From Planctomycetota bacterium (lineage in GTDB: Bacteria; Planctomycetota; B15-G4; JADJEK01), in contig JBGAIQ010000010.1 of assembly GCA_044225365.1 (NCBI GenBank), forward strand, positions 1 through 64,000: a stretch of 64,000 nucleotides of DNA, in the 5' to 3' direction. Position 1 is the first letter of the stretch. Each line of letters begins with the position of its first letter. The notes under the pieces are model-generated. The model saw nothing but the letters and a program-made list of their open reading frames with translations, was not told the origin of the DNA and ran no database searches. The translations under genes were made by a program, and so were the position numbers. Positions 1-64,000 of this stretch are shown here, piece after piece.

Positions 1-145
1 CCTAGAGGGAAGCGCGAGCGGGAGTCCGTTCGCGAAGCATGCGCGGTCCGCCGCGCGCGGAGTCGAACGGAGCTCCCCTCGCGCACACCTCGTAGAGCGC
101 AAACACTTCGCCGCCGCAGGCAATCCAAACCCAGTGCCCGCACGG

Positions 146-306
146 CTGGCGGGCGAACGCCAGGACGGCCCCGCGGCCCAAGCGATATGGGGGCCAGTTC
201 GCGGCCCGAGCGAAAGGCCCGCGCGGCCTGAGCGCAACGCCTCCCTGGCGGGCGAACGCCAGGACGGCCTTGCGGCCCGAGCGAAAGGCCCGCGCGGCCT
301 GAGCGC
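146..306. repeat. Small mosaic of REP-like repeats downstream of the prenyltransferase-repeat gene
   Basis: CTGGCGGGCGAACGCCAGGACGGCC (hairpin CTGGCG/CGCCAG) at 146-170 and 245-269; GCGGCCCGAGCGAAAGGCCCGCGCGGCCTGAGCGC at 201-235 and 272-306; degenerate copy of the second motif at ~173-195. Confidence 0.7.
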
Positions 307-314
307 CCTCCAGA

Positions 315-1925
315 TCACCTCGACCCAATCACCCGCGCGTACCGGAAGTACACCTCGCAGGTGAGCGTGTTGATCGCGGTGGCGTAGACGCGGCCGCCGC
401 GAGCTCCCCACGGGTCGAATTGCGGGTCCCATGAGCCCTTCTCGCAGCCGGAGGGAGCCTGCTTCTTCACGATCGAATCGAGCATCTTGCTCTCCCACTT
501 CGCCCAATCGTCGCCGCCCATCTGGTACATCGCGTAGGAGCCGTAGTACCAGTAGTAGTAATCGATCGTGCCCTGCGCTTCGTCCCAGAGCGGGAGGCTC
601 TTGCGCAGGAGATCCGCGCCGTTGCGGAGTTCCGGGGTGGTCTTCGGATCCTGACCGAGGAACGCGCGGCAGAGCATGCTGACCGCCGTCATCGCCTCGA
701 CCTTCTGCGCCGGCCACTTGTCGAGCGCGCCCTGCTCCCGCGCCGAGAAGCCACCGCGCAGGATGTACCCACAGCGACCCGTCGAAGGATCGGTCATCTC
801 GTCGAGCCAGGTGCGAACGCCTTCGAAGGCCTGGCCGTCGACCTCGAGTCCGAAGTCCTTCGCGGAACGGAGCACCATCATGCCCCAGCCGGTGACGGAC
901 GTATCGTTCTCCCCCGTTCCCGGCACCGCGTAGCGCCACGACTTGTACGGATTGCGCGCGGACTGGACGAACGCGACGGCACGTTGCGCGCCCTTCTTCA
1001 GCTCGAGGATGTTGCTGAGGCCGTACGCTTCACAGACCGCGAGCGACGCGATCATCTGATCGTAGATCCAGCCCTGCGAACCGTTGTTCGGTCCGAAGGA
1101 ACCCGTTTTCTCGTCCTGCTGCGCGAGGAGATAACGGACCGCCGACTTCACGACGTTCTGGTAGCGCCCGCGATTCGTCGTGTTCTCGGAGCCGAGGAAC
1201 GCGAGAAGCGCGAGGCCCGTCACGCCGATCGAATGCGCAGGGTCTCCGGGGCCACTGCACTTCGCATCGACGCAGTGACTCTCGAAGCCTTCGCACGACC
1301 ACGAGCCGTCGACGTTCTGATGGCGCTTCAACCAGTCGAGACCGTCGGTGATGTTCGTCTGTACACGCGACCCGCCCGCGGTAGCGGGCTGTCGCAATCC
1401 GCCGCGACCCTTTCGCCCGCCCTTCCCGTCCTTGCCGGCATACGACGAGGTCTGCGATCCGCGATGGCCGAGCAATCCGACTCCGATGTTCGTGCTCCCG
1501 TCGTATCCCACATCGGTCCCGGTCGAAATCGAAACGTTGGGATCGGTGGTGACGCCCGTGAGATTGGGATCCCCCGCATCCTGCTCGACGGAGGGCGGAA
1601 CCGGAACGTCGATCTGCCGCTCGTTCTCGTCGTCCTGCTGCGGTGCCTCGGGGACCGCGGAGCGAGGAGTCTCGATCTCCGGCGGAAGAGGTTCGCTCAC
1701 TTCTTCCGTGTGCGCGATCTTCGGCGCGATCACGAGATCGACCGCGGGAGCGCTCTTTCGTACATAGTGGAGTGAGATCAGTGCGATCACGATCGCGTGC
1801 GCCGCGATGGAGATGGACAGCCACGGAGTGCCGCGCGCGAGCGACTTCTTCAACTCCTCTGAGTCTTCGGCGTGCGTCGGCGAGGGATGGGAAGACGAAT
1901 GCAATTGCGAACGGCGATCGCTCAT
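315..1925 (-). CDS. Membrane-anchored prenyltransferase/squalene oxidase repeat (alpha/alpha barrel) protein, paralog 1
   Basis: ATG at 1925 with upstream GGAAAGGAA; N-terminal TM (WLSISIAAHAIVIALI), Pro/Glu- then Gly-rich linker, QW-like repeats (WLKRHQNVDGSW, YLLAQQDEKTGSF, KKQAPSGCEKGSW), YYYWYY motif. Confidence 0.85.
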   Translation of the reverse strand: MSDRRSQLHSSSHPSPTHAEDSEELKKSLARGTPWLSISIAAHAIVIALISLHYVRKSAPAVDLVIAPKIAHTEEVSEPLPPEIETPRSAVPEAPQQDDENERQIDVPVPPSVEQDAGDPNLTGVTTDPNVSISTGTDVGYDGSTNIGVGLLGHRGSQTSSYAGKDGKGGRKGRGGLRQPATAGGSRVQTNITDGLDWLKRHQNVDGSWSCEGFESHCVDAKCSGPGDPAHSIGVTGLALLAFLGSENTTNRGRYQNVVKSAVRYLLAQQDEKTGSFGPNNGSQGWIYDQMIASLAVCEAYGLSNILELKKGAQRAVAFVQSARNPYKSWRYAVPGTGENDTSVTGWGMMVLRSAKDFGLEVDGQAFEGVRTWLDEMTDPSTGRCGYILRGGFSAREQGALDKWPAQKVEAMTAVSMLCRAFLGQDPKTTPELRNGADLLRKSLPLWDEAQGTIDYYYWYYGSYAMYQMGGDDWAKWESKMLDSIVKKQAPSGCEKGSWDPQFDPWGARGGRVYATAINTLTCEVYFRYARVIGSR

Positions 1926-2107
1926 TTCATTCCTTTCCGCGATCCCAATGACGGACACGCGCGAGCACGTCCGTGCCCGCGAGACAAGGTCAGGGAACGC
2001 GCTCGAGCCCCTGCCGCCAGAAATTCGGACGGCAACGTCGTCTTTCCGCCACCACACCCCCGCGACATCGCAGGAACCGACGGGAAGAGACGAACGCGGG
2101 CAGAGCA

Positions 2108-2176
2108 ACGCGACCCATGCCGATCGGTTCGATCGACATGGGTCGCGTCGAGAAAATCTTGACGCGAGGCGTCAAG
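2108..2176 (-). terminator. Two hairpins between the paralogs; 2158-2176 is terminator-like
   Basis: CTTGACGC-GAG-GCGTCAAG (2158-2176) followed on the minus strand by ATTTTCT; long hairpin ACGCGACCCATG..CATGGGTCGCGT at 2108-2148. Confidence 0.55.
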
Positions 2177-2193
2177 TCTTCGAGATCACTCGT

Positions 2194-3828
2194 TCACTTC
2201 GGCTTCGGCTCGTCCTCGGGCTTGCCGCCGCGCGAGCCGATGACCTTGGCGTACCGGTAGTACACCTCGGCCGTGAGCACCATGATCGACGTCGAGTAGA
2301 CGCGACCGCCCTGCGTGCCCCACGGGTCGAACTGCGGATCCCACGATCCGCGCTCGCAATGCTCGGTCGCCTGCTTCTTGACGATGGCGTCGAGCATCTT
2401 GCCTTCCCACGCCGTCCAGTCCGCACCACCCATCTGGAACATCGCGTACGAGCCGTAGTACCAGTAGTAGTAATCGATCGTGCCGGCCGACTCGTCCCAC
2501 AGCGGAAGGCTCTTGCGCAGCAGGTCCGCGCCATTGCGCAGCTCCGGCGTCGTCTTCGGATCCTGACCGAGGAATACGCGGCAGAGCATGCCGACCGCGG
2601 TCATCGCCTCGATCTTCTGCGCCGGCCACTTCTCGAGAGCGCCCTGTTCACGCGCCGAGAAACCGCCGCGCTGGATGTAGCCGCAACGACCGGTCGCGGG
2701 ATCCGTCATCTCGTCGAGCCAGGTCTTCACGCCGTCGAACGCCTGACCGTCGACCTCGAGGCCGAAGTCCTTCGCGGAGCGCAGGATCATCATGCCCCAG
2801 CCCGACACCGACGTGTCGTTCTCACCAATCGGCGGCACTTGATAGCGCCAGGCCTTGTACGGATTGCGCGCCGACTGGATGAAGGCGACCGCGCGCTGCG
2901 CGTTCTTCTTCAATGTCTGATTGCCGGAGAGGCCGTACGCCTCGCACACCGCGAGCGATGCGAGCATCTGATCGTAGATCCAGCCTTGCGCACCGGTGTT
3001 GTCGCCGAACGATCCCGTGGACTCGTTCTGCAATGTGACGAGGTACTTGATGCCCTCCTTCACGACGTTGCGATACGGTCCGTCGGTCATCGTGTTGCCC
3101 GCGCCGAGGAAGGCGAGGAGCGCGAGACCCGTGACGCCGACGTTGTGCGACCCGGAACCGGGGCCCGAGCACTTCGAGTCGGTGCACTGCTGCTGGAATC
3201 CGTCACACGACCAGAAGCCCTTTGGATTCTGATGGCGCTTCAACCAGTCGAGACCGGCGTCGACGAGCTTCTGCGTACGACCGCCGCCCGCGCGCGCCGC
3301 GCGACCGCCGAAGTGACCCTTGCCGAGGCCGCCGCCGGGACCGAGTCGGCCCGCGCGCGTCGACACACCTTGGCCATAATGACCGCCGGCGCCGACACCG
3401 ATCGACGTACCGCCGGTGAATCCGAACCCCGGGCCCGCATCGACCGCGTTCGGATCGGTCGTCGGATTCGTCAGGTCTTCGCGACCCGCGACTTCCGCTT
3501 CGACCGTCGTGAGCGGCACGTCGAGCTGGGTCTCTTCTTCGTTGATCTGCTCGGGATCGTCCGGAACGGCCGTGCGGTCGATCTTCTCCGGCGGCGGTTC
3601 GATGACCTCGGGCGGAGCGGTGTCGCGCTGCAGGTTCGCGCTGATGTGGACTTCCGGCTCGGGCGCCTTGTGCTTCACATAGGCGAGCGAGAGGATCGCG
3701 ATGATGATCGCGTGCACCGCGATCGAGATGCCGAGCCACGGCGTCCCGCGCGCGATCGTCTTCTTGAGCTCCTCCGGATCCTCCAGATGGCTCACGTGAC
3801 TCGGTAGCGGTTCCTGATCGTCGCTCAT
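2194..3828 (-). CDS. Membrane-anchored prenyltransferase/squalene oxidase repeat protein, paralog 2
   Basis: ATG at 3828 (MSDDQEP); same architecture as 315-1925 and a nearly identical C-terminal barrel. Confidence 0.85.
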   Translation of the reverse strand: MSDDQEPLPSHVSHLEDPEELKKTIARGTPWLGISIAVHAIIIAILSLAYVKHKAPEPEVHISANLQRDTAPPEVIEPPPEKIDRTAVPDDPEQINEEETQLDVPLTTVEAEVAGREDLTNPTTDPNAVDAGPGFGFTGGTSIGVGAGGHYGQGVSTRAGRLGPGGGLGKGHFGGRAARAGGGRTQKLVDAGLDWLKRHQNPKGFWSCDGFQQQCTDSKCSGPGSGSHNVGVTGLALLAFLGAGNTMTDGPYRNVVKEGIKYLVTLQNESTGSFGDNTGAQGWIYDQMLASLAVCEAYGLSGNQTLKKNAQRAVAFIQSARNPYKAWRYQVPPIGENDTSVSGWGMMILRSAKDFGLEVDGQAFDGVKTWLDEMTDPATGRCGYIQRGGFSAREQGALEKWPAQKIEAMTAVGMLCRVFLGQDPKTTPELRNGADLLRKSLPLWDESAGTIDYYYWYYGSYAMFQMGGADWTAWEGKMLDAIVKKQATEHCERGSWDPQFDPWGTQGGRVYSTSIMVLTAEVYYRYAKVIGSRGGKPEDEPKPK

Positions 3829-3949
3829 CGGATTGCCTTTTCTTGGCCTGCTGTTCAGGTCGTCCACTCGAACTCGTGGGGCACGTCGAGTCGCCCCGGA
3901 TTGTCCCATGCCACGGCTGCGGTGCAGAGAAGATTCTCGCTCCGCGCGA

Positions 3950-5446
3950 CTATCGCAGCACTCGCGCCGTCAACGTCGTGAACTTGATACGCGCGCCCGC
4001 CGGGACCATAATCGCGAACGCGCCCTTGCGGGAATAGGTGTACGCGAGGTCGATGTCCACGTTCGGATTCGGCGAGCCCTCGAGCTGGAACTGGAGCTTG
4101 CCGCCGATGCAGGTGATCGTCGCGTGCATGCTCTTGTCGGTGGGAAGGGCTTCCTGGTCGAGGGTGAACTGCGGCGTGTTCGCGTCGTAATCCTTACCGA
4201 GCCGGCAGCAGAACGTGACGCTTCCTTCGGACCGTTGCACCACCATGTCGATCACGAAGTCGCGCCACTTCTCGCTGTCGCCGATCGCCATCAGCGCGCG
4301 CTTCTTCGCGCTCTTGTCGGGACCGACGATCGTGAGCGCGCCGCCCTTGATGGCGTGGGAGAAGCCCTCCACCTCGGTGGGCGCCCAATTCGACACCTCG
4401 GAGTTCGCGAGCAGGTCACGCGCCGCGACCGCCTTGATCGCCGCGGCGTCGTACGCCGTCGCAGCAACGGTGTCGGAGTCCGCAATGATCTTCTTGTAGA
4501 GCTCGAGGCTCTGCGCGCTGCCCGCTTCGTCGTTGGCCTTGCGCGCATCGGAGTAGAGATTGAGCGCTTCGTCCTCGGCCTTCTTGAACTTCAGCAGGGC
4601 CGCAACGCCCGCCGCGCCGCTCGAGCCCATGCTCTTCGCGTCGTTGTAGAGCGCCTCGGCGTAGACCTGGCCGATGGACTTCTTCGCCGCCGTCAGGCGA
4701 TCGACCGCGCCCTTGTCACCGAGCGACTGGATCTCGAACTCGAGGCGATTGATCTTCTGCTTCACCTCGGCGAGTTCTTCGGCCTTGAGCTTCGACGCGT
4801 TCTGCAGCGCGGACTCGACCGCCGCCAATGCATCGCGCGTCTCCTTCTGCTCGGCGCCACGTCGGACCGACGCCTCGGCCTTGTTCAGGAGCGAGCGAAC
4901 CTCACCTTCCGTGGTCGCTCCGCTCCATGCTTCGTATTCGGCCTTTGCGCGGGCGATCGCTTCGGCCGCCTTCGTGGGATCGTTCAGATCCATCGCACGG
5001 AAGTCGGCGATGAAGCGCGTCACCTTCTGGGCGTAGGCTTCTTCCTCGGCAGCGCGCTCGTTGTTCTTCACGACGGCGTAACCGATCACGCAGGCCGCCA
5101 CGATCAGGAGCGGGATCGCGATCTTGAGGCCGAACTTCGCCTCGGGATTGAGCGCCTCATCGGTCGGCGCGGCATCGCGCTCACGCGCGGCGCGCTTGCC
5201 GCCTGCGCTCGAGGCGCGGCCCGCGGAGACACCGGACGCGCGACCTGCCGGGGCTGCGGCCGGGCGCGTGGCGCTCGACGTCGTCCCCGCGCGACGCGGT
5301 GCAGCGGCGGGTGCGGCGGCGGCGGGCGCGCCTTCATCGCCCGCGAAGCGCGCTTCGCAGGTGGGACACAGGACGAGACCCGAGGCCACGGCCGCCTGGC
5401 CCGGCTTCGGCTTGAACAAGGCATTGCAGTTCTTGCAGGTCAGCAC
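3950..5446 (-). CDS. Zn-ribbon / linker / single-TM protein with helical region and C-terminal beta-sandwich (possibly DUF1080-like)
   Basis: GTG start after GAGG; N-terminal CKNC...CPTC; Ala/Pro-rich linker; TM (IAIPLLIVAACVIGYAVV); C-terminal EKWRDFVIDMVV...RKGAFAI. Confidence 0.7.
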   Translation of the reverse strand: MLTCKNCNALFKPKPGQAAVASGLVLCPTCEARFAGDEGAPAAAAPAAAPRRAGTTSSATRPAAAPAGRASGVSAGRASSAGGKRAARERDAAPTDEALNPEAKFGLKIAIPLLIVAACVIGYAVVKNNERAAEEEAYAQKVTRFIADFRAMDLNDPTKAAEAIARAKAEYEAWSGATTEGEVRSLLNKAEASVRRGAEQKETRDALAAVESALQNASKLKAEELAEVKQKINRLEFEIQSLGDKGAVDRLTAAKKSIGQVYAEALYNDAKSMGSSGAAGVAALLKFKKAEDEALNLYSDARKANDEAGSAQSLELYKKIIADSDTVAATAYDAAAIKAVAARDLLANSEVSNWAPTEVEGFSHAIKGGALTIVGPDKSAKKRALMAIGDSEKWRDFVIDMVVQRSEGSVTFCCRLGKDYDANTPQFTLDQEALPTDKSMHATITCIGGKLQFQLEGSPNPNVDIDLAYTYSRKGAFAIMVPAGARIKFTTLTARVLR

Positions 5447-5564
5447 GTTCTATCCTCGGGTCCTTGATGTCGAACGCACGCCCCAGCATGGCGAGGGGTC
5501 GCCGCTCGTCGGTCTCGATCGATGACGATCGAGGTCGTTTCCAATCGATTCCGTGTTCCGGGAC

Positions 5565-6032
5565 TCAGCTCTTCGGCTTGGCGCCGAAGGCGAACTCGAT
5601 GTTCCCGAGTTCGTTCCGCCGGCACATGTTGACGACGCGCACCACTTCGGACCACGGCACGAGGCTCTCGGCATCGACCGTGACCGGGATCTCTTCCTTG
5701 GTCTTACCGAGGCGGACGAAGTCGTCGCGCTTGTCCTTGATGACCTGCTCGAGGTCGGCGTCCGCGTCGAACTTGCGGTCCTCGATCTTGCGGACGGTCT
5801 TGCCCAGTGCAGCGTCCCAATACAGGGCGATGCGGATCTCCTTGATGAGGTCCGTATCCTTGCTCGGGCCGGAGACGCCCTTGTCCTTGGGGAGCCAGGT
5901 GTCGAACTTGCCTTCGAGCTGCTTGAACTTCAGCGAGCACATGAAGAACACGCAGAGGCAAAAGATCACGTCGACCATCGGTACGACGTTGATCGCTACG
6001 GGGTTGTCTTTTTGGTCGCCGCCGCCAGCCAT
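5565..6032 (-). CDS. exbD: ExbD/TolR family biopolymer transport protein
   Basis: INVVPMVDVIFCLCVFFM TM motif with the conserved Asp; C-terminal VTVDAESLVPWSEVVRVVNMC. Confidence 0.85.
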   Translation of the reverse strand: MAGGGDQKDNPVAINVVPMVDVIFCLCVFFMCSLKFKQLEGKFDTWLPKDKGVSGPSKDTDLIKEIRIALYWDAALGKTVRKIEDRKFDADADLEQVIKDKRDDFVRLGKTKEEIPVTVDAESLVPWSEVVRVVNMCRRNELGNIEFAFGAKPKS

Positions 6033-6111
6033 GGCTTCGTCCTCGATTCGGTTTCGATTCGGACTTCGATCTCGATGCACTCCGGCCCGGGCAGCATAAC
6101 CCGGGTCGACC

Positions 6112-7182
6112 TCACTTGGTGAAACGCTTTGCGTCGGCTTCGCGTTCTGCCGCGCGCTGCTTGTAGAGAGCCTTCACGTCAGGATCGCTCTCCAGGTCGG
6201 AGAGCAGCTTGAACGCGTCGGCCGCGCCCTTCATCGCCCGCGCGTACTCGGCGCCCGATTCCTCGGCCGCCGGCGCGTAGACGATGACGCCGCGCATGAA
6301 CGCGAAGGCCGCGTCGAGCAGCGTGTCCTGATTCTTCTTGGAGCGGCCGCGCTCCAGTAGGATCTCGCCGAGCGAGTTCCACGCCTTGAGACGGACGCGC
6401 GGAGGCGTGTCGACGCGCACGATCTTCTTGTAGGCGCCTTCGGCCTCGTCGAGCTTGCCCGTCGCCTTCTGGCAATCGGCAGCGCCGAGTTCCGCTTCGG
6501 CGACGAGTGCGGAGTCGACGTCCGCGCCGGTCGCGATCGAGCGATAGGTCGAGAGCGCCGTGTCGAGCTTGCCGGCCGCCACGCTGACCACCGCGCCGAG
6601 GAGCTTCATCTCGACGTCGAAGCCGTTCGGCAGGTTCGCCGCCTTGCCGTCGCGCGTGATCTTCTCGACCATCGCCTGCGCGCCCGCAGCGTCCTTCTTC
6701 GCGAGCAACGCATCGACGCCGGCGCGCGCGATGTCGACCACGTAGTGGCCGCTCGCGAACTCGGAGCGCAAGGTGTCGGCGATCGGGTTGGCCTCGTCGA
6801 CCTTGCCGACGCGATAGAGCGTCGAGGCCAGCAGGAAGAGCACCCGCTGGCGCACGATCGGCCCCTTCTTCTTGTCGGCCTCGAGCACCTTGAGGTTCGC
6901 GATCGCTTCCTCGTTATTGCCGCTCGAAAGCGACTTCTCGACGTTCTCGAGCGCGGGGACACCGCCGTAGGTGATGGAGTCGACCATCTTCCACTGCAGC
7001 GTCACCGGCTTCTTCTTCGCGGGCTCGATCGTGATGCCCGTGTATTCCTCGGACTTGATCTTGCCCGCGTACGACTGACCATCCTTGGTGCGGACGATGT
7101 CGGACTGGGCCTGGGCCGACGAGGTCGCCAGGGCGAGGACGAGTCCGCTCACGGTGAGCGCGAAAGAAATCAACGACTTCAT
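6112..7182 (-). CDS. Exported tetratricopeptide-repeat protein
   Basis: Sec signal peptide (MKSLISFALTVSGLVLALATSSAQA), DIVRTKDGQSYAGKI beta-module, TPR-like helical repeats; alternative coupled GTG start at 7215. Confidence 0.75.
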   Translation of the reverse strand: MKSLISFALTVSGLVLALATSSAQAQSDIVRTKDGQSYAGKIKSEEYTGITIEPAKKKPVTLQWKMVDSITYGGVPALENVEKSLSSGNNEEAIANLKVLEADKKKGPIVRQRVLFLLASTLYRVGKVDEANPIADTLRSEFASGHYVVDIARAGVDALLAKKDAAGAQAMVEKITRDGKAANLPNGFDVEMKLLGAVVSVAAGKLDTALSTYRSIATGADVDSALVAEAELGAADCQKATGKLDEAEGAYKKIVRVDTPPRVRLKAWNSLGEILLERGRSKKNQDTLLDAAFAFMRGVIVYAPAAEESGAEYARAMKGAADAFKLLSDLESDPDVKALYKQRAAEREADAKRFTK

Positions 7183-7211
7183 GCTTCTCGATACTCCAGT
7201 TCGCACGGGGC

Positions 7212-10200
7212 TCACTTCGTAGCCTTGTTCTTGAGGTCCTCTTCGAGCGCCTTCAGCTTGTCGCGGAGGCCGTACTTGTTGCCGTCGTAGTCCTCGCTGC
7301 CGCGCTTCAGATCGCGGATCGCGATGTCGGCCTGGTCGTAGTTACCGAGGTCGTAGAGGCACTGGATCTGGCCGTACTTGCTGTACCACCACTCCTCGCG
7401 ATTCGATTCGAGGCTGCGGCAAGTCGCCTCGAACACGTTGAGGGCGTGCTTGATCGCGTCGGTGTCGCGGCGCTTCACGCCGTCGTTGCGCTCGACCCAG
7501 CCATATTCAACCCAGGCGAAGAGCAGTTCGGGCTTGATCTTGATCAGCGCCGACTTCAGCTTGCGATTCTCGCCGACCATCGGCTCGCCCTGGAAGATGG
7601 CGGCGTAGGTCTCGGCGGCCTTCGCCCAGTCGCTCTGGAAGCCCTGCGCTCGACCGAGCAACACTTCCATGCGATAGGACGGCGCGCGCTCGAGAGCCGC
7701 GGCATAGAGCTTCGCAGTCCGGGCGAAGAAGTCCTTGTAGGGCAGCTTCACGAGATCGATCCCGAGGAAGGACTCGTGGTCGTCGGGGATGTCGTTCAGC
7801 AGGCGGGCGAGAGCGAAGATGCGATTCGCGACGACCTGGATGTCGTTCGTCGACATCGACACCGAGTTCGCGAGGACGGGCTTGAGGCTCGCCTCGTAGT
7901 ACTTGACGGCTCGCGTGAACAGATCGCGCGCCACCTTGCTCTTCGAATCGGTCTTGAACAGTTCGACCGCGCGGGTGTCGATCGCTCGCGCGATGATGCC
8001 CGCGGCGATCGCGGTCGCACCCGCATCGGGCTTCGTCGCGAGCAGCTTCTCGAGCAGCTTCTCCGCATCGTCGATGCGATCGAGCGCCTTCAGTGCCTGG
8101 ATGCGCATGCGCCAGATGTTGGAGAGTGCGTCCTCGTTCTTGCCAGCGAGCTTCTCGGCGTCGTCGAGCACGACGAGTGAATCCGCGTCGCGATGGACGA
8201 TCGCGAGCTGCATCAACCGCGCGAGGTTGAGGCGCGCTTCGATGGCGAACACGTCGAGCTTGGCGAGCGCCGCGGGATCGAGCGTGCCCTGTTTCGCGGG
8301 AGCGATCGACTCGATCGTCTTCTTGAGCAGGGCCTCGGACTGTTCGATGAAGGGCTTCGCGGCCGGCGCCACGGCGGCGATCGCCGCGTCTCGCCTCGCG
8401 CGGTCCTCCTTCGCCTTCTTCTCGCGCGCGGCGTCGTTCGCGGGCTTCTCGCCCTTGGCGGCTTCAGCATCCGCGTTGTCCAGTGCATCCTGCGCCATCC
8501 GCGACGCTTCGCGATAGAGACAGTTGCCCGCGCGGTAGAGGCTCTCGACGTAGTACATCGAGTCCTTCTGGACCTTCTGGTAGGCGTCGGCGGCTTCCTT
8601 GTACTTCTTCTCGCCCTCGAGCTTCAGACCGTCGACGAGCTGCGCGTAGCTCGCGGCCGGATGCTTCGGGTACTTCTCCTTGATGCGGGCGAGCCGCTCG
8701 TCGGAGCGCTTCTCGTAGTACGCCTTCTTCTCCGCGCCGCGCAGCTTGATGTCGATGGCGACGGCCGTGACGAGGATCTGCGGCTCGAGATCGGTGTTCT
8801 GTGCGAGCTCGGCGGCCATGTCGTAGGCGGCGACCGCTTCGTGGTCGTAGCCCTTCTTCTGGTAGAAGCTGCCGAGCGTGAGAAGGATCTCGGTGCTCGG
8901 CTTCGTGCCGTTGCCGCTCGCGGGATAGAGCGCGCCGCGGATCGTCTCGATCGCGTCATCGACCTCGCCGCGTGCCGCCTGTTCCTGCGCGAGGCGAACG
9001 ATCTCGCCGGCGCCAAGCGCGTTGCTCTTGCCGCCGCTCGCCTTCTGCAGGATCTCGCGACCGCGCGCGCCGAGCGGACCATCGCGATCGAGCGAGATCA
9101 ACTGCTTGCCGACTTCGTTCGCGCCGTCGATATCGCCCGTCTCGAGCATCTCCTCCGCCATCTGGGCGCGGAGAAGGTAGTAGGCCTCGTCGCTCACGCC
9201 CTTGGGCAGCGAGTCGAACACGTCCTTGCCCGTCGCGAGGGCGTCTTCGTGCTTGCCGCCACGCGCGAGCAGCTTCATCTTCTCGATCGCCGCGGTGACG
9301 AGCGTGTCGATCCATTCCGGATCGCGGAGGTCGACCTTGCCGTCGGCCGTCTTCTCGAAGGATTCGCGTACGCCGAGCGCGCCGGTCAAGGTCGCGATCG
9401 CGTCCTCGGTCTTGCCGAGACCGTCCTCGCACGCCGCCTGGATGATGTACGCCTCGTAGCAGAGCACGACGTCGCCGTAGTCGAAGGCGAAGTCGCGGAT
9501 CGCCTCGATCGTCTCGGAGAACACTTGCTTCTTGCGGGCGTCCTCGGGCTTGAAGAGCTGGGCGCGGAAATACTTGTACCGCACCTGATTGAACCGGGCG
9601 TAGATGTAGTCGCCCTCGGCCTGCTGCTGCTCCTTCTCACCCGCCGAAGTCGGCAGGTTCGCAAGCTTGTTCTTCAGCTCGTCGACGCGGACGTTCGTCT
9701 CCTTGATGACGTTGACGAACGCATCGAGGCACTTCTGCTGCAGCGCCTGGACCTTTTCGGCGTCGGTCTCCTTGGCCATCGCCGCCGCACCCGCGTCCGC
9801 GAGTTGCTTGTAGGCGACGGGGAGCTGGGCGACGACCGTGCTCGCGGCCGGGGACTCCTTGAACTTCGACAGGAACTCGCGGCGGTCGGCGATGTTCTTG
9901 ACCATCAGCTCGACGCGCTTCGAAAGGTCCTTCTCCTGAACGATCTTCTCGGCGCCGAGATCGAGGAGGAGCAACTGTCCGTCGATCCGATCCTGCTCCT
10001 CGAGACCCTTGTCGGCGATGACCGCTTCACAGACCTTCTGGGCCATGTCGTACCAGCCGATGTCGGACAGGCGACGCGCGAACTGGACGTCGTCGCGCCC
10101 GACCGTGATCGGCCCGCTCGGCGCTTTGCCCTGAACGGGAGCGTTCGCCCAGGCGACCGAAACGGTCATCAGACTGGCGAAGAAATACCTGCGGACGGCA

Positions 10201-10262
10201 GACGCTGGTGCGTAGAGAGAGGGGCGGCGGGATTCAGCGTTCGCCGTACGGGTGCCCTGCAT
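7212..10262 (-). CDS. Large (~1000 aa) exported TPR/alpha-solenoid protein
   Basis: Long ORF with strong GC3 codon bias, signal-like N-terminus (RRYFFASLMTVSVAWANA) and repeated TPR-like helix pairs. Confidence 0.75.
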   Translation of the reverse strand: MQGTRTANAESRRPSLYAPASAVRRYFFASLMTVSVAWANAPVQGKAPSGPITVGRDDVQFARRLSDIGWYDMAQKVCEAVIADKGLEEQDRIDGQLLLLDLGAEKIVQEKDLSKRVELMVKNIADRREFLSKFKESPAASTVVAQLPVAYKQLADAGAAAMAKETDAEKVQALQQKCLDAFVNVIKETNVRVDELKNKLANLPTSAGEKEQQQAEGDYIYARFNQVRYKYFRAQLFKPEDARKKQVFSETIEAIRDFAFDYGDVVLCYEAYIIQAACEDGLGKTEDAIATLTGALGVRESFEKTADGKVDLRDPEWIDTLVTAAIEKMKLLARGGKHEDALATGKDVFDSLPKGVSDEAYYLLRAQMAEEMLETGDIDGANEVGKQLISLDRDGPLGARGREILQKASGGKSNALGAGEIVRLAQEQAARGEVDDAIETIRGALYPASGNGTKPSTEILLTLGSFYQKKGYDHEAVAAYDMAAELAQNTDLEPQILVTAVAIDIKLRGAEKKAYYEKRSDERLARIKEKYPKHPAASYAQLVDGLKLEGEKKYKEAADAYQKVQKDSMYYVESLYRAGNCLYREASRMAQDALDNADAEAAKGEKPANDAAREKKAKEDRARRDAAIAAVAPAAKPFIEQSEALLKKTIESIAPAKQGTLDPAALAKLDVFAIEARLNLARLMQLAIVHRDADSLVVLDDAEKLAGKNEDALSNIWRMRIQALKALDRIDDAEKLLEKLLATKPDAGATAIAAGIIARAIDTRAVELFKTDSKSKVARDLFTRAVKYYEASLKPVLANSVSMSTNDIQVVANRIFALARLLNDIPDDHESFLGIDLVKLPYKDFFARTAKLYAAALERAPSYRMEVLLGRAQGFQSDWAKAAETYAAIFQGEPMVGENRKLKSALIKIKPELLFAWVEYGWVERNDGVKRRDTDAIKHALNVFEATCRSLESNREEWWYSKYGQIQCLYDLGNYDQADIAIRDLKRGSEDYDGNKYGLRDKLKALEEDLKNKATK

Positions 10263-10533
10263 TTCACGGCCTCATGAACAAGTGGAGCCATTCGACGGAT
10301 GACGAATTCGACGAGCTAGGCGACGAAACCAACAAGCGGGCGAGCGGGACCCGCCGGCGCTCCCGGGGTCGATCCTCGGGAATCGACCAAGGCGAGGATC
10401 CGGAGAGCCGGACGAATCGGAGCAAGACGGGAAAACGCAGCCACGCGACGGAATCAGGTGCGCAACAACGTTCGAGATCTCGCGACGGACCATTCGATCC
10501 GCATAAAAAATCGATCAGGTCCAAATCGGCGGT

Positions 10534-10606
10534 AGCCTACGCTCTGCTCGTACGATCGCAAGACTTTCCGACCGCTAGGGACGAAGCGGCGTGGACCATC
10601 CTATCA
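10534..10606 (-). promoter_or_regulatory. Candidate sigma70-type promoters for the TPR-exbD cluster
   Basis: Minus strand TTGCGA-N16-TAGGCT (10561-10534) and extended -10 TGATAGGAT (10606-10598). Confidence 0.3.
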
Positions 10607-10618
10607 CAGGTTGGGGTC

Positions 10619-11272
10619 CTAGGTAACCGCTCCTCCGCCTCGTCGCGCACGCCAGAACTCGATCACCATCGGCAGGATCGAGATCACGATGATGATCAGC
10701 ACCACGGCGGAGAAGTGCGACTTCACCCATTCGAGATTCCCGAACATCACACCAGCGCCGACCCCGATGCCGACCCAAGCGATGCTGCCCACGACGCTGA
10801 ACAGCAGGAACTTCTTGTAGTTCATCACGCCGACGCCGGCGACGAACGGCGCGAACGTGCGCACGATCGGAACGAACCGCGCGAGCACGATCGTCTTCGC
10901 GCCGTACTTCTCGTAGAACTTCTGCGTCTTCTCGAGGTGCGCGCGCTTGATGAAGCGATGGTCGCGCTCGAACACCTTCGAGCCGACGCCGCGCCCGATC
11001 CAGTAGTTCGTCGAGTCGCCGATCACCGCGCCGAGGAACATGAAGAACGCGAGCGGCCAAGGCGCGAGCTCGTGGCTGCCGAGCGCGGCGAGCGCACCCG
11101 CGGCGAACAGGAGCGAGTCCCCCGGAAGGAACGGGGTCACCACGAGCCCGGTCTCGCAGAAGATGATGAGGAAGAACACGGCGTAGGACCACGGCCCCGC
11201 CCAGTTCACGAGATCGACGAGATGCTTGTCGAGATGAAGGAGCCAGTCGATCGCCGTCTTGATGAATTCCAT
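10619..11272 (-). CDS. dedA: DedA/VTT family membrane protein
   Basis: FCETGLVVTPFLPGDSLLFAAG, GDSTNYWIGR, ARFVPIVRTFAPFVAG signatures. Confidence 0.93.
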   Translation of the reverse strand: MEFIKTAIDWLLHLDKHLVDLVNWAGPWSYAVFFLIIFCETGLVVTPFLPGDSLLFAAGALAALGSHELAPWPLAFFMFLGAVIGDSTNYWIGRGVGSKVFERDHRFIKRAHLEKTQKFYEKYGAKTIVLARFVPIVRTFAPFVAGVGVMNYKKFLLFSVVGSIAWVGIGVGAGVMFGNLEWVKSHFSAVVLIIIVISILPMVIEFWRARRGGGAVT

Positions 11273-11479
11273 GACCGCCTCATTGGATCGCGCGACGCCG
11301 TTCTCGAACCGCGATGGGACGACCCACCTGCGCCGGGTCCGGGCGAAGGGCGCGACATCCTACTGGGCGTGGAATCGAAACGCGAACGCATTCGAAACGG
11401 GCGGAAGCGGCGTACCCGGCCTGTGGAGGCGACGCGGCGATGTGGCATCGCGCGCAGGCCGGGGATCCTCGAACGCGAA

Positions 11480-14014
11480 TCAGATCTTGAACTGCGCGAT
11501 CGCTCCGGAGAGTTGCGTCGACATCGTCGAGAGGGCCGAGGCGGCGTTCGAGGTCTCGGTGGCGCCCGATGTGGTGTTGAGGGCAGCCCTCGCCACCTCG
11601 CCGATGCTCGCCGTGATCTCGGTGGCGCCCGTCGCGGCATCGGAGATGTACCGATTGATCTCCGCCGTCGTCGATCGCTGCTCCTCCACCGCGGCCGCGA
11701 TGATGCTCGCCGCACTGTTGATCTCGTCGATGATCGTGCTGATCTCACCGATCGAGGACACGGACTTCGCCGTGTCGCCGCGAATGGCGTCGATCCGCAA
11801 CCGGATGTCCTCGGTGGCCTTCGCCGTCTCCTTCGCGAGTTCCTTCACCTCGTTGGCGACGACCGCGAAGCCCTTCCCCGCGTCGCCCGCGCGTGCGGCC
11901 TCGATCGTGGCGTTGAGCGCGAGCAGGTTCGTCTGCTGCGCGATCGAGGTGATCACCTTCAGGACGTTTCCGATCTCCTCGCTCGACTGACCTAGCTTCT
12001 GGATCGTGGTCGTGGTCTGCTCCGCGACGCGCACTGCGTTCGATGCGACCGCGGCTGCCTGCGACGTGTTCTTCGAGATCTCACCGATACTCGCCGCCAT
12101 CTGTTCGGACGCGCTCGCGACGGTCTGGACGCACTTGTTGACGTGGTTCACCGCTGCGGTGACGACGCCCGCCTGTTCGCTCGTCTGTTGGGCGTTCTGG
12201 TTCATCGACGCGCTCACCCCCGTGAGCTGTTTGAAGCTCGCCGCGAGTGAACCCGCACTCTCGCCGATCCGAGCGATCGTCTGGCGCAGGCCCTTCAAGA
12301 ACTCGTCGAGCCCTTCTGCCAGGCGCCCGATCGGATCCGAACCGGTGACCGCGACGTCACGTGTGAGATCGCCCTTGGCGGCCGCATTCACGACGTCGAG
12401 GATCATCGCGACCCGCTGCTGGAGCGACTCGCTGTTCGCCCGCTCGCGAGCGTTCCCTGCCGCGATCTCCGCTTCGAGCCGCTTTGCCTCGGTGATGTCC
12501 GTCGCGAACTTCACCACCTTGTAGGGTCGTCCGTTCGGATCGAGGATCGGGTTGTAGGAGGCCTGGATCCAGACTTCCCTCCCTCCCTTGCCGAAGCGCC
12601 TGAACTGGGCGGAGACGAACGTCCCGGTCTTCAGGTCGGCCCAGAACTTCTTGTATTCCGCGCTCGCGGCGTAGTCGGGGGCCACGAACATGCTGTGGTG
12701 CCGGCCCCGGATCTCGTCGCTGCGGTAGCCCATCACCGCGAGGAAGTTCTCGTTCGCGTCGAGGACGTTTCCTTCGAGGTCGAACTCGATCACCGCTTGC
12801 GCCTTGTGGATCGCGGAGAGCTGTCCTTCGCGATCGGAATTGCGCTGCATCTGCGACGTGATGTCGGACGCGAATTTCACGACCTTGAAGGCGGCGCCGT
12901 TCAGATCGAAGACCGGGTTGTATGACGCCTGGATCCAGATCTCCCGGCCGCCCTTCCCGACGCGCTTGAACTCGCCGGACGCGAACGTGCCGGTCTTCAG
13001 GTCGGCCCAGAACCTGCGGTACTCCGCGCTCGCGGCGAAATCCGCGGGAACGAACATGCTGTGATGCCGGCCCTTCACTTCCTCGAGGCGATAGCCGAGC
13101 ACCGCGAGGAAATTGTCGTTCGCGTTCAGCACGTTACCGTCGAGGTCGAATTCGATGACGCCCTGGGATCGGTGGATGGCAGCGATCTGGCCCTGGACGT
13201 TCGCCTGCTTCAGCTTGTCCGCGGTGATGTCGGTCGCGTATTTCACGACTTTGAGCGGTACTCCGCTCGCGTTGAGGATCGGGTTGTAGCTGGCGAGGAT
13301 CCACACTTCCTTGCCGTTCTTGCCAAAGCGCTTGAACTCCGCCGAAATGCACTCGCCGCGCCGCAGCCGCGACCAGAACTCGCCGTACTCCGCGCCGCGT
13401 CGCGTCGCTTCGTCGACGAACATCTGATCGTGCTGGCCGACGATCTCGCTGCGCGAGTAGCCGACCGCTTCGAGGAACCGGTCGTTGGCGTCGAGGATCG
13501 TGCCATCCATCGCGAACTCGATCACGGCCATCGAGCGGCCGATTGCCGCGATCTCGCCCGCGCGAGTGCGATGTTCGGTGACTTCCCACCAGTCGAGCCG
13601 AGTCCCGACGGGGCCCCCACTCTCGTGGCGCAGGCGATTTGCGACGAACTCGTAGACGCGGTTCCCGATCGTGACGTCCGCGCGCGGCGTCCCATTGCGC
13701 TCGTCGAGCAGGGCGCTTGCGGACGGGCCGAGGTCGCGCACGAAGGTGTCGATACGATCCACGCCACCATGGGAGGTCTTCGTCGCGCCGGTGTCGAGGC
13801 GCAACGCGACGGCGTTCGACTCGATCCATCGCTTCGCGGCTGCGTTCACCTGGAAGACGCGACCTTCCGCGTCGAACAGGACCGTCGATCCTCCGGCCTG
13901 TTCGAGCGCGCATTCGAGGATGCGGTTGCGCTCGCTAGCGCCGCGATGGGTCTTCAACACCGACGAAGTCGCTTTCGCGGCCGAATTCGGCCGCACCATC
14001 CCTTGGTTACGCAT
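11480..14014 (-). CDS. Soluble methyl-accepting chemotaxis protein with tandem PAS/PAC domains (BdlA-like)
   Basis: ATG at 14014 with AGGA RBS; three AVIEFxxDGxILxANxNFL...W(I)xASYNP repeats plus a degenerate N-terminal PAS; hairpin tip [34 protein letters not shown]; no TM segment. Confidence 0.92.
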
Positions 14015-14117
14015 TTTGGATTCCTGACCTGTTAGCGCGGCTCGAGAGGTTCGCACGCCGTCGTGAATCCACGACAGCACCACTCGGGTCGGCGCGATCT
14101 TGCGCGCGACGGACCGA

Positions 14118-14164
14118 TTGTCGTCCGAATCTCGGAACGCACTTGAGGTCGTGGAAGCGAATTC
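14118..14164 (-). promoter_or_regulatory. Putative promoter motif shared with the pilus operon (GAATTCG-N10-CTCAAG-N18-CGACAA)
   Basis: Same three elements and same spacing as 35588-35634; resembles sigma28-type TAAAG/CCGATAA with a longer spacer. Confidence 0.5.
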
Positions 14165-14208
14165 GTCCCCACTCCGAATCCGCCGCGAACTCTCACCGAG
14201 ATCGCCGC

Positions 14209-15996
14209 TCACGTCGGCCGATCGATCTTCAGTCGCAGCTCCTTCAACTGCTTTTCGGGCACTTCGCTCGGGGCTCCCGTCATCAGGTCCGCCGCGGACG
14301 CGGTCTTCGGGAAGGCGTAGAAGTCGCGGATGTGACTCTTGCCCATGAGCAGCGCGAGGATGCGATCCATGCCGATGCCAATTCCCGCGTGCGGCGGAGC
14401 GCCGAACTCGAACGCTTCGAGGAAGAACCCGAACTTGTTGTTCGCTTCCTCGGGCGTGATGCCGAGCTTGTCGAAGACTCGCGCCTGCAGCGGCCGCGAA
14501 TGGATGCGGACCGAGCCCGATCCGAGTTCCCAACCGTTGAGCACGAGGTCGTAGGCGCGCGCCTTCAGGCTTGCTGGATCCTTCTCCAGGTGCCCCTCGT
14601 ATTCCTCGAGCGGCGTCGTGAAGGGGTGATGCGCACCCTTCCACTTCTGCTCCTCCTGCTCCCACTCGAACATCGGGAACTTCGTGATCCAAGCGAACGC
14701 GAGGCGCCCGTCCTGCGGAATGAGGTCGAGTCGCTTCGCGAGTTCGTTGCGCAGTTCACCGAGCGACCGACGCACGATGGGAAGCTGATCGGCGACGACG
14801 AGAAGCATGTCGCCGGGCTGGAATCCGCAAACCCCCGCGAGGCGCTGCTGCCGCGCGGCGTCGACGAACTTGGAGAGCGGGCCCGCGAGCGCGCCCTTCT
14901 CGTCGGTCTTGAGGTAGGCGAGGCCTTTCGCGCCGAAGCCCTTCAAGTGTTCCGTGAGTTCGTCGATCATCTTGCGCGTGATGCGCGCCGAGCCGCCCGG
15001 GACGCAAATCCCGCGCACCGCGCCGCCCTTCTCGATCGTCTGCTCGACGACGTTGAACCCACAACCTTTCAGGCACTCCCCGAGTTCCTTGATCTCGAGG
15101 CCGAAGCGAAGGTCCGGCTTGTCGAGGCCGAAGCGATCGACCGACTCTGTCCACGTGAGGCGCGGGAACGGCGTGGGAACGGTGCGGCCGAAAACGTCAT
15201 GGATCGCGGCCGCGAACACCTTCTCGATGATCGCGTGCACATCCTCCTCGTCGCCGAACGAGAGTTCGAGGTCGAGCTGCGTGAACTCGGGTTGGCGGTC
15301 GGCGCGAAGGTCTTCGTCGCGCAGACAGCGCGCGATCTGGAAGTAGCGATCCATGCCGCCGACCATGAGGAGTTGCTTGAAGACCTGCGGCGACTGCGGA
15401 AGTGCGTAGAACGTTCCGGGATGGACGCGGCTCGGCACCACGTACTCGCGCGAACCCTCGGGGGTCATGCGCGTGAGCATCGGCGTCTCGACCTCGATGT
15501 AGCCTTCGCGATCAAGGCTGCGACGCAGGGCGAGGAAGAACCGATGCCGCGTCGAGAGCGCGTCGCGCAGCGACGGGCGACGCAGGTCGAGGTAGCGATA
15601 CTTGAATCGCAACTCCTCGTTCACCTGCGCGTGGTCGCCGATCTCGAAAGGCGGAGTCTTGCTCGGATTGACGATCTCGATCGTCGACGCGAGGAGTTCG
15701 ATCTCGCCCGTCGGCCGGTCCTTGTTGATCGCCTCGGCACCGCGCCGCCGCACCTTGCCCGTGACGGCGAGAACCCACTCGGACTTGACGGTCTGCGCCG
15801 CGGTGATGACTTCGGGCGGGCACGCGTGCGGATCGCACACGACCTGGGTGACGCCGTAGCGGTCGCGCAGGTCGATGAAGACGAGTTGGCCGAAGTCGCG
15901 CACGACCTCGACCCAGCCGTTGAGTACGACCGTGCGACCATCGTCCGACGGCCGGAGTTGGCCGCATGTCATCGTGCGCTTGCTGAACTTCGTCAC
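14209..15996 (-). CDS. aspS: Aspartate--tRNA ligase
   Basis: OB-fold (FIDLRDRYG), LPQSPQ, motif 2 ([24 protein letters not shown]), motif 3 ([14 protein letters not shown]); GTG at 15996 with GGGAG RBS. Confidence 0.97.
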
Positions 15997-16131
15997 GTCG
16001 TGCTCCCGCGATTCGACAATCGCCACGAGTCTATGGATCGCGGCGACGTTCGCAACGGCGACCGCGTGCGATGGCGCAGTTCAGAACGCAGGGCGGATCG
16101 AATTGCGAAGCCGGCTACGAGGACCTTTCGA

Positions 16132-18513
<2,382 letters not shown>

Positions 18514-18666
18514 GATGAAGACCTCCACCCGGGTTGGGGGTAATGCTCAAACCCGACCCGGGTTCGATTGCCGAAATCTGTTGCGGTTCTCCGCGCGTAA
18601 GCCCGCTTGGTTGCGGGCTCTTATCGGAAAAACGCCGCTCTAACTATTGCCTGCGCCGAATGCTCC

Positions 18667-20175
18667 TCAAGTCCGCGGACCGGAGGCCCGGTCGACCGCG
18701 AGGATGCTGCGATGGCGCCCGTAGGCGAAGTAAATCACGAGACCGATCACCAGCCAACCGATCAATCGGTACCAGTTCTCGGCGGGCAACGAGCACATCA
18801 GCACGACGCAGAACAGGATGCCGAGGATCGGAACGAGCGGCACCCACGGACAGCGGAACGGGCGCGGAGTGTTCGGATTCGTCTTGCGCATCACGAGGAC
18901 GGCGGCGCAGACGATGACGAATGCGAGCATCGTCCCGATGTTCGTGAGGTCGAGCAGCCAATCGATCGGGAAGAGTCCAGCCATCACCGCGACGACGGCC
19001 CCGACGAGCAGCGTCGACTTCCAAGGCGTCTGGAACTTCGGATGGACCGCTCCGAAGAAGCTCTTCGGCAACAGGCCGTCACGCGCCATCGCGAGGAAGA
19101 CGCGCGGCGCCGAGAGCATCATGACGAGGAGCACGGACGTGATGCCGGCGACGCCGGCGATCGCGATCATGAACTCCGCCCATCCGAGGCCCACGGACTT
19201 GAAGGCGCTCGAGACGCCGGCATGGATGTCGATCTGATCGTACTTCACCATGCCGGTGAGGACGGCGACGACCGCGATGTAGAGGATCGTGCACACGATG
19301 AGCGAGCCCATGATGCCGATCGGGATGTCGCGCTTCGGGTTCTTCGCTTCCTCGGCCTGGGTCGATACGGCGTCGAAACCGATGTAGGCAAAGAAGACGA
19401 TCGCCGCGCCCGCGAGCACGCCGACGGGATGTCCTGCGGCGTTCTTGCCGCCGACGATCTCATGGCCGAACACGCTGAGTCCGCCGTAGCCGTAGGGCGC
19501 GAACGGATGCCAGTTGTCGGGGTTGACGTAGTGCGCACCGACGATGATCACGAACAGCACGGCCGACAGCTTGAGGGCCACCATGAGCGCGTTGAATCCC
19601 GCGCTCTCCTTGATGCCCTTGACGAGCACGAGCGTCACAGCGATCGCGATCAGCACGGCGGGCAGGTCGAAGTACGAGCCCGTCGAGGTGAGACCGGCGT
19701 TGGCGTCGTAGGCCCACGGCGAGGTGCTGCACCACGTGGGTAACGTGATCCCGATCTTGGGCAAGATCGATTTGGAGAGGTATCCCGACCATCCGTTCGC
19801 GACCGTTGCCGCACCGACCGCGTACTCGAGCACGAGGTCCCAGCCGATGATCCACGCGAGCAGTTCACCGAGCGTCGCGTACGCGTAGGTGTAGGCCGAA
19901 CCGGCGACGGGCACCATCGCGGCGAACTCTGCATAGCAGAGTGCGGCGAAGATGCAGGTCATGCCGGCGACGACGTACGACAGCATCAGCGCGGGTCCCG
20001 CGATGTCGTGCGCGGACTTGCCCGTCGCGACGAAGATACCGGCGCCGATCACGGCGCCGATCCCCATCGCGATCAGACCGACCGGTCCGAGCACGCGTTT
20101 CAAGCGATGGCTGCCGCCTTCCGCTTCGGCAAGGATTCGCTCGATCGGTTTCGTCGCGAACAGGTTGCTTCCCAT
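18667..20175 (-). CDS. APC superfamily amino acid permease (CAT-like)
   Basis: GAVIGAGIF, CYAEFAAMVPVAGSAYTY, FFAYIGFD, EEAKNPKRDIP; about 12-14 TMs. Confidence 0.92.
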   Translation of the reverse strand: MGSNLFATKPIERILAEAEGGSHRLKRVLGPVGLIAMGIGAVIGAGIFVATGKSAHDIAGPALMLSYVVAGMTCIFAALCYAEFAAMVPVAGSAYTYAYATLGELLAWIIGWDLVLEYAVGAATVANGWSGYLSKSILPKIGITLPTWCSTSPWAYDANAGLTSTGSYFDLPAVLIAIAVTLVLVKGIKESAGFNALMVALKLSAVLFVIIVGAHYVNPDNWHPFAPYGYGGLSVFGHEIVGGKNAAGHPVGVLAGAAIVFFAYIGFDAVSTQAEEAKNPKRDIPIGIMGSLIVCTILYIAVVAVLTGMVKYDQIDIHAGVSSAFKSVGLGWAEFMIAIAGVAGITSVLLVMMLSAPRVFLAMARDGLLPKSFFGAVHPKFQTPWKSTLLVGAVVAVMAGLFPIDWLLDLTNIGTMLAFVIVCAAVLVMRKTNPNTPRPFRCPWVPLVPILGILFCVVLMCSLPAENWYRLIGWLVIGLVIYFAYGRHRSILAVDRASGPRT

Positions 20176-20184
20176 CGCTGACTC

Positions 20185-21747
20185 CTATGCGGACCGGTGC
20201 GCATTGGCGCCGGCACTGCGTTTCCAGAGGTAGAAGACCGGAACTCCCGAGAGCACGATGACGAGACCCGGCCACGAGGTGTTCGTCTTGTAGATGAACA
20301 ACGCGGCGAGGATGGTCGTCGCAGCAAGGATGTAGAGCAGGGGCACGATCGGATAACCCCACGCCTTCGTCGGCGGCGCCGGCTCGTTCTTCGCCGCGGC
20401 CCGCTTCCGCGCGATGAACAATCCCGCGACGGTGAGCACGTAGAAGATGAGCACCGCGAACACGACGTAGTCGAGCAGGTTGCTGTAGAGGCTGCCGAAC
20501 TGCGGCTGGCCATTGGCGTCGAGCAGCGGCGCGCCCGAGGCGTCGCGCATGCGGATGCGCGGCAGCACGAGCAGGCAGGCCCACAGACACTGCAGCCAGA
20601 GCGCGATCGAGGGGACGCGATTCGAATTGAGCTTCCCGGCCTTCTCGAAGAAGAGGCCGTCGCCCGCCATCGCGTGCGTCACGCGCGCGCCCGCGAGCAC
20701 GAGTCCGTTGTTGCAGCCGAACGTCGAGATCACGATCGCGATCGCCATCACGATCTTGCCGGTATCGCCGAAGATCACCCCGAGAGCCGCGGTCGCGACG
20801 CGATCCTGATCGGCGTTCTGGATCTTCTCGAGCGGCAGCGTCACCGCGTACGCGAGGTTCGCCGAGACGTAGAGCAGGGTGACGATCGCCGTGCCGAGCA
20901 CGAGCGCGATCGGGATCGTCTTCGACGGGTTCTTCACCTCGCCCGCGGCGAAAGTGATGTTGTTCCAGGCGTCGGAGGAGAACAGCGAACCGACCTGCGC
21001 CACGCACATCGCGACGAGGAGCCCGAGGAATCCGTCCGTCGCGGAGAGCGTCGGCGCGGAGAACACGTCCGGCTTGATCGGAGTCGCACCGTGCGACGCG
21101 AACAGGTTCGAGAAGTTCTGATGGACGACGTCGGAGTTCCAGCCCCAGATCAGACCGACGAGGATCAATGCGAACAGCGACAGCGTCTTCACCGACGTGA
21201 ACGCGTTCTGGATCCACTTGCCGAACTTGATGCCCTTCGAGTTGATCATCGTGAGGAACACGATGAGCACGAGCCCGACGAGCTGCTGCACCGACAGACT
21301 GATCGCGTACCCTTCCGAGAGGTTGATCGGCGCGATGATCCAGCTCGTGCCGGAGATCGCGGGAAAGAGCACCCCCAGGTACTTCGCAAAGCCGACGGCG
21401 ACGGCCGCGATCGTCCCCGACTGGATGACGAGGAAGAAGGCCCAGCCGAAGAGGAATCCGAAGAGGGGCGAGTAGAGATCGCGCAGGAAGACGTACTGGC
21501 CGCCGGCGTAGGGCATGCGCGATGCGAGTTCGGCGAAGCTCATCGCCGCCGCGATCGTGAGCAGCCCGGTGACGACCCACGACAGGAGGAGCCAGCCCGT
21601 CGAACCGACGTTGCGCGCGATGTCCGCCGAGACGATGAAGATGCCCGAGCCGATCATCGATCCCGCGACGAGCATCGTGGAATCGAGGACGCCGAGTTCG
21701 CGGACGTAGCCGTCCGCGGCCGCTTTCGTCGTCGTGCTGTCCGTCAT
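20185..21747 (-). CDS. APC superfamily amino acid permease (LAT-like)
   Basis: GSMIGSGIF, AELASRMPYAGGQYVFL, SSDAWNN, GEVKNPSKTIP. Confidence 0.92.
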   Translation of the reverse strand: MTDSTTTKAAADGYVRELGVLDSTMLVAGSMIGSGIFIVSADIARNVGSTGWLLLSWVVTGLLTIAAAMSFAELASRMPYAGGQYVFLRDLYSPLFGFLFGWAFFLVIQSGTIAAVAVGFAKYLGVLFPAISGTSWIIAPINLSEGYAISLSVQQLVGLVLIVFLTMINSKGIKFGKWIQNAFTSVKTLSLFALILVGLIWGWNSDVVHQNFSNLFASHGATPIKPDVFSAPTLSATDGFLGLLVAMCVAQVGSLFSSDAWNNITFAAGEVKNPSKTIPIALVLGTAIVTLLYVSANLAYAVTLPLEKIQNADQDRVATAALGVIFGDTGKIVMAIAIVISTFGCNNGLVLAGARVTHAMAGDGLFFEKAGKLNSNRVPSIALWLQCLWACLLVLPRIRMRDASGAPLLDANGQPQFGSLYSNLLDYVVFAVLIFYVLTVAGLFIARKRAAAKNEPAPPTKAWGYPIVPLLYILAATTILAALFIYKTNTSWPGLVIVLSGVPVFYLWKRSAGANAHRSA

Positions 21748-21880
21748 CGATCCGACCTGCCTTCCGCTTGCCGAACTACGACGCGCACACGAGTGCGCGT
21801 ACGGCATCGTGAGTTGCTCTTCCGAGCGAGGAACTCCCCGAAGCCGGGCCAGGATAGCGGCAACGCATGGATTCGACGAC

Positions 21881-22312
21881 TTAGAAGCTGTTCGTCGCCT
21901 TCAGCCGGGCGACGGCGCGCTGCAATGCCGCTTCGGCCCGGATGAAATCGACATCCTTGTCGCCGCGCCGCTTCAGCCGGACGGCCGCGCGCTCGCGGGA
22001 CTTCTTCGCGCGCTCGACGTTGATGTCCTCGGGTCGTTCCGCCGAGTCGACGAGCACCTTCGCGTGATTCTTGAAGACTTCGATGAAGCCCTCACCCACC
22101 GCGAACACCTGCTGCTTGCCATCCTCGAGCGTGACCTTGAGGACGCCCGGCACGAGCGCCGCGACGAGCGGCGCATGGTGCGCAAGTACGCCGAGTTGAC
22201 CATCCGACGCGGTGACCGTGATCGCGCGAGCGCGCGACCGCATGAGCACGCGCTCGGGCGAGATCACCTCGAGATCGAATGCCTTGCTGGAGATTGTCGC
22301 GGTATCGGCCAT
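21881..22312 (-). CDS. atpC: F1Fo ATP synthase epsilon subunit
   Basis: LEVISPE, GQLGVLAHHAPL, AERPEDIN; last gene of the atp operon. Confidence 0.95.
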   Translation of the reverse strand: MADTATISSKAFDLEVISPERVLMRSRARAITVTASDGQLGVLAHHAPLVAALVPGVLKVTLEDGKQQVFAVGEGFIEVFKNHAKVLVDSAERPEDINVERAKKSRERAAVRLKRRGDKDVDFIRAEAALQRAVARLKATNSF

Positions 22313-22367
22313 ATTCGCTCACTTGACTCCGGTGGACTCGATGCGGCTTCGCCCGATCGGCGTCCGC

Positions 22368-23813
<1,446 letters not shown>

Positions 23814-23858
23814 CTACCGACATTCACGATCGGGCGCACAGCCGTGCGCCCTTACCGA

Positions 23859-24758
23859 TCAACCTTTGAGCGCTTCGGCGCCACCGACGATTTCCAAGAG
23901 TTCCTTCGTGATCGTCTCCTGGCGCGCGCGGTTGTACTGGCGCGTCAGGCTGCCGATCATGTCCTTCGCGGCGTCCGTCGCCGCCTTCATCGCCATGCGT
24001 CGCATGGCGAATTCCGACGCCAGCGCTTCGAGCACGGCGCCGTAGACCTGCACCTCGAGATACTTCGGGAGCAGGCGGGAGAAGATGTCCTCGGGCGACG
24101 GTTCGAGGATCGGATCCCCACCACTCGTCTTGCCCGACTTCGCATCGGCCGCCGGTGCGAGCTTCTTCGGGTCGATCGGCAGGAGCTGGATCGCGTCCGG
24201 CTTCTGCTGCGCGGCCGAGAGGAAGCGTGTGGAGATCAGATGCACTTCGCTGAGTTCGCCCGCGACGAAGCGTCGCGCGACGCCGCGAATGATGTCGCGC
24301 ACGCGCGTGAACGGGATCTTCTCGAGGCCGTCGTCGTAGCCCTCGGTCAGCTTCGGCTCATTGCGCGAGAAGAACGACTTGCCGCGCGAACCGAGGACGT
24401 ACACGTTGATCTTCTGTCCGGGACGAGCCTTCGCGAATGCCTGCACCGCGCGGAACAGATTGCTGTTGTAGGCGCCGCACAGACCCTTGTCCGCGCTGAT
24501 CGCGACGACGCCGATCGCGCTCTTGCCGGCGTTCTTCGGATCCGCCTTCTTGAGCAGCGGGAACTCCTCCGGCGAGACCTTGTCGGCGAGACGCGCCACG
24601 ACGGCGGAGAGCGACTGGCGGTACGGCTTGCTGCCTTCCGCGCGCTCCTGCAGTCGCTTCAGCTTGGTCGACGCGACCATCTCCATCGCGCGCGTGATCT
24701 GCGCGATGTTCTTCACGCCGCGGATGCGGCGTCTCAGCTCACGAATGCCCTTGGCCAT
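23859..24758 (-). CDS. atpG: F1Fo ATP synthase gamma subunit
   Basis: ITRAMEMVA, ADKGLCGAYN, YNRARQETITKELLEIVGGA. Confidence 0.98.
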   Translation of the reverse strand: MAKGIRELRRRIRGVKNIAQITRAMEMVASTKLKRLQERAEGSKPYRQSLSAVVARLADKVSPEEFPLLKKADPKNAGKSAIGVVAISADKGLCGAYNSNLFRAVQAFAKARPGQKINVYVLGSRGKSFFSRNEPKLTEGYDDGLEKIPFTRVRDIIRGVARRFVAGELSEVHLISTRFLSAAQQKPDAIQLLPIDPKKLAPAADAKSGKTSGGDPILEPSPEDIFSRLLPKYLEVQVYGAVLEALASEFAMRRMAMKAATDAAKDMIGSLTRQYNRARQETITKELLEIVGGAEALKG

Positions 24759-24826
24759 ATTGCGTCGTCCGTTGTCGTTCTAAGGAGACCCTGCGAACGC
24801 ACTATCATTCAATGGGCGATGAGCGA

Positions 24827-26380
24827 TCAGCCCGCCGCCAGGAACTGCGCCTTGAACGCCTTGCTGGCCTCGAGCGCCTTGGCCTGATCCTCGTCCGAGA
24901 AGTTCTTCGAGGAGCGGATCGAGGCGAGCAGCGCCGCGTGCTTCTCGCGCAGGAAGCGGAGGTAGCCCTCTTCGAACGCGCGAACCTTCTGGACCGGGAC
25001 TTCGTCGATCGAGCCGGACGTACCGGCGAAGATCACGAGGACCTGTTCCTCGAACGGCAGCGGCTGGTACTGGCCCTGCTTCAGGAGTTCGACGAGGCGC
25101 GCGCCGCGGTTCAACTGCTGCTGCGTCGCCGCATCGAGATCGGAGCCGAACTGCGCGAACGCCTGCAGTTCGCGGAACTGCGCGAGGTCGAGACGGAGCG
25201 TGCCGGCGACCTTCTTGTTCTTCATCGCCTTCGTCTGCGCCGAACCACCGACGCGCGACACCGAGAGACCGACGTTGATCGCGGGCCGCACGCCGGCGTT
25301 GAACAGATCGGACTCGAGGTAGATCTGGCCGTCCGTGATCGAGATCACGTTGGTCGGGATGTACGCGGAGACGTCGCCTTCCTGCGTCTCGACGATCGGG
25401 AGCGCCGTCATCGATCCGCCGCCCTTCTTGTAGAGCTTCGGATTCAGCTCGTGCGCGTTGTCGGCGAGCTTCGCCGCGCGCTCGAGGAGGCGGCTGTGGA
25501 GGTTGAAGATGTCGCCCGGGAACGCCTCGCGTCCGGGAGGACGACGGAGGAGCAGCGAGACCTGGCGCCAAGCGAGCGCGTGCTTGTAGAGGTCGTCGTA
25601 GATGATGAGGACGTGCTTGCCGTTGTCGCGGAACTCCTCGCCGATCGCGGCGCCGGCGAACGGCGCGATGAACTGCATCGACGCCTGATCGGACGCGGCG
25701 GCCGTCACGATGATCGAGTACTCCATCGCGCCGGCCTTCTCGAGCGCCTGCGTGACGGACTTCACCGTCGACTGCTTCTGGGCGATCGCGACGTAGATAC
25801 AGATCACGTCACCGCCCTTCTGATTGATGATCGTGTCGACCGCGATCGCCGTCTTGCCGGTCTGGCGGTCGCCGATGATGAGCTCGCGCTGGCCGCGGCC
25901 GATCGGGATCATGCCATCGACGGCCTTGAGGCCGGTCTGGAGCGGCTCGTTGACGCCCTTGCGCTCGATGACGGAGGGCGCGGGACCTTCGATCGGGCGA
26001 TAACGATCCGACTTGATCGGGCCCTTGCCGTCGAGCGGCTGGCCGAGCGCGTTGATCACGCGACCGATGAGGCCGTCGCCGACCGGGACGGAGATGAGGC
26101 GGCCCGTCGTCTTGACGGGATCGCCTTCCTTCACGAGCTGGTCGGATCCGAAGAGGATCGCGCCGACGTTGTCCTGCTCGAGGTTCAGCGCCATCCCGAA
26201 CACGTTGTTCGGGAACTCGAGGATCTCCGACACCATGCACTGCTCGATGCCGTGGACGCGCGCGACGCCGTCACCGACCTGGAGCACCGTGCCGACGCCC
26301 TCGGCCTTGACGGACGAGCGATAGTTCGCGAGCTCGCGCTCGATGATCGACGATACTTCGGACGGACGCAGATCCATCAT
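24827..26380 (-). CDS. atpA: F1Fo ATP synthase alpha subunit
   Basis: [33 protein letters not shown]. Confidence 0.98.
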
Positions 26381-26442
26381 TCACTCCATTCGTAGGGGCC
26401 GACGACTGTCTGCCCTTTCGTGATCCAAACCAACGAGCCGAA

Positions 26443-26985
26443 TTACGGAGCGGCCGTGAGGTGGTGCTCGATGTCGTCGAGCTGCCGCCGCACGGAACCA
26501 TCCCACATCGTCGAACCGATGAAGATGCGGATGCCGCCGACGAGCGCGGCATCGATCTCCTCGTGGAGCTCGACGGTCTTCCCCGTCGCCTCCTCGAGCT
26601 TGGCCTTCACGGCCTCACGCGTCGACTCCGCGAGCGGAGCGACGCTCTGCACCCTGGCCACGAGCACGTTGCGCGCCTCGCGATCGAGCCGGCGGAACTC
26701 CTCGCCCGCCTCCAGGATCGTCTCGGCGCGCCCGCGATCGAGGCAGAGCGCGATGAAGTCACGAAGCACGGCGGGTGCTTGGTCGAGTCCGATCGAGTCG
26801 AGGATCTTGCGCTTGCCGGCCGCGTCGACACGCGGATTGCGCAGCGTCGCCACGAGCTCCGCACTCGTACTCAGCACCTGGTCGAGCGCGTTCAGATGCG
26901 ACAGGACCGAAGCGGCCTCGCCGGACTTGCCGGACGCCGCGAACAGGGCCTTCACGTAGCGCATCGAAACCGCGGAAACGGCCAT
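26443..26985 (-). CDS. atpH: F1Fo ATP synthase delta subunit
   Basis: RYVKALF, IDAALVGGIRIFIGSTMWDGSV; operon position. Confidence 0.93.
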   Translation of the reverse strand: MAVSAVSMRYVKALFAASGKSGEAASVLSHLNALDQVLSTSAELVATLRNPRVDAAGKRKILDSIGLDQAPAVLRDFIALCLDRGRAETILEAGEEFRRLDREARNVLVARVQSVAPLAESTREAVKAKLEEATGKTVELHEEIDAALVGGIRIFIGSTMWDGSVRRQLDDIEHHLTAAP

Positions 26986-26987
26986 CG

Positions 26988-27533
26988 TCAGGCTCCCTTG
27001 CCGCCGAGCGAGGACAAGACCTCGTTCGCGAGACGCTGGTGATCCTGATCATCGATCTTGCGCAGCAGCACCTTCTCCGCGATCTGCTTCGAAAGCCGCA
27101 CGGCCTCGCCACGGATCTCGGCGAGAGCCCGCTGCTTCGCGACGTCGATCTCACGGCGCGCACGCTCGCGCTCGCGCTCCGCTTCGACTCGCGCCGCGTC
27201 GAGGATCTCGGCGGACTGCCGCTCGGCCGCCGCCCGGCCCTCTTCGATGCGCGCCGCCACCTGACGCTCCGCGTCGACGAGCTTCTGCTTGTGCTCGGCG
27301 ACCATTCGTTCCGCATCTCGCTTCGCATCCTCCGCGCCCTTGACTGCGTCGGAGATCCGCTTCTCGCGCTGTTCGAGCGAGTCGAGGATCGGGTTCCACG
27401 CGAACTTCATCAAGAAGAACAGGAGGATGAGGAAGAGGATCAGCGTGAGCATGAACGCCCCTGGATCGAAGTCCAGGGGGTTGAAGCTCCCGCCGGAGGC
27501 GAGCAGGGCCACGGCCCTATCGGGGCTCAGCAT
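26988..27533 (-). CDS. atpF: F1Fo ATP synthase subunit b
   Basis: Single TM, FAWNPILDSLEQREKRI, then coiled coil. Confidence 0.93.
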   Translation of the reverse strand: MLSPDRAVALLASGGSFNPLDFDPGAFMLTLILFLILLFFLMKFAWNPILDSLEQREKRISDAVKGAEDAKRDAERMVAEHKQKLVDAERQVAARIEEGRAAAERQSAEILDAARVEAERERERARREIDVAKQRALAEIRGEAVRLSKQIAEKVLLRKIDDQDHQRLANEVLSSLGGKGA

Positions 27534-27618
27534 CGAGGTCTCTCCACGAAAAGCAGGAACGCGGGCGGAGCATCCGCCGCAAGGTCACGAAGCGAAGGGA
27601 AACAGCGCGTGGAGGCGA

Positions 27619-27840
27619 TTACTTGACGAACTTGAGGAGCAGGCAGAGAACGATGGCGAACAGCGTCGCGCCTTCGATCATGCCGGCCGCGATGAGCATG
27701 TTGGTACGGATGAGGCCCGCCGCTTCCGGCTGGCGCGCCGTGCCCTCGCAGGCGGAAGCCGCGAGGCGACCGATACCGAGGCCACCACCGATGACCGCGA
27801 GACCCGCACCGATACCGGCACCGAGAGGAATGAGATCCAT
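27619..27840 (-). CDS. atpE: F1Fo ATP synthase subunit c (H+-type signature)
   Basis: AAGGAG RBS; GxGxGxG motif, ARQPE loop, catalytic Glu in MIEGA; lacks the Na+-type Q..ES/T ligands. Confidence 0.96.
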   Translation of the reverse strand: MDLIPLGAGIGAGLAVIGGGLGIGRLAASACEGTARQPEAAGLIRTNMLIAAGMIEGATLFAIVLCLLLKFVK

Positions 27841-27924
27841 AGCAGACTCCTTTTGCATCTCACGGGCCGTTGTCCGGCCCGCCACGAACTCGAAATTGGA
27901 ACCGATCGCGCCTGTCGTCTCGCC

Positions 27925-28752
27925 TCAGTGCTCCGGATGGAGCGAGCCCTGGACGAAGAGGATCGACAGGAACGTGAAGATGAACGCTTGCAGGAACGCC
28001 ACCAGGAGCTCGAGCAGTGCGACGAAGACCACCATCGGGTAGACCGCGCCGAACACGAACCAGCTCTGGAAGACGTAGATCAGGCCGTACATGGAGAGCA
28101 GCACGAGGTGCCCGCCCGTCATGTTGGCGAAGAGACGAATGACGAGCGCGAACGGCTTGATGAAGAAGCCGAGCAACTCGACGATGAACATCAGCGGCCA
28201 CATCGCGCCGGGGACGCCGTGCGGCACGAGCGCCGTCCACATGCCGATCCCGCCCGACGCCTTGATGCCGCAGGCGAGCATCACCATGAAGGTCGTGGTC
28301 GCAAGGGCTGCGGCGCAGTTGAGGCTCGCCGTCGCCGTGCCGCCGAATCCCGGCAGGGGCAGGAGGCCGAGCAGGTTGACCGTCCAGATGAAGAAGAACT
28401 GCGTGAGGAAGAGCGGCGCGAACTTCTTGCCGTGCTCCTTCCCCATCGTGTCGTAGATCAGTTCGTCGCGAATGAAGACGACGAGCGATTCGAAGACGTT
28501 GACGAACGCGCCGCGCGGAGCCGCACCCCCGCGAATCGCCGAAGCGACTGCGGTGTAGATCAGGCTGATGAGGATGCCAGCGATCACGATGAGGAGCGTG
28601 TGATTCGTGATCGGGATCGGACCGATGTGGAAGAACGTCTTCGGCATCAAGTGGCCGAAGAGCTCGCCGAAGATCTCGCTCGGCGTCAATTCGCCGGCGT
28701 GATGGGCGCCCTCCGCCGCTTCAACCGATTCGGACCATGCGAGTGCGATCAC
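27925..28752 (-). CDS. atpB: F1Fo ATP synthase subunit a
   Basis: KPFALVIRLFANMTGGH, LELLVAFLQAFIF; GTG at 28752 with GGAG RBS. Confidence 0.95.
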   Translation of the reverse strand: MIALAWSESVEAAEGAHHAGELTPSEIFGELFGHLMPKTFFHIGPIPITNHTLLIVIAGILISLIYTAVASAIRGGAAPRGAFVNVFESLVVFIRDELIYDTMGKEHGKKFAPLFLTQFFFIWTVNLLGLLPLPGFGGTATASLNCAAALATTTFMVMLACGIKASGGIGMWTALVPHGVPGAMWPLMFIVELLGFFIKPFALVIRLFANMTGGHLVLLSMYGLIYVFQSWFVFGAVYPMVVFVALLELLVAFLQAFIFTFLSILFVQGSLHPEH

Positions 28753-28789
28753 CGCATCTCTCCAAAACGAACTTCGACCAAGAACCACG

Positions 28790-29218
28790 TCACGAGCCGA
28801 CCTTCGCCGACCGGATCAACTGCACGTCGACGAAGATCTCGAGGGCCACGTAGGCCGCCACGAAACCCCCGACGAACGGGAAGGGCGCGATCGCCCGCGA
28901 AGCCAGGACCACGAACACGACTCCGACACCCCCGACGAGGCGAACCATCGCCGAGAGCCCGGCCGCGCCCGCGAGCGAGCGCGCCGCTTCGTCACCGCCG
29001 GCCGAGCCGTTCGCGACGGCTCGCGCCACTCGGCGCACCGAAGCCTCGAACGCCGCCAGGACCACGAGCTGGATCGCACTGGCCGATCCCGCCCCGAGCG
29101 CCGCAGCGAGCGACGCCTCGCGGCCACCCTGTCGCTGACTCACCACGACCGCGAGGATCGTGATCGCCACTGCGACGAGACTGCCCCGCAGGAGCGCGCT
29201 GCGATCACTTCGAGTCAT
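28790..29218 (-). CDS. AtpI-like membrane protein
   Basis: Four hydrophobic segments, immediately upstream of atpB. Confidence 0.6.
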   Translation of the reverse strand: MTRSDRSALLRGSLVAVAITILAVVVSQRQGGREASLAAALGAGSASAIQLVVLAAFEASVRRVARAVANGSAGGDEAARSLAGAAGLSAMVRLVGGVGVVFVVLASRAIAPFPFVGGFVAAYVALEIFVDVQLIRSAKVGS

Positions 29219-29609
29219 CACGTTGCCGATCCGACCCCCGGTCGACCGGGTCGACCGGTTCGACCGGGTCGATCGCGTCCTCGACTCCGGGACGACTCGC
29301 TGCCTCGTTCGACCCCGATCCAGGCGCTTCCGGAGTCTCCGGAGACCTGGACCGCGGCGAGGTCCGCTCGCCGGCGGACAGGCCGCGAACGAGTGCGTAC
29401 ATCCCTGTGCCGAATCCGACGATCGTCCCGACCACGGCGAACAGCGGAACGCCCGCAAGACTCGCACCCCATGTCTTCGCTGCGATCCAGCGATCGAGGT
29501 AGAGCCCGCCGAAGAAACCGGCGGCGACCGCGATCACGAGTCGCAACCCGAGATCCGAGATGCGCAGCGCTTCCGCCAGGGCGGATCGCGGCCGGTTCTC
29601 CGGGATCAC
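29205..29609 (-). CDS. AtpZ/AtpI family protein (first gene of the atp operon)
   Basis: LGLRLVIAVAAGFFGGLYLDRW...VGTIVGFGTGMY pattern. Confidence 0.8.
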   Translation of the reverse strand: MIPENRPRSALAEALRISDLGLRLVIAVAAGFFGGLYLDRWIAAKTWGASLAGVPLFAVVGTIVGFGTGMYALVRGLSAGERTSPRSRSPETPEAPGSGSNEAASRPGVEDAIDPVEPVDPVDRGSDRQRDDSK

Positions 29610-29765
29610 GGTTCCAACATGTCGTTCGAGCCTCGGCGTCGTGCTGTCGTCCGCTCGCCGCCGTCATCCGAGTGTCTCGCGGGATCCGCGTTTCCCCCGT
29701 GATCCGGATGGATCCAAGAGGTCTCTCGGCTCTCGCGTTCGTCCGCTCGGGCGACGAAAAGCGGG

Positions 29766-29793
29766 AATATAACAGGCCGCGTTCTGGGTGCAA
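29766..29793 (-). promoter_or_regulatory. Sigma70-type promoter of the atp operon
   Basis: Minus strand TTGCAC-N16-TATATT with extended TGn, in a locally AT-richer intergenic region. Confidence 0.55.
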
Positions 29794-29943
29794 CGCGGAC
29801 AGCTTGCCTCTCCGGAAGAAACTCGCGGCTGCGACGATGCGCCGCATCACCCTCCGAGGTGATGGATCCGAAACCTGCAATCGGCTTGGGGTTCGTTAAA
29901 GTTCCTTGGAACCAACCTCCCCTTCTCGCTTATCAAGGCCGCC

Positions 29944-30528
29944 ATGGTGGATCTTCCGAACGACACGGTCGCGCGCGCCCGGCAGGGCGATGCCGCCGCG
30001 TTCCTCGAGATCCTCAAGGCCTTCGAACGGCCGGTATTCCAAACGGTGTATCGGTTGGTCGGCGGGCGGTTTCCGAACGACGTCGAGGACATCGCGCAGG
30101 AGATCTTCCTCAAGATCTTCCGCGCCCTCGAACGATTCGAACCCGATCGCGGCGTGAAGTTCTCCACCTGGGTGTACACCTTCGTCAAGAACCACTGCTT
30201 CGATGTGTTGAAGAAGAAGCGCGTGGCGACGGTGTCGCTCGCGCGGCGGACGGATGCGAGCGATTCGAACGCGGGCCAGATCGATCCCGCCGGGGCCTCC
30301 CCGTCGCCGGTCGACGAGACGCTCGGTGGTGAGCTCGCGAAACACGTGGCGAAGGCGCTCGATGATTTGCCGGAGGATCAGCGTCTCACTTTCATCCTTC
30401 GGGAGTATCAAGGCCTCGAGTATCACGAGATCGCAGCGATCTCGGATTGCTCCGAGGGCACGGTGAAGTCGCGGCTGCATCGCGGCAAGGAAGCACTGCG
30501 ACACGCGCTGCGAAGGTACGTTCGATGA
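29944..30528 (+). CDS. ECF sigma-70 factor
   Basis: Region 2 (EDIAQEIFLKIF, FSTWVY) and region 4 (LEYHEIAAISDCSEGTVKSRLHRG). Confidence 0.95.
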   Translation: MVDLPNDTVARARQGDAAAFLEILKAFERPVFQTVYRLVGGRFPNDVEDIAQEIFLKIFRALERFEPDRGVKFSTWVYTFVKNHCFDVLKKKRVATVSLARRTDASDSNAGQIDPAGASPSPVDETLGGELAKHVAKALDDLPEDQRLTFILREYQGLEYHEIAAISDCSEGTVKSRLHRGKEALRHALRRYVR

Positions 30529-31469
30529 CGGAGTCGGCACATCACGGTGATCGCGACGATACGTCGCCCGATCGCGCGGAGCGCGGAATCGACTGCGCGA
30601 CGCACCTCGATCGCCTCACGTCCGAGCTCGCGGGGGAACTCGATCCTGCAGCCACCGCGGCGCAGATCTCTCACCGCGTCTGGTGCGAGGCCTGCTCGCT
30701 CGAGCGACACGATGCGGTGGCCGTGGACGAGCTGACGTCGCGGTTCGCCGCTCCCCTTCCTCCTTCCGGCTTCGCCGCGCGAGCCCTCGCGCGACATCTC
30801 GGTTCGGAAGGTAAGGACGCAAACACCGTCGATTGCCGCGAATTCCGATCGGAACTCGAAGCCTTCCGCGCCGGTGATGTCGCCGTCGACCGGACGCGAT
30901 CGCTCGCACTCCATGTCGAATACTGCACGAGCTGCGCGGCCGAGCTGCGCCTTTCGGGCACGATCGAGTCCGCCGTTCGCGGGATCGAAGCCCCGCTGCC
31001 GCCCGCCGGGTTCGCCGCCGCGATCCTCCGACGGATGACCTCTCCTCGAGAAAGGCTCGCTCCCGTTCAGAGCTTCCCGCTGCGCGCGCTGCCGCCCGCA
31101 GTCCTGCTCTGCGCGGCCGCCGCGTTCCTGATCGTCGCACTTCACACGTGGCAAGATGCGTCGCTCGACTCTCCCTCGCTGCAGTCGAACGACCCGCGCA
31201 GCGATCTCACCGCGACGAACCTCGAGAACGGCGATGCACCGCAGCGCTGGGATCACGCCATCGAGCAACTCTCCCTCCAACGCGAGCGCCTCATTCGCTC
31301 CGCGCGGCTCGAAGCCGTCCCGGCCTCCATCGGTGCGTTCGCCGCGCCCTCACAGCGCAGCACGCCGTCATCGCGCTACGGCGGAAACGTGTGGCATCGG
31401 GCGTTGCGCCGCGCCGTCCTCGAAACCGAGTCGCCGCAGGATTCGGCGCCCGGGCCAAAGGGGCACTGA
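30525..31469 (+). CDS. Transmembrane anti-sigma factor with two zf-HC2 (ZAS) domains
   Basis: ATGA overlap with the sigma gene; HRVWCEAC and HVEYCTSC motifs; TM (AVLLCAAAAFLIVAL). Confidence 0.82.
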   Translation: MTESAHHGDRDDTSPDRAERGIDCATHLDRLTSELAGELDPAATAAQISHRVWCEACSLERHDAVAVDELTSRFAAPLPPSGFAARALARHLGSEGKDANTVDCREFRSELEAFRAGDVAVDRTRSLALHVEYCTSCAAELRLSGTIESAVRGIEAPLPPAGFAAAILRRMTSPRERLAPVQSFPLRALPPAVLLCAAAAFLIVALHTWQDASLDSPSLQSNDPRSDLTATNLENGDAPQRWDHAIEQLSLQRERLIRSARLEAVPASIGAFAAPSQRSTPSSRYGGNVWHRALRRAVLETESPQDSAPGPKGH

Positions 31470-31472
31470 CGC

Positions 31473-32963
31473 ATGCCCCGGACCTCGCGAAGCACCTCGA
31501 CCACCGTTGCGCTCGTGCTGCTCGTGGCCAGCGTAGCGCCGGTCTTGCACGGCGAGCCGCCTTCCGTGATCGCCGCCAAGTCGGTGCTCCTGGACTACGA
31601 CCGCGCTTTCGCGGCGCAGGATCACGCAGCGATCGTGGCGACGATCTCGCCGAACTTCGGATGTGAACTCTACGGCGGACTGTCGGCGAGCGAACTCTCG
31701 CGGTCGCTCGAGTTCATGTTCGAAGAACTGAAGGACACGCGCTGCGCGACCTCGATCCTGCGCATCGAAGAAGCCGACGAGTCGTCCGGCCTCGTCCAGG
31801 CCTACGTCTCGCGCGAGTATCGCCAAAAGAATGGATCCGCGACGAGCGAGCCGATCGAGACGCAGAATCTCGTGCTGTACCTGAAGCCGGAGGCGGGCAG
31901 CGAGAAGAACTCCGACCGAGCGACCCAGATCATTGCTCTCGAGGAGTTCGATCCGGCTTGTCTTGCCTGCATCGAGTCGAGCGGCGCGAAGCGGTTCGTC
32001 GACAAGGCCGCCGGACTCTCGTTCTCGATCCCGAGCGACCTGCTCGTCGTCGCCGGCCCGCGGTTCTCGAGTGTCGCACGTCTCCTGCTGCGCACTCCCG
32101 ATCTGAAGGGCGAGATCCGCATCGTCCTCGATCTCCTGCCCACGCCCTACGAACTCGAACCCGCACTCGATTTCGATCTACGGGAGTGGACCTCGATGAA
32201 CACGTACTCCGACGTTCGCGTGCGCCGCACGTGCAAGGTCGCGGACCATCCCGCGATCCGAGCGGAGGCCACCTATCGCGGAGCCGCGTGCCAGCTCCAA
32301 CCCAACTCCGAGAAGAAGCTCGCGCGCGACGTGGTGCGCGTCTACGCGCAGCTCGACTCCGATGTCCTGTTCGCCGCCTATCTCGACTGCGATGCGCACA
32401 TCGCCGAACGCATCATCCCGAAGCTCGACACGATCCTCGACTCCCTGCGACTCGAGAATTCGGCCGCGTTCGGCCTCGGCCTCAAGAAGCGGCTCGGGTA
32501 CGGAGTGATCGAGAACGGACGGTTCTTCGACCCGCGCACGGGGTTTTCTCTGCGCGTTCCCCCGGGCTACACGCTCGATCGCTCCCCGAGTGCGAATTGC
32601 TTCTGCCTCACCGCGCGCGCGCCCGCGACGACCGCGAGCGGCATCGCGGTCCGCATCGAGGGAATCGAACCCCTCGAGCCGGAGCACGGTCCGAGCGAAC
32701 TTGCCGAGTTCGATGACGAGGCCTTTCGCGTCCAGGTGAGCAACCTCGCCGGTCGCGAGGCGCGCATCGCGCACGAGCGGGCCACGATCGGGAAACTGAG
32801 TGGCGTCCGCGTCGATCGCGGATCCGGTTCCGCCTCCGATCCGATCCACGTGGCGTTCTACGTGAAGCAGGATCGCTACCTGATCGTGTTCGACGTCACC
32901 GCGAAGGACACGATCACGGCCCGTACCGCGCTCGAAGCGGTGGTCTGCAGCTCGAAGTTCTGA
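31473..32963 (+). CDS. Exported hypothetical protein (NTF2-like N-domain plus PsbP-like repeats, tentative)
   Basis: Signal peptide; YDRAFAAQDHAAIVATISPNF; two similar segments (RFVDKAAGLSFSIP / RFFDPRTGFSLRVPPGY). Confidence 0.6.
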   Translation: MPRTSRSTSTTVALVLLVASVAPVLHGEPPSVIAAKSVLLDYDRAFAAQDHAAIVATISPNFGCELYGGLSASELSRSLEFMFEELKDTRCATSILRIEEADESSGLVQAYVSREYRQKNGSATSEPIETQNLVLYLKPEAGSEKNSDRATQIIALEEFDPACLACIESSGAKRFVDKAAGLSFSIPSDLLVVAGPRFSSVARLLLRTPDLKGEIRIVLDLLPTPYELEPALDFDLREWTSMNTYSDVRVRRTCKVADHPAIRAEATYRGAACQLQPNSEKKLARDVVRVYAQLDSDVLFAAYLDCDAHIAERIIPKLDTILDSLRLENSAAFGLGLKKRLGYGVIENGRFFDPRTGFSLRVPPGYTLDRSPSANCFCLTARAPATTASGIAVRIEGIEPLEPEHGPSELAEFDDEAFRVQVSNLAGREARIAHERATIGKLSGVRVDRGSGSASDPIHVAFYVKQDRYLIVFDVTAKDTITARTALEAVVCSSKF

Positions 32964-32974
32964 GCGATTCGCGA

Positions 32975-33508
32975 CTATCCTTTTCCGGGCGCAGGTGGAG
33001 GGCTCGGAGCCGGAGCCGGAGCCGGCGGTGATTTCGCCGCCTCGATCTCCTTGCTGAGCTTGCTCGCCTCTTCGGTGAGGGCCTTCAACCGGGCTTCGAG
33101 TTCGAGCACGTGCGCCTTCGCGGGATCCGCGGCGTCGATCCTCGCCTGCGCAGCCTTTGCCTCATTGTCCACCGCAGCCGCCTTCTCCTTCAGTCCCTTC
33201 AGTTTCTCCTCGGCCGCGGCGACCTTTTTCGCGAGATCCTGGGCCTCGTTGGTGAGGACCTCTTCGCGCGACCGAAGGCTGTCGACCCGGCGCGCGAGTT
33301 CTTCGACGTGCGCCTGTTCGCGCAGGTGCTCCTGCTCGAGGTGCTGCAGCTCGGCCGTCGTGGCATCGAGCCGGCTGATCGCGGACTGCTGCTCGACGAT
33401 CGTGGCCTCGTGCTCCGATTTGCAGCCCACGAGGCCCAGAACGCAAGCGGCGACTCCGGCCGGGATCACAGCGAAGACGTGAGACACGGACTTCGTTCGG
33501 ACGCTCAT
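32975..33508 (-). CDS. Coiled-coil lipoprotein with Pro/Ala-rich tail
   Basis: Lipobox-like LGLVGC, heptad-rich body, C-terminal PPAPAPAPSPPPAP. Confidence 0.65.
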   Translation of the reverse strand: MSVRTKSVSHVFAVIPAGVAACVLGLVGCKSEHEATIVEQQSAISRLDATTAELQHLEQEHLREQAHVEELARRVDSLRSREEVLTNEAQDLAKKVAAAEEKLKGLKEKAAAVDNEAKAAQARIDAADPAKAHVLELEARLKALTEEASKLSKEIEAAKSPPAPAPAPSPPPAPGKG

Positions 33509-33514
33509 GATGCG

Positions 33515-33544
33515 TATAATCCCGTCTTTTTTCCGTTCAGGAGA
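33515..33544 (+). promoter_or_regulatory. -10 box and RBS of ndk
   Basis: Perfect TATAAT at 33515-33520 and AGGAGA at 33539-33544. Confidence 0.55.
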
Positions 33545-33550
33545 ATCACT

Positions 33551-34018
33551 GTGCAAGAGAGGACTCTCATCCTCCTCAAGCCCGATGCGGTCCAGCGCGG
33601 CCTCGTCGGCCGCATCCTGACCCGCTTCGAAGAGAAGGGTCTCAAGATCGTCGGCGTCAAGTTCCAGACGATTCCGCGTTCGACGCTCGAACAACATTAT
33701 GCCTCGCACAAGGGCAAACCGTTCTACGAAGGACTCGTCTCCTTCATGGGCAAGAGCCCGGTCCTCGTGCTCGCGCTCGAGGGCAAGAACGCGATCGCCG
33801 TGTGCCGCAAGATGATGGGCGCTACCTTCGGTTCGAAGGCGGAGTCCGGAACGATCCGCGGCGATTTCGGAATCTCCGATTCGTTCAACTTGATCCACGG
33901 CTCCGACTCCCCCGAGGCCGCGGCGAAGGAACTCGCGCTGTTCTTCAAGTCCGACGAGCTCGCGAATTACTCGCTGATCTCCGCGCCCTGGGTGTACGAC
34001 GCCGACGAACTGCGCTGA
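33551..34018 (+). CDS. ndk: Nucleoside diphosphate kinase
   Basis: ERTLILLKPDAVQRGLVG, GTIRGDF, NLIHGSDS. Confidence 0.97.
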   Translation: MQERTLILLKPDAVQRGLVGRILTRFEEKGLKIVGVKFQTIPRSTLEQHYASHKGKPFYEGLVSFMGKSPVLVLALEGKNAIAVCRKMMGATFGSKAESGTIRGDFGISDSFNLIHGSDSPEAAAKELALFFKSDELANYSLISAPWVYDADELR

Positions 34019-35566
34019 GTGTCCGCCCCACCGCCCGAACTGACGGCCGCGGCGCTCGCGCGTCTCGCGCGGCACGCGAGGTCGGCGTGCGGTAACGCCG
34101 TCCGGGCGGTGATCGATGTCGCTTCGAACTCGCGGCTCCTCCTGCTCGGGGAGCCCGCGAGCGCGAATTCACCGCTGCGCGCCCGTCTGCTCGTCGTCAC
34201 GGCGAGCGGACGGGCGCGCGTGCATTCGACCACCCCACTGAAACCCGGGGGAACGGCGGGAACGGGCCACCGCAAGCGCGAGCCGGCGAAGGCCCCGGCG
34301 CATCCGTTCACTCTCCGCCTCGCCGCCGAACTCGAAGGCGCGATCCTGCGCGACGTCCGCGCCGCCGGGCACGATCGCGTCGTCACGCTCGAGTTCGAGT
34401 CTCCCCGCGGAGAGCGCCGCGTGGTCGCGGAGTTGTTCGGCGCCGAGCCGAATCTCCTGCTGCTCGATTCGACGGGAACCATCCTCGCCCTGCTGCATCC
34501 CCGCAGCGGCAAACGCAAGCTCACGATCGGAGCCGCCTGGACGAGCCCGCACGCTGCTTCGCTCCGGGACTTCGAGTCCTCGCCGCCCATGAGCGACGAT
34601 CCCGAGTCCGACGCGGAGTTCGCTGCTCGCGTCGACGCGGCCTACGCAGTGATCGATCGTGGAGCGGAGTTCGCCGCGGTCCTCTCGCGATTGCGCAGCA
34701 AGCTCGCCGCGAAGCGTACGCGGGAGGAGAAGAAGCGCGCCGCGATGCGATCGGATCTCGAGAGCGCGGCCGAGGCGCCGCGGCTGCGCGAACTCGCCGA
34801 CATCCTCGCCGCCAATTTCACGCTCCTCCGAACCGGAATGGACTCATTGCGTGCGCTCGATCTCTATCGCGGCGGCGAGGTCACGATCCCGCTCGACCCC
34901 GCTTTGTCGCCGAAGGAGAACGTCGCGCGCCACTATCACCGCGTCGAGAAGAAGGAGCGAGGCGCGAAGCAGATCGGCGCGCAGCTTGCGCTCTGCGACG
35001 AGCGCCTCGCGACTCTCGATCGCGACCTCGCGATCGTCGAGGGCGCCGCATCGCTCGCAACGAGCGCGGTCGACGACGCCCTGCGATCTCGCATCGAGGC
35101 GCTCGCGATCGAGCACGAGGTCCTCGCCGCGACGGTCGCGCGCGATCTCTCGAGCGTCAAGCGGAGGAAGGACGACGCCGCGCTCGAGGGGCTACGGAGA
35201 TTCCATCGCTCGAGCGGCGCCCTGATCCTCGTGGGTTCGAGCGATGCCGACAACGATCGACTCACCCATCGAATCGCTCGCGCGAACGACGTGTGGATGC
35301 ACGTGGAAGGTTTCCCCGGTTCACACGTCGTGCTCCGCCTCCCCCGTGGAGCGACGGCGAGCCTCGAGGACCTCCTCGCGGGAGCGCGCCTCGCCGTTCA
35401 CTTCTCGAAGCGCCGCGGAGCCGCGCGCGCCTTCGTGATCTACACCGAGAAGAAATACGTGCGAAAGGGCAAGGGCAAGGCCGGCCTCGCACTCGTCGAT
35501 CGACACAAGACCCTGACGATCGACCACGATCCCAAGGCGCTCGCCGCACTCCTCGCCGGCACCTGA
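34019..35566 (+). CDS. rqcH: NFACT family protein (RqcH/Rqc2-like ribosome quality control factor)
   Basis: GHDRVV and ELFGAEPNLLL (NFACT-N), IPLDPALSPKENVARHY, DVWMHVEGFPGSHV (NFACT-R). Confidence 0.85.
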   Translation: MSAPPPELTAAALARLARHARSACGNAVRAVIDVASNSRLLLLGEPASANSPLRARLLVVTASGRARVHSTTPLKPGGTAGTGHRKREPAKAPAHPFTLRLAAELEGAILRDVRAAGHDRVVTLEFESPRGERRVVAELFGAEPNLLLLDSTGTILALLHPRSGKRKLTIGAAWTSPHAASLRDFESSPPMSDDPESDAEFAARVDAAYAVIDRGAEFAAVLSRLRSKLAAKRTREEKKRAAMRSDLESAAEAPRLRELADILAANFTLLRTGMDSLRALDLYRGGEVTIPLDPALSPKENVARHYHRVEKKERGAKQIGAQLALCDERLATLDRDLAIVEGAASLATSAVDDALRSRIEALAIEHEVLAATVARDLSSVKRRKDDAALEGLRRFHRSSGALILVGSSDADNDRLTHRIARANDVWMHVEGFPGSHVVLRLPRGATASLEDLLAGARLAVHFSKRRGAARAFVIYTEKKYVRKGKGKAGLALVDRHKTLTIDHDPKALAALLAGT

Positions 35567-35587
35567 CGACTTCTTCGCGTCCGCCGA

Positions 35588-35667
35588 GAATTCGTCTCAT
35601 CCGGCTCAAGTCGCGTTCCCGTCATGCTCGATGAAGATCGTTGCTTCTCCGGCGGGTCCCGCCGGAG
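35588..35667 (+). promoter_or_regulatory. Putative promoter motif shared with the MCP gene, plus a perfect palindrome in the pilin leader
   Basis: GAATTCG(35588)-N10-CTCAAG(35605)-N18-CGATGA(35629); CTCCGGCGGG-T-CCCGCCGGAG at 35647-35667. Confidence 0.5.
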
Positions 35668-35694
35668 CACGTTCCACGAGCGAAGGGATTGGCC

Positions 35695-36219
35695 ATGCTT
35701 TCAACGTTCCAACGCGCACGAGCGCAGGGTTTCACCCTCGTCGAGCTCCTCATCGTCGTCGTCGTTCTCGGCATCCTCGCGGGCATCGTCCTGCCGTCGA
35801 TCAACACTTCGACCGAAGATGCCAAGGTCTCCGCGACCGTCCAGAACCTCCAGACCGTGCGAGCGGCACTCGACTACTTCAAGCTCGGTCACAACGACAA
35901 GTATCCGGGCTATCCCGCGTCGGGATCGGGCGCGCCGACCGAGGCGTTGACGATCGATCAGCTCACCCTGCAAACGACGAAGGACGGCGCGACCGGAGCG
36001 ATCGGTGACACTGCGTTCCCGCTCGGGCCGTACCTGAAGAACGGGTTCCCGGCGAACCCATTCAACAACCTGAAGACGATCACGGTGATCGCGAACGGTG
36101 GCGCGTTCCCGACCGCCGCCGACGACTCGACGGGCTGGATCTACAAGCCCGAGACGGGTCAGTTCAAGGCGAACACCACGGCGAAGACCGCGGACGATCA
36201 GAACGTCTTCGACTACTGA
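35695..36219 (+). CDS. Major type IV pilin / GspG-like pseudopilin
   Basis: Class III signal RAQG|FTLVELLIVVVVLGILAGIVLP; GPYLKNGFPANPF. Confidence 0.9.
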   Translation: MLSTFQRARAQGFTLVELLIVVVVLGILAGIVLPSINTSTEDAKVSATVQNLQTVRAALDYFKLGHNDKYPGYPASGSGAPTEALTIDQLTLQTTKDGATGAIGDTAFPLGPYLKNGFPANPFNNLKTITVIANGGAFPTAADDSTGWIYKPETGQFKANTTAKTADDQNVFDY

Positions 36220-36231
36220 TCCCGTGCTCTC

Positions 36232-36768
36232 GTGAGTGCGCACCGCATCGTTCTCGGTAGACGCCTTCATTCCGCCTCGCGCGAGTGCGGACTCTTCTCG
36301 TTCGTCGAGATCATGATCGCTTCGCTCATCCTTGCCCTGTCGGCGACCGCGACGGCCTACTGGGTCGAGACCGTGGCGAATCTGACCAACGACGCCGACG
36401 AACAGACGATCGCGACCACGCTCGTGAAGACCGTACAAGGCGTGATCGCCTCGAAGGCGTTCGAAGAAGCCGGTGCGACGACGTTTGGCCCCGAGAGCGG
36501 CGAATCGATCGCGACGTTCGACGACCTCGATGACTTCGACGGCCTCGTGGCGTGTCCCCCCTTCGACGCGCACGGCGCACCGCTCACGCAGCTTCCGACG
36601 TGGTCGGTGCGAATCGAGGTCGCCAACTACGAGTCGAACGCATCGGGCCCATCGAAGCTCGACGACTCCGCCGACGCAACGCTGCGAGGCGTCTCCATCG
36701 ATGTCGAACACGACGGGCGCACCATTGCGCATGCCTTCTGGCTGCGAGCCAGGTCTCCCTTCGAATGA
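36232..36768 (+). CDS. Minor pilin (PilV/MshD-like) with atypical cleavage site
   Basis: ECGLFSFVEIMIASLILAL; FDDLDDFDG motif. Confidence 0.7.
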   Translation: MSAHRIVLGRRLHSASRECGLFSFVEIMIASLILALSATATAYWVETVANLTNDADEQTIATTLVKTVQGVIASKAFEEAGATTFGPESGESIATFDDLDDFDGLVACPPFDAHGAPLTQLPTWSVRIEVANYESNASGPSKLDDSADATLRGVSIDVEHDGRTIAHAFWLRARSPFE

Positions 36769-36775
36769 GGACGTC

Positions 36776-37036
36776 ATGGCCAACGAGAATCGCGACGATC
36801 GATCGAACGTGAGGGCGACCGCCTGGCGGCTCCTTCCGTTCCTCGCACTCTCCTTCCTGTTCCTTCCTCCCTTCACGAGCAGCTCGTCCGGCCGCACGGC
36901 GAGCTCCGGAGATCCTCACGGTCCGATCGCTCCGCCGAATCCGGTCGAGCAGCGCGCCGAGATGATCGCGCTCCTGCGCTCGATCGATTCGCGCCTCGAG
37001 TCGATCGAGAAAGTCCTCGCGAACAAGGCCAAGTGA
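36776..37036 (+). CDS. Small single-TM hypothetical protein
   Basis: GAGG RBS; hydrophobic WRLLPFLALSFLFL; C-terminal amphipathic helix QRAEMIALLRSIDSRLESIE. Confidence 0.55.
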   Translation: MANENRDDRSNVRATAWRLLPFLALSFLFLPPFTSSSSGRTASSGDPHGPIAPPNPVEQRAEMIALLRSIDSRLESIEKVLANKAK

Positions 37037-37064
37037 CTCTCGAGAGTCGCTTCCGGAATCCAAC

Positions 37065-38114
37065 ATGTTCTTCACGCGCACCAGGGTCTCACCGATCGGA
37101 GTCAGTCTCGAGCAGAACGCCGTGCGTCTCTTGCAGCTCGAGCACAAGGGCTCCGAGTGGCGCGTACGAGCGAGCGCCGAGATCGACCGCGGCGATGCCG
37201 AAGGAGCGCCCCTCGATCGCTCCCTCGCGAAGAAGATCGAAGAGGCGTTGCGCACGAATCCGTTCGTCGGGCGCCGCTCGGTGGTCGCATTGCCCTCGGA
37301 TGCGATCGTCGAACGCCACGTCAAGGTGGAGAGCGCCGAAGGTCAGGCGCTCTGCGACCAGCTCCTGTTCGAACTCGAACCGAGCTTCCCGAACGACGTA
37401 CCGATCGTGCAGCATCTCGCCGTCGGCGAAGTCCAGGAGCGCGGCGAACGCCGTCACGAACTCATCGTGCTCGCTGCCTCGCTGCGCGGCGTCGAGTCGC
37501 TCCTCGAATTCCTCGAATCCGCCGATCTCGAACCGATTGCACTCGATGCCGAGAGTTGCGCGATCGTGCGCTGCTTCATGCACCGCCGGCGACGAAAGGC
37601 CGATGCAGAGCGCCAGACGGCGATCGTCCACGTCGGACAGCGCGCGACGTGGATGACGATCACGTCGGCAATGCATCCCATGTTCATGAAGCAGCTCCCG
37701 CTCGGCGCGATGGAACTCCTCGACGCGGCCTCGGCGCGCCTCGGTCTCGGGCGCGACGAGATCCGCATCTGCCCTGCGAGTGATCGCATCGACGAGGAGA
37801 AGGAACTCGGAGACCACGTCGCGCAGGCGCTGCGGCTCCAACTCGACTCGCTCGCGCTCGAGCTCGGCTCGTGCCTTCGCTATCACGCGGCCTCACGCCG
37901 CGGATCCGGACCGCTCGAGATCCTGCTCGTCGGTCCCGGGGCCGAGATCCCCGGCGTCGCCGACTCGCTCGCAGAAGCGCTCGGCGAGCCCGTATCGCGA
38001 CCCGATCCGTTCTGCGCCGCGTACTCCGGTGTCCCGTCCGACCGAAGGACGGCCACGCACTTCCCGTTGTGGTGCGTTCCGCTCGGCCTCGCATTGCGCG
38101 AGGACGCCGCATGA
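37065..38114 (+). CDS. pilM: PilM-like actin-fold assembly protein
   Basis: PIGVSLEQNAVRLLQL, AIVHVGQRAT, ILLVGPGAEIPG, VPLGLALR. Confidence 0.85.
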   Translation: MFFTRTRVSPIGVSLEQNAVRLLQLEHKGSEWRVRASAEIDRGDAEGAPLDRSLAKKIEEALRTNPFVGRRSVVALPSDAIVERHVKVESAEGQALCDQLLFELEPSFPNDVPIVQHLAVGEVQERGERRHELIVLAASLRGVESLLEFLESADLEPIALDAESCAIVRCFMHRRRRKADAERQTAIVHVGQRATWMTITSAMHPMFMKQLPLGAMELLDAASARLGLGRDEIRICPASDRIDEEKELGDHVAQALRLQLDSLALELGSCLRYHAASRRGSGPLEILLVGPGAEIPGVADSLAEALGEPVSRPDPFCAAYSGVPSDRRTATHFPLWCVPLGLALREDAA

Positions 38115-38764
38115 GCGAGATCGACGTCGACTTCCTGCCCCCTTCGTGGCGCGCGCGACGCGCCCAGCGGCGGACGATCGTCTCTCGCGTGGGTGCGAGT
38201 TCGCTCATCCTCCTCACGATCGCGGCCACGCAGGGATTCGTCGCTCACCGCAGCCGGCAGCTCGATGTCGAACTCGCCGGCGTGGCGGCGGAGCACTCGC
38301 ACGCGAGCGAGAAGATCGCCAAGGTCGAAGAACTCGATCACCGCCGTCTCGAACTCGCCGGCAAGCTCGAACTGCTGAAGGACGTCCTGAAACGCGCCCG
38401 CGGCGCGGAGCTGATCGGGGCCATCGGACGCGCGGCGCCGCAGAACGTGGCATTCGATCTCGTCGAGTTCCACGTCAACGATCTGAAGGGCACGCCCGCG
38501 ATCGAGCTCACGGTGCAGGGAACTTGCCTCTTCCACGACGAGGCATCGCTCCTCGCCGAGAATCTGCGTGCCGATCCCAGCTTCTCCGCTGCGCGCCTCG
38601 TGTACTCCCAGGAAGGCGCGATCCCCGGCCTGAAGGAGTTCGTGATCACCGGCCTCGCGCCCGGGCTCCTCGACGAACCGGTGAGCGAGAAGCGGCGCGA
38701 ACGGCCGGTCGGCGCCGACGGCGAGGGTTCGCAAGACAACGAAGGCAAGGGCGACAAGCGATGA
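38111..38764 (+). CDS. pilN: PilN-like alignment protein
   Basis: ATGA coupling; IDVDFLP (INLLP-like) + TM + coiled coil + ferredoxin-like C-domain. Confidence 0.82.
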   Translation: MSEIDVDFLPPSWRARRAQRRTIVSRVGASSLILLTIAATQGFVAHRSRQLDVELAGVAAEHSHASEKIAKVEELDHRRLELAGKLELLKDVLKRARGAELIGAIGRAAPQNVAFDLVEFHVNDLKGTPAIELTVQGTCLFHDEASLLAENLRADPSFSAARLVYSQEGAIPGLKEFVITGLAPGLLDEPVSEKRRERPVGADGEGSQDNEGKGDKR

Positions 38765-39318
38765 CGCATCGCCCCTTGCCCCGATGGATGTTCGTCGCCG
38801 CGCTCGGAGGGACCGCGCTCGTGTTCGGCCAATTCGCGTTGCGCCCGGCACTCGCGGAGATCGCGAGCAAGAAGATGCAGCTCGTGAAGATGCGCGGCGA
38901 GATCGCGAGAGCCGAGGACTTCACGCGAGGTCTCGACGACCTCTCGCGGTATCTGCATGAGTTCTCCATCGCGCTCGACGAGCTCGATCGCCTGGTCCCC
39001 AAGGAGACCGATGCCGATGCTCGCGTCAGCGAGGTGACGACGATCGCCCGCGCCCTCGATCTCACGGTGACGAGCGTTCGCCCCGATCCCGCGGTCCCGA
39101 AGAACGGCATCACCGCGCATCCGCTGACCATCCGACTGCGAGGTGCGTATCTCTCGATCGAGAAGTTCCTCTACTCCCTCGAGGGACTGGAGCGGCATTC
39201 CCGCGTCACGCGCTGTCAGATCGACCGTGCGGACAAGACGGGAACGGATCCGACGGTCGTCGCCCAGATCGAACTCACCTCGTTCTCCCTCGCCGGCGGC
39301 AAGGGAGGTTCGCAATGA
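38761..39318 (+). CDS. pilO: PilO-like alignment protein
   Basis: ATGA coupling; TM, coiled coil, LVPKE, PLTIRLRGAYLSIEKFLYSLE. Confidence 0.85.
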   Translation: MTHRPLPRWMFVAALGGTALVFGQFALRPALAEIASKKMQLVKMRGEIARAEDFTRGLDDLSRYLHEFSIALDELDRLVPKETDADARVSEVTTIARALDLTVTSVRPDPAVPKNGITAHPLTIRLRGAYLSIEKFLYSLEGLERHSRVTRCQIDRADKTGTDPTVVAQIELTSFSLAGGKGGSQ

Positions 39319-40028
39319 GCACGCCGAGGAATCCAGCGCTCCGCACTTTCCCCTCCGATCCCAAGGAGGACACCGCGCTGTCGCGGCTCACTTACGAGCT
39401 GAGGAACAGCCCGGTCAAGGCCGTGGTCCTCGGCGTCGGCATCCTCGTCGCCCTTCTCGTGTGGGTACCGCGCTTCGTGACGCGAAGCTCCGACGCAGGC
39501 TCACAGACGACCTCCACGACGAAGGACCCGGCGTCGAACGCCTCGCCTTCCTCGTCGTCTGCGCTCGCGGGTTTCGTCGCGAATCTCGCGGATGGCTCGT
39601 CTCGCGACTCGTTCGCGATGCGCACCGAATTCATGCGGATCTCCCAGGAAGCACAGCAACTCCACCGCTTCGCCGACGGCATCGAACCGCGCGCATCGTC
39701 GCGCGACCCGTTCGCGAGGATCGCGACGAAGAAGCCCCCGAGCGTGGCGCCCGATCCGCCGCCGCAATCGGAGGACACCAGCGAGACTCCGGCCCTACTC
39801 GAAAGCGACGCCGAACGCGCGCGCGTCGCTCTGCTGCGGATCGACGGCATCGTTCGCTTCGCGACGCATTCGCAGTGTTTCCTCGGTGGCATGCGGCACG
39901 AGGTCGGCGAGACGATCGACGGCGGGCTCACGATCGAGACGATCGAAGAACGCGCCGTCGTCCTGAAGGGCAAGTACGGCACCTACCGACTCGAGATGCA
40001 TCACGGCGACAAGGAGTCCCATCGATGA
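39315..40028 (+). CDS. PilP/MshK-like protein
   Basis: TM, RDPF motif, C-terminal LRIDGIV...VGETIDGGLTIETIEERAVVL beta-domain; lies between pilO and the secretin. Confidence 0.65.
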   Translation: MSTPRNPALRTFPSDPKEDTALSRLTYELRNSPVKAVVLGVGILVALLVWVPRFVTRSSDAGSQTTSTTKDPASNASPSSSSALAGFVANLADGSSRDSFAMRTEFMRISQEAQQLHRFADGIEPRASSRDPFARIATKKPPSVAPDPPPQSEDTSETPALLESDAERARVALLRIDGIVRFATHSQCFLGGMRHEVGETIDGGLTIETIEERAVVLKGKYGTYRLEMHHGDKESHR

Positions 40029-41704
40029 GATTCGCAACCTGGTGCGAAGTCGGGATCGCCCTCTCGCTCGGCGGGTCGATGCAGGCGCAGGTCGCCGCGC
40101 CGCCGACCGGCGCTGGAACGGGCATGACTGCGCCACGATCCGAACGCGTCACATTGAGTCTCGATCACGTTCCGCTCTCGAAGGCGCTCGAGTCGTTCGC
40201 GGTCGAGTATCGAATGAACGTCGTCGCCGGCCCGGGGATCGGCGGCGAGGTCACGCTGAACTTGTTCGACGTACCGGTCGAGGACGCGCTGAGGGCGATC
40301 CTCGCGGCGAACGGCTACGGCTACCGTCGCAGCGGCCCCTTCTATCTGATCGCCAAGCTCGATCAGCTCACCGACACTCCGCTCGTCGACCCGCTCGAGA
40401 GTCGGATCGTCTGGCTCGACTACCTGCGCGCCGACGACGCCCTGAAGCTCATCGAACCGCTGAAGTCGAAGGATGGCTCGTTCGTCGCGGGCAGCCCCGC
40501 CGAAGCCGGGCTGAACGAGGATTCGAAGCAAGCGGGCGGGAACTCGCAGGCCGTCGGCGAGGTGCTGCATCTCCACGACAAGCGCTCGGTGATCGACGAC
40601 GTCGTGAAGGTCCTGAAGGAGCTCGACAAGCGCCCGCGTGAAGTGCTCGTCGAAGCCGTCGTCCTCGAAGTGAAGCTCTCGAACGACACGAAGCTCGGGA
40701 TCGATTTCAACACGCTCTCCGGGATCGACTTCAAGGACCTCTCGGGCGTGTCGGATTTCAACAAGGTGCTCACCGCGCCGGTGACGGACGGCAAGACGTT
40801 CGAGAAGGGCGCCGCCAGCGCGGGGACCTTTGGCTTCGCGAACGACGGCAACACGGATGGGCTGCACGTCGGAATCCTCGGCGACAGCGTCGCGGTCTTC
40901 ATCGAGGCGATCGAGCGGGTGACGGACACCACCGTGCTCGCGAGCCCGCGCGTGCTCGCGGTCGATCGCCAGAAGGCCGAGATCATCATCGGATCGAAGT
41001 TGGGGTACAAGTCGACGACCACGACCGAGACCGCCACGGTCGAAGACGTGCAGTTCCTCGACGTCGGAACACAATTGCGATTCCGGCCGTTCATCTCGAG
41101 CGACGGCTTCGTCCGCTTCGAGATCCATCCCGAGAGTTCGACGGGCGTCGTCGATCCGATCTCCGGCCTTCCATCGGAGACCACGACGGAGGTGACGACG
41201 AACGTCGTCGTGAAGGACGGCTCGACGATCGCTCTCGGCGGTCTCATCGGCGACCAGGTCGAGACCGTCACGAAGCAGGTTCCGCTGCTCGGGAGCATCC
41301 CGCTCATCGGGTTCCTGTTCCGTTCGTCGAACGACACGGTCGAGCGCCGCGAGATCATCGTCCTCATGACGCCGCACATCATCGACCCGTCGGCCTCCGA
41401 CGTGGCGACGCTCGCGGAGGCCGACACGATGGCCTCGGCTCGCGATCTCGTCTTGCGCGAGCACCTGCCGCTGTCCCGCGCACGCCTCGCAAAGCCCATC
41501 CTCGAGCGCGCGGAGCAATGCCTTCGCGATGGCGACGCCACCTCTGCAGCAAGACTCGCCGACACCGCACTGTTCCTGATCCCCGCCGACCTGAGGGCCG
41601 TGCGCATCCGCCGCGACGCACTCGCGATGCTCGGCGTGAAGGATCGCGACGCACGCACCCTCGAGGCCCTCGAAGGTCTGAACGCCATGGCCGGGAACCG
41701 CTGA
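40025..41704 (+). CDS. Secretin (PilQ/GspD/MshL family) with C-terminal TPR-like tail
   Basis: Signal peptide, STN domain, VLVEAVVLEV, LASPRVLAVDRQKAEIIIG, VPLLGSIPLIGFLFR. Confidence 0.93.
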   Translation: MRFATWCEVGIALSLGGSMQAQVAAPPTGAGTGMTAPRSERVTLSLDHVPLSKALESFAVEYRMNVVAGPGIGGEVTLNLFDVPVEDALRAILAANGYGYRRSGPFYLIAKLDQLTDTPLVDPLESRIVWLDYLRADDALKLIEPLKSKDGSFVAGSPAEAGLNEDSKQAGGNSQAVGEVLHLHDKRSVIDDVVKVLKELDKRPREVLVEAVVLEVKLSNDTKLGIDFNTLSGIDFKDLSGVSDFNKVLTAPVTDGKTFEKGAASAGTFGFANDGNTDGLHVGILGDSVAVFIEAIERVTDTTVLASPRVLAVDRQKAEIIIGSKLGYKSTTTTETATVEDVQFLDVGTQLRFRPFISSDGFVRFEIHPESSTGVVDPISGLPSETTTEVTTNVVVKDGSTIALGGLIGDQVETVTKQVPLLGSIPLIGFLFRSSNDTVERREIIVLMTPHIIDPSASDVATLAEADTMASARDLVLREHLPLSRARLAKPILERAEQCLRDGDATSAARLADTALFLIPADLRAVRIRRDALAMLGVKDRDARTLEALEGLNAMAGNR

Positions 41705-41712
41705 GGAAGTCG

Positions 41713-42861
41713 ATGCGAATCCACCCCCTGCTCGTCCTCCTCTCGACGCTCACGACGGCCTGCGCGAACGACGCCGGCAACGGCGGAGGCGACTCCGGCG
41801 ATGCGTTCAAGCCCGCCAACGCGGATCTGCACACTCGCCTCGCCGATCATGCCTACGCCCGCGGCGATCTCTTGCCGGCCCGCGCCAACGCGCGGGAAGC
41901 GCTCCGCATCGATCCGCGTCGCGGCGATGCGGCCAAGATCCTCGCACGTGCCGAGGTCCTGCTCGGTTCCAAGGAAGCTGCGCTCGCGGCTGCTCGCCGC
42001 GCGACGGCCCTCGCCCAGGACGACGCCGACGCGTGGCTCCTACTCTACGATTGCGCCGAGGAAGCCGGCGAATTCGAGGAGGCGAACTCCGCGCTGGAGC
42101 GCTCGGTGGCCCTTGGTTCCGCCGACGCCGGACTCGCCTCCGCGGGTCGAGCGCTCGCGGCCGGGGACGAAGCTCCGATCCGCGACCTGCTCGCGAGCGA
42201 ACCTCGTTCGCACGCCGCCCTCGGGCTCTATGCCGATCGCCTCGCCGCTACTGGCCGCGGCACCGAGGCGATCGCACTCCTCGACGCCGCCTTGGGGAAG
42301 ACTCCGAACGACTCCGCCCTCGCCCTCACGCGCCAGCGAATCTCCATCGACAACGCCGTGATCGCGCCCCCGCGAGAGCTCCGCGAATCGAATTCGCCCG
42401 AATCCATGCTCCTCGACGCGGCGATGCTCCTGAAGCGCGGTGAGGCCTCGAAGGCCGCGGCGGCGTATCGCGAGATCGTGCGCGCCGAACCGACCCACGT
42501 CGTTCCGCGCATCTGCCTCGGAGAAGCACTGCTCGCGATGAACGACCACCTCGGCGCCGTCGCGGCGTTCGAGTCGGCGCTCGAGATCGACTCGCACGAT
42601 CTCGACGCATTGCTCGGCATCGCCCGCGCGCATCTCGTTCGCGGAGCGTACGAGGACGCCCTGACGACACTCGACCGCGCGAACCTCGTCGCGCCCGATC
42701 GCCTCGCGGTCCACGGCCTCCTGGTCGCCGCGGCGCATGGCGCCGGCGATGTGAAGCGGGCAACGGCGGAAGCGATCGCCGTTCGGCGCATCGATCCCGG
42801 CGGAGCGATCGACCTGCGTTGCCGGGAGATCCTCGCAACGAAGGCGGAACGGCCGAAATGA
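41713..42861 (+). CDS. TPR lipoprotein (pilotin/MshN-like)
   Basis: GAGG RBS; lipobox LTTAC; multiple TPRs. Confidence 0.75.
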   Translation: MRIHPLLVLLSTLTTACANDAGNGGGDSGDAFKPANADLHTRLADHAYARGDLLPARANAREALRIDPRRGDAAKILARAEVLLGSKEAALAAARRATALAQDDADAWLLLYDCAEEAGEFEEANSALERSVALGSADAGLASAGRALAAGDEAPIRDLLASEPRSHAALGLYADRLAATGRGTEAIALLDAALGKTPNDSALALTRQRISIDNAVIAPPRELRESNSPESMLLDAAMLLKRGEASKAAAAYREIVRAEPTHVVPRICLGEALLAMNDHLGAVAAFESALEIDSHDLDALLGIARAHLVRGAYEDALTTLDRANLVAPDRLAVHGLLVAAAHGAGDVKRATAEAIAVRRIDPGGAIDLRCREILATKAERPK

Positions 42862-44354
42862 CCACGACGCCGCTCCGAGTGATGAGCACGATCCTCGCCG
42901 CGATCGGCGCCGCGGCGGCTTCGTGCGCCTTCGGTCTTGGCTCGCCGCCGATCGGGGCCGGAATCGCGGGGGCGCTCGTGACCGTTGGCGGTGTCGTCGC
43001 GACGGCGCTGCTCGGTCGCCCCAGCGCGGCGGAGATCGCGCGCTTTCGCGCCCACCTCGAGCAGGCCGCCCCTTCGGCGGGATCGACCTTGGAGCGCACC
43101 GACTCGTTCAGGGGACACGGCGAACCCTTCGACACTCTCGCGCTGATCGCGACCGACGTCATCGCCACATTGCGAGCCGAACTCGAGACCAAGGGAGCCG
43201 ATGCGAGAAGGGCTCGCCTCGCCGCGCGTGGCCTGAAGACCGAGCATGCCGCATTCTCCGCGCTCTTGGACAATCTCGGCGACGGCATCGTCCTGTTCGA
43301 TCCCTCGCACACTCCGGTGATCGCGAATCGCGCAGCGCGACGTTTCTTCGGCCTCCAGGAAGGCACCCACGACGCTCCGTTGCCGAGCGACCTGTCCGCC
43401 GCGATCCCGCGGGCAACGCTCCGCGCTCCGCTCGAACGAGCGCTGAAGTTCGCCGACCCGGAGTCGCGCGCGTCCCGCACGATCGACGCCTCCGACTCGA
43501 AGGAGCGACTCGTCCTGCACGTGCAGTTCCAGGAGATCGCGGATGCGCGCTTCGAGAAGGACGATGCGAGATCGCTCGCGGTCGTGCTGCGCGACGTCAC
43601 GCGAGAGGTGGATCTCGATCGCATGAAGTCCGACTTCGCGTCGAGTGTCTCGCACGAGCTGAAGACGCCGTTGTGCTCGATGCGAGCCTTCCTCGAGATG
43701 CTGATCGATGGCGACATCGAGGGCGAGGAGGCGCAGCGCGAGCACCTGCGCCTCGTGCTCGATCAGACCGATCGACTCACGCGGCTGATCCAGAACCTGC
43801 TGAACCTCTCGCGTCTCGAAGCGGGCATCACCCGCATGGCGCGCGAGCCGATCGCGCTTCCCGATCTCCTGCGTCGAATCGAGGACATCGCAGCGCCCCT
43901 TGCGAGATCGCGGCGCCAGCGACTCGCTTTCGAGGTCTCGTCGTTCCTGCCGACCGTGACGGGGGACGCTTCGTTGCTCGAACAAGGCGTGCTGAACCTC
44001 GTGAGCAACGCAATCAAGTACACGCCCGAGGGCGGCTCGATCCGCGTGGTCGCCGCACTGCTCGGTCGCGAGGTCGAGATCCGCGTGATCGATACCGGCG
44101 TCGGAATTCCGGCATCGGCGCTCGATCTGATCTTCGAGAAGTTCACGAGGATCGAGAACAACGCCGGGCTCAAGGCGACCGGGACCGGACTCGGACTCCC
44201 GCTCGCGCGATTCGTCGCCGAGGCCCACGGCGGTCGGATCAAGGTCTCCTCCGAAGTCGGCAAGGGCAGCGAATTCCGCATGACGCTTCCTCTGCGGCGC
44301 GCGACCGACGACCACGAAGCCGTACTCGTTGGACTGGAAGGAATCGGACGATGA
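42858..44354 (+). CDS. Membrane PAS sensor histidine kinase
   Basis: Two TMs, PAS (LLDNLGDGIVLFD...NRAA), H-box SHELKTPL, NLVSNAIKYT, DTGVGI, GTGLGL. Confidence 0.93.
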   Translation: MTTTPLRVMSTILAAIGAAAASCAFGLGSPPIGAGIAGALVTVGGVVATALLGRPSAAEIARFRAHLEQAAPSAGSTLERTDSFRGHGEPFDTLALIATDVIATLRAELETKGADARRARLAARGLKTEHAAFSALLDNLGDGIVLFDPSHTPVIANRAARRFFGLQEGTHDAPLPSDLSAAIPRATLRAPLERALKFADPESRASRTIDASDSKERLVLHVQFQEIADARFEKDDARSLAVVLRDVTREVDLDRMKSDFASSVSHELKTPLCSMRAFLEMLIDGDIEGEEAQREHLRLVLDQTDRLTRLIQNLLNLSRLEAGITRMAREPIALPDLLRRIEDIAAPLARSRRQRLAFEVSSFLPTVTGDASLLEQGVLNLVSNAIKYTPEGGSIRVVAALLGREVEIRVIDTGVGIPASALDLIFEKFTRIENNAGLKATGTGLGLPLARFVAEAHGGRIKVSSEVGKGSEFRMTLPLRRATDDHEAVLVGLEGIGR

Positions 44355-44785
44355 CCAGCGCTCCACATCCCGGCAAGCCACGAATCCTCGTCGCCGACGA
44401 CGACCCGTCGATCCGTCACGCCGTACGTCTCAAACTCGAGCGCGCGGGCCTCGACGTCGTAGTTGCGGAGGACGGCGAGACTGCCCTTCGCTCCGCCCTC
44501 GAGTGCGAGCCCGACCTCTTCATCCTCGACGTCAGCATGCCGTACATGACGGGTTACGACCTCTGCCGAGAGCTGCGCCGGACCGAGCGCTTCAAGGCGA
44601 GCCCCGTGATCATCCTCACGGCGATGGAGCAAGGCATCGAGGCCGCGCTCGCGGCCGAACTCGGGGTCGTGCGGTTCATGACGAAACCCTTCTCACCGCG
44701 CGAGCTGCTGGAGAACGCACAACAGCTCCTGGCTTCGCCCGACCCGAACAGCCCCGTTGGTACGCCCCTCGGAGGAGCCACGTGA
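44351..44785 (+). CDS. Stand-alone response regulator receiver
   Basis: ILVADDD, PDLFILDVSMP, ILTA, TKPF; no output domain. Confidence 0.92.
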   Translation: MTSAPHPGKPRILVADDDPSIRHAVRLKLERAGLDVVVAEDGETALRSALECEPDLFILDVSMPYMTGYDLCRELRRTERFKASPVIILTAMEQGIEAALAAELGVVRFMTKPFSPRELLENAQQLLASPDPNSPVGTPLGGAT

Positions 44786-45636
44786 ATCGAAGCGAGGATC
44801 TCCAAAGGAACTCGCTGTTCGTGATTCGCGCCGCACTGGTCGGCGCCGCGATCGGCACCCTCCTCGCGATCCTGCTCGAACGCGGGCTTCCCCGCCTGTC
44901 CGCCGCTCTCGTGTGTGCCACGACCACTGCGTGCTACGCCATCGCAACGCGCAATCGGGAGGCCGGTCTCGTACGCCGCCTCGTCGCGCTCGAGAACGAA
45001 TCGCTCGAACTGAGGCGTACCGTCTTCCATCTCAAGAAGGGCTCTCGAGGGCCGAGCGATGAGACGGTGATGCCGGGTGGGCGCGACTCGCGGGAGGCCC
45101 TGCTCGCGGCCACCGTCCTCGCGATCTCCTCCGAGCTGAACGAAACGCGCGTCCTCGAGAGCGCGGCGCGCGGCGTGCTGGCCTCGACCGGCGCGCGCGA
45201 GGTCGCGATCTTCCCCCACGATCGACGTACCGACCGATTCGTACGCGGCTTCGTCGCCCGCGCCGCCGAGTCCCCAGCGGGCGGATTCGATGTCCTTGCG
45301 GCGGTCCCGACGGCCACCGAGGAGCCCGCGATGCGCACGGCATTGAGGCGTCGGCAACGCGTCGGTTCGCACGATGGCGATTCCACGAGCAAGGCGGCGT
45401 TCGACGTCGCCGGCGGCGACCTCGTCGCCGTCGCGCCGCTCTACGATCGCGCCATCACGTGCGGGGTCGTCGTCGTACGTGGCGAGGTCGAACCGCTTCG
45501 CCTCGCGGCGCTCGACGGCATCGCGGCGGCGACGTCGCTCGCGCTCACCAACGCGCGGCTGCGCAGCAGCGTCGCGAGCCACGACGAGGCGCGTGCGGAT
45601 CTTCCTACGAAGGGCAAGGCGGACCTCCATGCGTAG
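44782..45636 (+). CDS. Two-TM GAF-domain protein without output domain
   Basis: GTG after GGAGGAG; two TMs, coiled coil, GAF-like (ISSELNETRVLE...VAVAPL...LALTNARL), then stop. Confidence 0.7.
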   Translation: MNRSEDLQRNSLFVIRAALVGAAIGTLLAILLERGLPRLSAALVCATTTACYAIATRNREAGLVRRLVALENESLELRRTVFHLKKGSRGPSDETVMPGGRDSREALLAATVLAISSELNETRVLESAARGVLASTGAREVAIFPHDRRTDRFVRGFVARAAESPAGGFDVLAAVPTATEEPAMRTALRRRQRVGSHDGDSTSKAAFDVAGGDLVAVAPLYDRAITCGVVVVRGEVEPLRLAALDGIAAATSLALTNARLRSSVASHDEARADLPTKGKADLHA

Positions 45637-45972
45637 CCCCGAAGAACGCATCGGCCAGGTCGTCGTGTTGAGGCTCGACCATCCGATCGACCGCGATCAC
45701 GTTCGCGAACTCGAATCCTGGACGAAGGAGAAACTGCGCGCCGGCGAACGCCTCCTCGTGTGGCATTGCGGCAAGACGCTCTTCTTCGACAGCGTCGGCC
45801 TCGAAGCCGTCCTCGCGATCACTCGCGAGGCCGCGGCGCAGAGTGCACGCTTCGCCCTTTGCAACCTCAACGCCGATTGCTCGACGACGCTGCGCGTCAC
45901 GCGACTCGAGCGCGCGATCGAACACTACCTGACCCTCGAGGACGCGCTGAAGGCCCTGCGCGGGAGGGCTGC

Positions 45973-45976
<4 letters not shown>
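45629..45976 (+). CDS. STAS domain protein (anti-sigma factor antagonist-like)
   Basis: VVVLRLDHPID, FFDSVGLEAVL with phosphorylatable Ser, LRVTRL. Confidence 0.85.
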
Positions 45977-47705
<1,729 letters not shown>

Positions 47706-47709
<4 letters not shown>

Positions 47710-48965
47710 ATCGTGAAGACCCGCCGTTCGCGCGTTCGTCGACGCGACCGCTGCCGCGTCTCGATGCCATGCATCGACGACCGGTCCCGGCCGCGACGGC
47801 GGAGCTTCGGGCGCTCGCAAACGTCCGTCACGGCGCTCAGATCCTGAAGGACAAGGCCGGCGCCCGGAACGACGATTCGACGAGCGGACTCCTCCACCAA
47901 ACCACCGAGACCCGAGCCGTCCCGGGTCCCATCCGCCCGCGCGACAAGCTCTTCTTCTTCGCCCAGCTCTCGGTGATGATCGGCGCGGGCGTACCGATCG
48001 CGGTCGCCCTCGAGGGCATCGCGCGTCAGAGCGATCGATTGCGCCTGCGAAAGGTGCTCCTCGCGGTCCTCGCGCACGTCGAGGACGGCGGCTCCTTGTC
48101 GTCGGGCCTCGCGAACCACCCCGCGATCTTCGAGTCGCAAGCCATCCAACTCGTGCATGCCGGCGAGACGTGCGGCGATCTACCGACCATGCTGACGCGC
48201 ATCTGTCGCCTCCTGGAGCGCGACTACGAGATGCGCAAGAAGCTGAAGTCTGCGCTCACCTATCCACTCGTGATGGTCGCGCTCGCGATCACCACGATCG
48301 GATTTCTCTTCGGCTTCATCCTCCCGCGTTTCCGCACCCTCTACGCGGGCCGCGAGAACGTCTTGCCGAAACCCACCAAGCTGCTCATGGCCGCCGGCGA
48401 TTTCGTCGCCGCCTATTGGATGGTCCTCGCAGGAATCGCCGTCGTCCTGATCACCGCCGCGATCGTCTTCGCGCGCTCCGAACGCGGGAAGACGATCCTC
48501 GATCGGACCGCGCTCTTCCTGCCGATCGTCGGCAACGTGCTGCGTCGCTTCTCGCTCGCCCGCTCGGTGCGCACGCTCGGAGCGCTGCTCCACGGCGGCG
48601 TGCCGATCGTCTCGGCACTCGAGATCGCCCGCGATCTCGCGAGCAATCGGACCCTGCGCGACAGTTGGGAGTACGTGCGATTGCGGGTGAAGGACGGCGG
48701 ACGCATCTACGAGGGCATGGCGGGTCAGGAGTGGTTCCCCGGAACCCTCGTGCAGATGACGGCAATGGGCGAGTCGAGCGGTGCTCTCGAGTCGGTCCTG
48801 GTCCAGGTCGGCGAGTTCTACGACCGCGAGGCCGAGGTCGCCGTCGCCGATGCCACCGCGCTGCTCGAGCCCCTGATGGTCGTCGTCGTCGGTGTCGTCG
48901 TCGGCTTCATCGCGATGTCGATCATGCTCCCGATCTTCAACGTCACGAAGCTGGTGCATCACTGA
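47706..48965 (+). CDS. PilC/GspF/MshG platform protein
   Basis: QLSVMIGAGVP, AGETCGDL, ALTYP, GESSGALE, LLEPLM; start uncertain (TTG 47706 or ATG 47769). Confidence 0.93.
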
Positions 48966-48966
48966 C

Positions 48967-50154
48967 ATGGCTCGCACGACGAAAAACCCCGGGCGCAGGT
49001 CGCAGGAGAACCGTGATCGCGGATTCTCCGCCGCCGAGATGTTGCTCGTCGTCGCTCTGTCCGGAGTCGTCTTCGTCGGGCTCGCGGCGTTGATCGACGT
49101 CCCGCAGAGGATGGCGGAGCGCGAGAATCATGGCACGCCCTCCATCGCGAGCGCCGACACCGCACTCGCGACGCTCGACCAGGACGTGCGCTACGCCACG
49201 ACCGTTCGCGTTCCGAGCGCGACGCGCGTCGAAGCGGATCAGGCCGACGGCCGCACGATCGCCTGGGAGATCGTCGGTGGAGCAGAGAAGGTGCTCGAGC
49301 GCACGGCCGACGGCTCGACCGTACCGATCCTCCGCAACATCGCGGCAGGTTCGTTCGCTCTCGAGACCGCCCGGACGGTCCGCCGGCACGACGAGTCACG
49401 CGCCCTCGCGACGGCGGCCGTGTCCGTCGCATCGTTCAATGCTTTCGCCTTGCGCTCTGGTTACGCATTCGGTGCAGGTGGCCGCGGAGTGACGGGAGTC
49501 TCGGTCGTATCGGGTCAGAACGACATCGACTCCGTTCATACGGTTGGGATCTACTTCGCCCCGGGTTCGCTCGGCGGTGATCGCGGCGTGCCGACCGCGA
49601 TTCGCCTCAAACTCCAGCGCAACGGCTCCGAGGATCTCTTGCTGCAGATCTTCGAAGCGAGTCCAACCACGCGCCTTCCGAATCGCTCGGTGATCGTCGC
49701 GAATGGGCGCCTCTACAATCGTCAGATCCCGCTCGCACTCTCCGACGTCTCCGTACCGCTCGCGATGACGAAGAAGCTCGATCCGAGCAAGTCGTACTTC
49801 GTCGAGATGCACGCGCGCGGCGGCGCCGCGGCGAAGATCGACACGCAGACGCTGTCGGTTCCAGCCGCGGCGCAATCGGCTGCGAGTACGTTCTTCTACT
49901 CGAACGATGGCGGCACGAGTTACGCGGCGCTCGGCTCGAGCAACGACGCGAGTCAGACTCGCTTCACGTTCGACGCCTTGAAGGTCTCCATCACCACGGC
50001 TCCGGACGACGCCGACGGGCTTCCACCGGGATTCGACGCGGTCGACGTCGGAATCGGCGTCGTCCTCCACTTCACATTGTCGACCGCGGAGGGACCCGAG
50101 TCACTCGCGACCACCGTTCCGATCGTCAACAACCTTCCGATCGTGAACCCCTAG
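48967..50154 (+). CDS. Large minor pilin (PilW/GspJ-like) with C-terminal beta-rich domain
   Basis: DRG|FSAAEMLLVVALSGVVF. Confidence 0.78.
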   Translation: MARTTKNPGRRSQENRDRGFSAAEMLLVVALSGVVFVGLAALIDVPQRMAERENHGTPSIASADTALATLDQDVRYATTVRVPSATRVEADQADGRTIAWEIVGGAEKVLERTADGSTVPILRNIAAGSFALETARTVRRHDESRALATAAVSVASFNAFALRSGYAFGAGGRGVTGVSVVSGQNDIDSVHTVGIYFAPGSLGGDRGVPTAIRLKLQRNGSEDLLLQIFEASPTTRLPNRSVIVANGRLYNRQIPLALSDVSVPLAMTKKLDPSKSYFVEMHARGGAAAKIDTQTLSVPAAAQSAASTFFYSNDGGTSYAALGSSNDASQTRFTFDALKVSITTAPDDADGLPPGFDAVDVGIGVVLHFTLSTAEGPESLATTVPIVNNLPIVNP

Positions 50155-50168
50155 GTGGATGGTCTCAC

Positions 50169-51332
50169 ATGAAACCGCGGCGCGAACACGGCTCGGCGCT
50201 CATCCTCGCCCTCCTCATCTCGGCCTCCGCCGCGATCGCCGGGATGTGGATGGTGCTCACCACCGATCTGCGCGCGCGCGCGAATCGTTACCTCGCCCGC
50301 GCCGCCGACTCGACGCGCAACGCCGAGAGCGGACTCGAGATCGCGCGCGTCGAGCTCGGCAAGGACGCGGGATGGAGCGGGATCACGTGTGGCCTCGGCG
50401 CGAGTGATGCCGGGGAGGTCACGGTCCTCGCGACACCCGCCGGTGTGTATCGCTCGTCGGTGCACTCCATCGGCAAGCTCGGCGAGACGCTGCAGTCGAT
50501 CACCGCCGAGTTGCGCGCCCCGGCCCATGCGTCGCTCTCGTTCAACGTGGTCTCCGCCAGTACGATCACGATCGACGATGCGGTGCTTGGCGGCCACCTG
50601 CGCGCCAACGGCTCGGTGATCGCGACGGGCGACGTCTCCTTCAACGGCACTTTGGAGACCTCGACGGGTTCGACCGTCACGAGCGCGATTCCCTCGTCGC
50701 AGGTCGCCTACGTGTCCTCCGCGATCGCGCCGCCGACGGTCGACATCAACGGTCTCGCCGCCCGGTGCACGCCGCTCGTCGGTGTCCCCTACTCGGCGGC
50801 CGACCAGGCCCTGCTCATCGAGCGCGTCCGCCTCTCCCCCGCGTCCGATCCCTATGGCGGCGTCAATGCCGCGGGCGCCTACGTTCTCGATGCCGGAGGC
50901 AAGGCCGTCGTGCTGCGCGACTCGTGCATCGTGGGAATGTTGATCGTGACGGATGCGGCCGTCGTGCGGGTCGAGAACGCATACCGACACGAGCGCGCCG
51001 ATGCCTCGCTGCCATCCCTCCTCGCCGATTGCGACCTCGAGCTGCGTGCGTGCGGCACGCTCGACGAGGCCGCGCTCCAGGTCGACATGAACGGCGACGG
51101 CGACATGTCCGACGTCCTTCCCTCGGAGCTCGACGGAATCGTCCTGTCGAAGGGCAAACTCACGCTCGCGTCCACCGCGATCGTGAAGGGCGTCGCGATG
51201 GGACAGACCGTGGCGATCGGCAGCGCGCCGACGCTGACGGACGAAGCGCAGCTCGCGACGACCCCGGTGCGCGAGTTCATCGCCGCCGGAGCCTTCGAGA
51301 TCGTCGCCGGCAGCGTCGGAGATCAGGGATGA
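50169..51332 (+). CDS. PilX-like minor pilin with beta-helix-like C-terminal region
   Basis: EHG|SALILALLI (no Glu5), NAESGLE, repetitive G-x-hydrophobic beta strands, DMNGDGD Ca-binding-like motif. Confidence 0.75.
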   Translation: MKPRREHGSALILALLISASAAIAGMWMVLTTDLRARANRYLARAADSTRNAESGLEIARVELGKDAGWSGITCGLGASDAGEVTVLATPAGVYRSSVHSIGKLGETLQSITAELRAPAHASLSFNVVSASTITIDDAVLGGHLRANGSVIATGDVSFNGTLETSTGSTVTSAIPSSQVAYVSSAIAPPTVDINGLAARCTPLVGVPYSAADQALLIERVRLSPASDPYGGVNAAGAYVLDAGGKAVVLRDSCIVGMLIVTDAAVVRVENAYRHERADASLPSLLADCDLELRACGTLDEAALQVDMNGDGDMSDVLPSELDGIVLSKGKLTLASTAIVKGVAMGQTVAIGSAPTLTDEAQLATTPVREFIAAGAFEIVAGSVGDQG

Positions 51333-52969
51333 CCCCCGATCGACCCCGCCTGCGGATGAACTCGGTGCTCTCGCATCGAGTGGCGAATCGGAGCTCCGAG
51401 ATCGAGAAGCTCTCCGACGATCTCGGCGAGGCGTACGAACAACTCACGTTGATCTACAAGACGGTGCGCCACCTCGGGGCATCGTTCGAGCTCGATCCCA
51501 TCGCTCGCCAACTGGTCGACCGCGCGCTCGAGGCTGCACCCGCGACCTCCGCGGCGCTCTACCTCGCCGACGGTCGGACGAAGAACGGCTTCGAGATCGT
51601 GGCGTCGCGCGGAGTCCCCATCCCGAAACTGGCGAGCGGGTCCGTCGAACGCCTCGCGTCCGCGTCGATCCCCCAGTTCCTCTCCGGCGAACTCGCGCGG
51701 ACCGAACTCGATCCCAGCATCTCCGGTACGTGCGAGCACCTGCTCGCCGCGCCGCTCGAAGCTGGCGGGCGAACGCTCGGGCTGCTCGTGATCCTGCGCG
51801 CCGATTCGAAGCGATTCACCACGGTCGAAGCCAAGCTCCTCGGCGCGCTGTGCAACGTGACCGCGGTCGCGGTCGCGAACTGGCAGCACTATCGTGCGAT
51901 CCAGAACGAGCGCGAGATGCTCTACGGTGTCATTCGCGAGATCGGCGACGGCATCATCATCGCCAACGAGCACTGGACCGCACGCCACACCAATCAAGCC
52001 GCGCGACGCCTGCTCGGCGTGACTCGAAGCGACGAGGAATACGACGCGCTGTGGAAATTGCGCGCTTTCCGTCTCTCGGTTCCCGAGTCCGAGTTGCGCG
52101 AGGGCGCAGCAGCGACCCTGGAGTTTCGCGCGGATTCGCCCGATCCACGACGCCCGCTGTCGCTCGCCTGCCGCGTGTTCCGGGCCCAGTTCGGCGCCGC
52201 CGCGGAGCCGGTCCTCGTCCTGCAACTGCGGGACGTCACCCGCGAGCGCAGCGAGGCCGAGGCGCAGCGCGACTTCATGTCGCTCGCATCGCACAAACTG
52301 CGAACTCCCCTCACCAAGATCGAAGGCCTGTTGCCGATCCTCGGCGATCGCACCGCTTCCGCGGAGGTCGCGAGCGACGCCGTCGAAGGCGTCCACTCCG
52401 GCGCGCGCGAGCTCGCCGCGTTGATCGACGGCATCCTCGAGTTCGTCGAGTATCGACGCACCGATCACGCGCAGGAGGAGGTCGCCCTGCCACCGATCGT
52501 CGCCGATGCCATCGCACGAGTCATCGAACGGCGTGGTTGCGGCCCCGCCGTCAACGTCACCGTCGCGGACGGAGTGCCGCGAGTCCTTGGGTCCGCGCGG
52601 ATGCTCCGCCGCCTCGTCGAGAGCCTCGTCGACAACGCGATGAAATTCTCGCCGCAAGGAGCGTCTCCGATCGAGGTCCGACTCGATCCGCTGCTCGAGA
52701 AGGGCGGCGAACCCTGCGGGGTCCTGCTCGTCGTCCGCGATCACGGCGAAGGCATGACTCCCGAACTCCTGGAGCGCGCGTTCTTGCCGTTCTCCCAGCG
52801 CGATCTCGGATTCACGGGTCAGGACGATGGCGCCGGACTCGGACTGCTCCTCGCGCGCGAGATCGCGAATCGTCACGGCGGACGTCTCTACGCGACGAGC
52901 GAACTCGGCAACGGCTCGGTGTTCTTCGCCGAACTCGACGCGCGCGGTTTCGTCGGAGTCACCTCGTGA
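51329..52969 (+). CDS. Cytoplasmic GAF-PAS histidine kinase-like protein with atypical H-box
   Basis: GAF (LLAAPLEAGGRTLGLL), PAS (IGDGIII...NQAA), SHKLRTPL, DNAMKF, DHGEGM, GAGLGL. Confidence 0.88.
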   Translation: MTPDRPRLRMNSVLSHRVANRSSEIEKLSDDLGEAYEQLTLIYKTVRHLGASFELDPIARQLVDRALEAAPATSAALYLADGRTKNGFEIVASRGVPIPKLASGSVERLASASIPQFLSGELARTELDPSISGTCEHLLAAPLEAGGRTLGLLVILRADSKRFTTVEAKLLGALCNVTAVAVANWQHYRAIQNEREMLYGVIREIGDGIIIANEHWTARHTNQAARRLLGVTRSDEEYDALWKLRAFRLSVPESELREGAAATLEFRADSPDPRRPLSLACRVFRAQFGAAAEPVLVLQLRDVTRERSEAEAQRDFMSLASHKLRTPLTKIEGLLPILGDRTASAEVASDAVEGVHSGARELAALIDGILEFVEYRRTDHAQEEVALPPIVADAIARVIERRGCGPAVNVTVADGVPRVLGSARMLRRLVESLVDNAMKFSPQGASPIEVRLDPLLEKGGEPCGVLLVVRDHGEGMTPELLERAFLPFSQRDLGFTGQDDGAGLGLLLAREIANRHGGRLYATSELGNGSVFFAELDARGFVGVTS

Positions 52970-53451
52970 AGGAACGAGGCGAGGCCGGATTCACGCTCGT
53001 CGAGGTGCTCTTGATGATCCTGATCGGGATCATCCTCGCGGGGGCCGCGCTGCCGAACATCGGCACGCTCGCCGATCTCGAGGTCTCGGCCGACGCTCGC
53101 GTGCTGGCGGCGGACATGGAGTTCGCACGAGCGAGGGCGCTCGCGACCTCGCAACCGCACCGTTTGTCCTTCGACACCACGCTCGAGCGCTACGCCGTCG
53201 AATCGCCAGTGGGAACTCCCCTGCTCGAACCTCTCGGCAAGCAACCCTGGGTACGAATGCTCTCGCCGTCCCCCGGTGCGGGCGGGGGAACCGACATCGT
53301 CTCGGCCGATTTCGCTGGAGCGCCTCACCTCGACTTCGATCCCGCGGGGCGCCCGCTCGCGGCGGGCACGGTCGTCCTCCATCGCGGAGCGTTCTCCGCG
53401 AGCGTGAGCATCGCCGCCGTGACGGGCGAGGTCTCCCTCGAACTGCCTTGA
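52966..53451 (+). CDS. FimT/GspH-like minor pilin
   Basis: GTGA coupling; EAG|FTLVEVLL; ADMEFARARALA; FDPAGRP. Confidence 0.88.
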   Translation: MKERGEAGFTLVEVLLMILIGIILAGAALPNIGTLADLEVSADARVLAADMEFARARALATSQPHRLSFDTTLERYAVESPVGTPLLEPLGKQPWVRMLSPSPGAGGGTDIVSADFAGAPHLDFDPAGRPLAAGTVVLHRGAFSASVSIAAVTGEVSLELP

Positions 53452-53577
53452 ACTTCGCCGCGGCCAACAAGTCCGCCCCCACTGTTCACGGTCCCGGGGC
53501 GAGAGGTTACTATGGGCCGCATCGAGGCTAACCGCCTCCGACCCGCGGTGACCCTCTCGAGAGAACAGGCCCCGTCG

Positions 53578-54645
53578 ATGCAATCCCTTCCGACCCGCTC
53601 GCCTTCGCCCACCGATCGCCGATTCCACGGACTCAAGGTCGCGACCCTTGCGATGGCGACCGCGCTCCTCGGCCTCTCGGCGTGCAGTTCCCTGAACGAC
53701 GCCGAACAGACCGAGCTCGACTTGTACAAGCAGCGCAGCAAGGAGTACTACAGCGCGGGGTACTACGATCGCGCCGTCGATCAGTGCCGTCGCGGCCTCC
53801 TCATCGAGCCGGATGCCCAGACGCTTCTCCAAGTCTTGGGAATGGCGTTGCTCAAGCAAACCGATCCCGCGAACTCCTACGACCAGCGGCTCCAAGAAGC
53901 GGCGTCCTACCTCGAGCAGGCGATCGATTCGGAGGACGAGTTCGACTACCGCAATCGCACGGCGCTCGGTGAGGTGCTGACGCGCCTCGTGGCGATTCGC
54001 CTCAACATGATCGACTCGGTCGCCGCTTCGACCACGATCCCCGAGGCCGACAAGCAACAACAGCTCGCGAAGCTCCGCGAGAACGTCGACAAGCGCGCGA
54101 CGCGCGCCGCGGAAGTGCTGCGCGAAGTCCTCGATCAACCGAAGACGAAGGACAACGACTTCGCACTCTCCACGCTCGCCCGCCTCAAGAGCCAAACGCA
54201 CGAATACGCGATCGCGGACGAGTTGCTCGCTCGCCTCGATTCGGTGCTCACACGCTCGATCCATCTGCGGAGCAAGCAACTCGACATCGAGAACTGGCCC
54301 GCCGAGGTGCGCATGGCGGTGCACACCGAGATCGATCATCTGAAGCAGGTGCGCATCGACGCGCTCAAGCTCCATACCAGCGTCCTGAAGAAGCTCGGTC
54401 GCGACGAGGACGTCATCACGACCTACGGTCAGATCGAGTCCGAGATCGCGATGCAGCCCGCGGACTACTTCAACCGTGCTTCCACCCACGAGAAGCTGGG
54501 TCACGTGGATCAGGCGATCGCCGACTACGACAAGTTCATCACGCTCGCCGCGTCCGCGGGCTCGGGGCTCACCGAGTCCGTGCGCTCGGCGATGGACAAG
54601 AAGGCGGAGCTGGTCCTGAAGAAGCGCATGCCGGGCACGCCCTGA
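53578..54645 (+). CDS. TPR lipoprotein
   Basis: Lipobox LGLSAC; N- and C-terminal TPRs ([21 protein letters not shown]); start may be 53512. Confidence 0.72.
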
Positions 54646-55034
54646 TGACGGAAACGGCGCCGCGGCGCGAGTCGAAACGCACCTATCCGAAGCAAGCACG
54701 GGTCACCCGGCGCGCCGAGTTCGATCTTGCATTCGATCGCGGGCGGCGGGCGAGTTCGTCCGCGGCGCTGCTTCTCGCGCGACGAAACGAGTTGCCGCTC
54801 TCCCGGATCGGGATCTCGATCGGACGCAAGTTCGGCAACTCCGTCGAGCGCAACCGCGCAAAGCGCCTGCTGCGCGAGGCGTTCCGCTTCGAGCGGTCGA
54901 CCTTGCCCCCGGGATTCGACTACATCGTCGTCCCCCGCTCCGAGTTCCCCGATCATTTGGACGGTGTGCGCGCGATGCTCGTCGCGCTCATCGCGCGCGC
55001 GACGAGCGAACGTCCGGGCAAGAAGCCGACGTGA
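54645..55034 (+). CDS. rnpA: Ribonuclease P protein component
   Basis: [28 protein letters not shown] (RNR motif). Confidence 0.95.
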
Positions 55035-55240
55035 AGTCCGTCCTGCTCGCGGTGATCCGTTTCTATCAGCGGGCCATCTCGCCCTGGAGCGGGCCGGTGT
55101 GCCGCTTCTCCCCGACGTGCTCGCAGTACACCCTCGAAGCGATCACGAAGTACGGCGCACTCCGCGGCGCATGGCTCGCCGTGAAGCGCATCGGCCGCTG
55201 CCACCCGTTCTCACGGGGCGGCTACGATCCGATCCCCTGA
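55031..55240 (+). CDS. yidD: Membrane protein insertion efficiency factor YidD
   Basis: [30 protein letters not shown]. Confidence 0.96.
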
Positions 55241-55248
55241 CACCGTGC

Positions 55249-55534
55249 CGGACCGCCACGCTCCAGCGTGGCATCCATCCGCCCCGGACCGCCACGCTCC
55301 AGCGTGGCATCCGTCTCATACCCATTGCCGGGCAGAGCCCGGCGCTCCGCATACCATCGGACCGCCACGCTCCAGCGTGGCATCCATCCGCCCCGGACCG
55401 CCACGCTCCAGCGTGGCATCCATCCCATACCCATTGCCGGGCAGAGCCCGGCGCTCCGCATACCATCGGACCGCCACGCTCCAGCGTGGCATCCGTCCCC
55501 TACCCATTGCCGGGCAGAGCCCGGCGCTCCGCAT
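55249..55534. repeat. BIME/REP-like mosaic array (A-A-B-A-A-B-A-B) between convergent genes
   Basis: A = CGGACCGCCACGCTCCAGCGTGGCATCC at 55249, 55285, 55358, 55394, 55467; B = TACCCATTGCCGGGCAGAGCCCGGCGCTCCGCAT x3; 109-bp period. Confidence 0.85.
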
Positions 55535-55557
55535 GGCATCTTGCCGGGGGGAGTCGG

Positions 55558-57666
55558 TTACGGCGTGCCGACCTTCTTCTTCGCGTCGGGCTTCTCCGCG
55601 CGCTGCAAGCTGAGCTGCAGGGAGAGCGTCGGGAAGATGAACTGGTAGTACTGCGACGACATCACGTAGTACCGGTAGCCCATCATCGTCTGGGCCGACT
55701 GCGGGTCGCGGCCGTTGGCGGAAGCCTGCCGTGCGGCCTGCTCGTCCTCGGGGGTCATGTCGGCGAAGGTGGGTAGCGTCTTCTCCTTCACGCGCGCGAC
55801 GTACGTCGCCTTGCCGTCGCGGTCGCGCAGCGGTTCGCTCACCTTGCCGACGTCGAGGAAGGTGATCTGGAACTGCCCCATCAGGAACTTCGCGGTTCCG
55901 GCCGGCTCGAACGCATACGCCGGGGAGCGGCTGTAGCTCTTGCGATAGGGCCCGAGCAGGTCGAGCTTGACGGCTTGCGCCTTCACCACGTCGTCGAAGG
56001 CTTCCTGCTTGTGCTCGTTGAGTACGCCGGTGATGCGCCACTCGACGGACTTCAGCTCGTCGTCGACGATCTTCTTCTTCGCGGCGTCGTCCGTGACCTT
56101 CTGCTCGGCGATCTTCTTCTCGGCGCTGGCCTTCGCCTCGTTCTGGATCTTGTCGATTTCCGCCTGCTGCTTCGGGCGCACCGCTTCACGAAGCGCGTCG
56201 CAGAAGGCCTTCGCCGCCGCGTCCGCCTGTTTCGCGGCCGTCGCCTCGACGTACGGATCGAGGATCTTGTCCTTGACCTGCGCGAGCGGGAACGGCTTCG
56301 GATCGACCTTCTCGACGACGTGCGCGACGTAGCCGTAGGCCTTCGATTCGTCGGGCGTGAAGGGGATCACGCCGTCCTTGGCGACGAACTCGAGATCGTG
56401 CTTCAGCGCCTCGCTGCCGATTCGGGGCAACTTGACGAGGTCGTCCCACTTCGTGACGGGCGAGGCTTCGATGTACTCCATGCCGAATTGCGTCGCGACG
56501 TCCTTGAGGACGTTCTCCTCGACCACGGGAGTCGTGGTGTTCGGCGTGACGCCCGGCTTGCCCGCGTCGGCCTTCTTCTTCGCGGCCTCGGCGATGCGCC
56601 GATTGCTCTCCGCGAGCACGCGCTGCACGACGCGTTCCACGAGGATCTCCTTCTCGAGTTCGGCCTTCACCTCCTCGAGCGGGCGATACTTCGGGGCTTC
56701 CTTCTCTTCGGGCTTCTTCTCGTCGGCTTTGTCGCCAGCCTTCTCGTCTGCCTTCTTGTCGTCGGGCTTCGACGGATCGGCCTTCGTCCCATCGTCCTTC
56801 TTGGCCGGATCGGCGGGCGCGGCGGGGAGCTTGTACTTCGTCTCCTTGCGCGCGTTGTACAAGGATTCGATCTCGTCGGCATCGACCACGCGCTCCTGCT
56901 CGTTGAGGGCGGCGCGCATCTTCTCGACGTCGGCCTTCGCCACATCGAGCCACGCCGCATCGACCGCGAACTCGGGCGGCGAGGAGAACTCACGCTGCTT
57001 GCGGATCGAGTCGAACTCCGTGTCGAAGTACTTCTGGAGGTCCTCGTCCTTGATCTGCGACCGGTCGATCTTCGCCGCGAAGTCCGCGTCACGGAACGAG
57101 GCGTACTCGACCGTGTACATCGCGTTGTCGTCCTGGAAGCGCTTGAACACGTCCTCGCTGCGCACGCGCGGCCCGTCGAAATACAGGTTGCAGTAGATCT
57201 TGGTGCGCAGGATCCGCTTCTGGAGCGATTCCCACTCCGAGGCCGAGAGTCCGGTCTGCAGCAGCATGCTCTTGTAGAACTCGTCGCGCTTGTCGGCCGG
57301 GATCGAGTACTGATCGAACATCGCCGTCAGCGATTCGGTCAGCATCTGGTCGCTGACCTGGATCCCCATCTCGTTCGCGAGGGCGTCGAGCATCAGGAAC
57401 GTCCACTGGGCGTCGTCGTCCTTGTACTCCTCACGCGCGATGCGCGCGAGTTTCATCGACTCGATGCGCAGGTCCTCCTGCGTGACCGTGATCTTGCGAC
57501 CCGACGGCGTGACGAACGAACCCGCGACCTCGGCGCCCGGCTCCTTCTCGCGGAAGAACGCGTAGATCGCGCCGGTCACCGAGAAGGTGAACATCGTGAA
57601 GACGGTGACGATGCCGTAGAACCACTTCGCGGCTTGCTTGTTCTGGCGGAAGAAACGGAAGACCAT
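55558..57666 (-). CDS. SurA-N/PpiD-like membrane-anchored periplasmic chaperone
   Basis: MVFRFFRQNK + TM; ANEMGIQVSDQML; YRPLEEVKAELEK and PFPLAQVKDKI motifs; GKVSEPL. Confidence 0.7.
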   Translation of the reverse strand: MVFRFFRQNKQAAKWFYGIVTVFTMFTFSVTGAIYAFFREKEPGAEVAGSFVTPSGRKITVTQEDLRIESMKLARIAREEYKDDDAQWTFLMLDALANEMGIQVSDQMLTESLTAMFDQYSIPADKRDEFYKSMLLQTGLSASEWESLQKRILRTKIYCNLYFDGPRVRSEDVFKRFQDDNAMYTVEYASFRDADFAAKIDRSQIKDEDLQKYFDTEFDSIRKQREFSSPPEFAVDAAWLDVAKADVEKMRAALNEQERVVDADEIESLYNARKETKYKLPAAPADPAKKDDGTKADPSKPDDKKADEKAGDKADEKKPEEKEAPKYRPLEEVKAELEKEILVERVVQRVLAESNRRIAEAAKKKADAGKPGVTPNTTTPVVEENVLKDVATQFGMEYIEASPVTKWDDLVKLPRIGSEALKHDLEFVAKDGVIPFTPDESKAYGYVAHVVEKVDPKPFPLAQVKDKILDPYVEATAAKQADAAAKAFCDALREAVRPKQQAEIDKIQNEAKASAEKKIAEQKVTDDAAKKKIVDDELKSVEWRITGVLNEHKQEAFDDVVKAQAVKLDLLGPYRKSYSRSPAYAFEPAGTAKFLMGQFQITFLDVGKVSEPLRDRDGKATYVARVKEKTLPTFADMTPEDEQAARQASANGRDPQSAQTMMGYRYYVMSSQYYQFIFPTLSLQLSLQRAEKPDAKKKVGTP

Positions 57667-57696
57667 GTTTGACTCTTCACCCTGGCCGCAGCCAGG

Positions 57697-58551
57697 TCAG
57701 GGCGCTTTCAGATCCTCGACTCGCGGCAAGTCCTCGAGCGATGCGAGGCCGAAATGATCGAGGAATCGTTTCGACGTGCCGTATTGGATGGGACGACCCG
57801 GGAGCTCGGAGCGACCGACGGCCCGGATCAATTTGCGTTCGGTGAGACTCTTCAGGATCGCGCCGCTCTGAACGCCGCGGATCGAGTCGAGCTCGGCGCG
57901 CGTGATCGGTTGGCGATAGGCGACGATCGCGAGCGTCTCGAGCGCCGAGGCGGAGAGCTTCTCCGGCGGCTTCACCTTCTCGAGGCGGGCGACGATCCCT
58001 TCGTGCTCGGGACGGGTGTAGAGCTTGAATCCGCCCGCGATGTCGCGGATGTCGAACGCACGACCGGTCGCGGCGTATTCCTCGCGCAGCCGCTCGGCCG
58101 CGCTCTTCACGCGACGCTGCGGGATCTCGAGCGCCTGCGCGATGCGCGCGGGAGTCAGCGGCTCGGAGGAAGCGAACAGCATCGCTTCGATCGCGATCTC
58201 GACCTCACGGTCGGTAAGTTCTCTCGCAATGACTTCGGGCGCGCCGACCCCCGGCTCGCCTTCGCTCGCCCCGGGCGCGGCGACTGCCTCGTCGCCCGCG
58301 GTAGGAGACGCGTGGTCGTCCTCGAAGTCCTTGGCGTCGACCTCGATCTCGGCCCCGCCATCCTCCGAAGCGCTTGCTGGGACCTCCGGCACTTCCAACT
58401 CACCGGGCTCAGCGGACTGCGGCGTCTCCGCGGGGCTCTCGGCCGCACGCGACTTCCGTTTCGAACGGCGCGACGGAGCCTTGCCCTCCGGGGCGTTTGC
58501 CGACGCCTCGGGGATGCTCTGCGATTCGGTTTCGTTCTCGCTTGCGGTCAT
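57697..58551 (-). CDS. scpB: SMC-Scp complex subunit ScpB with acidic N-terminal extension
   Basis: IEAMLFASSEPL, LSASALETLAIVAYRQPITRAE, IRGV, PGRPIQYGTSKRFLDHFGL. Confidence 0.95.
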   Translation of the reverse strand: MTASENETESQSIPEASANAPEGKAPSRRSKRKSRAAESPAETPQSAEPGELEVPEVPASASEDGGAEIEVDAKDFEDDHASPTAGDEAVAAPGASEGEPGVGAPEVIARELTDREVEIAIEAMLFASSEPLTPARIAQALEIPQRRVKSAAERLREEYAATGRAFDIRDIAGGFKLYTRPEHEGIVARLEKVKPPEKLSASALETLAIVAYRQPITRAELDSIRGVQSGAILKSLTERKLIRAVGRSELPGRPIQYGTSKRFLDHFGLASLEDLPRVEDLKAP

Positions 58552-58649
58552 GTCGCCCTATGCAGCGCGGCCATGCTACGCGTCACGCGGGGTCACGCGT
58601 TCGACGCGCTGCCAGAAAGGGTGGACGGTAACACGGGGAGCCGCACGCT

Positions 58650-59645
58650 TCAACGGCCGAGCCGGACATCGATCTTGTAGCGGGTGCGGACTTCTTCGTC
58701 CCAGGTCAGCAGTTCGAAGACGTCGATCTCCGACTTCTCGAACTCGGCGTCGATCTGATCGGCGACCGCCGCGTAGGGCTCCCGCGATGCCGGGAAGCGC
58801 TTCTCGAGCTTGGCGATCCAGTACACCGATTTCTTGCCCTGCTCGTCGTGACCGATCCCCGAAATCTCGCCTTCCTTCAACTGCGAGCCGACGCGGATCA
58901 ACTCGTTGCCCCCCGAACTCGTGGGCACCGGCGGCATGAGACCGAAGTTCGGCGCGGTGTGCTCGTCGACCGACTCGGCCTTCGCGAGCGCGCCGAAGTT
59001 CGCACCGTCCTTCAGCTTCTCGAGGAGGTCCTTCGCCTTCTGCAGTTCGTACACGAAGATGCATCGCAACTGGATACGCTCGAATCGCATCGCGGAGTAT
59101 CGCACCACCCGTTCGAGCAGGAGATTCTCCAGCGCGACGTCGCGCAGGATCGCGCGGTATTCGGCCGGCGAGGTACCGAAGTTGTCCTTCATGTACTTCG
59201 CGAAGTCGAGGCCGTGGAACTTGAGACCGAACGCGTCCTGCTGCTTCTTGATGTAGGCGTCGACGCCCGCCTCGAGGACCTTCTCCTTCACGAAGACCTC
59301 GAGCGCGATCGCTTCGCGCCGCACGAGTTCGCGACGAATCGTCTGCTCGAGCGCGCCGAACAACGCCTCGGGATCCTGGAGGAAGAGCGGTGCGAGCACC
59401 TCGCGTGCGGAGATCTCGCGCATCGCTCCGACCGGCAGCGCGACTCCCAAGGGATGGACCGGCTCCACGGTGGCGAGGATGCCGTCGGAGGGCAATCCAC
59501 GAACATCGGAGAGCAACGCGCTCGGACCCACTGCGCCGGTGGGCGGCGAGCTCGCGCCCTGCACGAAACCACGGGCGTAGAGCGAAGTCCTTGGAAACGC
59601 GAGCCAGGCCGCGAGCGAGCCGGTGAGGAGATCGCGTCGGTTCAT
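58650..59645 (-). CDS. Parvulin (PpiC)-type peptidyl-prolyl isomerase with Tat-like signal
   Basis: MNRRDLL + hydrophobic stretch; LKDGANFGALAKAESVD, LKEGEISG; ATGA coupling to the upstream gene. Confidence 0.75.
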   Translation of the reverse strand: MNRRDLLTGSLAAWLAFPRTSLYARGFVQGASSPPTGAVGPSALLSDVRGLPSDGILATVEPVHPLGVALPVGAMREISAREVLAPLFLQDPEALFGALEQTIRRELVRREAIALEVFVKEKVLEAGVDAYIKKQQDAFGLKFHGLDFAKYMKDNFGTSPAEYRAILRDVALENLLLERVVRYSAMRFERIQLRCIFVYELQKAKDLLEKLKDGANFGALAKAESVDEHTAPNFGLMPPVPTSSGGNELIRVGSQLKEGEISGIGHDEQGKKSVYWIAKLEKRFPASREPYAAVADQIDAEFEKSEIDVFELLTWDEEVRTRYKIDVRLGR

Positions 59646-61378
59646 TTGATGTGGACGATCCGGTCGAACGTGAGCTTCTTGCAGCGGGTGCACGGGACCT
59701 TCGTCTCACCGAGCGTTCCGCCCTTCTTCGTCTGGGCGCCGCTCGTCAAGAACTCACGAATACCCTGGCCACCGCACTCCGAGCAGTCCTTGGAGGTGAC
59801 GCGCTCGACGATGATGATGCCTTTCTTCCCGTCGTACTGCGCGTGCTCACCGAAGAACGCGAAGAGGAAGCTCGCGCGATCCGTCGTCGTCGCGGTCTTG
59901 TACCAGTCCTCGGGAGTCGGCGGCACGTCCGCGAGGTCGCTCCCGCTGAGGGTCTTCTGCTTCGCGTTCTTCTTCTTCGCGTTGTCCTCGCGCTCCTTCA
60001 ACTTCTTCTGGATCTGCTGTTCGAGCGTGAGGGGTTTGCCGGAATCGCCCTTGGCCTTCTCGCTATCACCCCCCTGCTTCGGATCGTCCTTCTCGCCCTT
60101 GATCAGCCCCTTGCGCGCGAGTTCAGCGCCGAGGATGAAGGTGCCGCCACCGTAGGAGACCGGCGTCGCCGAGCCGTACTTGCCGCGCTCCTGCCAGAGC
60201 TTGAACGCTTCGGCCTCGTCCTTGATGCCCTTGCGCTTCGTCAGGATCTTCAGCGCCTCGCCGAACGCGACCTGCTCGGCCCAGTTCATCGCGGGACCGA
60301 GCTCGACCTCGGCGTCGAGCGCCTTCTTGATGCACAGCTCGCGCACGATCGGGAGGAAGTCCGATCGGATCTGGTTCAGGAGGTCTTCCTTGAACGCGAT
60401 GTTGAGGTTCTTCTGCTCCTTCTGCACCTCGGCGAGGAAGGCGGACGCCGGCCACTTCTTCATGAAGTCGTCGACGAGCTTGAGCGAACCCGCGAAGTCC
60501 TTCTGCAGGCGAAGCGCGCGGATGCGGCGGAGCTGTTCCGCGGCGTCGCTCTCCTTCGCCTTCGCGTCGAGGATCTTCTTGCGCTGCTCGATCACGTCCT
60601 TCTTCGCGAAGTTCGCATCGGTCTTGAGCGCGCTCTCGAAACACTCCTTCGCCTGATCGTAGAGCGTGAGCGCCTCGGCCTTGAGGCCGAGGTTGTAGTA
60701 GTCCACGGCCTCCTTCGGCGGCTGCTCGCGTCGAACCTGCTCGAAAGCTTCCGCGGGGCTGAGCACCTCGAGCGCATCGACGACCACGTTCTCCCGCGAC
60801 AGGATCGATTCGAAGGGAATCGTCGTCGGCACGCCCTTCTTGAACAGGACGTAGCCGTTCGCCTGGCGACCGCCGTCGATCCCCACTATGTCGCGATTGC
60901 CGGTGCAGTGCAGCATCAAGGCGCGAACCGTGATCGGCGGCGCGTCGTCCCCCACGAAGCCGTAGAGTCGTTTGATCGCGTCGACGTCCTCCGGGATGAT
61001 CTGATCCCAGCGCAGCGCGAGCGAGCCGCCGTTGTCGTCGCGGACGAGCTTCACGCCGTTCGCCTCGTCGAAGCCGCCCTCCTCGATCACGCCCGAGACC
61101 TCGGTGCCGTTCGCGAGGTGGAGGATGATCGCCTTCTGCGGCGTCGAGCCGAGCGAACTGCCGGAGGCGCCCCCGTCGTCGACGAGCGTCGCCGCTCGGG
61201 CGTCCTTCGCCACCCCGAGCACGAGCGATGCCCCAAGCGTTGCCCCAAGCGTTGCGAAGAAGGCCGCGCACGCGAGGCCGACCCGCAGGCCGGAGCCCAT
61301 GCGAACGAGCGTGGATTCGATTCGTGAGGTCATCATGGTCGCTTCTCCTTCGAGAGGGAGCCTCTGCACTCTACTCAT
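59642..61378 (-). CDS. Exported hypothetical protein with TPRs and C-terminal DnaJ-like Zn-finger motif
   Basis: Signal-like N-terminus (ARA), TPR (YYNLGLKAEALTLYDQAKECFESAL), CSECGGQG...CTRCKK; start may be 61336. Confidence 0.68.
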   Translation of the reverse strand: MSRVQRLPLEGEATMMTSRIESTLVRMGSGLRVGLACAAFFATLGATLGASLVLGVAKDARAATLVDDGGASGSSLGSTPQKAIILHLANGTEVSGVIEEGGFDEANGVKLVRDDNGGSLALRWDQIIPEDVDAIKRLYGFVGDDAPPITVRALMLHCTGNRDIVGIDGGRQANGYVLFKKGVPTTIPFESILSRENVVVDALEVLSPAEAFEQVRREQPPKEAVDYYNLGLKAEALTLYDQAKECFESALKTDANFAKKDVIEQRKKILDAKAKESDAAEQLRRIRALRLQKDFAGSLKLVDDFMKKWPASAFLAEVQKEQKNLNIAFKEDLLNQIRSDFLPIVRELCIKKALDAEVELGPAMNWAEQVAFGEALKILTKRKGIKDEAEAFKLWQERGKYGSATPVSYGGGTFILGAELARKGLIKGEKDDPKQGGDSEKAKGDSGKPLTLEQQIQKKLKEREDNAKKKNAKQKTLSGSDLADVPPTPEDWYKTATTTDRASFLFAFFGEHAQYDGKKGIIIVERVTSKDCSECGGQGIREFLTSGAQTKKGGTLGETKVPCTRCKKLTFDRIVHIK

Positions 61379-61911
61379 TTTCCCGTGAACTGTCCTTCGA
61401 GTTGGGCCGGCCCGGGGGGCGGTGCCTGAGCACCGATCCCGAGCGCCTTGCGGATCTGATTCTCGGGTCGCGCCCCGCTGCGCACGAACATCGTGAACTC
61501 GTCACCCTGCTCGCGACCCACATCCATCGTGTACACGAACACCTTGGCGAGCACCCCGCCCTGGACGCCGAGCGTCGGGTCCACGGAGAGCGCCGCGGAA
61601 TAGAAGTAGCCGGGATGCGCGTCGATGGGCTGATCCTCCATCTTCGGCAGCTCGACGTTCTTGTTGTCGCCGCTCTCGTCGATGACACGCGACAGCCAGG
61701 TCTCGACGCGTGCGCGCACTTCCGCGCTCGCGAGAGCGACGGCGGACTGATGCTGCGCGTCGCGATGCAGCGCGAGCCCGCTCATGAACAACGCGAGCAC
61801 GCCCACCACTCCCGTGAGGAAGATCATGAGCGCGGCGAGGACCTCGAGGATGGTGAACCCGCCCTCGCGGCGATTCGTGCGCGGCGTCGCCGGTGTCGTC
61901 TGCGATCTCAT
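61375..61911 (-). CDS. PilV-like minor pilin
   Basis: EGG|FTILEVLAALMIFLTGVVGVL. Confidence 0.85.
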   Translation of the reverse strand: MRSQTTPATPRTNRREGGFTILEVLAALMIFLTGVVGVLALFMSGLALHRDAQHQSAVALASAEVRARVETWLSRVIDESGDNKNVELPKMEDQPIDAHPGYFYSAALSVDPTLGVQGGVLAKVFVYTMDVGREQGDEFTMFVRSGARPENQIRKALGIGAQAPPPGPAQLEGQFTGK

Positions 61912-63062
61912 CGCGTGTTCCAATCCTCACGGTAGACCGGGATCTCGATCGTCCGCTCGAACGTGGTGCCGATGTGGACGCGCGAGCCCGCCGCATGATT
62001 GTCGGGCAATGTGTCGCGCACTCCGCGCTTCACCACCACTTCGTCGCCGCGGATCTCGATCCACTCGAACCACTCGCCGCCGATCTTGAAGTACTTGTAG
62101 GTCGCGAGCGGCTCGAGGAGGCGCAACGGCGAGAGCTTCACGCGTTGCGTGCTCGCCGAGAGATCCTGTTCGAGAACCATCATGGCGGCCTCGTCCTCGT
62201 CGCGCTCGACGACGAGCGTGACGCGCACGCGACGCGGGAAGACGTCGTCATCGGCGTTCGCGAGAGACGCCGCGTCCTTCGCGAGGAGGAACTTGTCGTG
62301 TCCCTGCTTGTCGAGCAGCAGCGCGCGCGTCGAATCCCAAGTGGTGAGCGGCCCGCCCTCGTCGTTCTCCTTGGCATTCCAATCGGACGTATCGCGGCTC
62401 CAGAACTGGAAACCCAGATACAACACGCCGTCCGCGAGCCGGATCGTGTCGCGCTGCAAGGCGCGCACGTCGTCGGGCAATTCGACCGCGAGAAAACTGC
62501 CGGCGCGCCCGATCGGAGAACGCATCCCGCGAACGAGCGTGAGCCGCGCGGGATCGACGCCCTTCTCGGGAGTCTTCAATGTGCTGTAGAAAACCTCGGC
62601 GAGTCCGCACGGCGGCAGGGTCGGCGATGCCGTTTCGGTGCCCTCGGTGAACCCGGACTTCGCACCGACTTCGTCGCCCGCGACGCGAAGGCGCGGATCG
62701 GTGCGCTCTTCGGGGAGCGCGCGCACGAAGCGCAGGCGCTGGACGACCGAATCCGGAGTGCGATCGAGATCGAAGTCGTACTCCGCGTAGTCGCTGATCA
62801 TCCGCACCGGCGCGTTCGTCGAGCCGAGAGGCGAATCGGCCCGCAGCATGCGCAAGTCGGTCGCGATCTCGTCGAGCACGGCCGCGGACTTCTCGGTCGC
62901 GTCCTTGCCGCGCTCGCCGAGAGCCCACACGTCGAGCGCGCTCTTCACCATCTGGAACAGCATGACGACGAGGATCGAGAAGATCGCGATCGCCGTGAGC
63001 AGTTCGATGAGCGTGAAGCCGCGTTCCGCGCCTCGCGGTCCCGTTCGCTTCGAATGCGCCAT
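61908..63062 (-). CDS. PilW/GspJ-like minor pilin with extra C-terminal domain
   Basis: ERG|FTLIELLTAIAIFSILV; IATDLR; LADGVLYLGFQF; FPRRVRVTLVV. Confidence 0.85.
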   Translation of the reverse strand: MAHSKRTGPRGAERGFTLIELLTAIAIFSILVVMLFQMVKSALDVWALGERGKDATEKSAAVLDEIATDLRMLRADSPLGSTNAPVRMISDYAEYDFDLDRTPDSVVQRLRFVRALPEERTDPRLRVAGDEVGAKSGFTEGTETASPTLPPCGLAEVFYSTLKTPEKGVDPARLTLVRGMRSPIGRAGSFLAVELPDDVRALQRDTIRLADGVLYLGFQFWSRDTSDWNAKENDEGGPLTTWDSTRALLLDKQGHDKFLLAKDAASLANADDDVFPRRVRVTLVVERDEDEAAMMVLEQDLSASTQRVKLSPLRLLEPLATYKYFKIGGEWFEWIEIRGDEVVVKRGVRDTLPDNHAAGSRVHIGTTFERTIEIPVYREDWNTR

Positions 63063-64000
63063 CAGTGGCCCTCCTCGTAGGAGAGTCGCACCGGCGTCCC
63101 GATCCACTCGAGTCCGAGGGCGGCGAGATGCGGCGCGCGCTTCCAGTCGTTGCTGCCGCCGCGATCCTCGCCGGGATCGGGATCGAAGACGCGCGCGTCG
63201 AAGGCGCCGTCGAGGTAGTGCGTGAAGACTCGCAGCCCCAGCACGTCGCCCTGGCGCAAGATCGCGTGACCCTGCTGGTCCATGGTCGAATCGCCCTCGA
63301 AGGTGAAGCGGTCCGGATTGTCCTTCGGCGAGTCGCCGAACGAGCCGCGGCCCCCGACGAGAGCCTCGACGATGAGCTTCGTCCGACTCGTCTCACCCTC
63401 GGCCTTCCAGCTCAGGCTCTTGTAGAACGCGCGCTTCTCGTTGAACGATGCGCCGTAGTACCCGAGCTCCGGGACGTCGACGCCCTCGCGATAGCGATCG
63501 AAATATCGCACCGGGAAGACGTAGACGAGCGATTCGACGGGATGCCGCTCGCGCGGCGTGCCGTAGCTCCCGCGCAGCATGCCGATCTCCTTGCCGCTGC
63601 CGTCCTTGATCTTCGGCATGAAGAGCTGGTTCTTGCCCTGCTTTCGGGAGTAGCCGATCAGCTCGTGACCGACCTGGACGACACCCTGGTCGGGGAAGTC
63701 GGAGGTGTCCATCAGCGAGAGTTGATTGCCGTCCGCCGACAGATCCGCCGTGAGCCGCGAGACGCGCATGAAGCCGAGTTCGCGCAACGACTCGCCGCGC
63801 CCGTGGAACTGGATCGGCGTGCCGAGATATCCGCGCCCGCCCTCGGCGACCTCGAACACGATGAAGTCCTGGCTGCCGTCCTTGCCGGTCTGCGCCTTCT
63901 CGACGCGGAACGACTTCACCGCGAGGAGCTCTTGCCCCATCGACACCACGAGACCGTCGCCCGAAAGGTGCGAGGGGAGATCGAGGGCTTCGATCGCAGG
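63062..64000 (-). CDS. C-terminal part of a large hypothetical protein (5' end outside the window)
   Basis: Frame is open to the window edge; TGATG coupling to the downstream pilin. Confidence 0.7.
   Translation of the reverse strand, partial: PAIEALDLPSHLSGDGLVVSMGQELLAVKSFRVEKAQTGKDGSQDFIVFEVAEGGRGYLGTPIQFHGRGESLRELGFMRVSRLTADLSADGNQLSLMDTSDFPDQGVVQVGHELIGYSRKQGKNQLFMPKIKDGSGKEIGMLRGSYGTPRERHPVESLVYVFPVRYFDRYREGVDVPELGYYGASFNEKRAFYKSLSWKAEGETSRTKLIVEALVGGRGSFGDSPKDNPDRFTFEGDSTMDQQGHAILRQGDVLGLRVFTHYLDGAFDARVFDPDPGEDRGGSNDWKRAPHLAALGLEWIGTPVRLSYEEGH

Follow-up and report, generated by a model that had tools for sequence, protein, structure and literature searches.

A 19-gene operon for a putative type IV filament machine in a Planctomycetota bacterium contains an embedded signalling cassette, in which genes for a histidine kinase (HK), a stand-alone receiver (REC), a membrane-anchored GAF protein and a STAS protein are situated between the gene for a TPR lipoprotein and those for the assembly ATPase PilB and the platform protein PilC. 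Analysis of the 64,000-nucleotide stretch of DNA that carries this operon (hereafter the window), together with related loci, establishes its gene content, its conservation, the loss of a signalling domain and a supported model for the binding of the STAS protein to PilB. The explanation to which we give a slightly better than even chance is that the assembly ATPase is controlled post-translationally by genes integral to its own operon, with the STAS protein serving as a PilZ-like adaptor and with a c-di-GMP arm having decayed here. No description of STAS-type motor control of this kind was found in the searchable literature.

Organization of the operon

All of the genes lie on the forward strand and span positions 35695-53451 (Table 1), as defined from the ORF listing, codon-position GC and start-codon context. 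A crude independent gene caller based on third-position GC (GC3) recovered 18 of the 19, missing the 115-aa STAS gene. A first-pass annotation had described an operon with an embedded, coupled signalling cassette, and this description holds, most junctions being four-base overlaps: pilM/pilN, pilN/pilO, pilO/pilP, pilP/secretin, TPR/HK, HK/REC, REC/GAF (GTGA), STAS/pilB, the 387-aa protein gene with that of a second kinase (HK2), and HK2/fimT (GTGA). The PilN-position gene has an ATGA overlap at either end, the GAF/STAS junction is an 8-base overlap, and secretin and TPR genes are separated by an 8-nt gap. Overlap of the PilB and PilC genes requires that PilC begin at the TTG at 47706; initiation at the ATG at 47769 would leave a gap of 59 nt. 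Four terminator-like sites were observed, compared with 9.4 expected from shuffled sequences, and throughout the operon the frames are intact, the junctions coupled and GC3 of the coding type. As had been noted, the window lacks pilT and prepilin peptidase genes: no match to either is present on its contig, and such matches sit on other contigs of the genome.

Table 1. Genes of the filament operon and the basis of their assignment
Product	Coordinates	Strand	Basis
Major pilin/pseudopilin, 174 aa, G/FTLVE prepilin motif	35695..36219	+	Pfam N_methyl 32.8 bits
Pilin-like protein, 178 aa, G/LFSFVE	36232..36768	+	Pilin-like N-terminus, one hydrophobic segment
86-aa protein	36776..37036	+	Weak similarity in 2/7 family loci
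PilM	37065..38114	+	Pfam PilM_2 62.5 bits (cut-off 27)
PilN-position protein	38111..38764	+	Position and one N-terminal hydrophobic segment only
PilO	38761..39318	+	Pfam PilO 45.3 bits (cut-off 22)
PilP-position protein, one hydrophobic segment	39315..40028	+	Position
Secretin	40025..41704	+	Pfam Secretin 139.5 bits, plus STN
TPR lipoprotein-like protein	41713..42861	+	TPR families; lipobox-like N-terminal LTTAC
Histidine kinase (HK): PAS, HisKA, HATPase_c	42858..44354	+	Domains and two N-terminal hydrophobic segments
Stand-alone receiver (REC), 144 aa	44351..44785	+	Pfam Response_reg 92.5 bits, no further domain
Membrane-anchored GAF protein, 284 aa	44782..45636	+	AlphaFold2 model, Foldseek GAF matches
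STAS protein, 115 aa, Asp54-Ser55	45629..45976	+	Pfam STAS 45.6 bits (cut-off 22.6)
PilB/GspE-type assembly ATPase, MshEN N-terminus	45973..47709	+	T2SSE 453 bits; MshEN residues 65-143
PilC/GspF platform protein	47706..48965 (TTG 47706 or ATG 47769)	+	Pfam T2SSF, two stretches
Large pilin-like protein, 395 aa, G/FSAAE	48967..50154	+	Weak N_methyl 17.1 bits, under cut-off
387-aa protein, possibly GspK/PilX-like minor pilin	50169..51332	+	N-terminal hydrophobic segment
Second, soluble histidine kinase (HK2): GAF-PAS-HisKA-HATPase_c	51329..52969	+	Pfam
GspH/FimT-like pseudopilin	52966..53451	+	Pfam GspH 26 bits (cut-off 21)

Several of the original gene calls find no counterpart in Pfam or NCBIfam. 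The protein called PilN matches no family in either collection, and the protein called P/MshK-like, which is 29-37% identical across family loci, has as its sole match a sub-threshold one to T2SSB (19.3 bits, cut-off 28.4). The 86-aa product, taken for a small transmembrane protein, lacks a match in both collections and any segment above the hydropathy threshold, while the 387-aa protein, called a minor pilin, matches no pilin family in either and is 37-44% identical across family loci. The 178-aa pilin-like protein is likewise without a Pfam or NCBIfam match and is conserved in family loci.

A probable diverged type IV filament machine

Judged by its sequence, the locus appears to encode a diverged type IV filament machine, comprising pilins, PilM, the N-position protein, PilO, secretin, TPR lipoprotein, PilB and PilC, and it may be described as a pilus or secretion operon. 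None of its core proteins attains any NCBIfam equivalog cut-off. PilB scores 609.5 bits against the GspE model (cut-off 630.25) and 593.3 bits against the PilB equivalog TIGR02538 (cut-off 675.65). Assignment to the type II secretion systems is not supported: in addition to GspE, the models for GspD (201.9 bits, cut-off 351.35), GspF (295.3, cut-off 424), GspG (54.3, cut-off 88.85, aligning with only the N-terminus of the major pilin) and GspM (28.8, cut-off 60) score under their cut-offs, and no operon protein matches GspC or GspL in Pfam or NCBIfam. For the type IVa alignment complex, PilM_2, PilO and Secretin exceed their Pfam cut-offs, the N- and P-position proteins are unmatched, and the models TIGR01175 (99.4 bits with PilM, cut-off 133) and TIGR02515 score below theirs.

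The designation of the locus as MSHA-like extends to gene order only. The msh genes of Vibrio run in the order mshL-N-E-G, and the system is further characterized by an MshM ATPase and a fused MshI encoded in the operon; the Vibrio msh operon is not known to contain c-di-GMP enzymes. The secretin-TPR-ATPase-platform order observed here resembles mshL-N-E-G, and, as in the MSHA system of Vibrio cholerae, the ATPase bears an N-terminal MshEN domain, passing the NCBIfam model NF053729 for the MshE c-di-GMP motif (58.5 bits, cut-off 38). However, the secretin scores 127.5 bits against the MshL model TIGR02519 (cut-off 250.2), less than against the GspD (201.9 bits) or PilQ (189.1 bits) models, each of these scores being under its cut-off. 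Moreover, there is no MshM-like gene and no extra ATPase gene between those for the secretin and PilB, and PilM, the N-position protein and PilO are encoded separately, with no fusion of the first two.

Conservation of the cassette and of the STAS-PilB pair

The gene order HK-REC-GAF protein-STAS-PilB-PilC is kept in all seven family loci that were fetched, one of which stops at a contig end before STAS. The earlier proposal that the signalling genes form an integral part of the operon, which was to be given up if the cassette were not conserved beside pilus genes in relatives, is thus borne out by synteny. An orthologous PilB gene is preceded by a STAS gene, at a distance of -4 to +35 nt, in 35 of 35 loci. 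Of these, 21 come from three families of the order (four from f1, five from f5 and 12 from f3), having been chosen via PilB and not via STAS, and the other 14 come from further genomes of the phylum. When the phylum was searched with PilB first, STAS was found upstream for five of the six matches with at least 48% identity and for only one of the 18 with 41-46% identity, that one being weak. Of the nine full-length PilB-type genes in the window genome, only that of the operon has a STAS match on its contig. In the phylum comparisons, the tight coupling of STAS to PilB is specific to one PilB orthogroup. The HK, REC and STAS proteins are 52-76% identical to their orthologs in six genera, which indicates purifying selection; across family loci, HK is 52-62% identical.

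These data bear on an alternative in which the STAS protein serves PilBs of this orthogroup constitutively, as a structural cofactor or chaperone, instead of acting as a switch, with HK, REC and the GAF protein merely co-expressed and acting elsewhere, on another output or on the pilins. Such an arrangement, although we consider it unlikely, would suit family f3, in which all 12 loci keep STAS-PilB but have neither HK nor REC in the nearest 1.5 kb, so that the core can do without the kinase arm; it would also suit the lack of a STAS kinase or phosphatase in the operon and the repeated loss of the c-di-GMP enzyme (f5, f3 and the window genome). Against it stand the presence of a histidine kinase gene just upstream in every f1 and f5 locus and in 12 of the 14 loci from the rest of the phylum, and the use by the predicted STAS-PilB interface of the STAS Ser loop, the switch element of SpoIIAA-type proteins.

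Predicted binding of the STAS protein to PilB

Prediction of the STAS-PilB complex yielded ipSAE values of 0.77, 0.76 and 0.77, compared with 0.00 for the best of three controls, with at least 94% of contacts agreeing among the runs and a partner pLDDT of at least 86. The score expresses model confidence as obtained from our own alignments, the use of which makes the calibration counts only approximate: of 157 solved complexes, 116 reach the mark applied, as do 2 of 215 mismatched pairs. The predicted interface joins PilB residues 67-131 with STAS residues 51-59 and 83-93, the STAS side including the invariant Asp-Ser loop. The PilB contacts L75, D77, F/Y98 and V/I100 are found in 36 of 36 STAS-linked PilBs, and the same positions differ in most of the five paralogs examined from the window genome, a comparison that depends on the alignment of divergent N-termini.

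The model supports binding of the STAS protein to the N-terminal region of PilB, at its ND1/MshEN_C subdomain, and this binding would employ the canonical partner face of the STAS fold, composed of the Asp54-Ser55 loop and the next helix. The clean controls and the orthogroup-specific conservation of PilB contacts lend weight, as regards the STAS protein, to the original suggestion of action on the adjacent ATPase, and the direction of control would be onto PilB.

The STAS protein and its genomic context

Profile matches to SpoIIAA, TM1442 and RsbV in the PDB place the protein in the STAS fold family with a conserved Asp-Ser phospho-loop. Thr91 is invariant among the 36 aligned sequences, 35 of which also retain Asp54 and Ser55. 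Ser55 may be phosphorylated, although the conserved serine could instead be structural. The phosphorelay or partner switch originally envisaged is putative. Neither the operon nor the rest of the window encodes an RsbW-type kinase or a PP2C phosphatase, and transfer of phosphate from HK to REC is presumed. On other contigs, the genome contains two SpoIIE and two strong HATPase_c_2 matches. On contig C66, another STAS gene and a SpoIIE-type match lie roughly 1 kb apart and constitute a separate classical pair, and an ECF sigma gene lies within the window at 29944-30528.

It is very unlikely indeed that the cassette merely combines an ordinary two-component system with a partner switch for the control of gene expression elsewhere, in which the STAS protein antagonizes an off-contig RsbW-type anti-sigma factor and the position of the genes in the operon provides co-regulation only. 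The anti-sigma antagonist family to which the STAS protein belongs, the HATPase_c_2 and SpoIIE matches and the ECF sigma gene would all accord with this possibility. It is countered by the lack of any DNA-binding domain in the cassette proteins (Pfam and NCBIfam), by the tight phylum-wide coupling of STAS to one PilB orthogroup, by predicted PilB binding for which controls score zero, and by the separate STAS-SpoIIE pair on contig C66.

Sensor kinase, receiver and GAF protein

HK possesses HisKA and HATPase_c domains and REC a receiver domain, all over their Pfam cut-offs; inspection by eye of the REC pocket reveals the acidic residues DDD 16-18, the Asp D60, T89 and K111. Under the PilB-control reading that we favor, the membrane HK and the stand-alone receiver would pass a signal into the STAS-PilB complex.

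The GAF protein is without a Pfam or NCBIfam match of its own. With its AlphaFold2 model (mean pLDDT 79, about 90 over the GAF domain), the leading Foldseek matches in the PDB are all GAF domains (best E 4.9e-7); the protein was first described as a transmembrane GAF protein without an output. A homolog is present in 10 of 11 other family genomes. Pfam detects GAF in four of six family orthologs and GGDEF in all six, and the window protein terminates in the alignment at their GAF/GGDEF junction, with no match to GGDEF or HD in the window protein between REC and STAS. By this alignment, it is a shortened form of the TM-GAF-degenerate-GGDEF protein of the family. The GGDEF domain itself is degenerate, GGA(T/A) replacing GG(D/E)E throughout the family, and is predicted to be catalytically dead. 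Among nine middle genes tested from elsewhere in the phylum, seven encode GAF-HD-GYP proteins (GAF+HD_5, with an invariant HHER.DG.GYP) and one encodes GAF+GGDEF. Residues 24-225 of HK2 give weak tblastn matches to the GAF part of the HD-GYP proteins of other families.

The first-pass annotation had also stated that these signalling proteins carry no c-di-GMP enzyme domain. This is correct for the window but not for its relatives, where the same position is occupied by GAF-HD-GYP, GAF-GGDEF or degenerate GGDEF proteins; nor does the absence of a c-di-GMP link extend to the ATPase, as PilB carries an MshEN c-di-GMP-type motif. We propose that the third cassette gene may ancestrally have encoded a GAF-regulated c-di-GMP enzyme that set local c-di-GMP for the MshEN domain, and that the enzyme would have died in the family, leaving a membrane-anchored GAF stub in the window genome. 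Control there would probably operate through protein contacts and phosphorylation and not through c-di-GMP turnover.

A decaying and largely non-functional signalling arm, with the GAF protein a relic and the filament machine unregulated in the window genome, is distinctly improbable. The loss of a GGDEF domain present in six of six family orthologs, the family-wide degenerate GGA(T/A) motif and an Arg-to-Pro change in MshEN motif I are all of the kind that decay would produce, but the intact frames, coupled junctions and coding-type GC3, the confident GAF model and the identities of HK, REC and STAS over six genera argue otherwise.

The PilB N-terminus

PilB scores 60.9 bits against Pfam MshEN. 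At the start of motif I, Pro takes the place of the Arg9 of Vibrio MshE, both in the window and in all seven family sequences examined, and the motif spacer is six residues and not five as in the MSHA system. The motif-I Arg is named as needed in Vibrio MshE in PMC5013675. Many HD-GYP-linked PilB orthologs have imperfect MshEN motifs too, and no clean correlation of motif with linked enzyme emerged among the orthologs compared. Because of the Pro substitution and these imperfect motifs, c-di-GMP binding by the window PilB seems doubtful.

Resemblance to known regulators

In the PilB-PilZ-FimX system, as portrayed in PMC8389850 and PMC11656802, the small adaptor PilZ binds PilB, and the activity or localisation of the motor is shaped by a degenerate c-di-GMP-domain protein, by a kinase and by a c-di-GMP phosphodiesterase linked to a receiver; Xanthomonas PilZ contacts PilB chiefly via ND1, the equivalent of MshEN_C (PMC8389850). 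The STAS protein would likewise be an adaptor or gate, in the fashion of this PilZ, its predicted footprint at PilB residues 67-131 lying on the same subdomain. The resemblance is functional only, given a STAS adaptor in place of PilZ and no match to PilZ or EAL domains (Pfam and NCBIfam) in any operon protein, FimX being a GGDEF-EAL receptor. In addition, the phosphodiesterase of Planctomycetota relatives is a GAF-HD-GYP protein that is not joined to REC in one polypeptide, the present operon itself encodes all of the parts in translational coupling to pilB, and the PilB-PilZ-FimX system is found in Gammaproteobacteria, whereas this operon belongs to Planctomycetota.

With SpoIIAA and RsbV the protein shares a fold family and, in the model, the Asp-Ser loop as contact face. 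MlaB, named in a PDB entry among the STAS profile matches, is a STAS subunit that binds the ABC ATPase MlaF and offers a precedent for a STAS protein as an ATPase partner. In the present case the partner would be neither a GHKL kinase nor an ABC ATPase but the N-domain of a PilB/GspE-type hexameric ATPase.

A STAS protein is also the output of a pilus-linked signalling module in Nostoc punctiforme, where HmpV of the partner-switching system HmpU-W is the output of a module needed for type IV pilus-dependent hormogonium motility and has a downstream effector described as undefined (PMC6495340). A PP2C phosphatase and a Ser kinase are dedicated to HmpV, neither of which is encoded nearby here, and no link of HmpV to PilB is reported, whereas in the present operon the STAS gene is coupled directly to pilB.

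Operon architecture and type of filament machine

Because the G+C content of the operon region is 65-69%, the gene model was fixed from three sources, namely open reading frames, third-codon-position GC (GC3) and start-codon context, which together define 19 genes, all on the forward strand, between 35695 and 53451. A separate, crude GC3-based caller returned the same genes, missing only the short STAS gene. Family searches yielded the assignments in the table, whereas the gene products at the PilN and PilP positions and an 86-aa protein gained no family support. Ten junctions are 4-base overlaps and one is an 8-base overlap, the remaining gaps being 1-28 nt, and the type of the PilB/PilC junction varies with the start codon chosen. 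Terminator-like sites are fewer than in shuffled sequences (4 versus 9.4), and a scan for sigma-70 promoters, which is uninformative for Planctomycetota, found none. The genes flanking the operon are housekeeping genes, and PilT-like and prepilin-peptidase genes reside on other contigs of the genome. The first-pass annotation had described signalling genes embedded in the operon and coupled to it through overlapping junctions, a description borne out by the 19-gene model, the overlaps and the conserved gene order.

Assigned products of the filament operon
Product	Coordinates	Strand	Assignment
Pilin		+	N_methyl (family search)
PilM		+	PilM_2, 62.5 bits
PilO		+	45.3 bits (family search)
Secretin		+	Secretin plus STN
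TPR protein		+	lipobox-like N-terminus
Membrane-anchored kinase (HK)	42858-44354	+	PAS-HisKA-HATPase_c
Receiver (REC), 144 aa	44351-44785	+	no output domain
284-aa protein (middle gene)	44782-45636	+	no Pfam or NCBIfam family match
STAS protein, 115 aa	45629-45976	+	STAS (family search)
ATPase (PilB)	45973-47709	+	T2SSE with MshEN N-terminus
Platform protein (PilC)	47706-48965	+	T2SSF
Two large proteins		+	pilin-like or hydrophobic N-termini
Soluble kinase	51329-52969	+	GAF-PAS-HisKA-HATPase_c
Pseudopilin		+	GspH/FimT-like

None of the operon's core proteins attains the cut-off of an NCBIfam equivalog. The ATPase is narrowly below that of GspE (609.5 versus 630.25) and scores 593.3 against 675.65 for PilB; the secretin scores highest with GspD, followed by PilQ and then MshL, all under cut-off, and the platform protein lies under the GspF cut-off. 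The PilM/O-secretin architecture is that of type IVa pili, no PilT gene occurs nearby, and neither GspC nor GspL is present. Thus, judged by family scores and gene content, the machine is a diverged type IV filament system. The label "MSHA-like" originally applied to it agrees only with the gene order and the MshEN domain and needs correction, given that MshL is the lowest of the three secretin models and that no equivalog is reached.

Conservation within the family and order

A search for related loci using the single STAS protein as query found no relative. With a family STAS alignment, the nearest 11 loci came from Planctomycetota or Phycisphaeraceae MAGs, a number equal to that of the other genomes of the window organism's own family (f1) in our order sample. 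The operon is colinear in all seven f1 loci fetched, as far as each contig extends, and their HK, REC, STAS, PilB and PilC proteins are 52-76% identical to those of the window. A homolog of the 284-aa protein is found with this query in 10 of the 11 other f1 genomes and in none of 29 genomes from the order's four remaining families (f2-f5).

An order-level search of 42 genomes, including the window's own, with PilB as query identified PilB orthologs (E 1e-150 or better) in 11/11 genomes of f1, 5/5 of f5 and 12/16 of f3, and in none of the eight f4 genomes or the single f2 genome. All five f5 loci have the order HK-REC-STAS-PilB-PilC, in which the middle gene between REC and STAS is absent, and all 12 f3 loci have the order secretin-STAS-PilB-PilC, neither HK nor REC occurring within 1.5 kb.

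The STAS gene accompanies one PilB orthogroup across the phylum

The STAS profile matches 249 of 301 phylum genomes, a count that reflects how common generic STAS proteins are, and the best 20 STAS places outside the order were taken for locus comparison. At 14 of these 20 the STAS gene lies directly before PilB-PilC; a histidine kinase is encoded just upstream in 12 of the 14, and a receiver as well in nine. Over all 35 loci in which STAS precedes PilB, the distance between the two genes ranges from -4 to +35 nt, with a 4-base overlap in 18. The expectation that the cassette would be found beside pilus genes in other Planctomycetota therefore holds, both in the seven colinear family loci and in this larger set.

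Since the 14 phylum loci had been picked via STAS, a PilB-first test was also run on 101 genomes at least 90% complete, 49 of which have a match at E 1e-140 or better. Among non-order matches at 48-52% identity, STAS is upstream in five of six (from coordinates and one fetched locus, L086), whereas among best-per-genome matches at 41-46% identity only 1 of 18 has a STAS match, and that one is weak. Ten of these 18 sit behind another PilB/PilT-type gene. In the window's own genome, none of the other eight full-length PilB-type genes is on a contig with a STAS match. The contrast in the PilB-first test indicates, at the level of gene neighborhoods, that the STAS gene is tied to one PilB orthogroup and not to PilB genes generally. 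Taken together, the comparisons show that a block of the form HK-REC-(GAF enzyme)-STAS, with translational coupling, is conserved in front of this orthogroup.

Two variants of the arrangement were encountered. One complete genome of another family (G042, contig C1) has two separate STAS-PilB pairs, placed from coordinates at ~2149819-2151863 and ~2784790-2786813. In locus L058, fetched from contig C1 of genome G109, a PilT-like ATPase segment (6006-6455) lies between PilB and PilC, and the locus carries an active-looking GAF-GGDEF gene.

The middle gene and its enzyme domain

The 284-aa protein has one N-terminal hydrophobic segment above the hydropathy threshold, and its AlphaFold2 model, built from a 7-sequence alignment, consists of two long N-terminal helices followed by an alpha/beta domain (mean pLDDT 79, ~90 over residues 110-270). 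In a Foldseek comparison with the PDB, the top matches are all GAF domains, the best being 5w10 (E 4.9e-7), and they include the GAF-HD-GYP protein 4mcw; the initial description of a TM-GAF protein with no output is therefore correct. Six f1 orthologs that we extracted are longer (360-494 aa) and run on into a GGDEF domain, with Pfam GGDEF matches in 6/6 (best E 3e-18) and Pfam GAF matches in 4/6. Where an intact active site would have GG(D/E)EF, these orthologs carry GGA(T/A) with F, L or M as the next residue. The window's protein ends at the GAF/GGDEF boundary, 8 bases inside the STAS gene. The GAF/STAS junction is bridged only by the contig of the probable source run, and because contigs of three other runs break at ~45602-45635, beside this junction, the shortened GAF gene is seen in one run and lacks independent confirmation.

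Outside the order, the middle gene of the nine phylum loci tested encodes GAF plus HD_5 in seven, GAF plus GGDEF (GGEEF) in one and an unclear product in one, and the HD-GYP signature HHER.DG.GYP is invariant in all seven of the former. Within the order, gene content and active-site motifs show a stepwise loss of the middle enzyme. A profile-profile comparison of the f1 GAF-GGDEF proteins with the GAF-HD-GYP proteins of other families is non-significant (hhalign probability 0.23) and so gives no support for common descent of the two middle genes. The N-terminal 200 residues of the soluble kinase near the end of the operon, comprising a YEQL-type helix plus GAF, weakly match the sensor half of other-family GAF-HD-GYP proteins (tblastn, E 1e-5 to 1e-9), so that the sensor module of those proteins seems to have been reused on this second kinase.

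Predicted STAS-PilB complex

In an alignment of 36 STAS sequences, Asp54 and Ser55 are kept in 35 and Thr91 in all 36, with Leu58 and Glu59 at 90% or more. Against the PDB, the STAS profile retrieves SpoIIAA, RsbV, TM1442-type antagonists and MlaB, no PilB or GspE partner being named among the 26 entries matched. When full-length PilB and STAS were modeled together, with a 36-row alignment for each, three runs gave ipSAE values of 0.77, 0.76 and 0.77, versus 0.00 for the best of three controls; the runs share at least 94% of contacts, with a partner pLDDT of 86 or more. Of 157 solved complexes, 116 attain the ipSAE mark, as do 2 of 215 mismatched pairs; these counts are only roughly valid here because our own alignments were used. 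The proposal that the cassette acts on the adjacent ATPase gains from these models and from the conservation of the interface residues, and binding of STAS to PilB is thus supported, though not demonstrated, by structure prediction.

The confidently predicted interface comprises PilB residues 67, 69, 72, 74-75, 77, 79-80, 97-101, 103, 105, 107, 129 and 131 and STAS residues 22, 51-55, 58-59, 62, 83-84, 86-87 and 89-93. Such an arrangement would place the STAS loop with the conserved Ser against the MshEN_C part of PilB (Pfam MshEN, residues 65-143). To check this independently, we aligned the 36 STAS-linked PilBs with five STAS-less PilB paralogs from the window's own genome, a comparison tempered by the divergence of the N-termini. 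Position 75 (L in the window's protein) holds L, I, M or Y among the STAS-linked PilBs versus E, K, S, S and I in the paralogs; D77 is present in 36/36 versus D, A, E, P and D; position 98 carries F or Y in 36/36 versus K, L, A, G and N; and position 100 carries V or I in 36/36 versus E, K, L, T and I.

PilZ of Xanthomonas citri is reported to bind PilB "predominantly" via ND1, which the authors of that study equate with MshEN_C, and PilB residues 72, 77, 100, 101, 103, 108 and 134 are named (PMC8389850). The predicted STAS footprint falls in the same PilB subdomain, the two being compared by subdomain and not residue by residue.

A possible link to c-di-GMP

The original statement that none of the signalling proteins has a c-di-GMP enzyme domain holds for the window but needs correction as regards a link to c-di-GMP: the middle gene elsewhere encodes GAF-HD-GYP or GAF-GGDEF proteins, and PilB residues 10-63 pass the NCBIfam MshE-related c-di-GMP motif model (58.5 bits versus a cut-off of 38). 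Compared with the published 24-residue motif, motif II of the window's PilB is intact and the motif spacer is 6 residues, while motif I starts with Pro instead of Arg, as in all seven f1 sequences inspected; in Vibrio MshE, Arg9 is reported to take part in binding (PMC5013675). The motifs of PilB orthologs linked to HD-GYP genes are also imperfect, so that c-di-GMP binding is uncertain. A rule equating an active enzyme with a perfect MshEN motif fails across lineages, since the motifs vary with no clean pattern.

Proposed working of the cassette

Control of the motor through STAS is the best-supported reading of the locus, one that we favor by a modest degree; in this respect the first interpretation stands in part, its MSHA-like label and the missing link to c-di-GMP needing correction. 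The kinase would phosphorylate the receiver, in which an acidic pocket, Asp60, Thr89 and Lys111 can be read by eye from the sequence, and the receiver may in turn modulate the GAF protein or the STAS-PilB complex. STAS would work on PilB in the manner of PilZ, as an adaptor or gate, and an active middle enzyme, where present, could set local c-di-GMP for the MshEN domain. In SpoIIAA, phosphorylation of a serine releases the partner. By analogy, since Ser55 is part of the predicted interface, its phosphorylation should free PilB. No Ser kinase or phosphatase for STAS is encoded nearby; elsewhere in the genome there are two SpoIIE-type and two strong HATPase_c_2 matches. On contig C66 of the window's genome (~139810-141637), the strongest generic STAS match of the whole genome has a SpoIIE-type phosphatase match as a neighbor, ~1 kb away and in divergent orientation; the two resemble a classical partner-switch pair, distinct from the STAS of the pilus operon.

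Among known systems, the Hmp partner-switching system of Nostoc comes closest as a biological precedent; its output is the STAS protein HmpV, and the effector through which HmpV works in pilus-driven motility is described as undefined (PMC6495340). The Xanthomonas PdeK-PdeR-FimX-PilZ-PilB pathway (PMC11656802) follows a parallel logic, the planctomycete version differing in its domains and in lying inside the operon. The literature on partner switching in type IV pili with STAS yielded nothing on PilB, and a 2024 review of PilB cofactors makes no mention of STAS, HD-GYP or Planctomyc. Searches pairing anti-sigma factor antagonists with PilB led to work on Nostoc sigma factors, those on STAS and pilus extension ATPases to a cryo-tomography preprint on the Caulobacter Tad pilus that seems unrelated, judging by title and abstract, and those on HD-GYP proteins and pili in Planctomycetes to unrelated papers. 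We found no description of a STAS partner of PilB, or of a cassette of the planctomycete kind, in the literature covered, subscription-only papers being outside that coverage.

A broader reading, which we put forward tentatively and at less than even confidence, is that STAS represents an unrecognised class of PilB ND1-binding adaptors, a planctomycete counterpart of PilZ that would gate docking or activity of the filament motor. Phosphorylation of the interface serine would act as its switch, and it would be wired to the operon's kinase-receiver pair and c-di-GMP enzyme, in a lineage shifting from nucleotide-based to purely protein-based control; PilB might then be the kind of effector on which STAS outputs such as Nostoc HmpV act. 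If true, STAS partner switching would reach secretion and pilus ATPases. How type IV filament extension motors are licensed is an active question, for which a phylum-wide HK-REC-(c-di-GMP enzyme)-STAS module, encoded in the operon before one PilB orthogroup, provides a concrete hypothesis with residue-level predictions at PilB D77 and F98 and STAS S55. Lineages in which the enzyme is active, dead, reduced to a stub or absent form a natural series, and with it a ready-made comparative experiment.

Other genes in the window

The segment 29944-32963 holds an ECF-type sigma factor gene and, behind it in the same orientation, two genes (314 and 496 aa) without Pfam matches, which could form an anti-sigma module. 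The nucleoside diphosphate kinase gene at 33110-34018 has its NDK domain at residues 150-283, and from the putative start there may be an N-terminal extension of ~150 residues without a family match. Within 53512-55034, the gene for a 377-aa TPR protein shares a single base with rnpA, which encodes the RNase P protein, the last base of the one being the first of the other, and no rpmH was seen in front of rnpA in this area. A second group of pseudopilin-like genes occupies 61375-64000 on the reverse strand, with an N_methyl match at 61908-63062.
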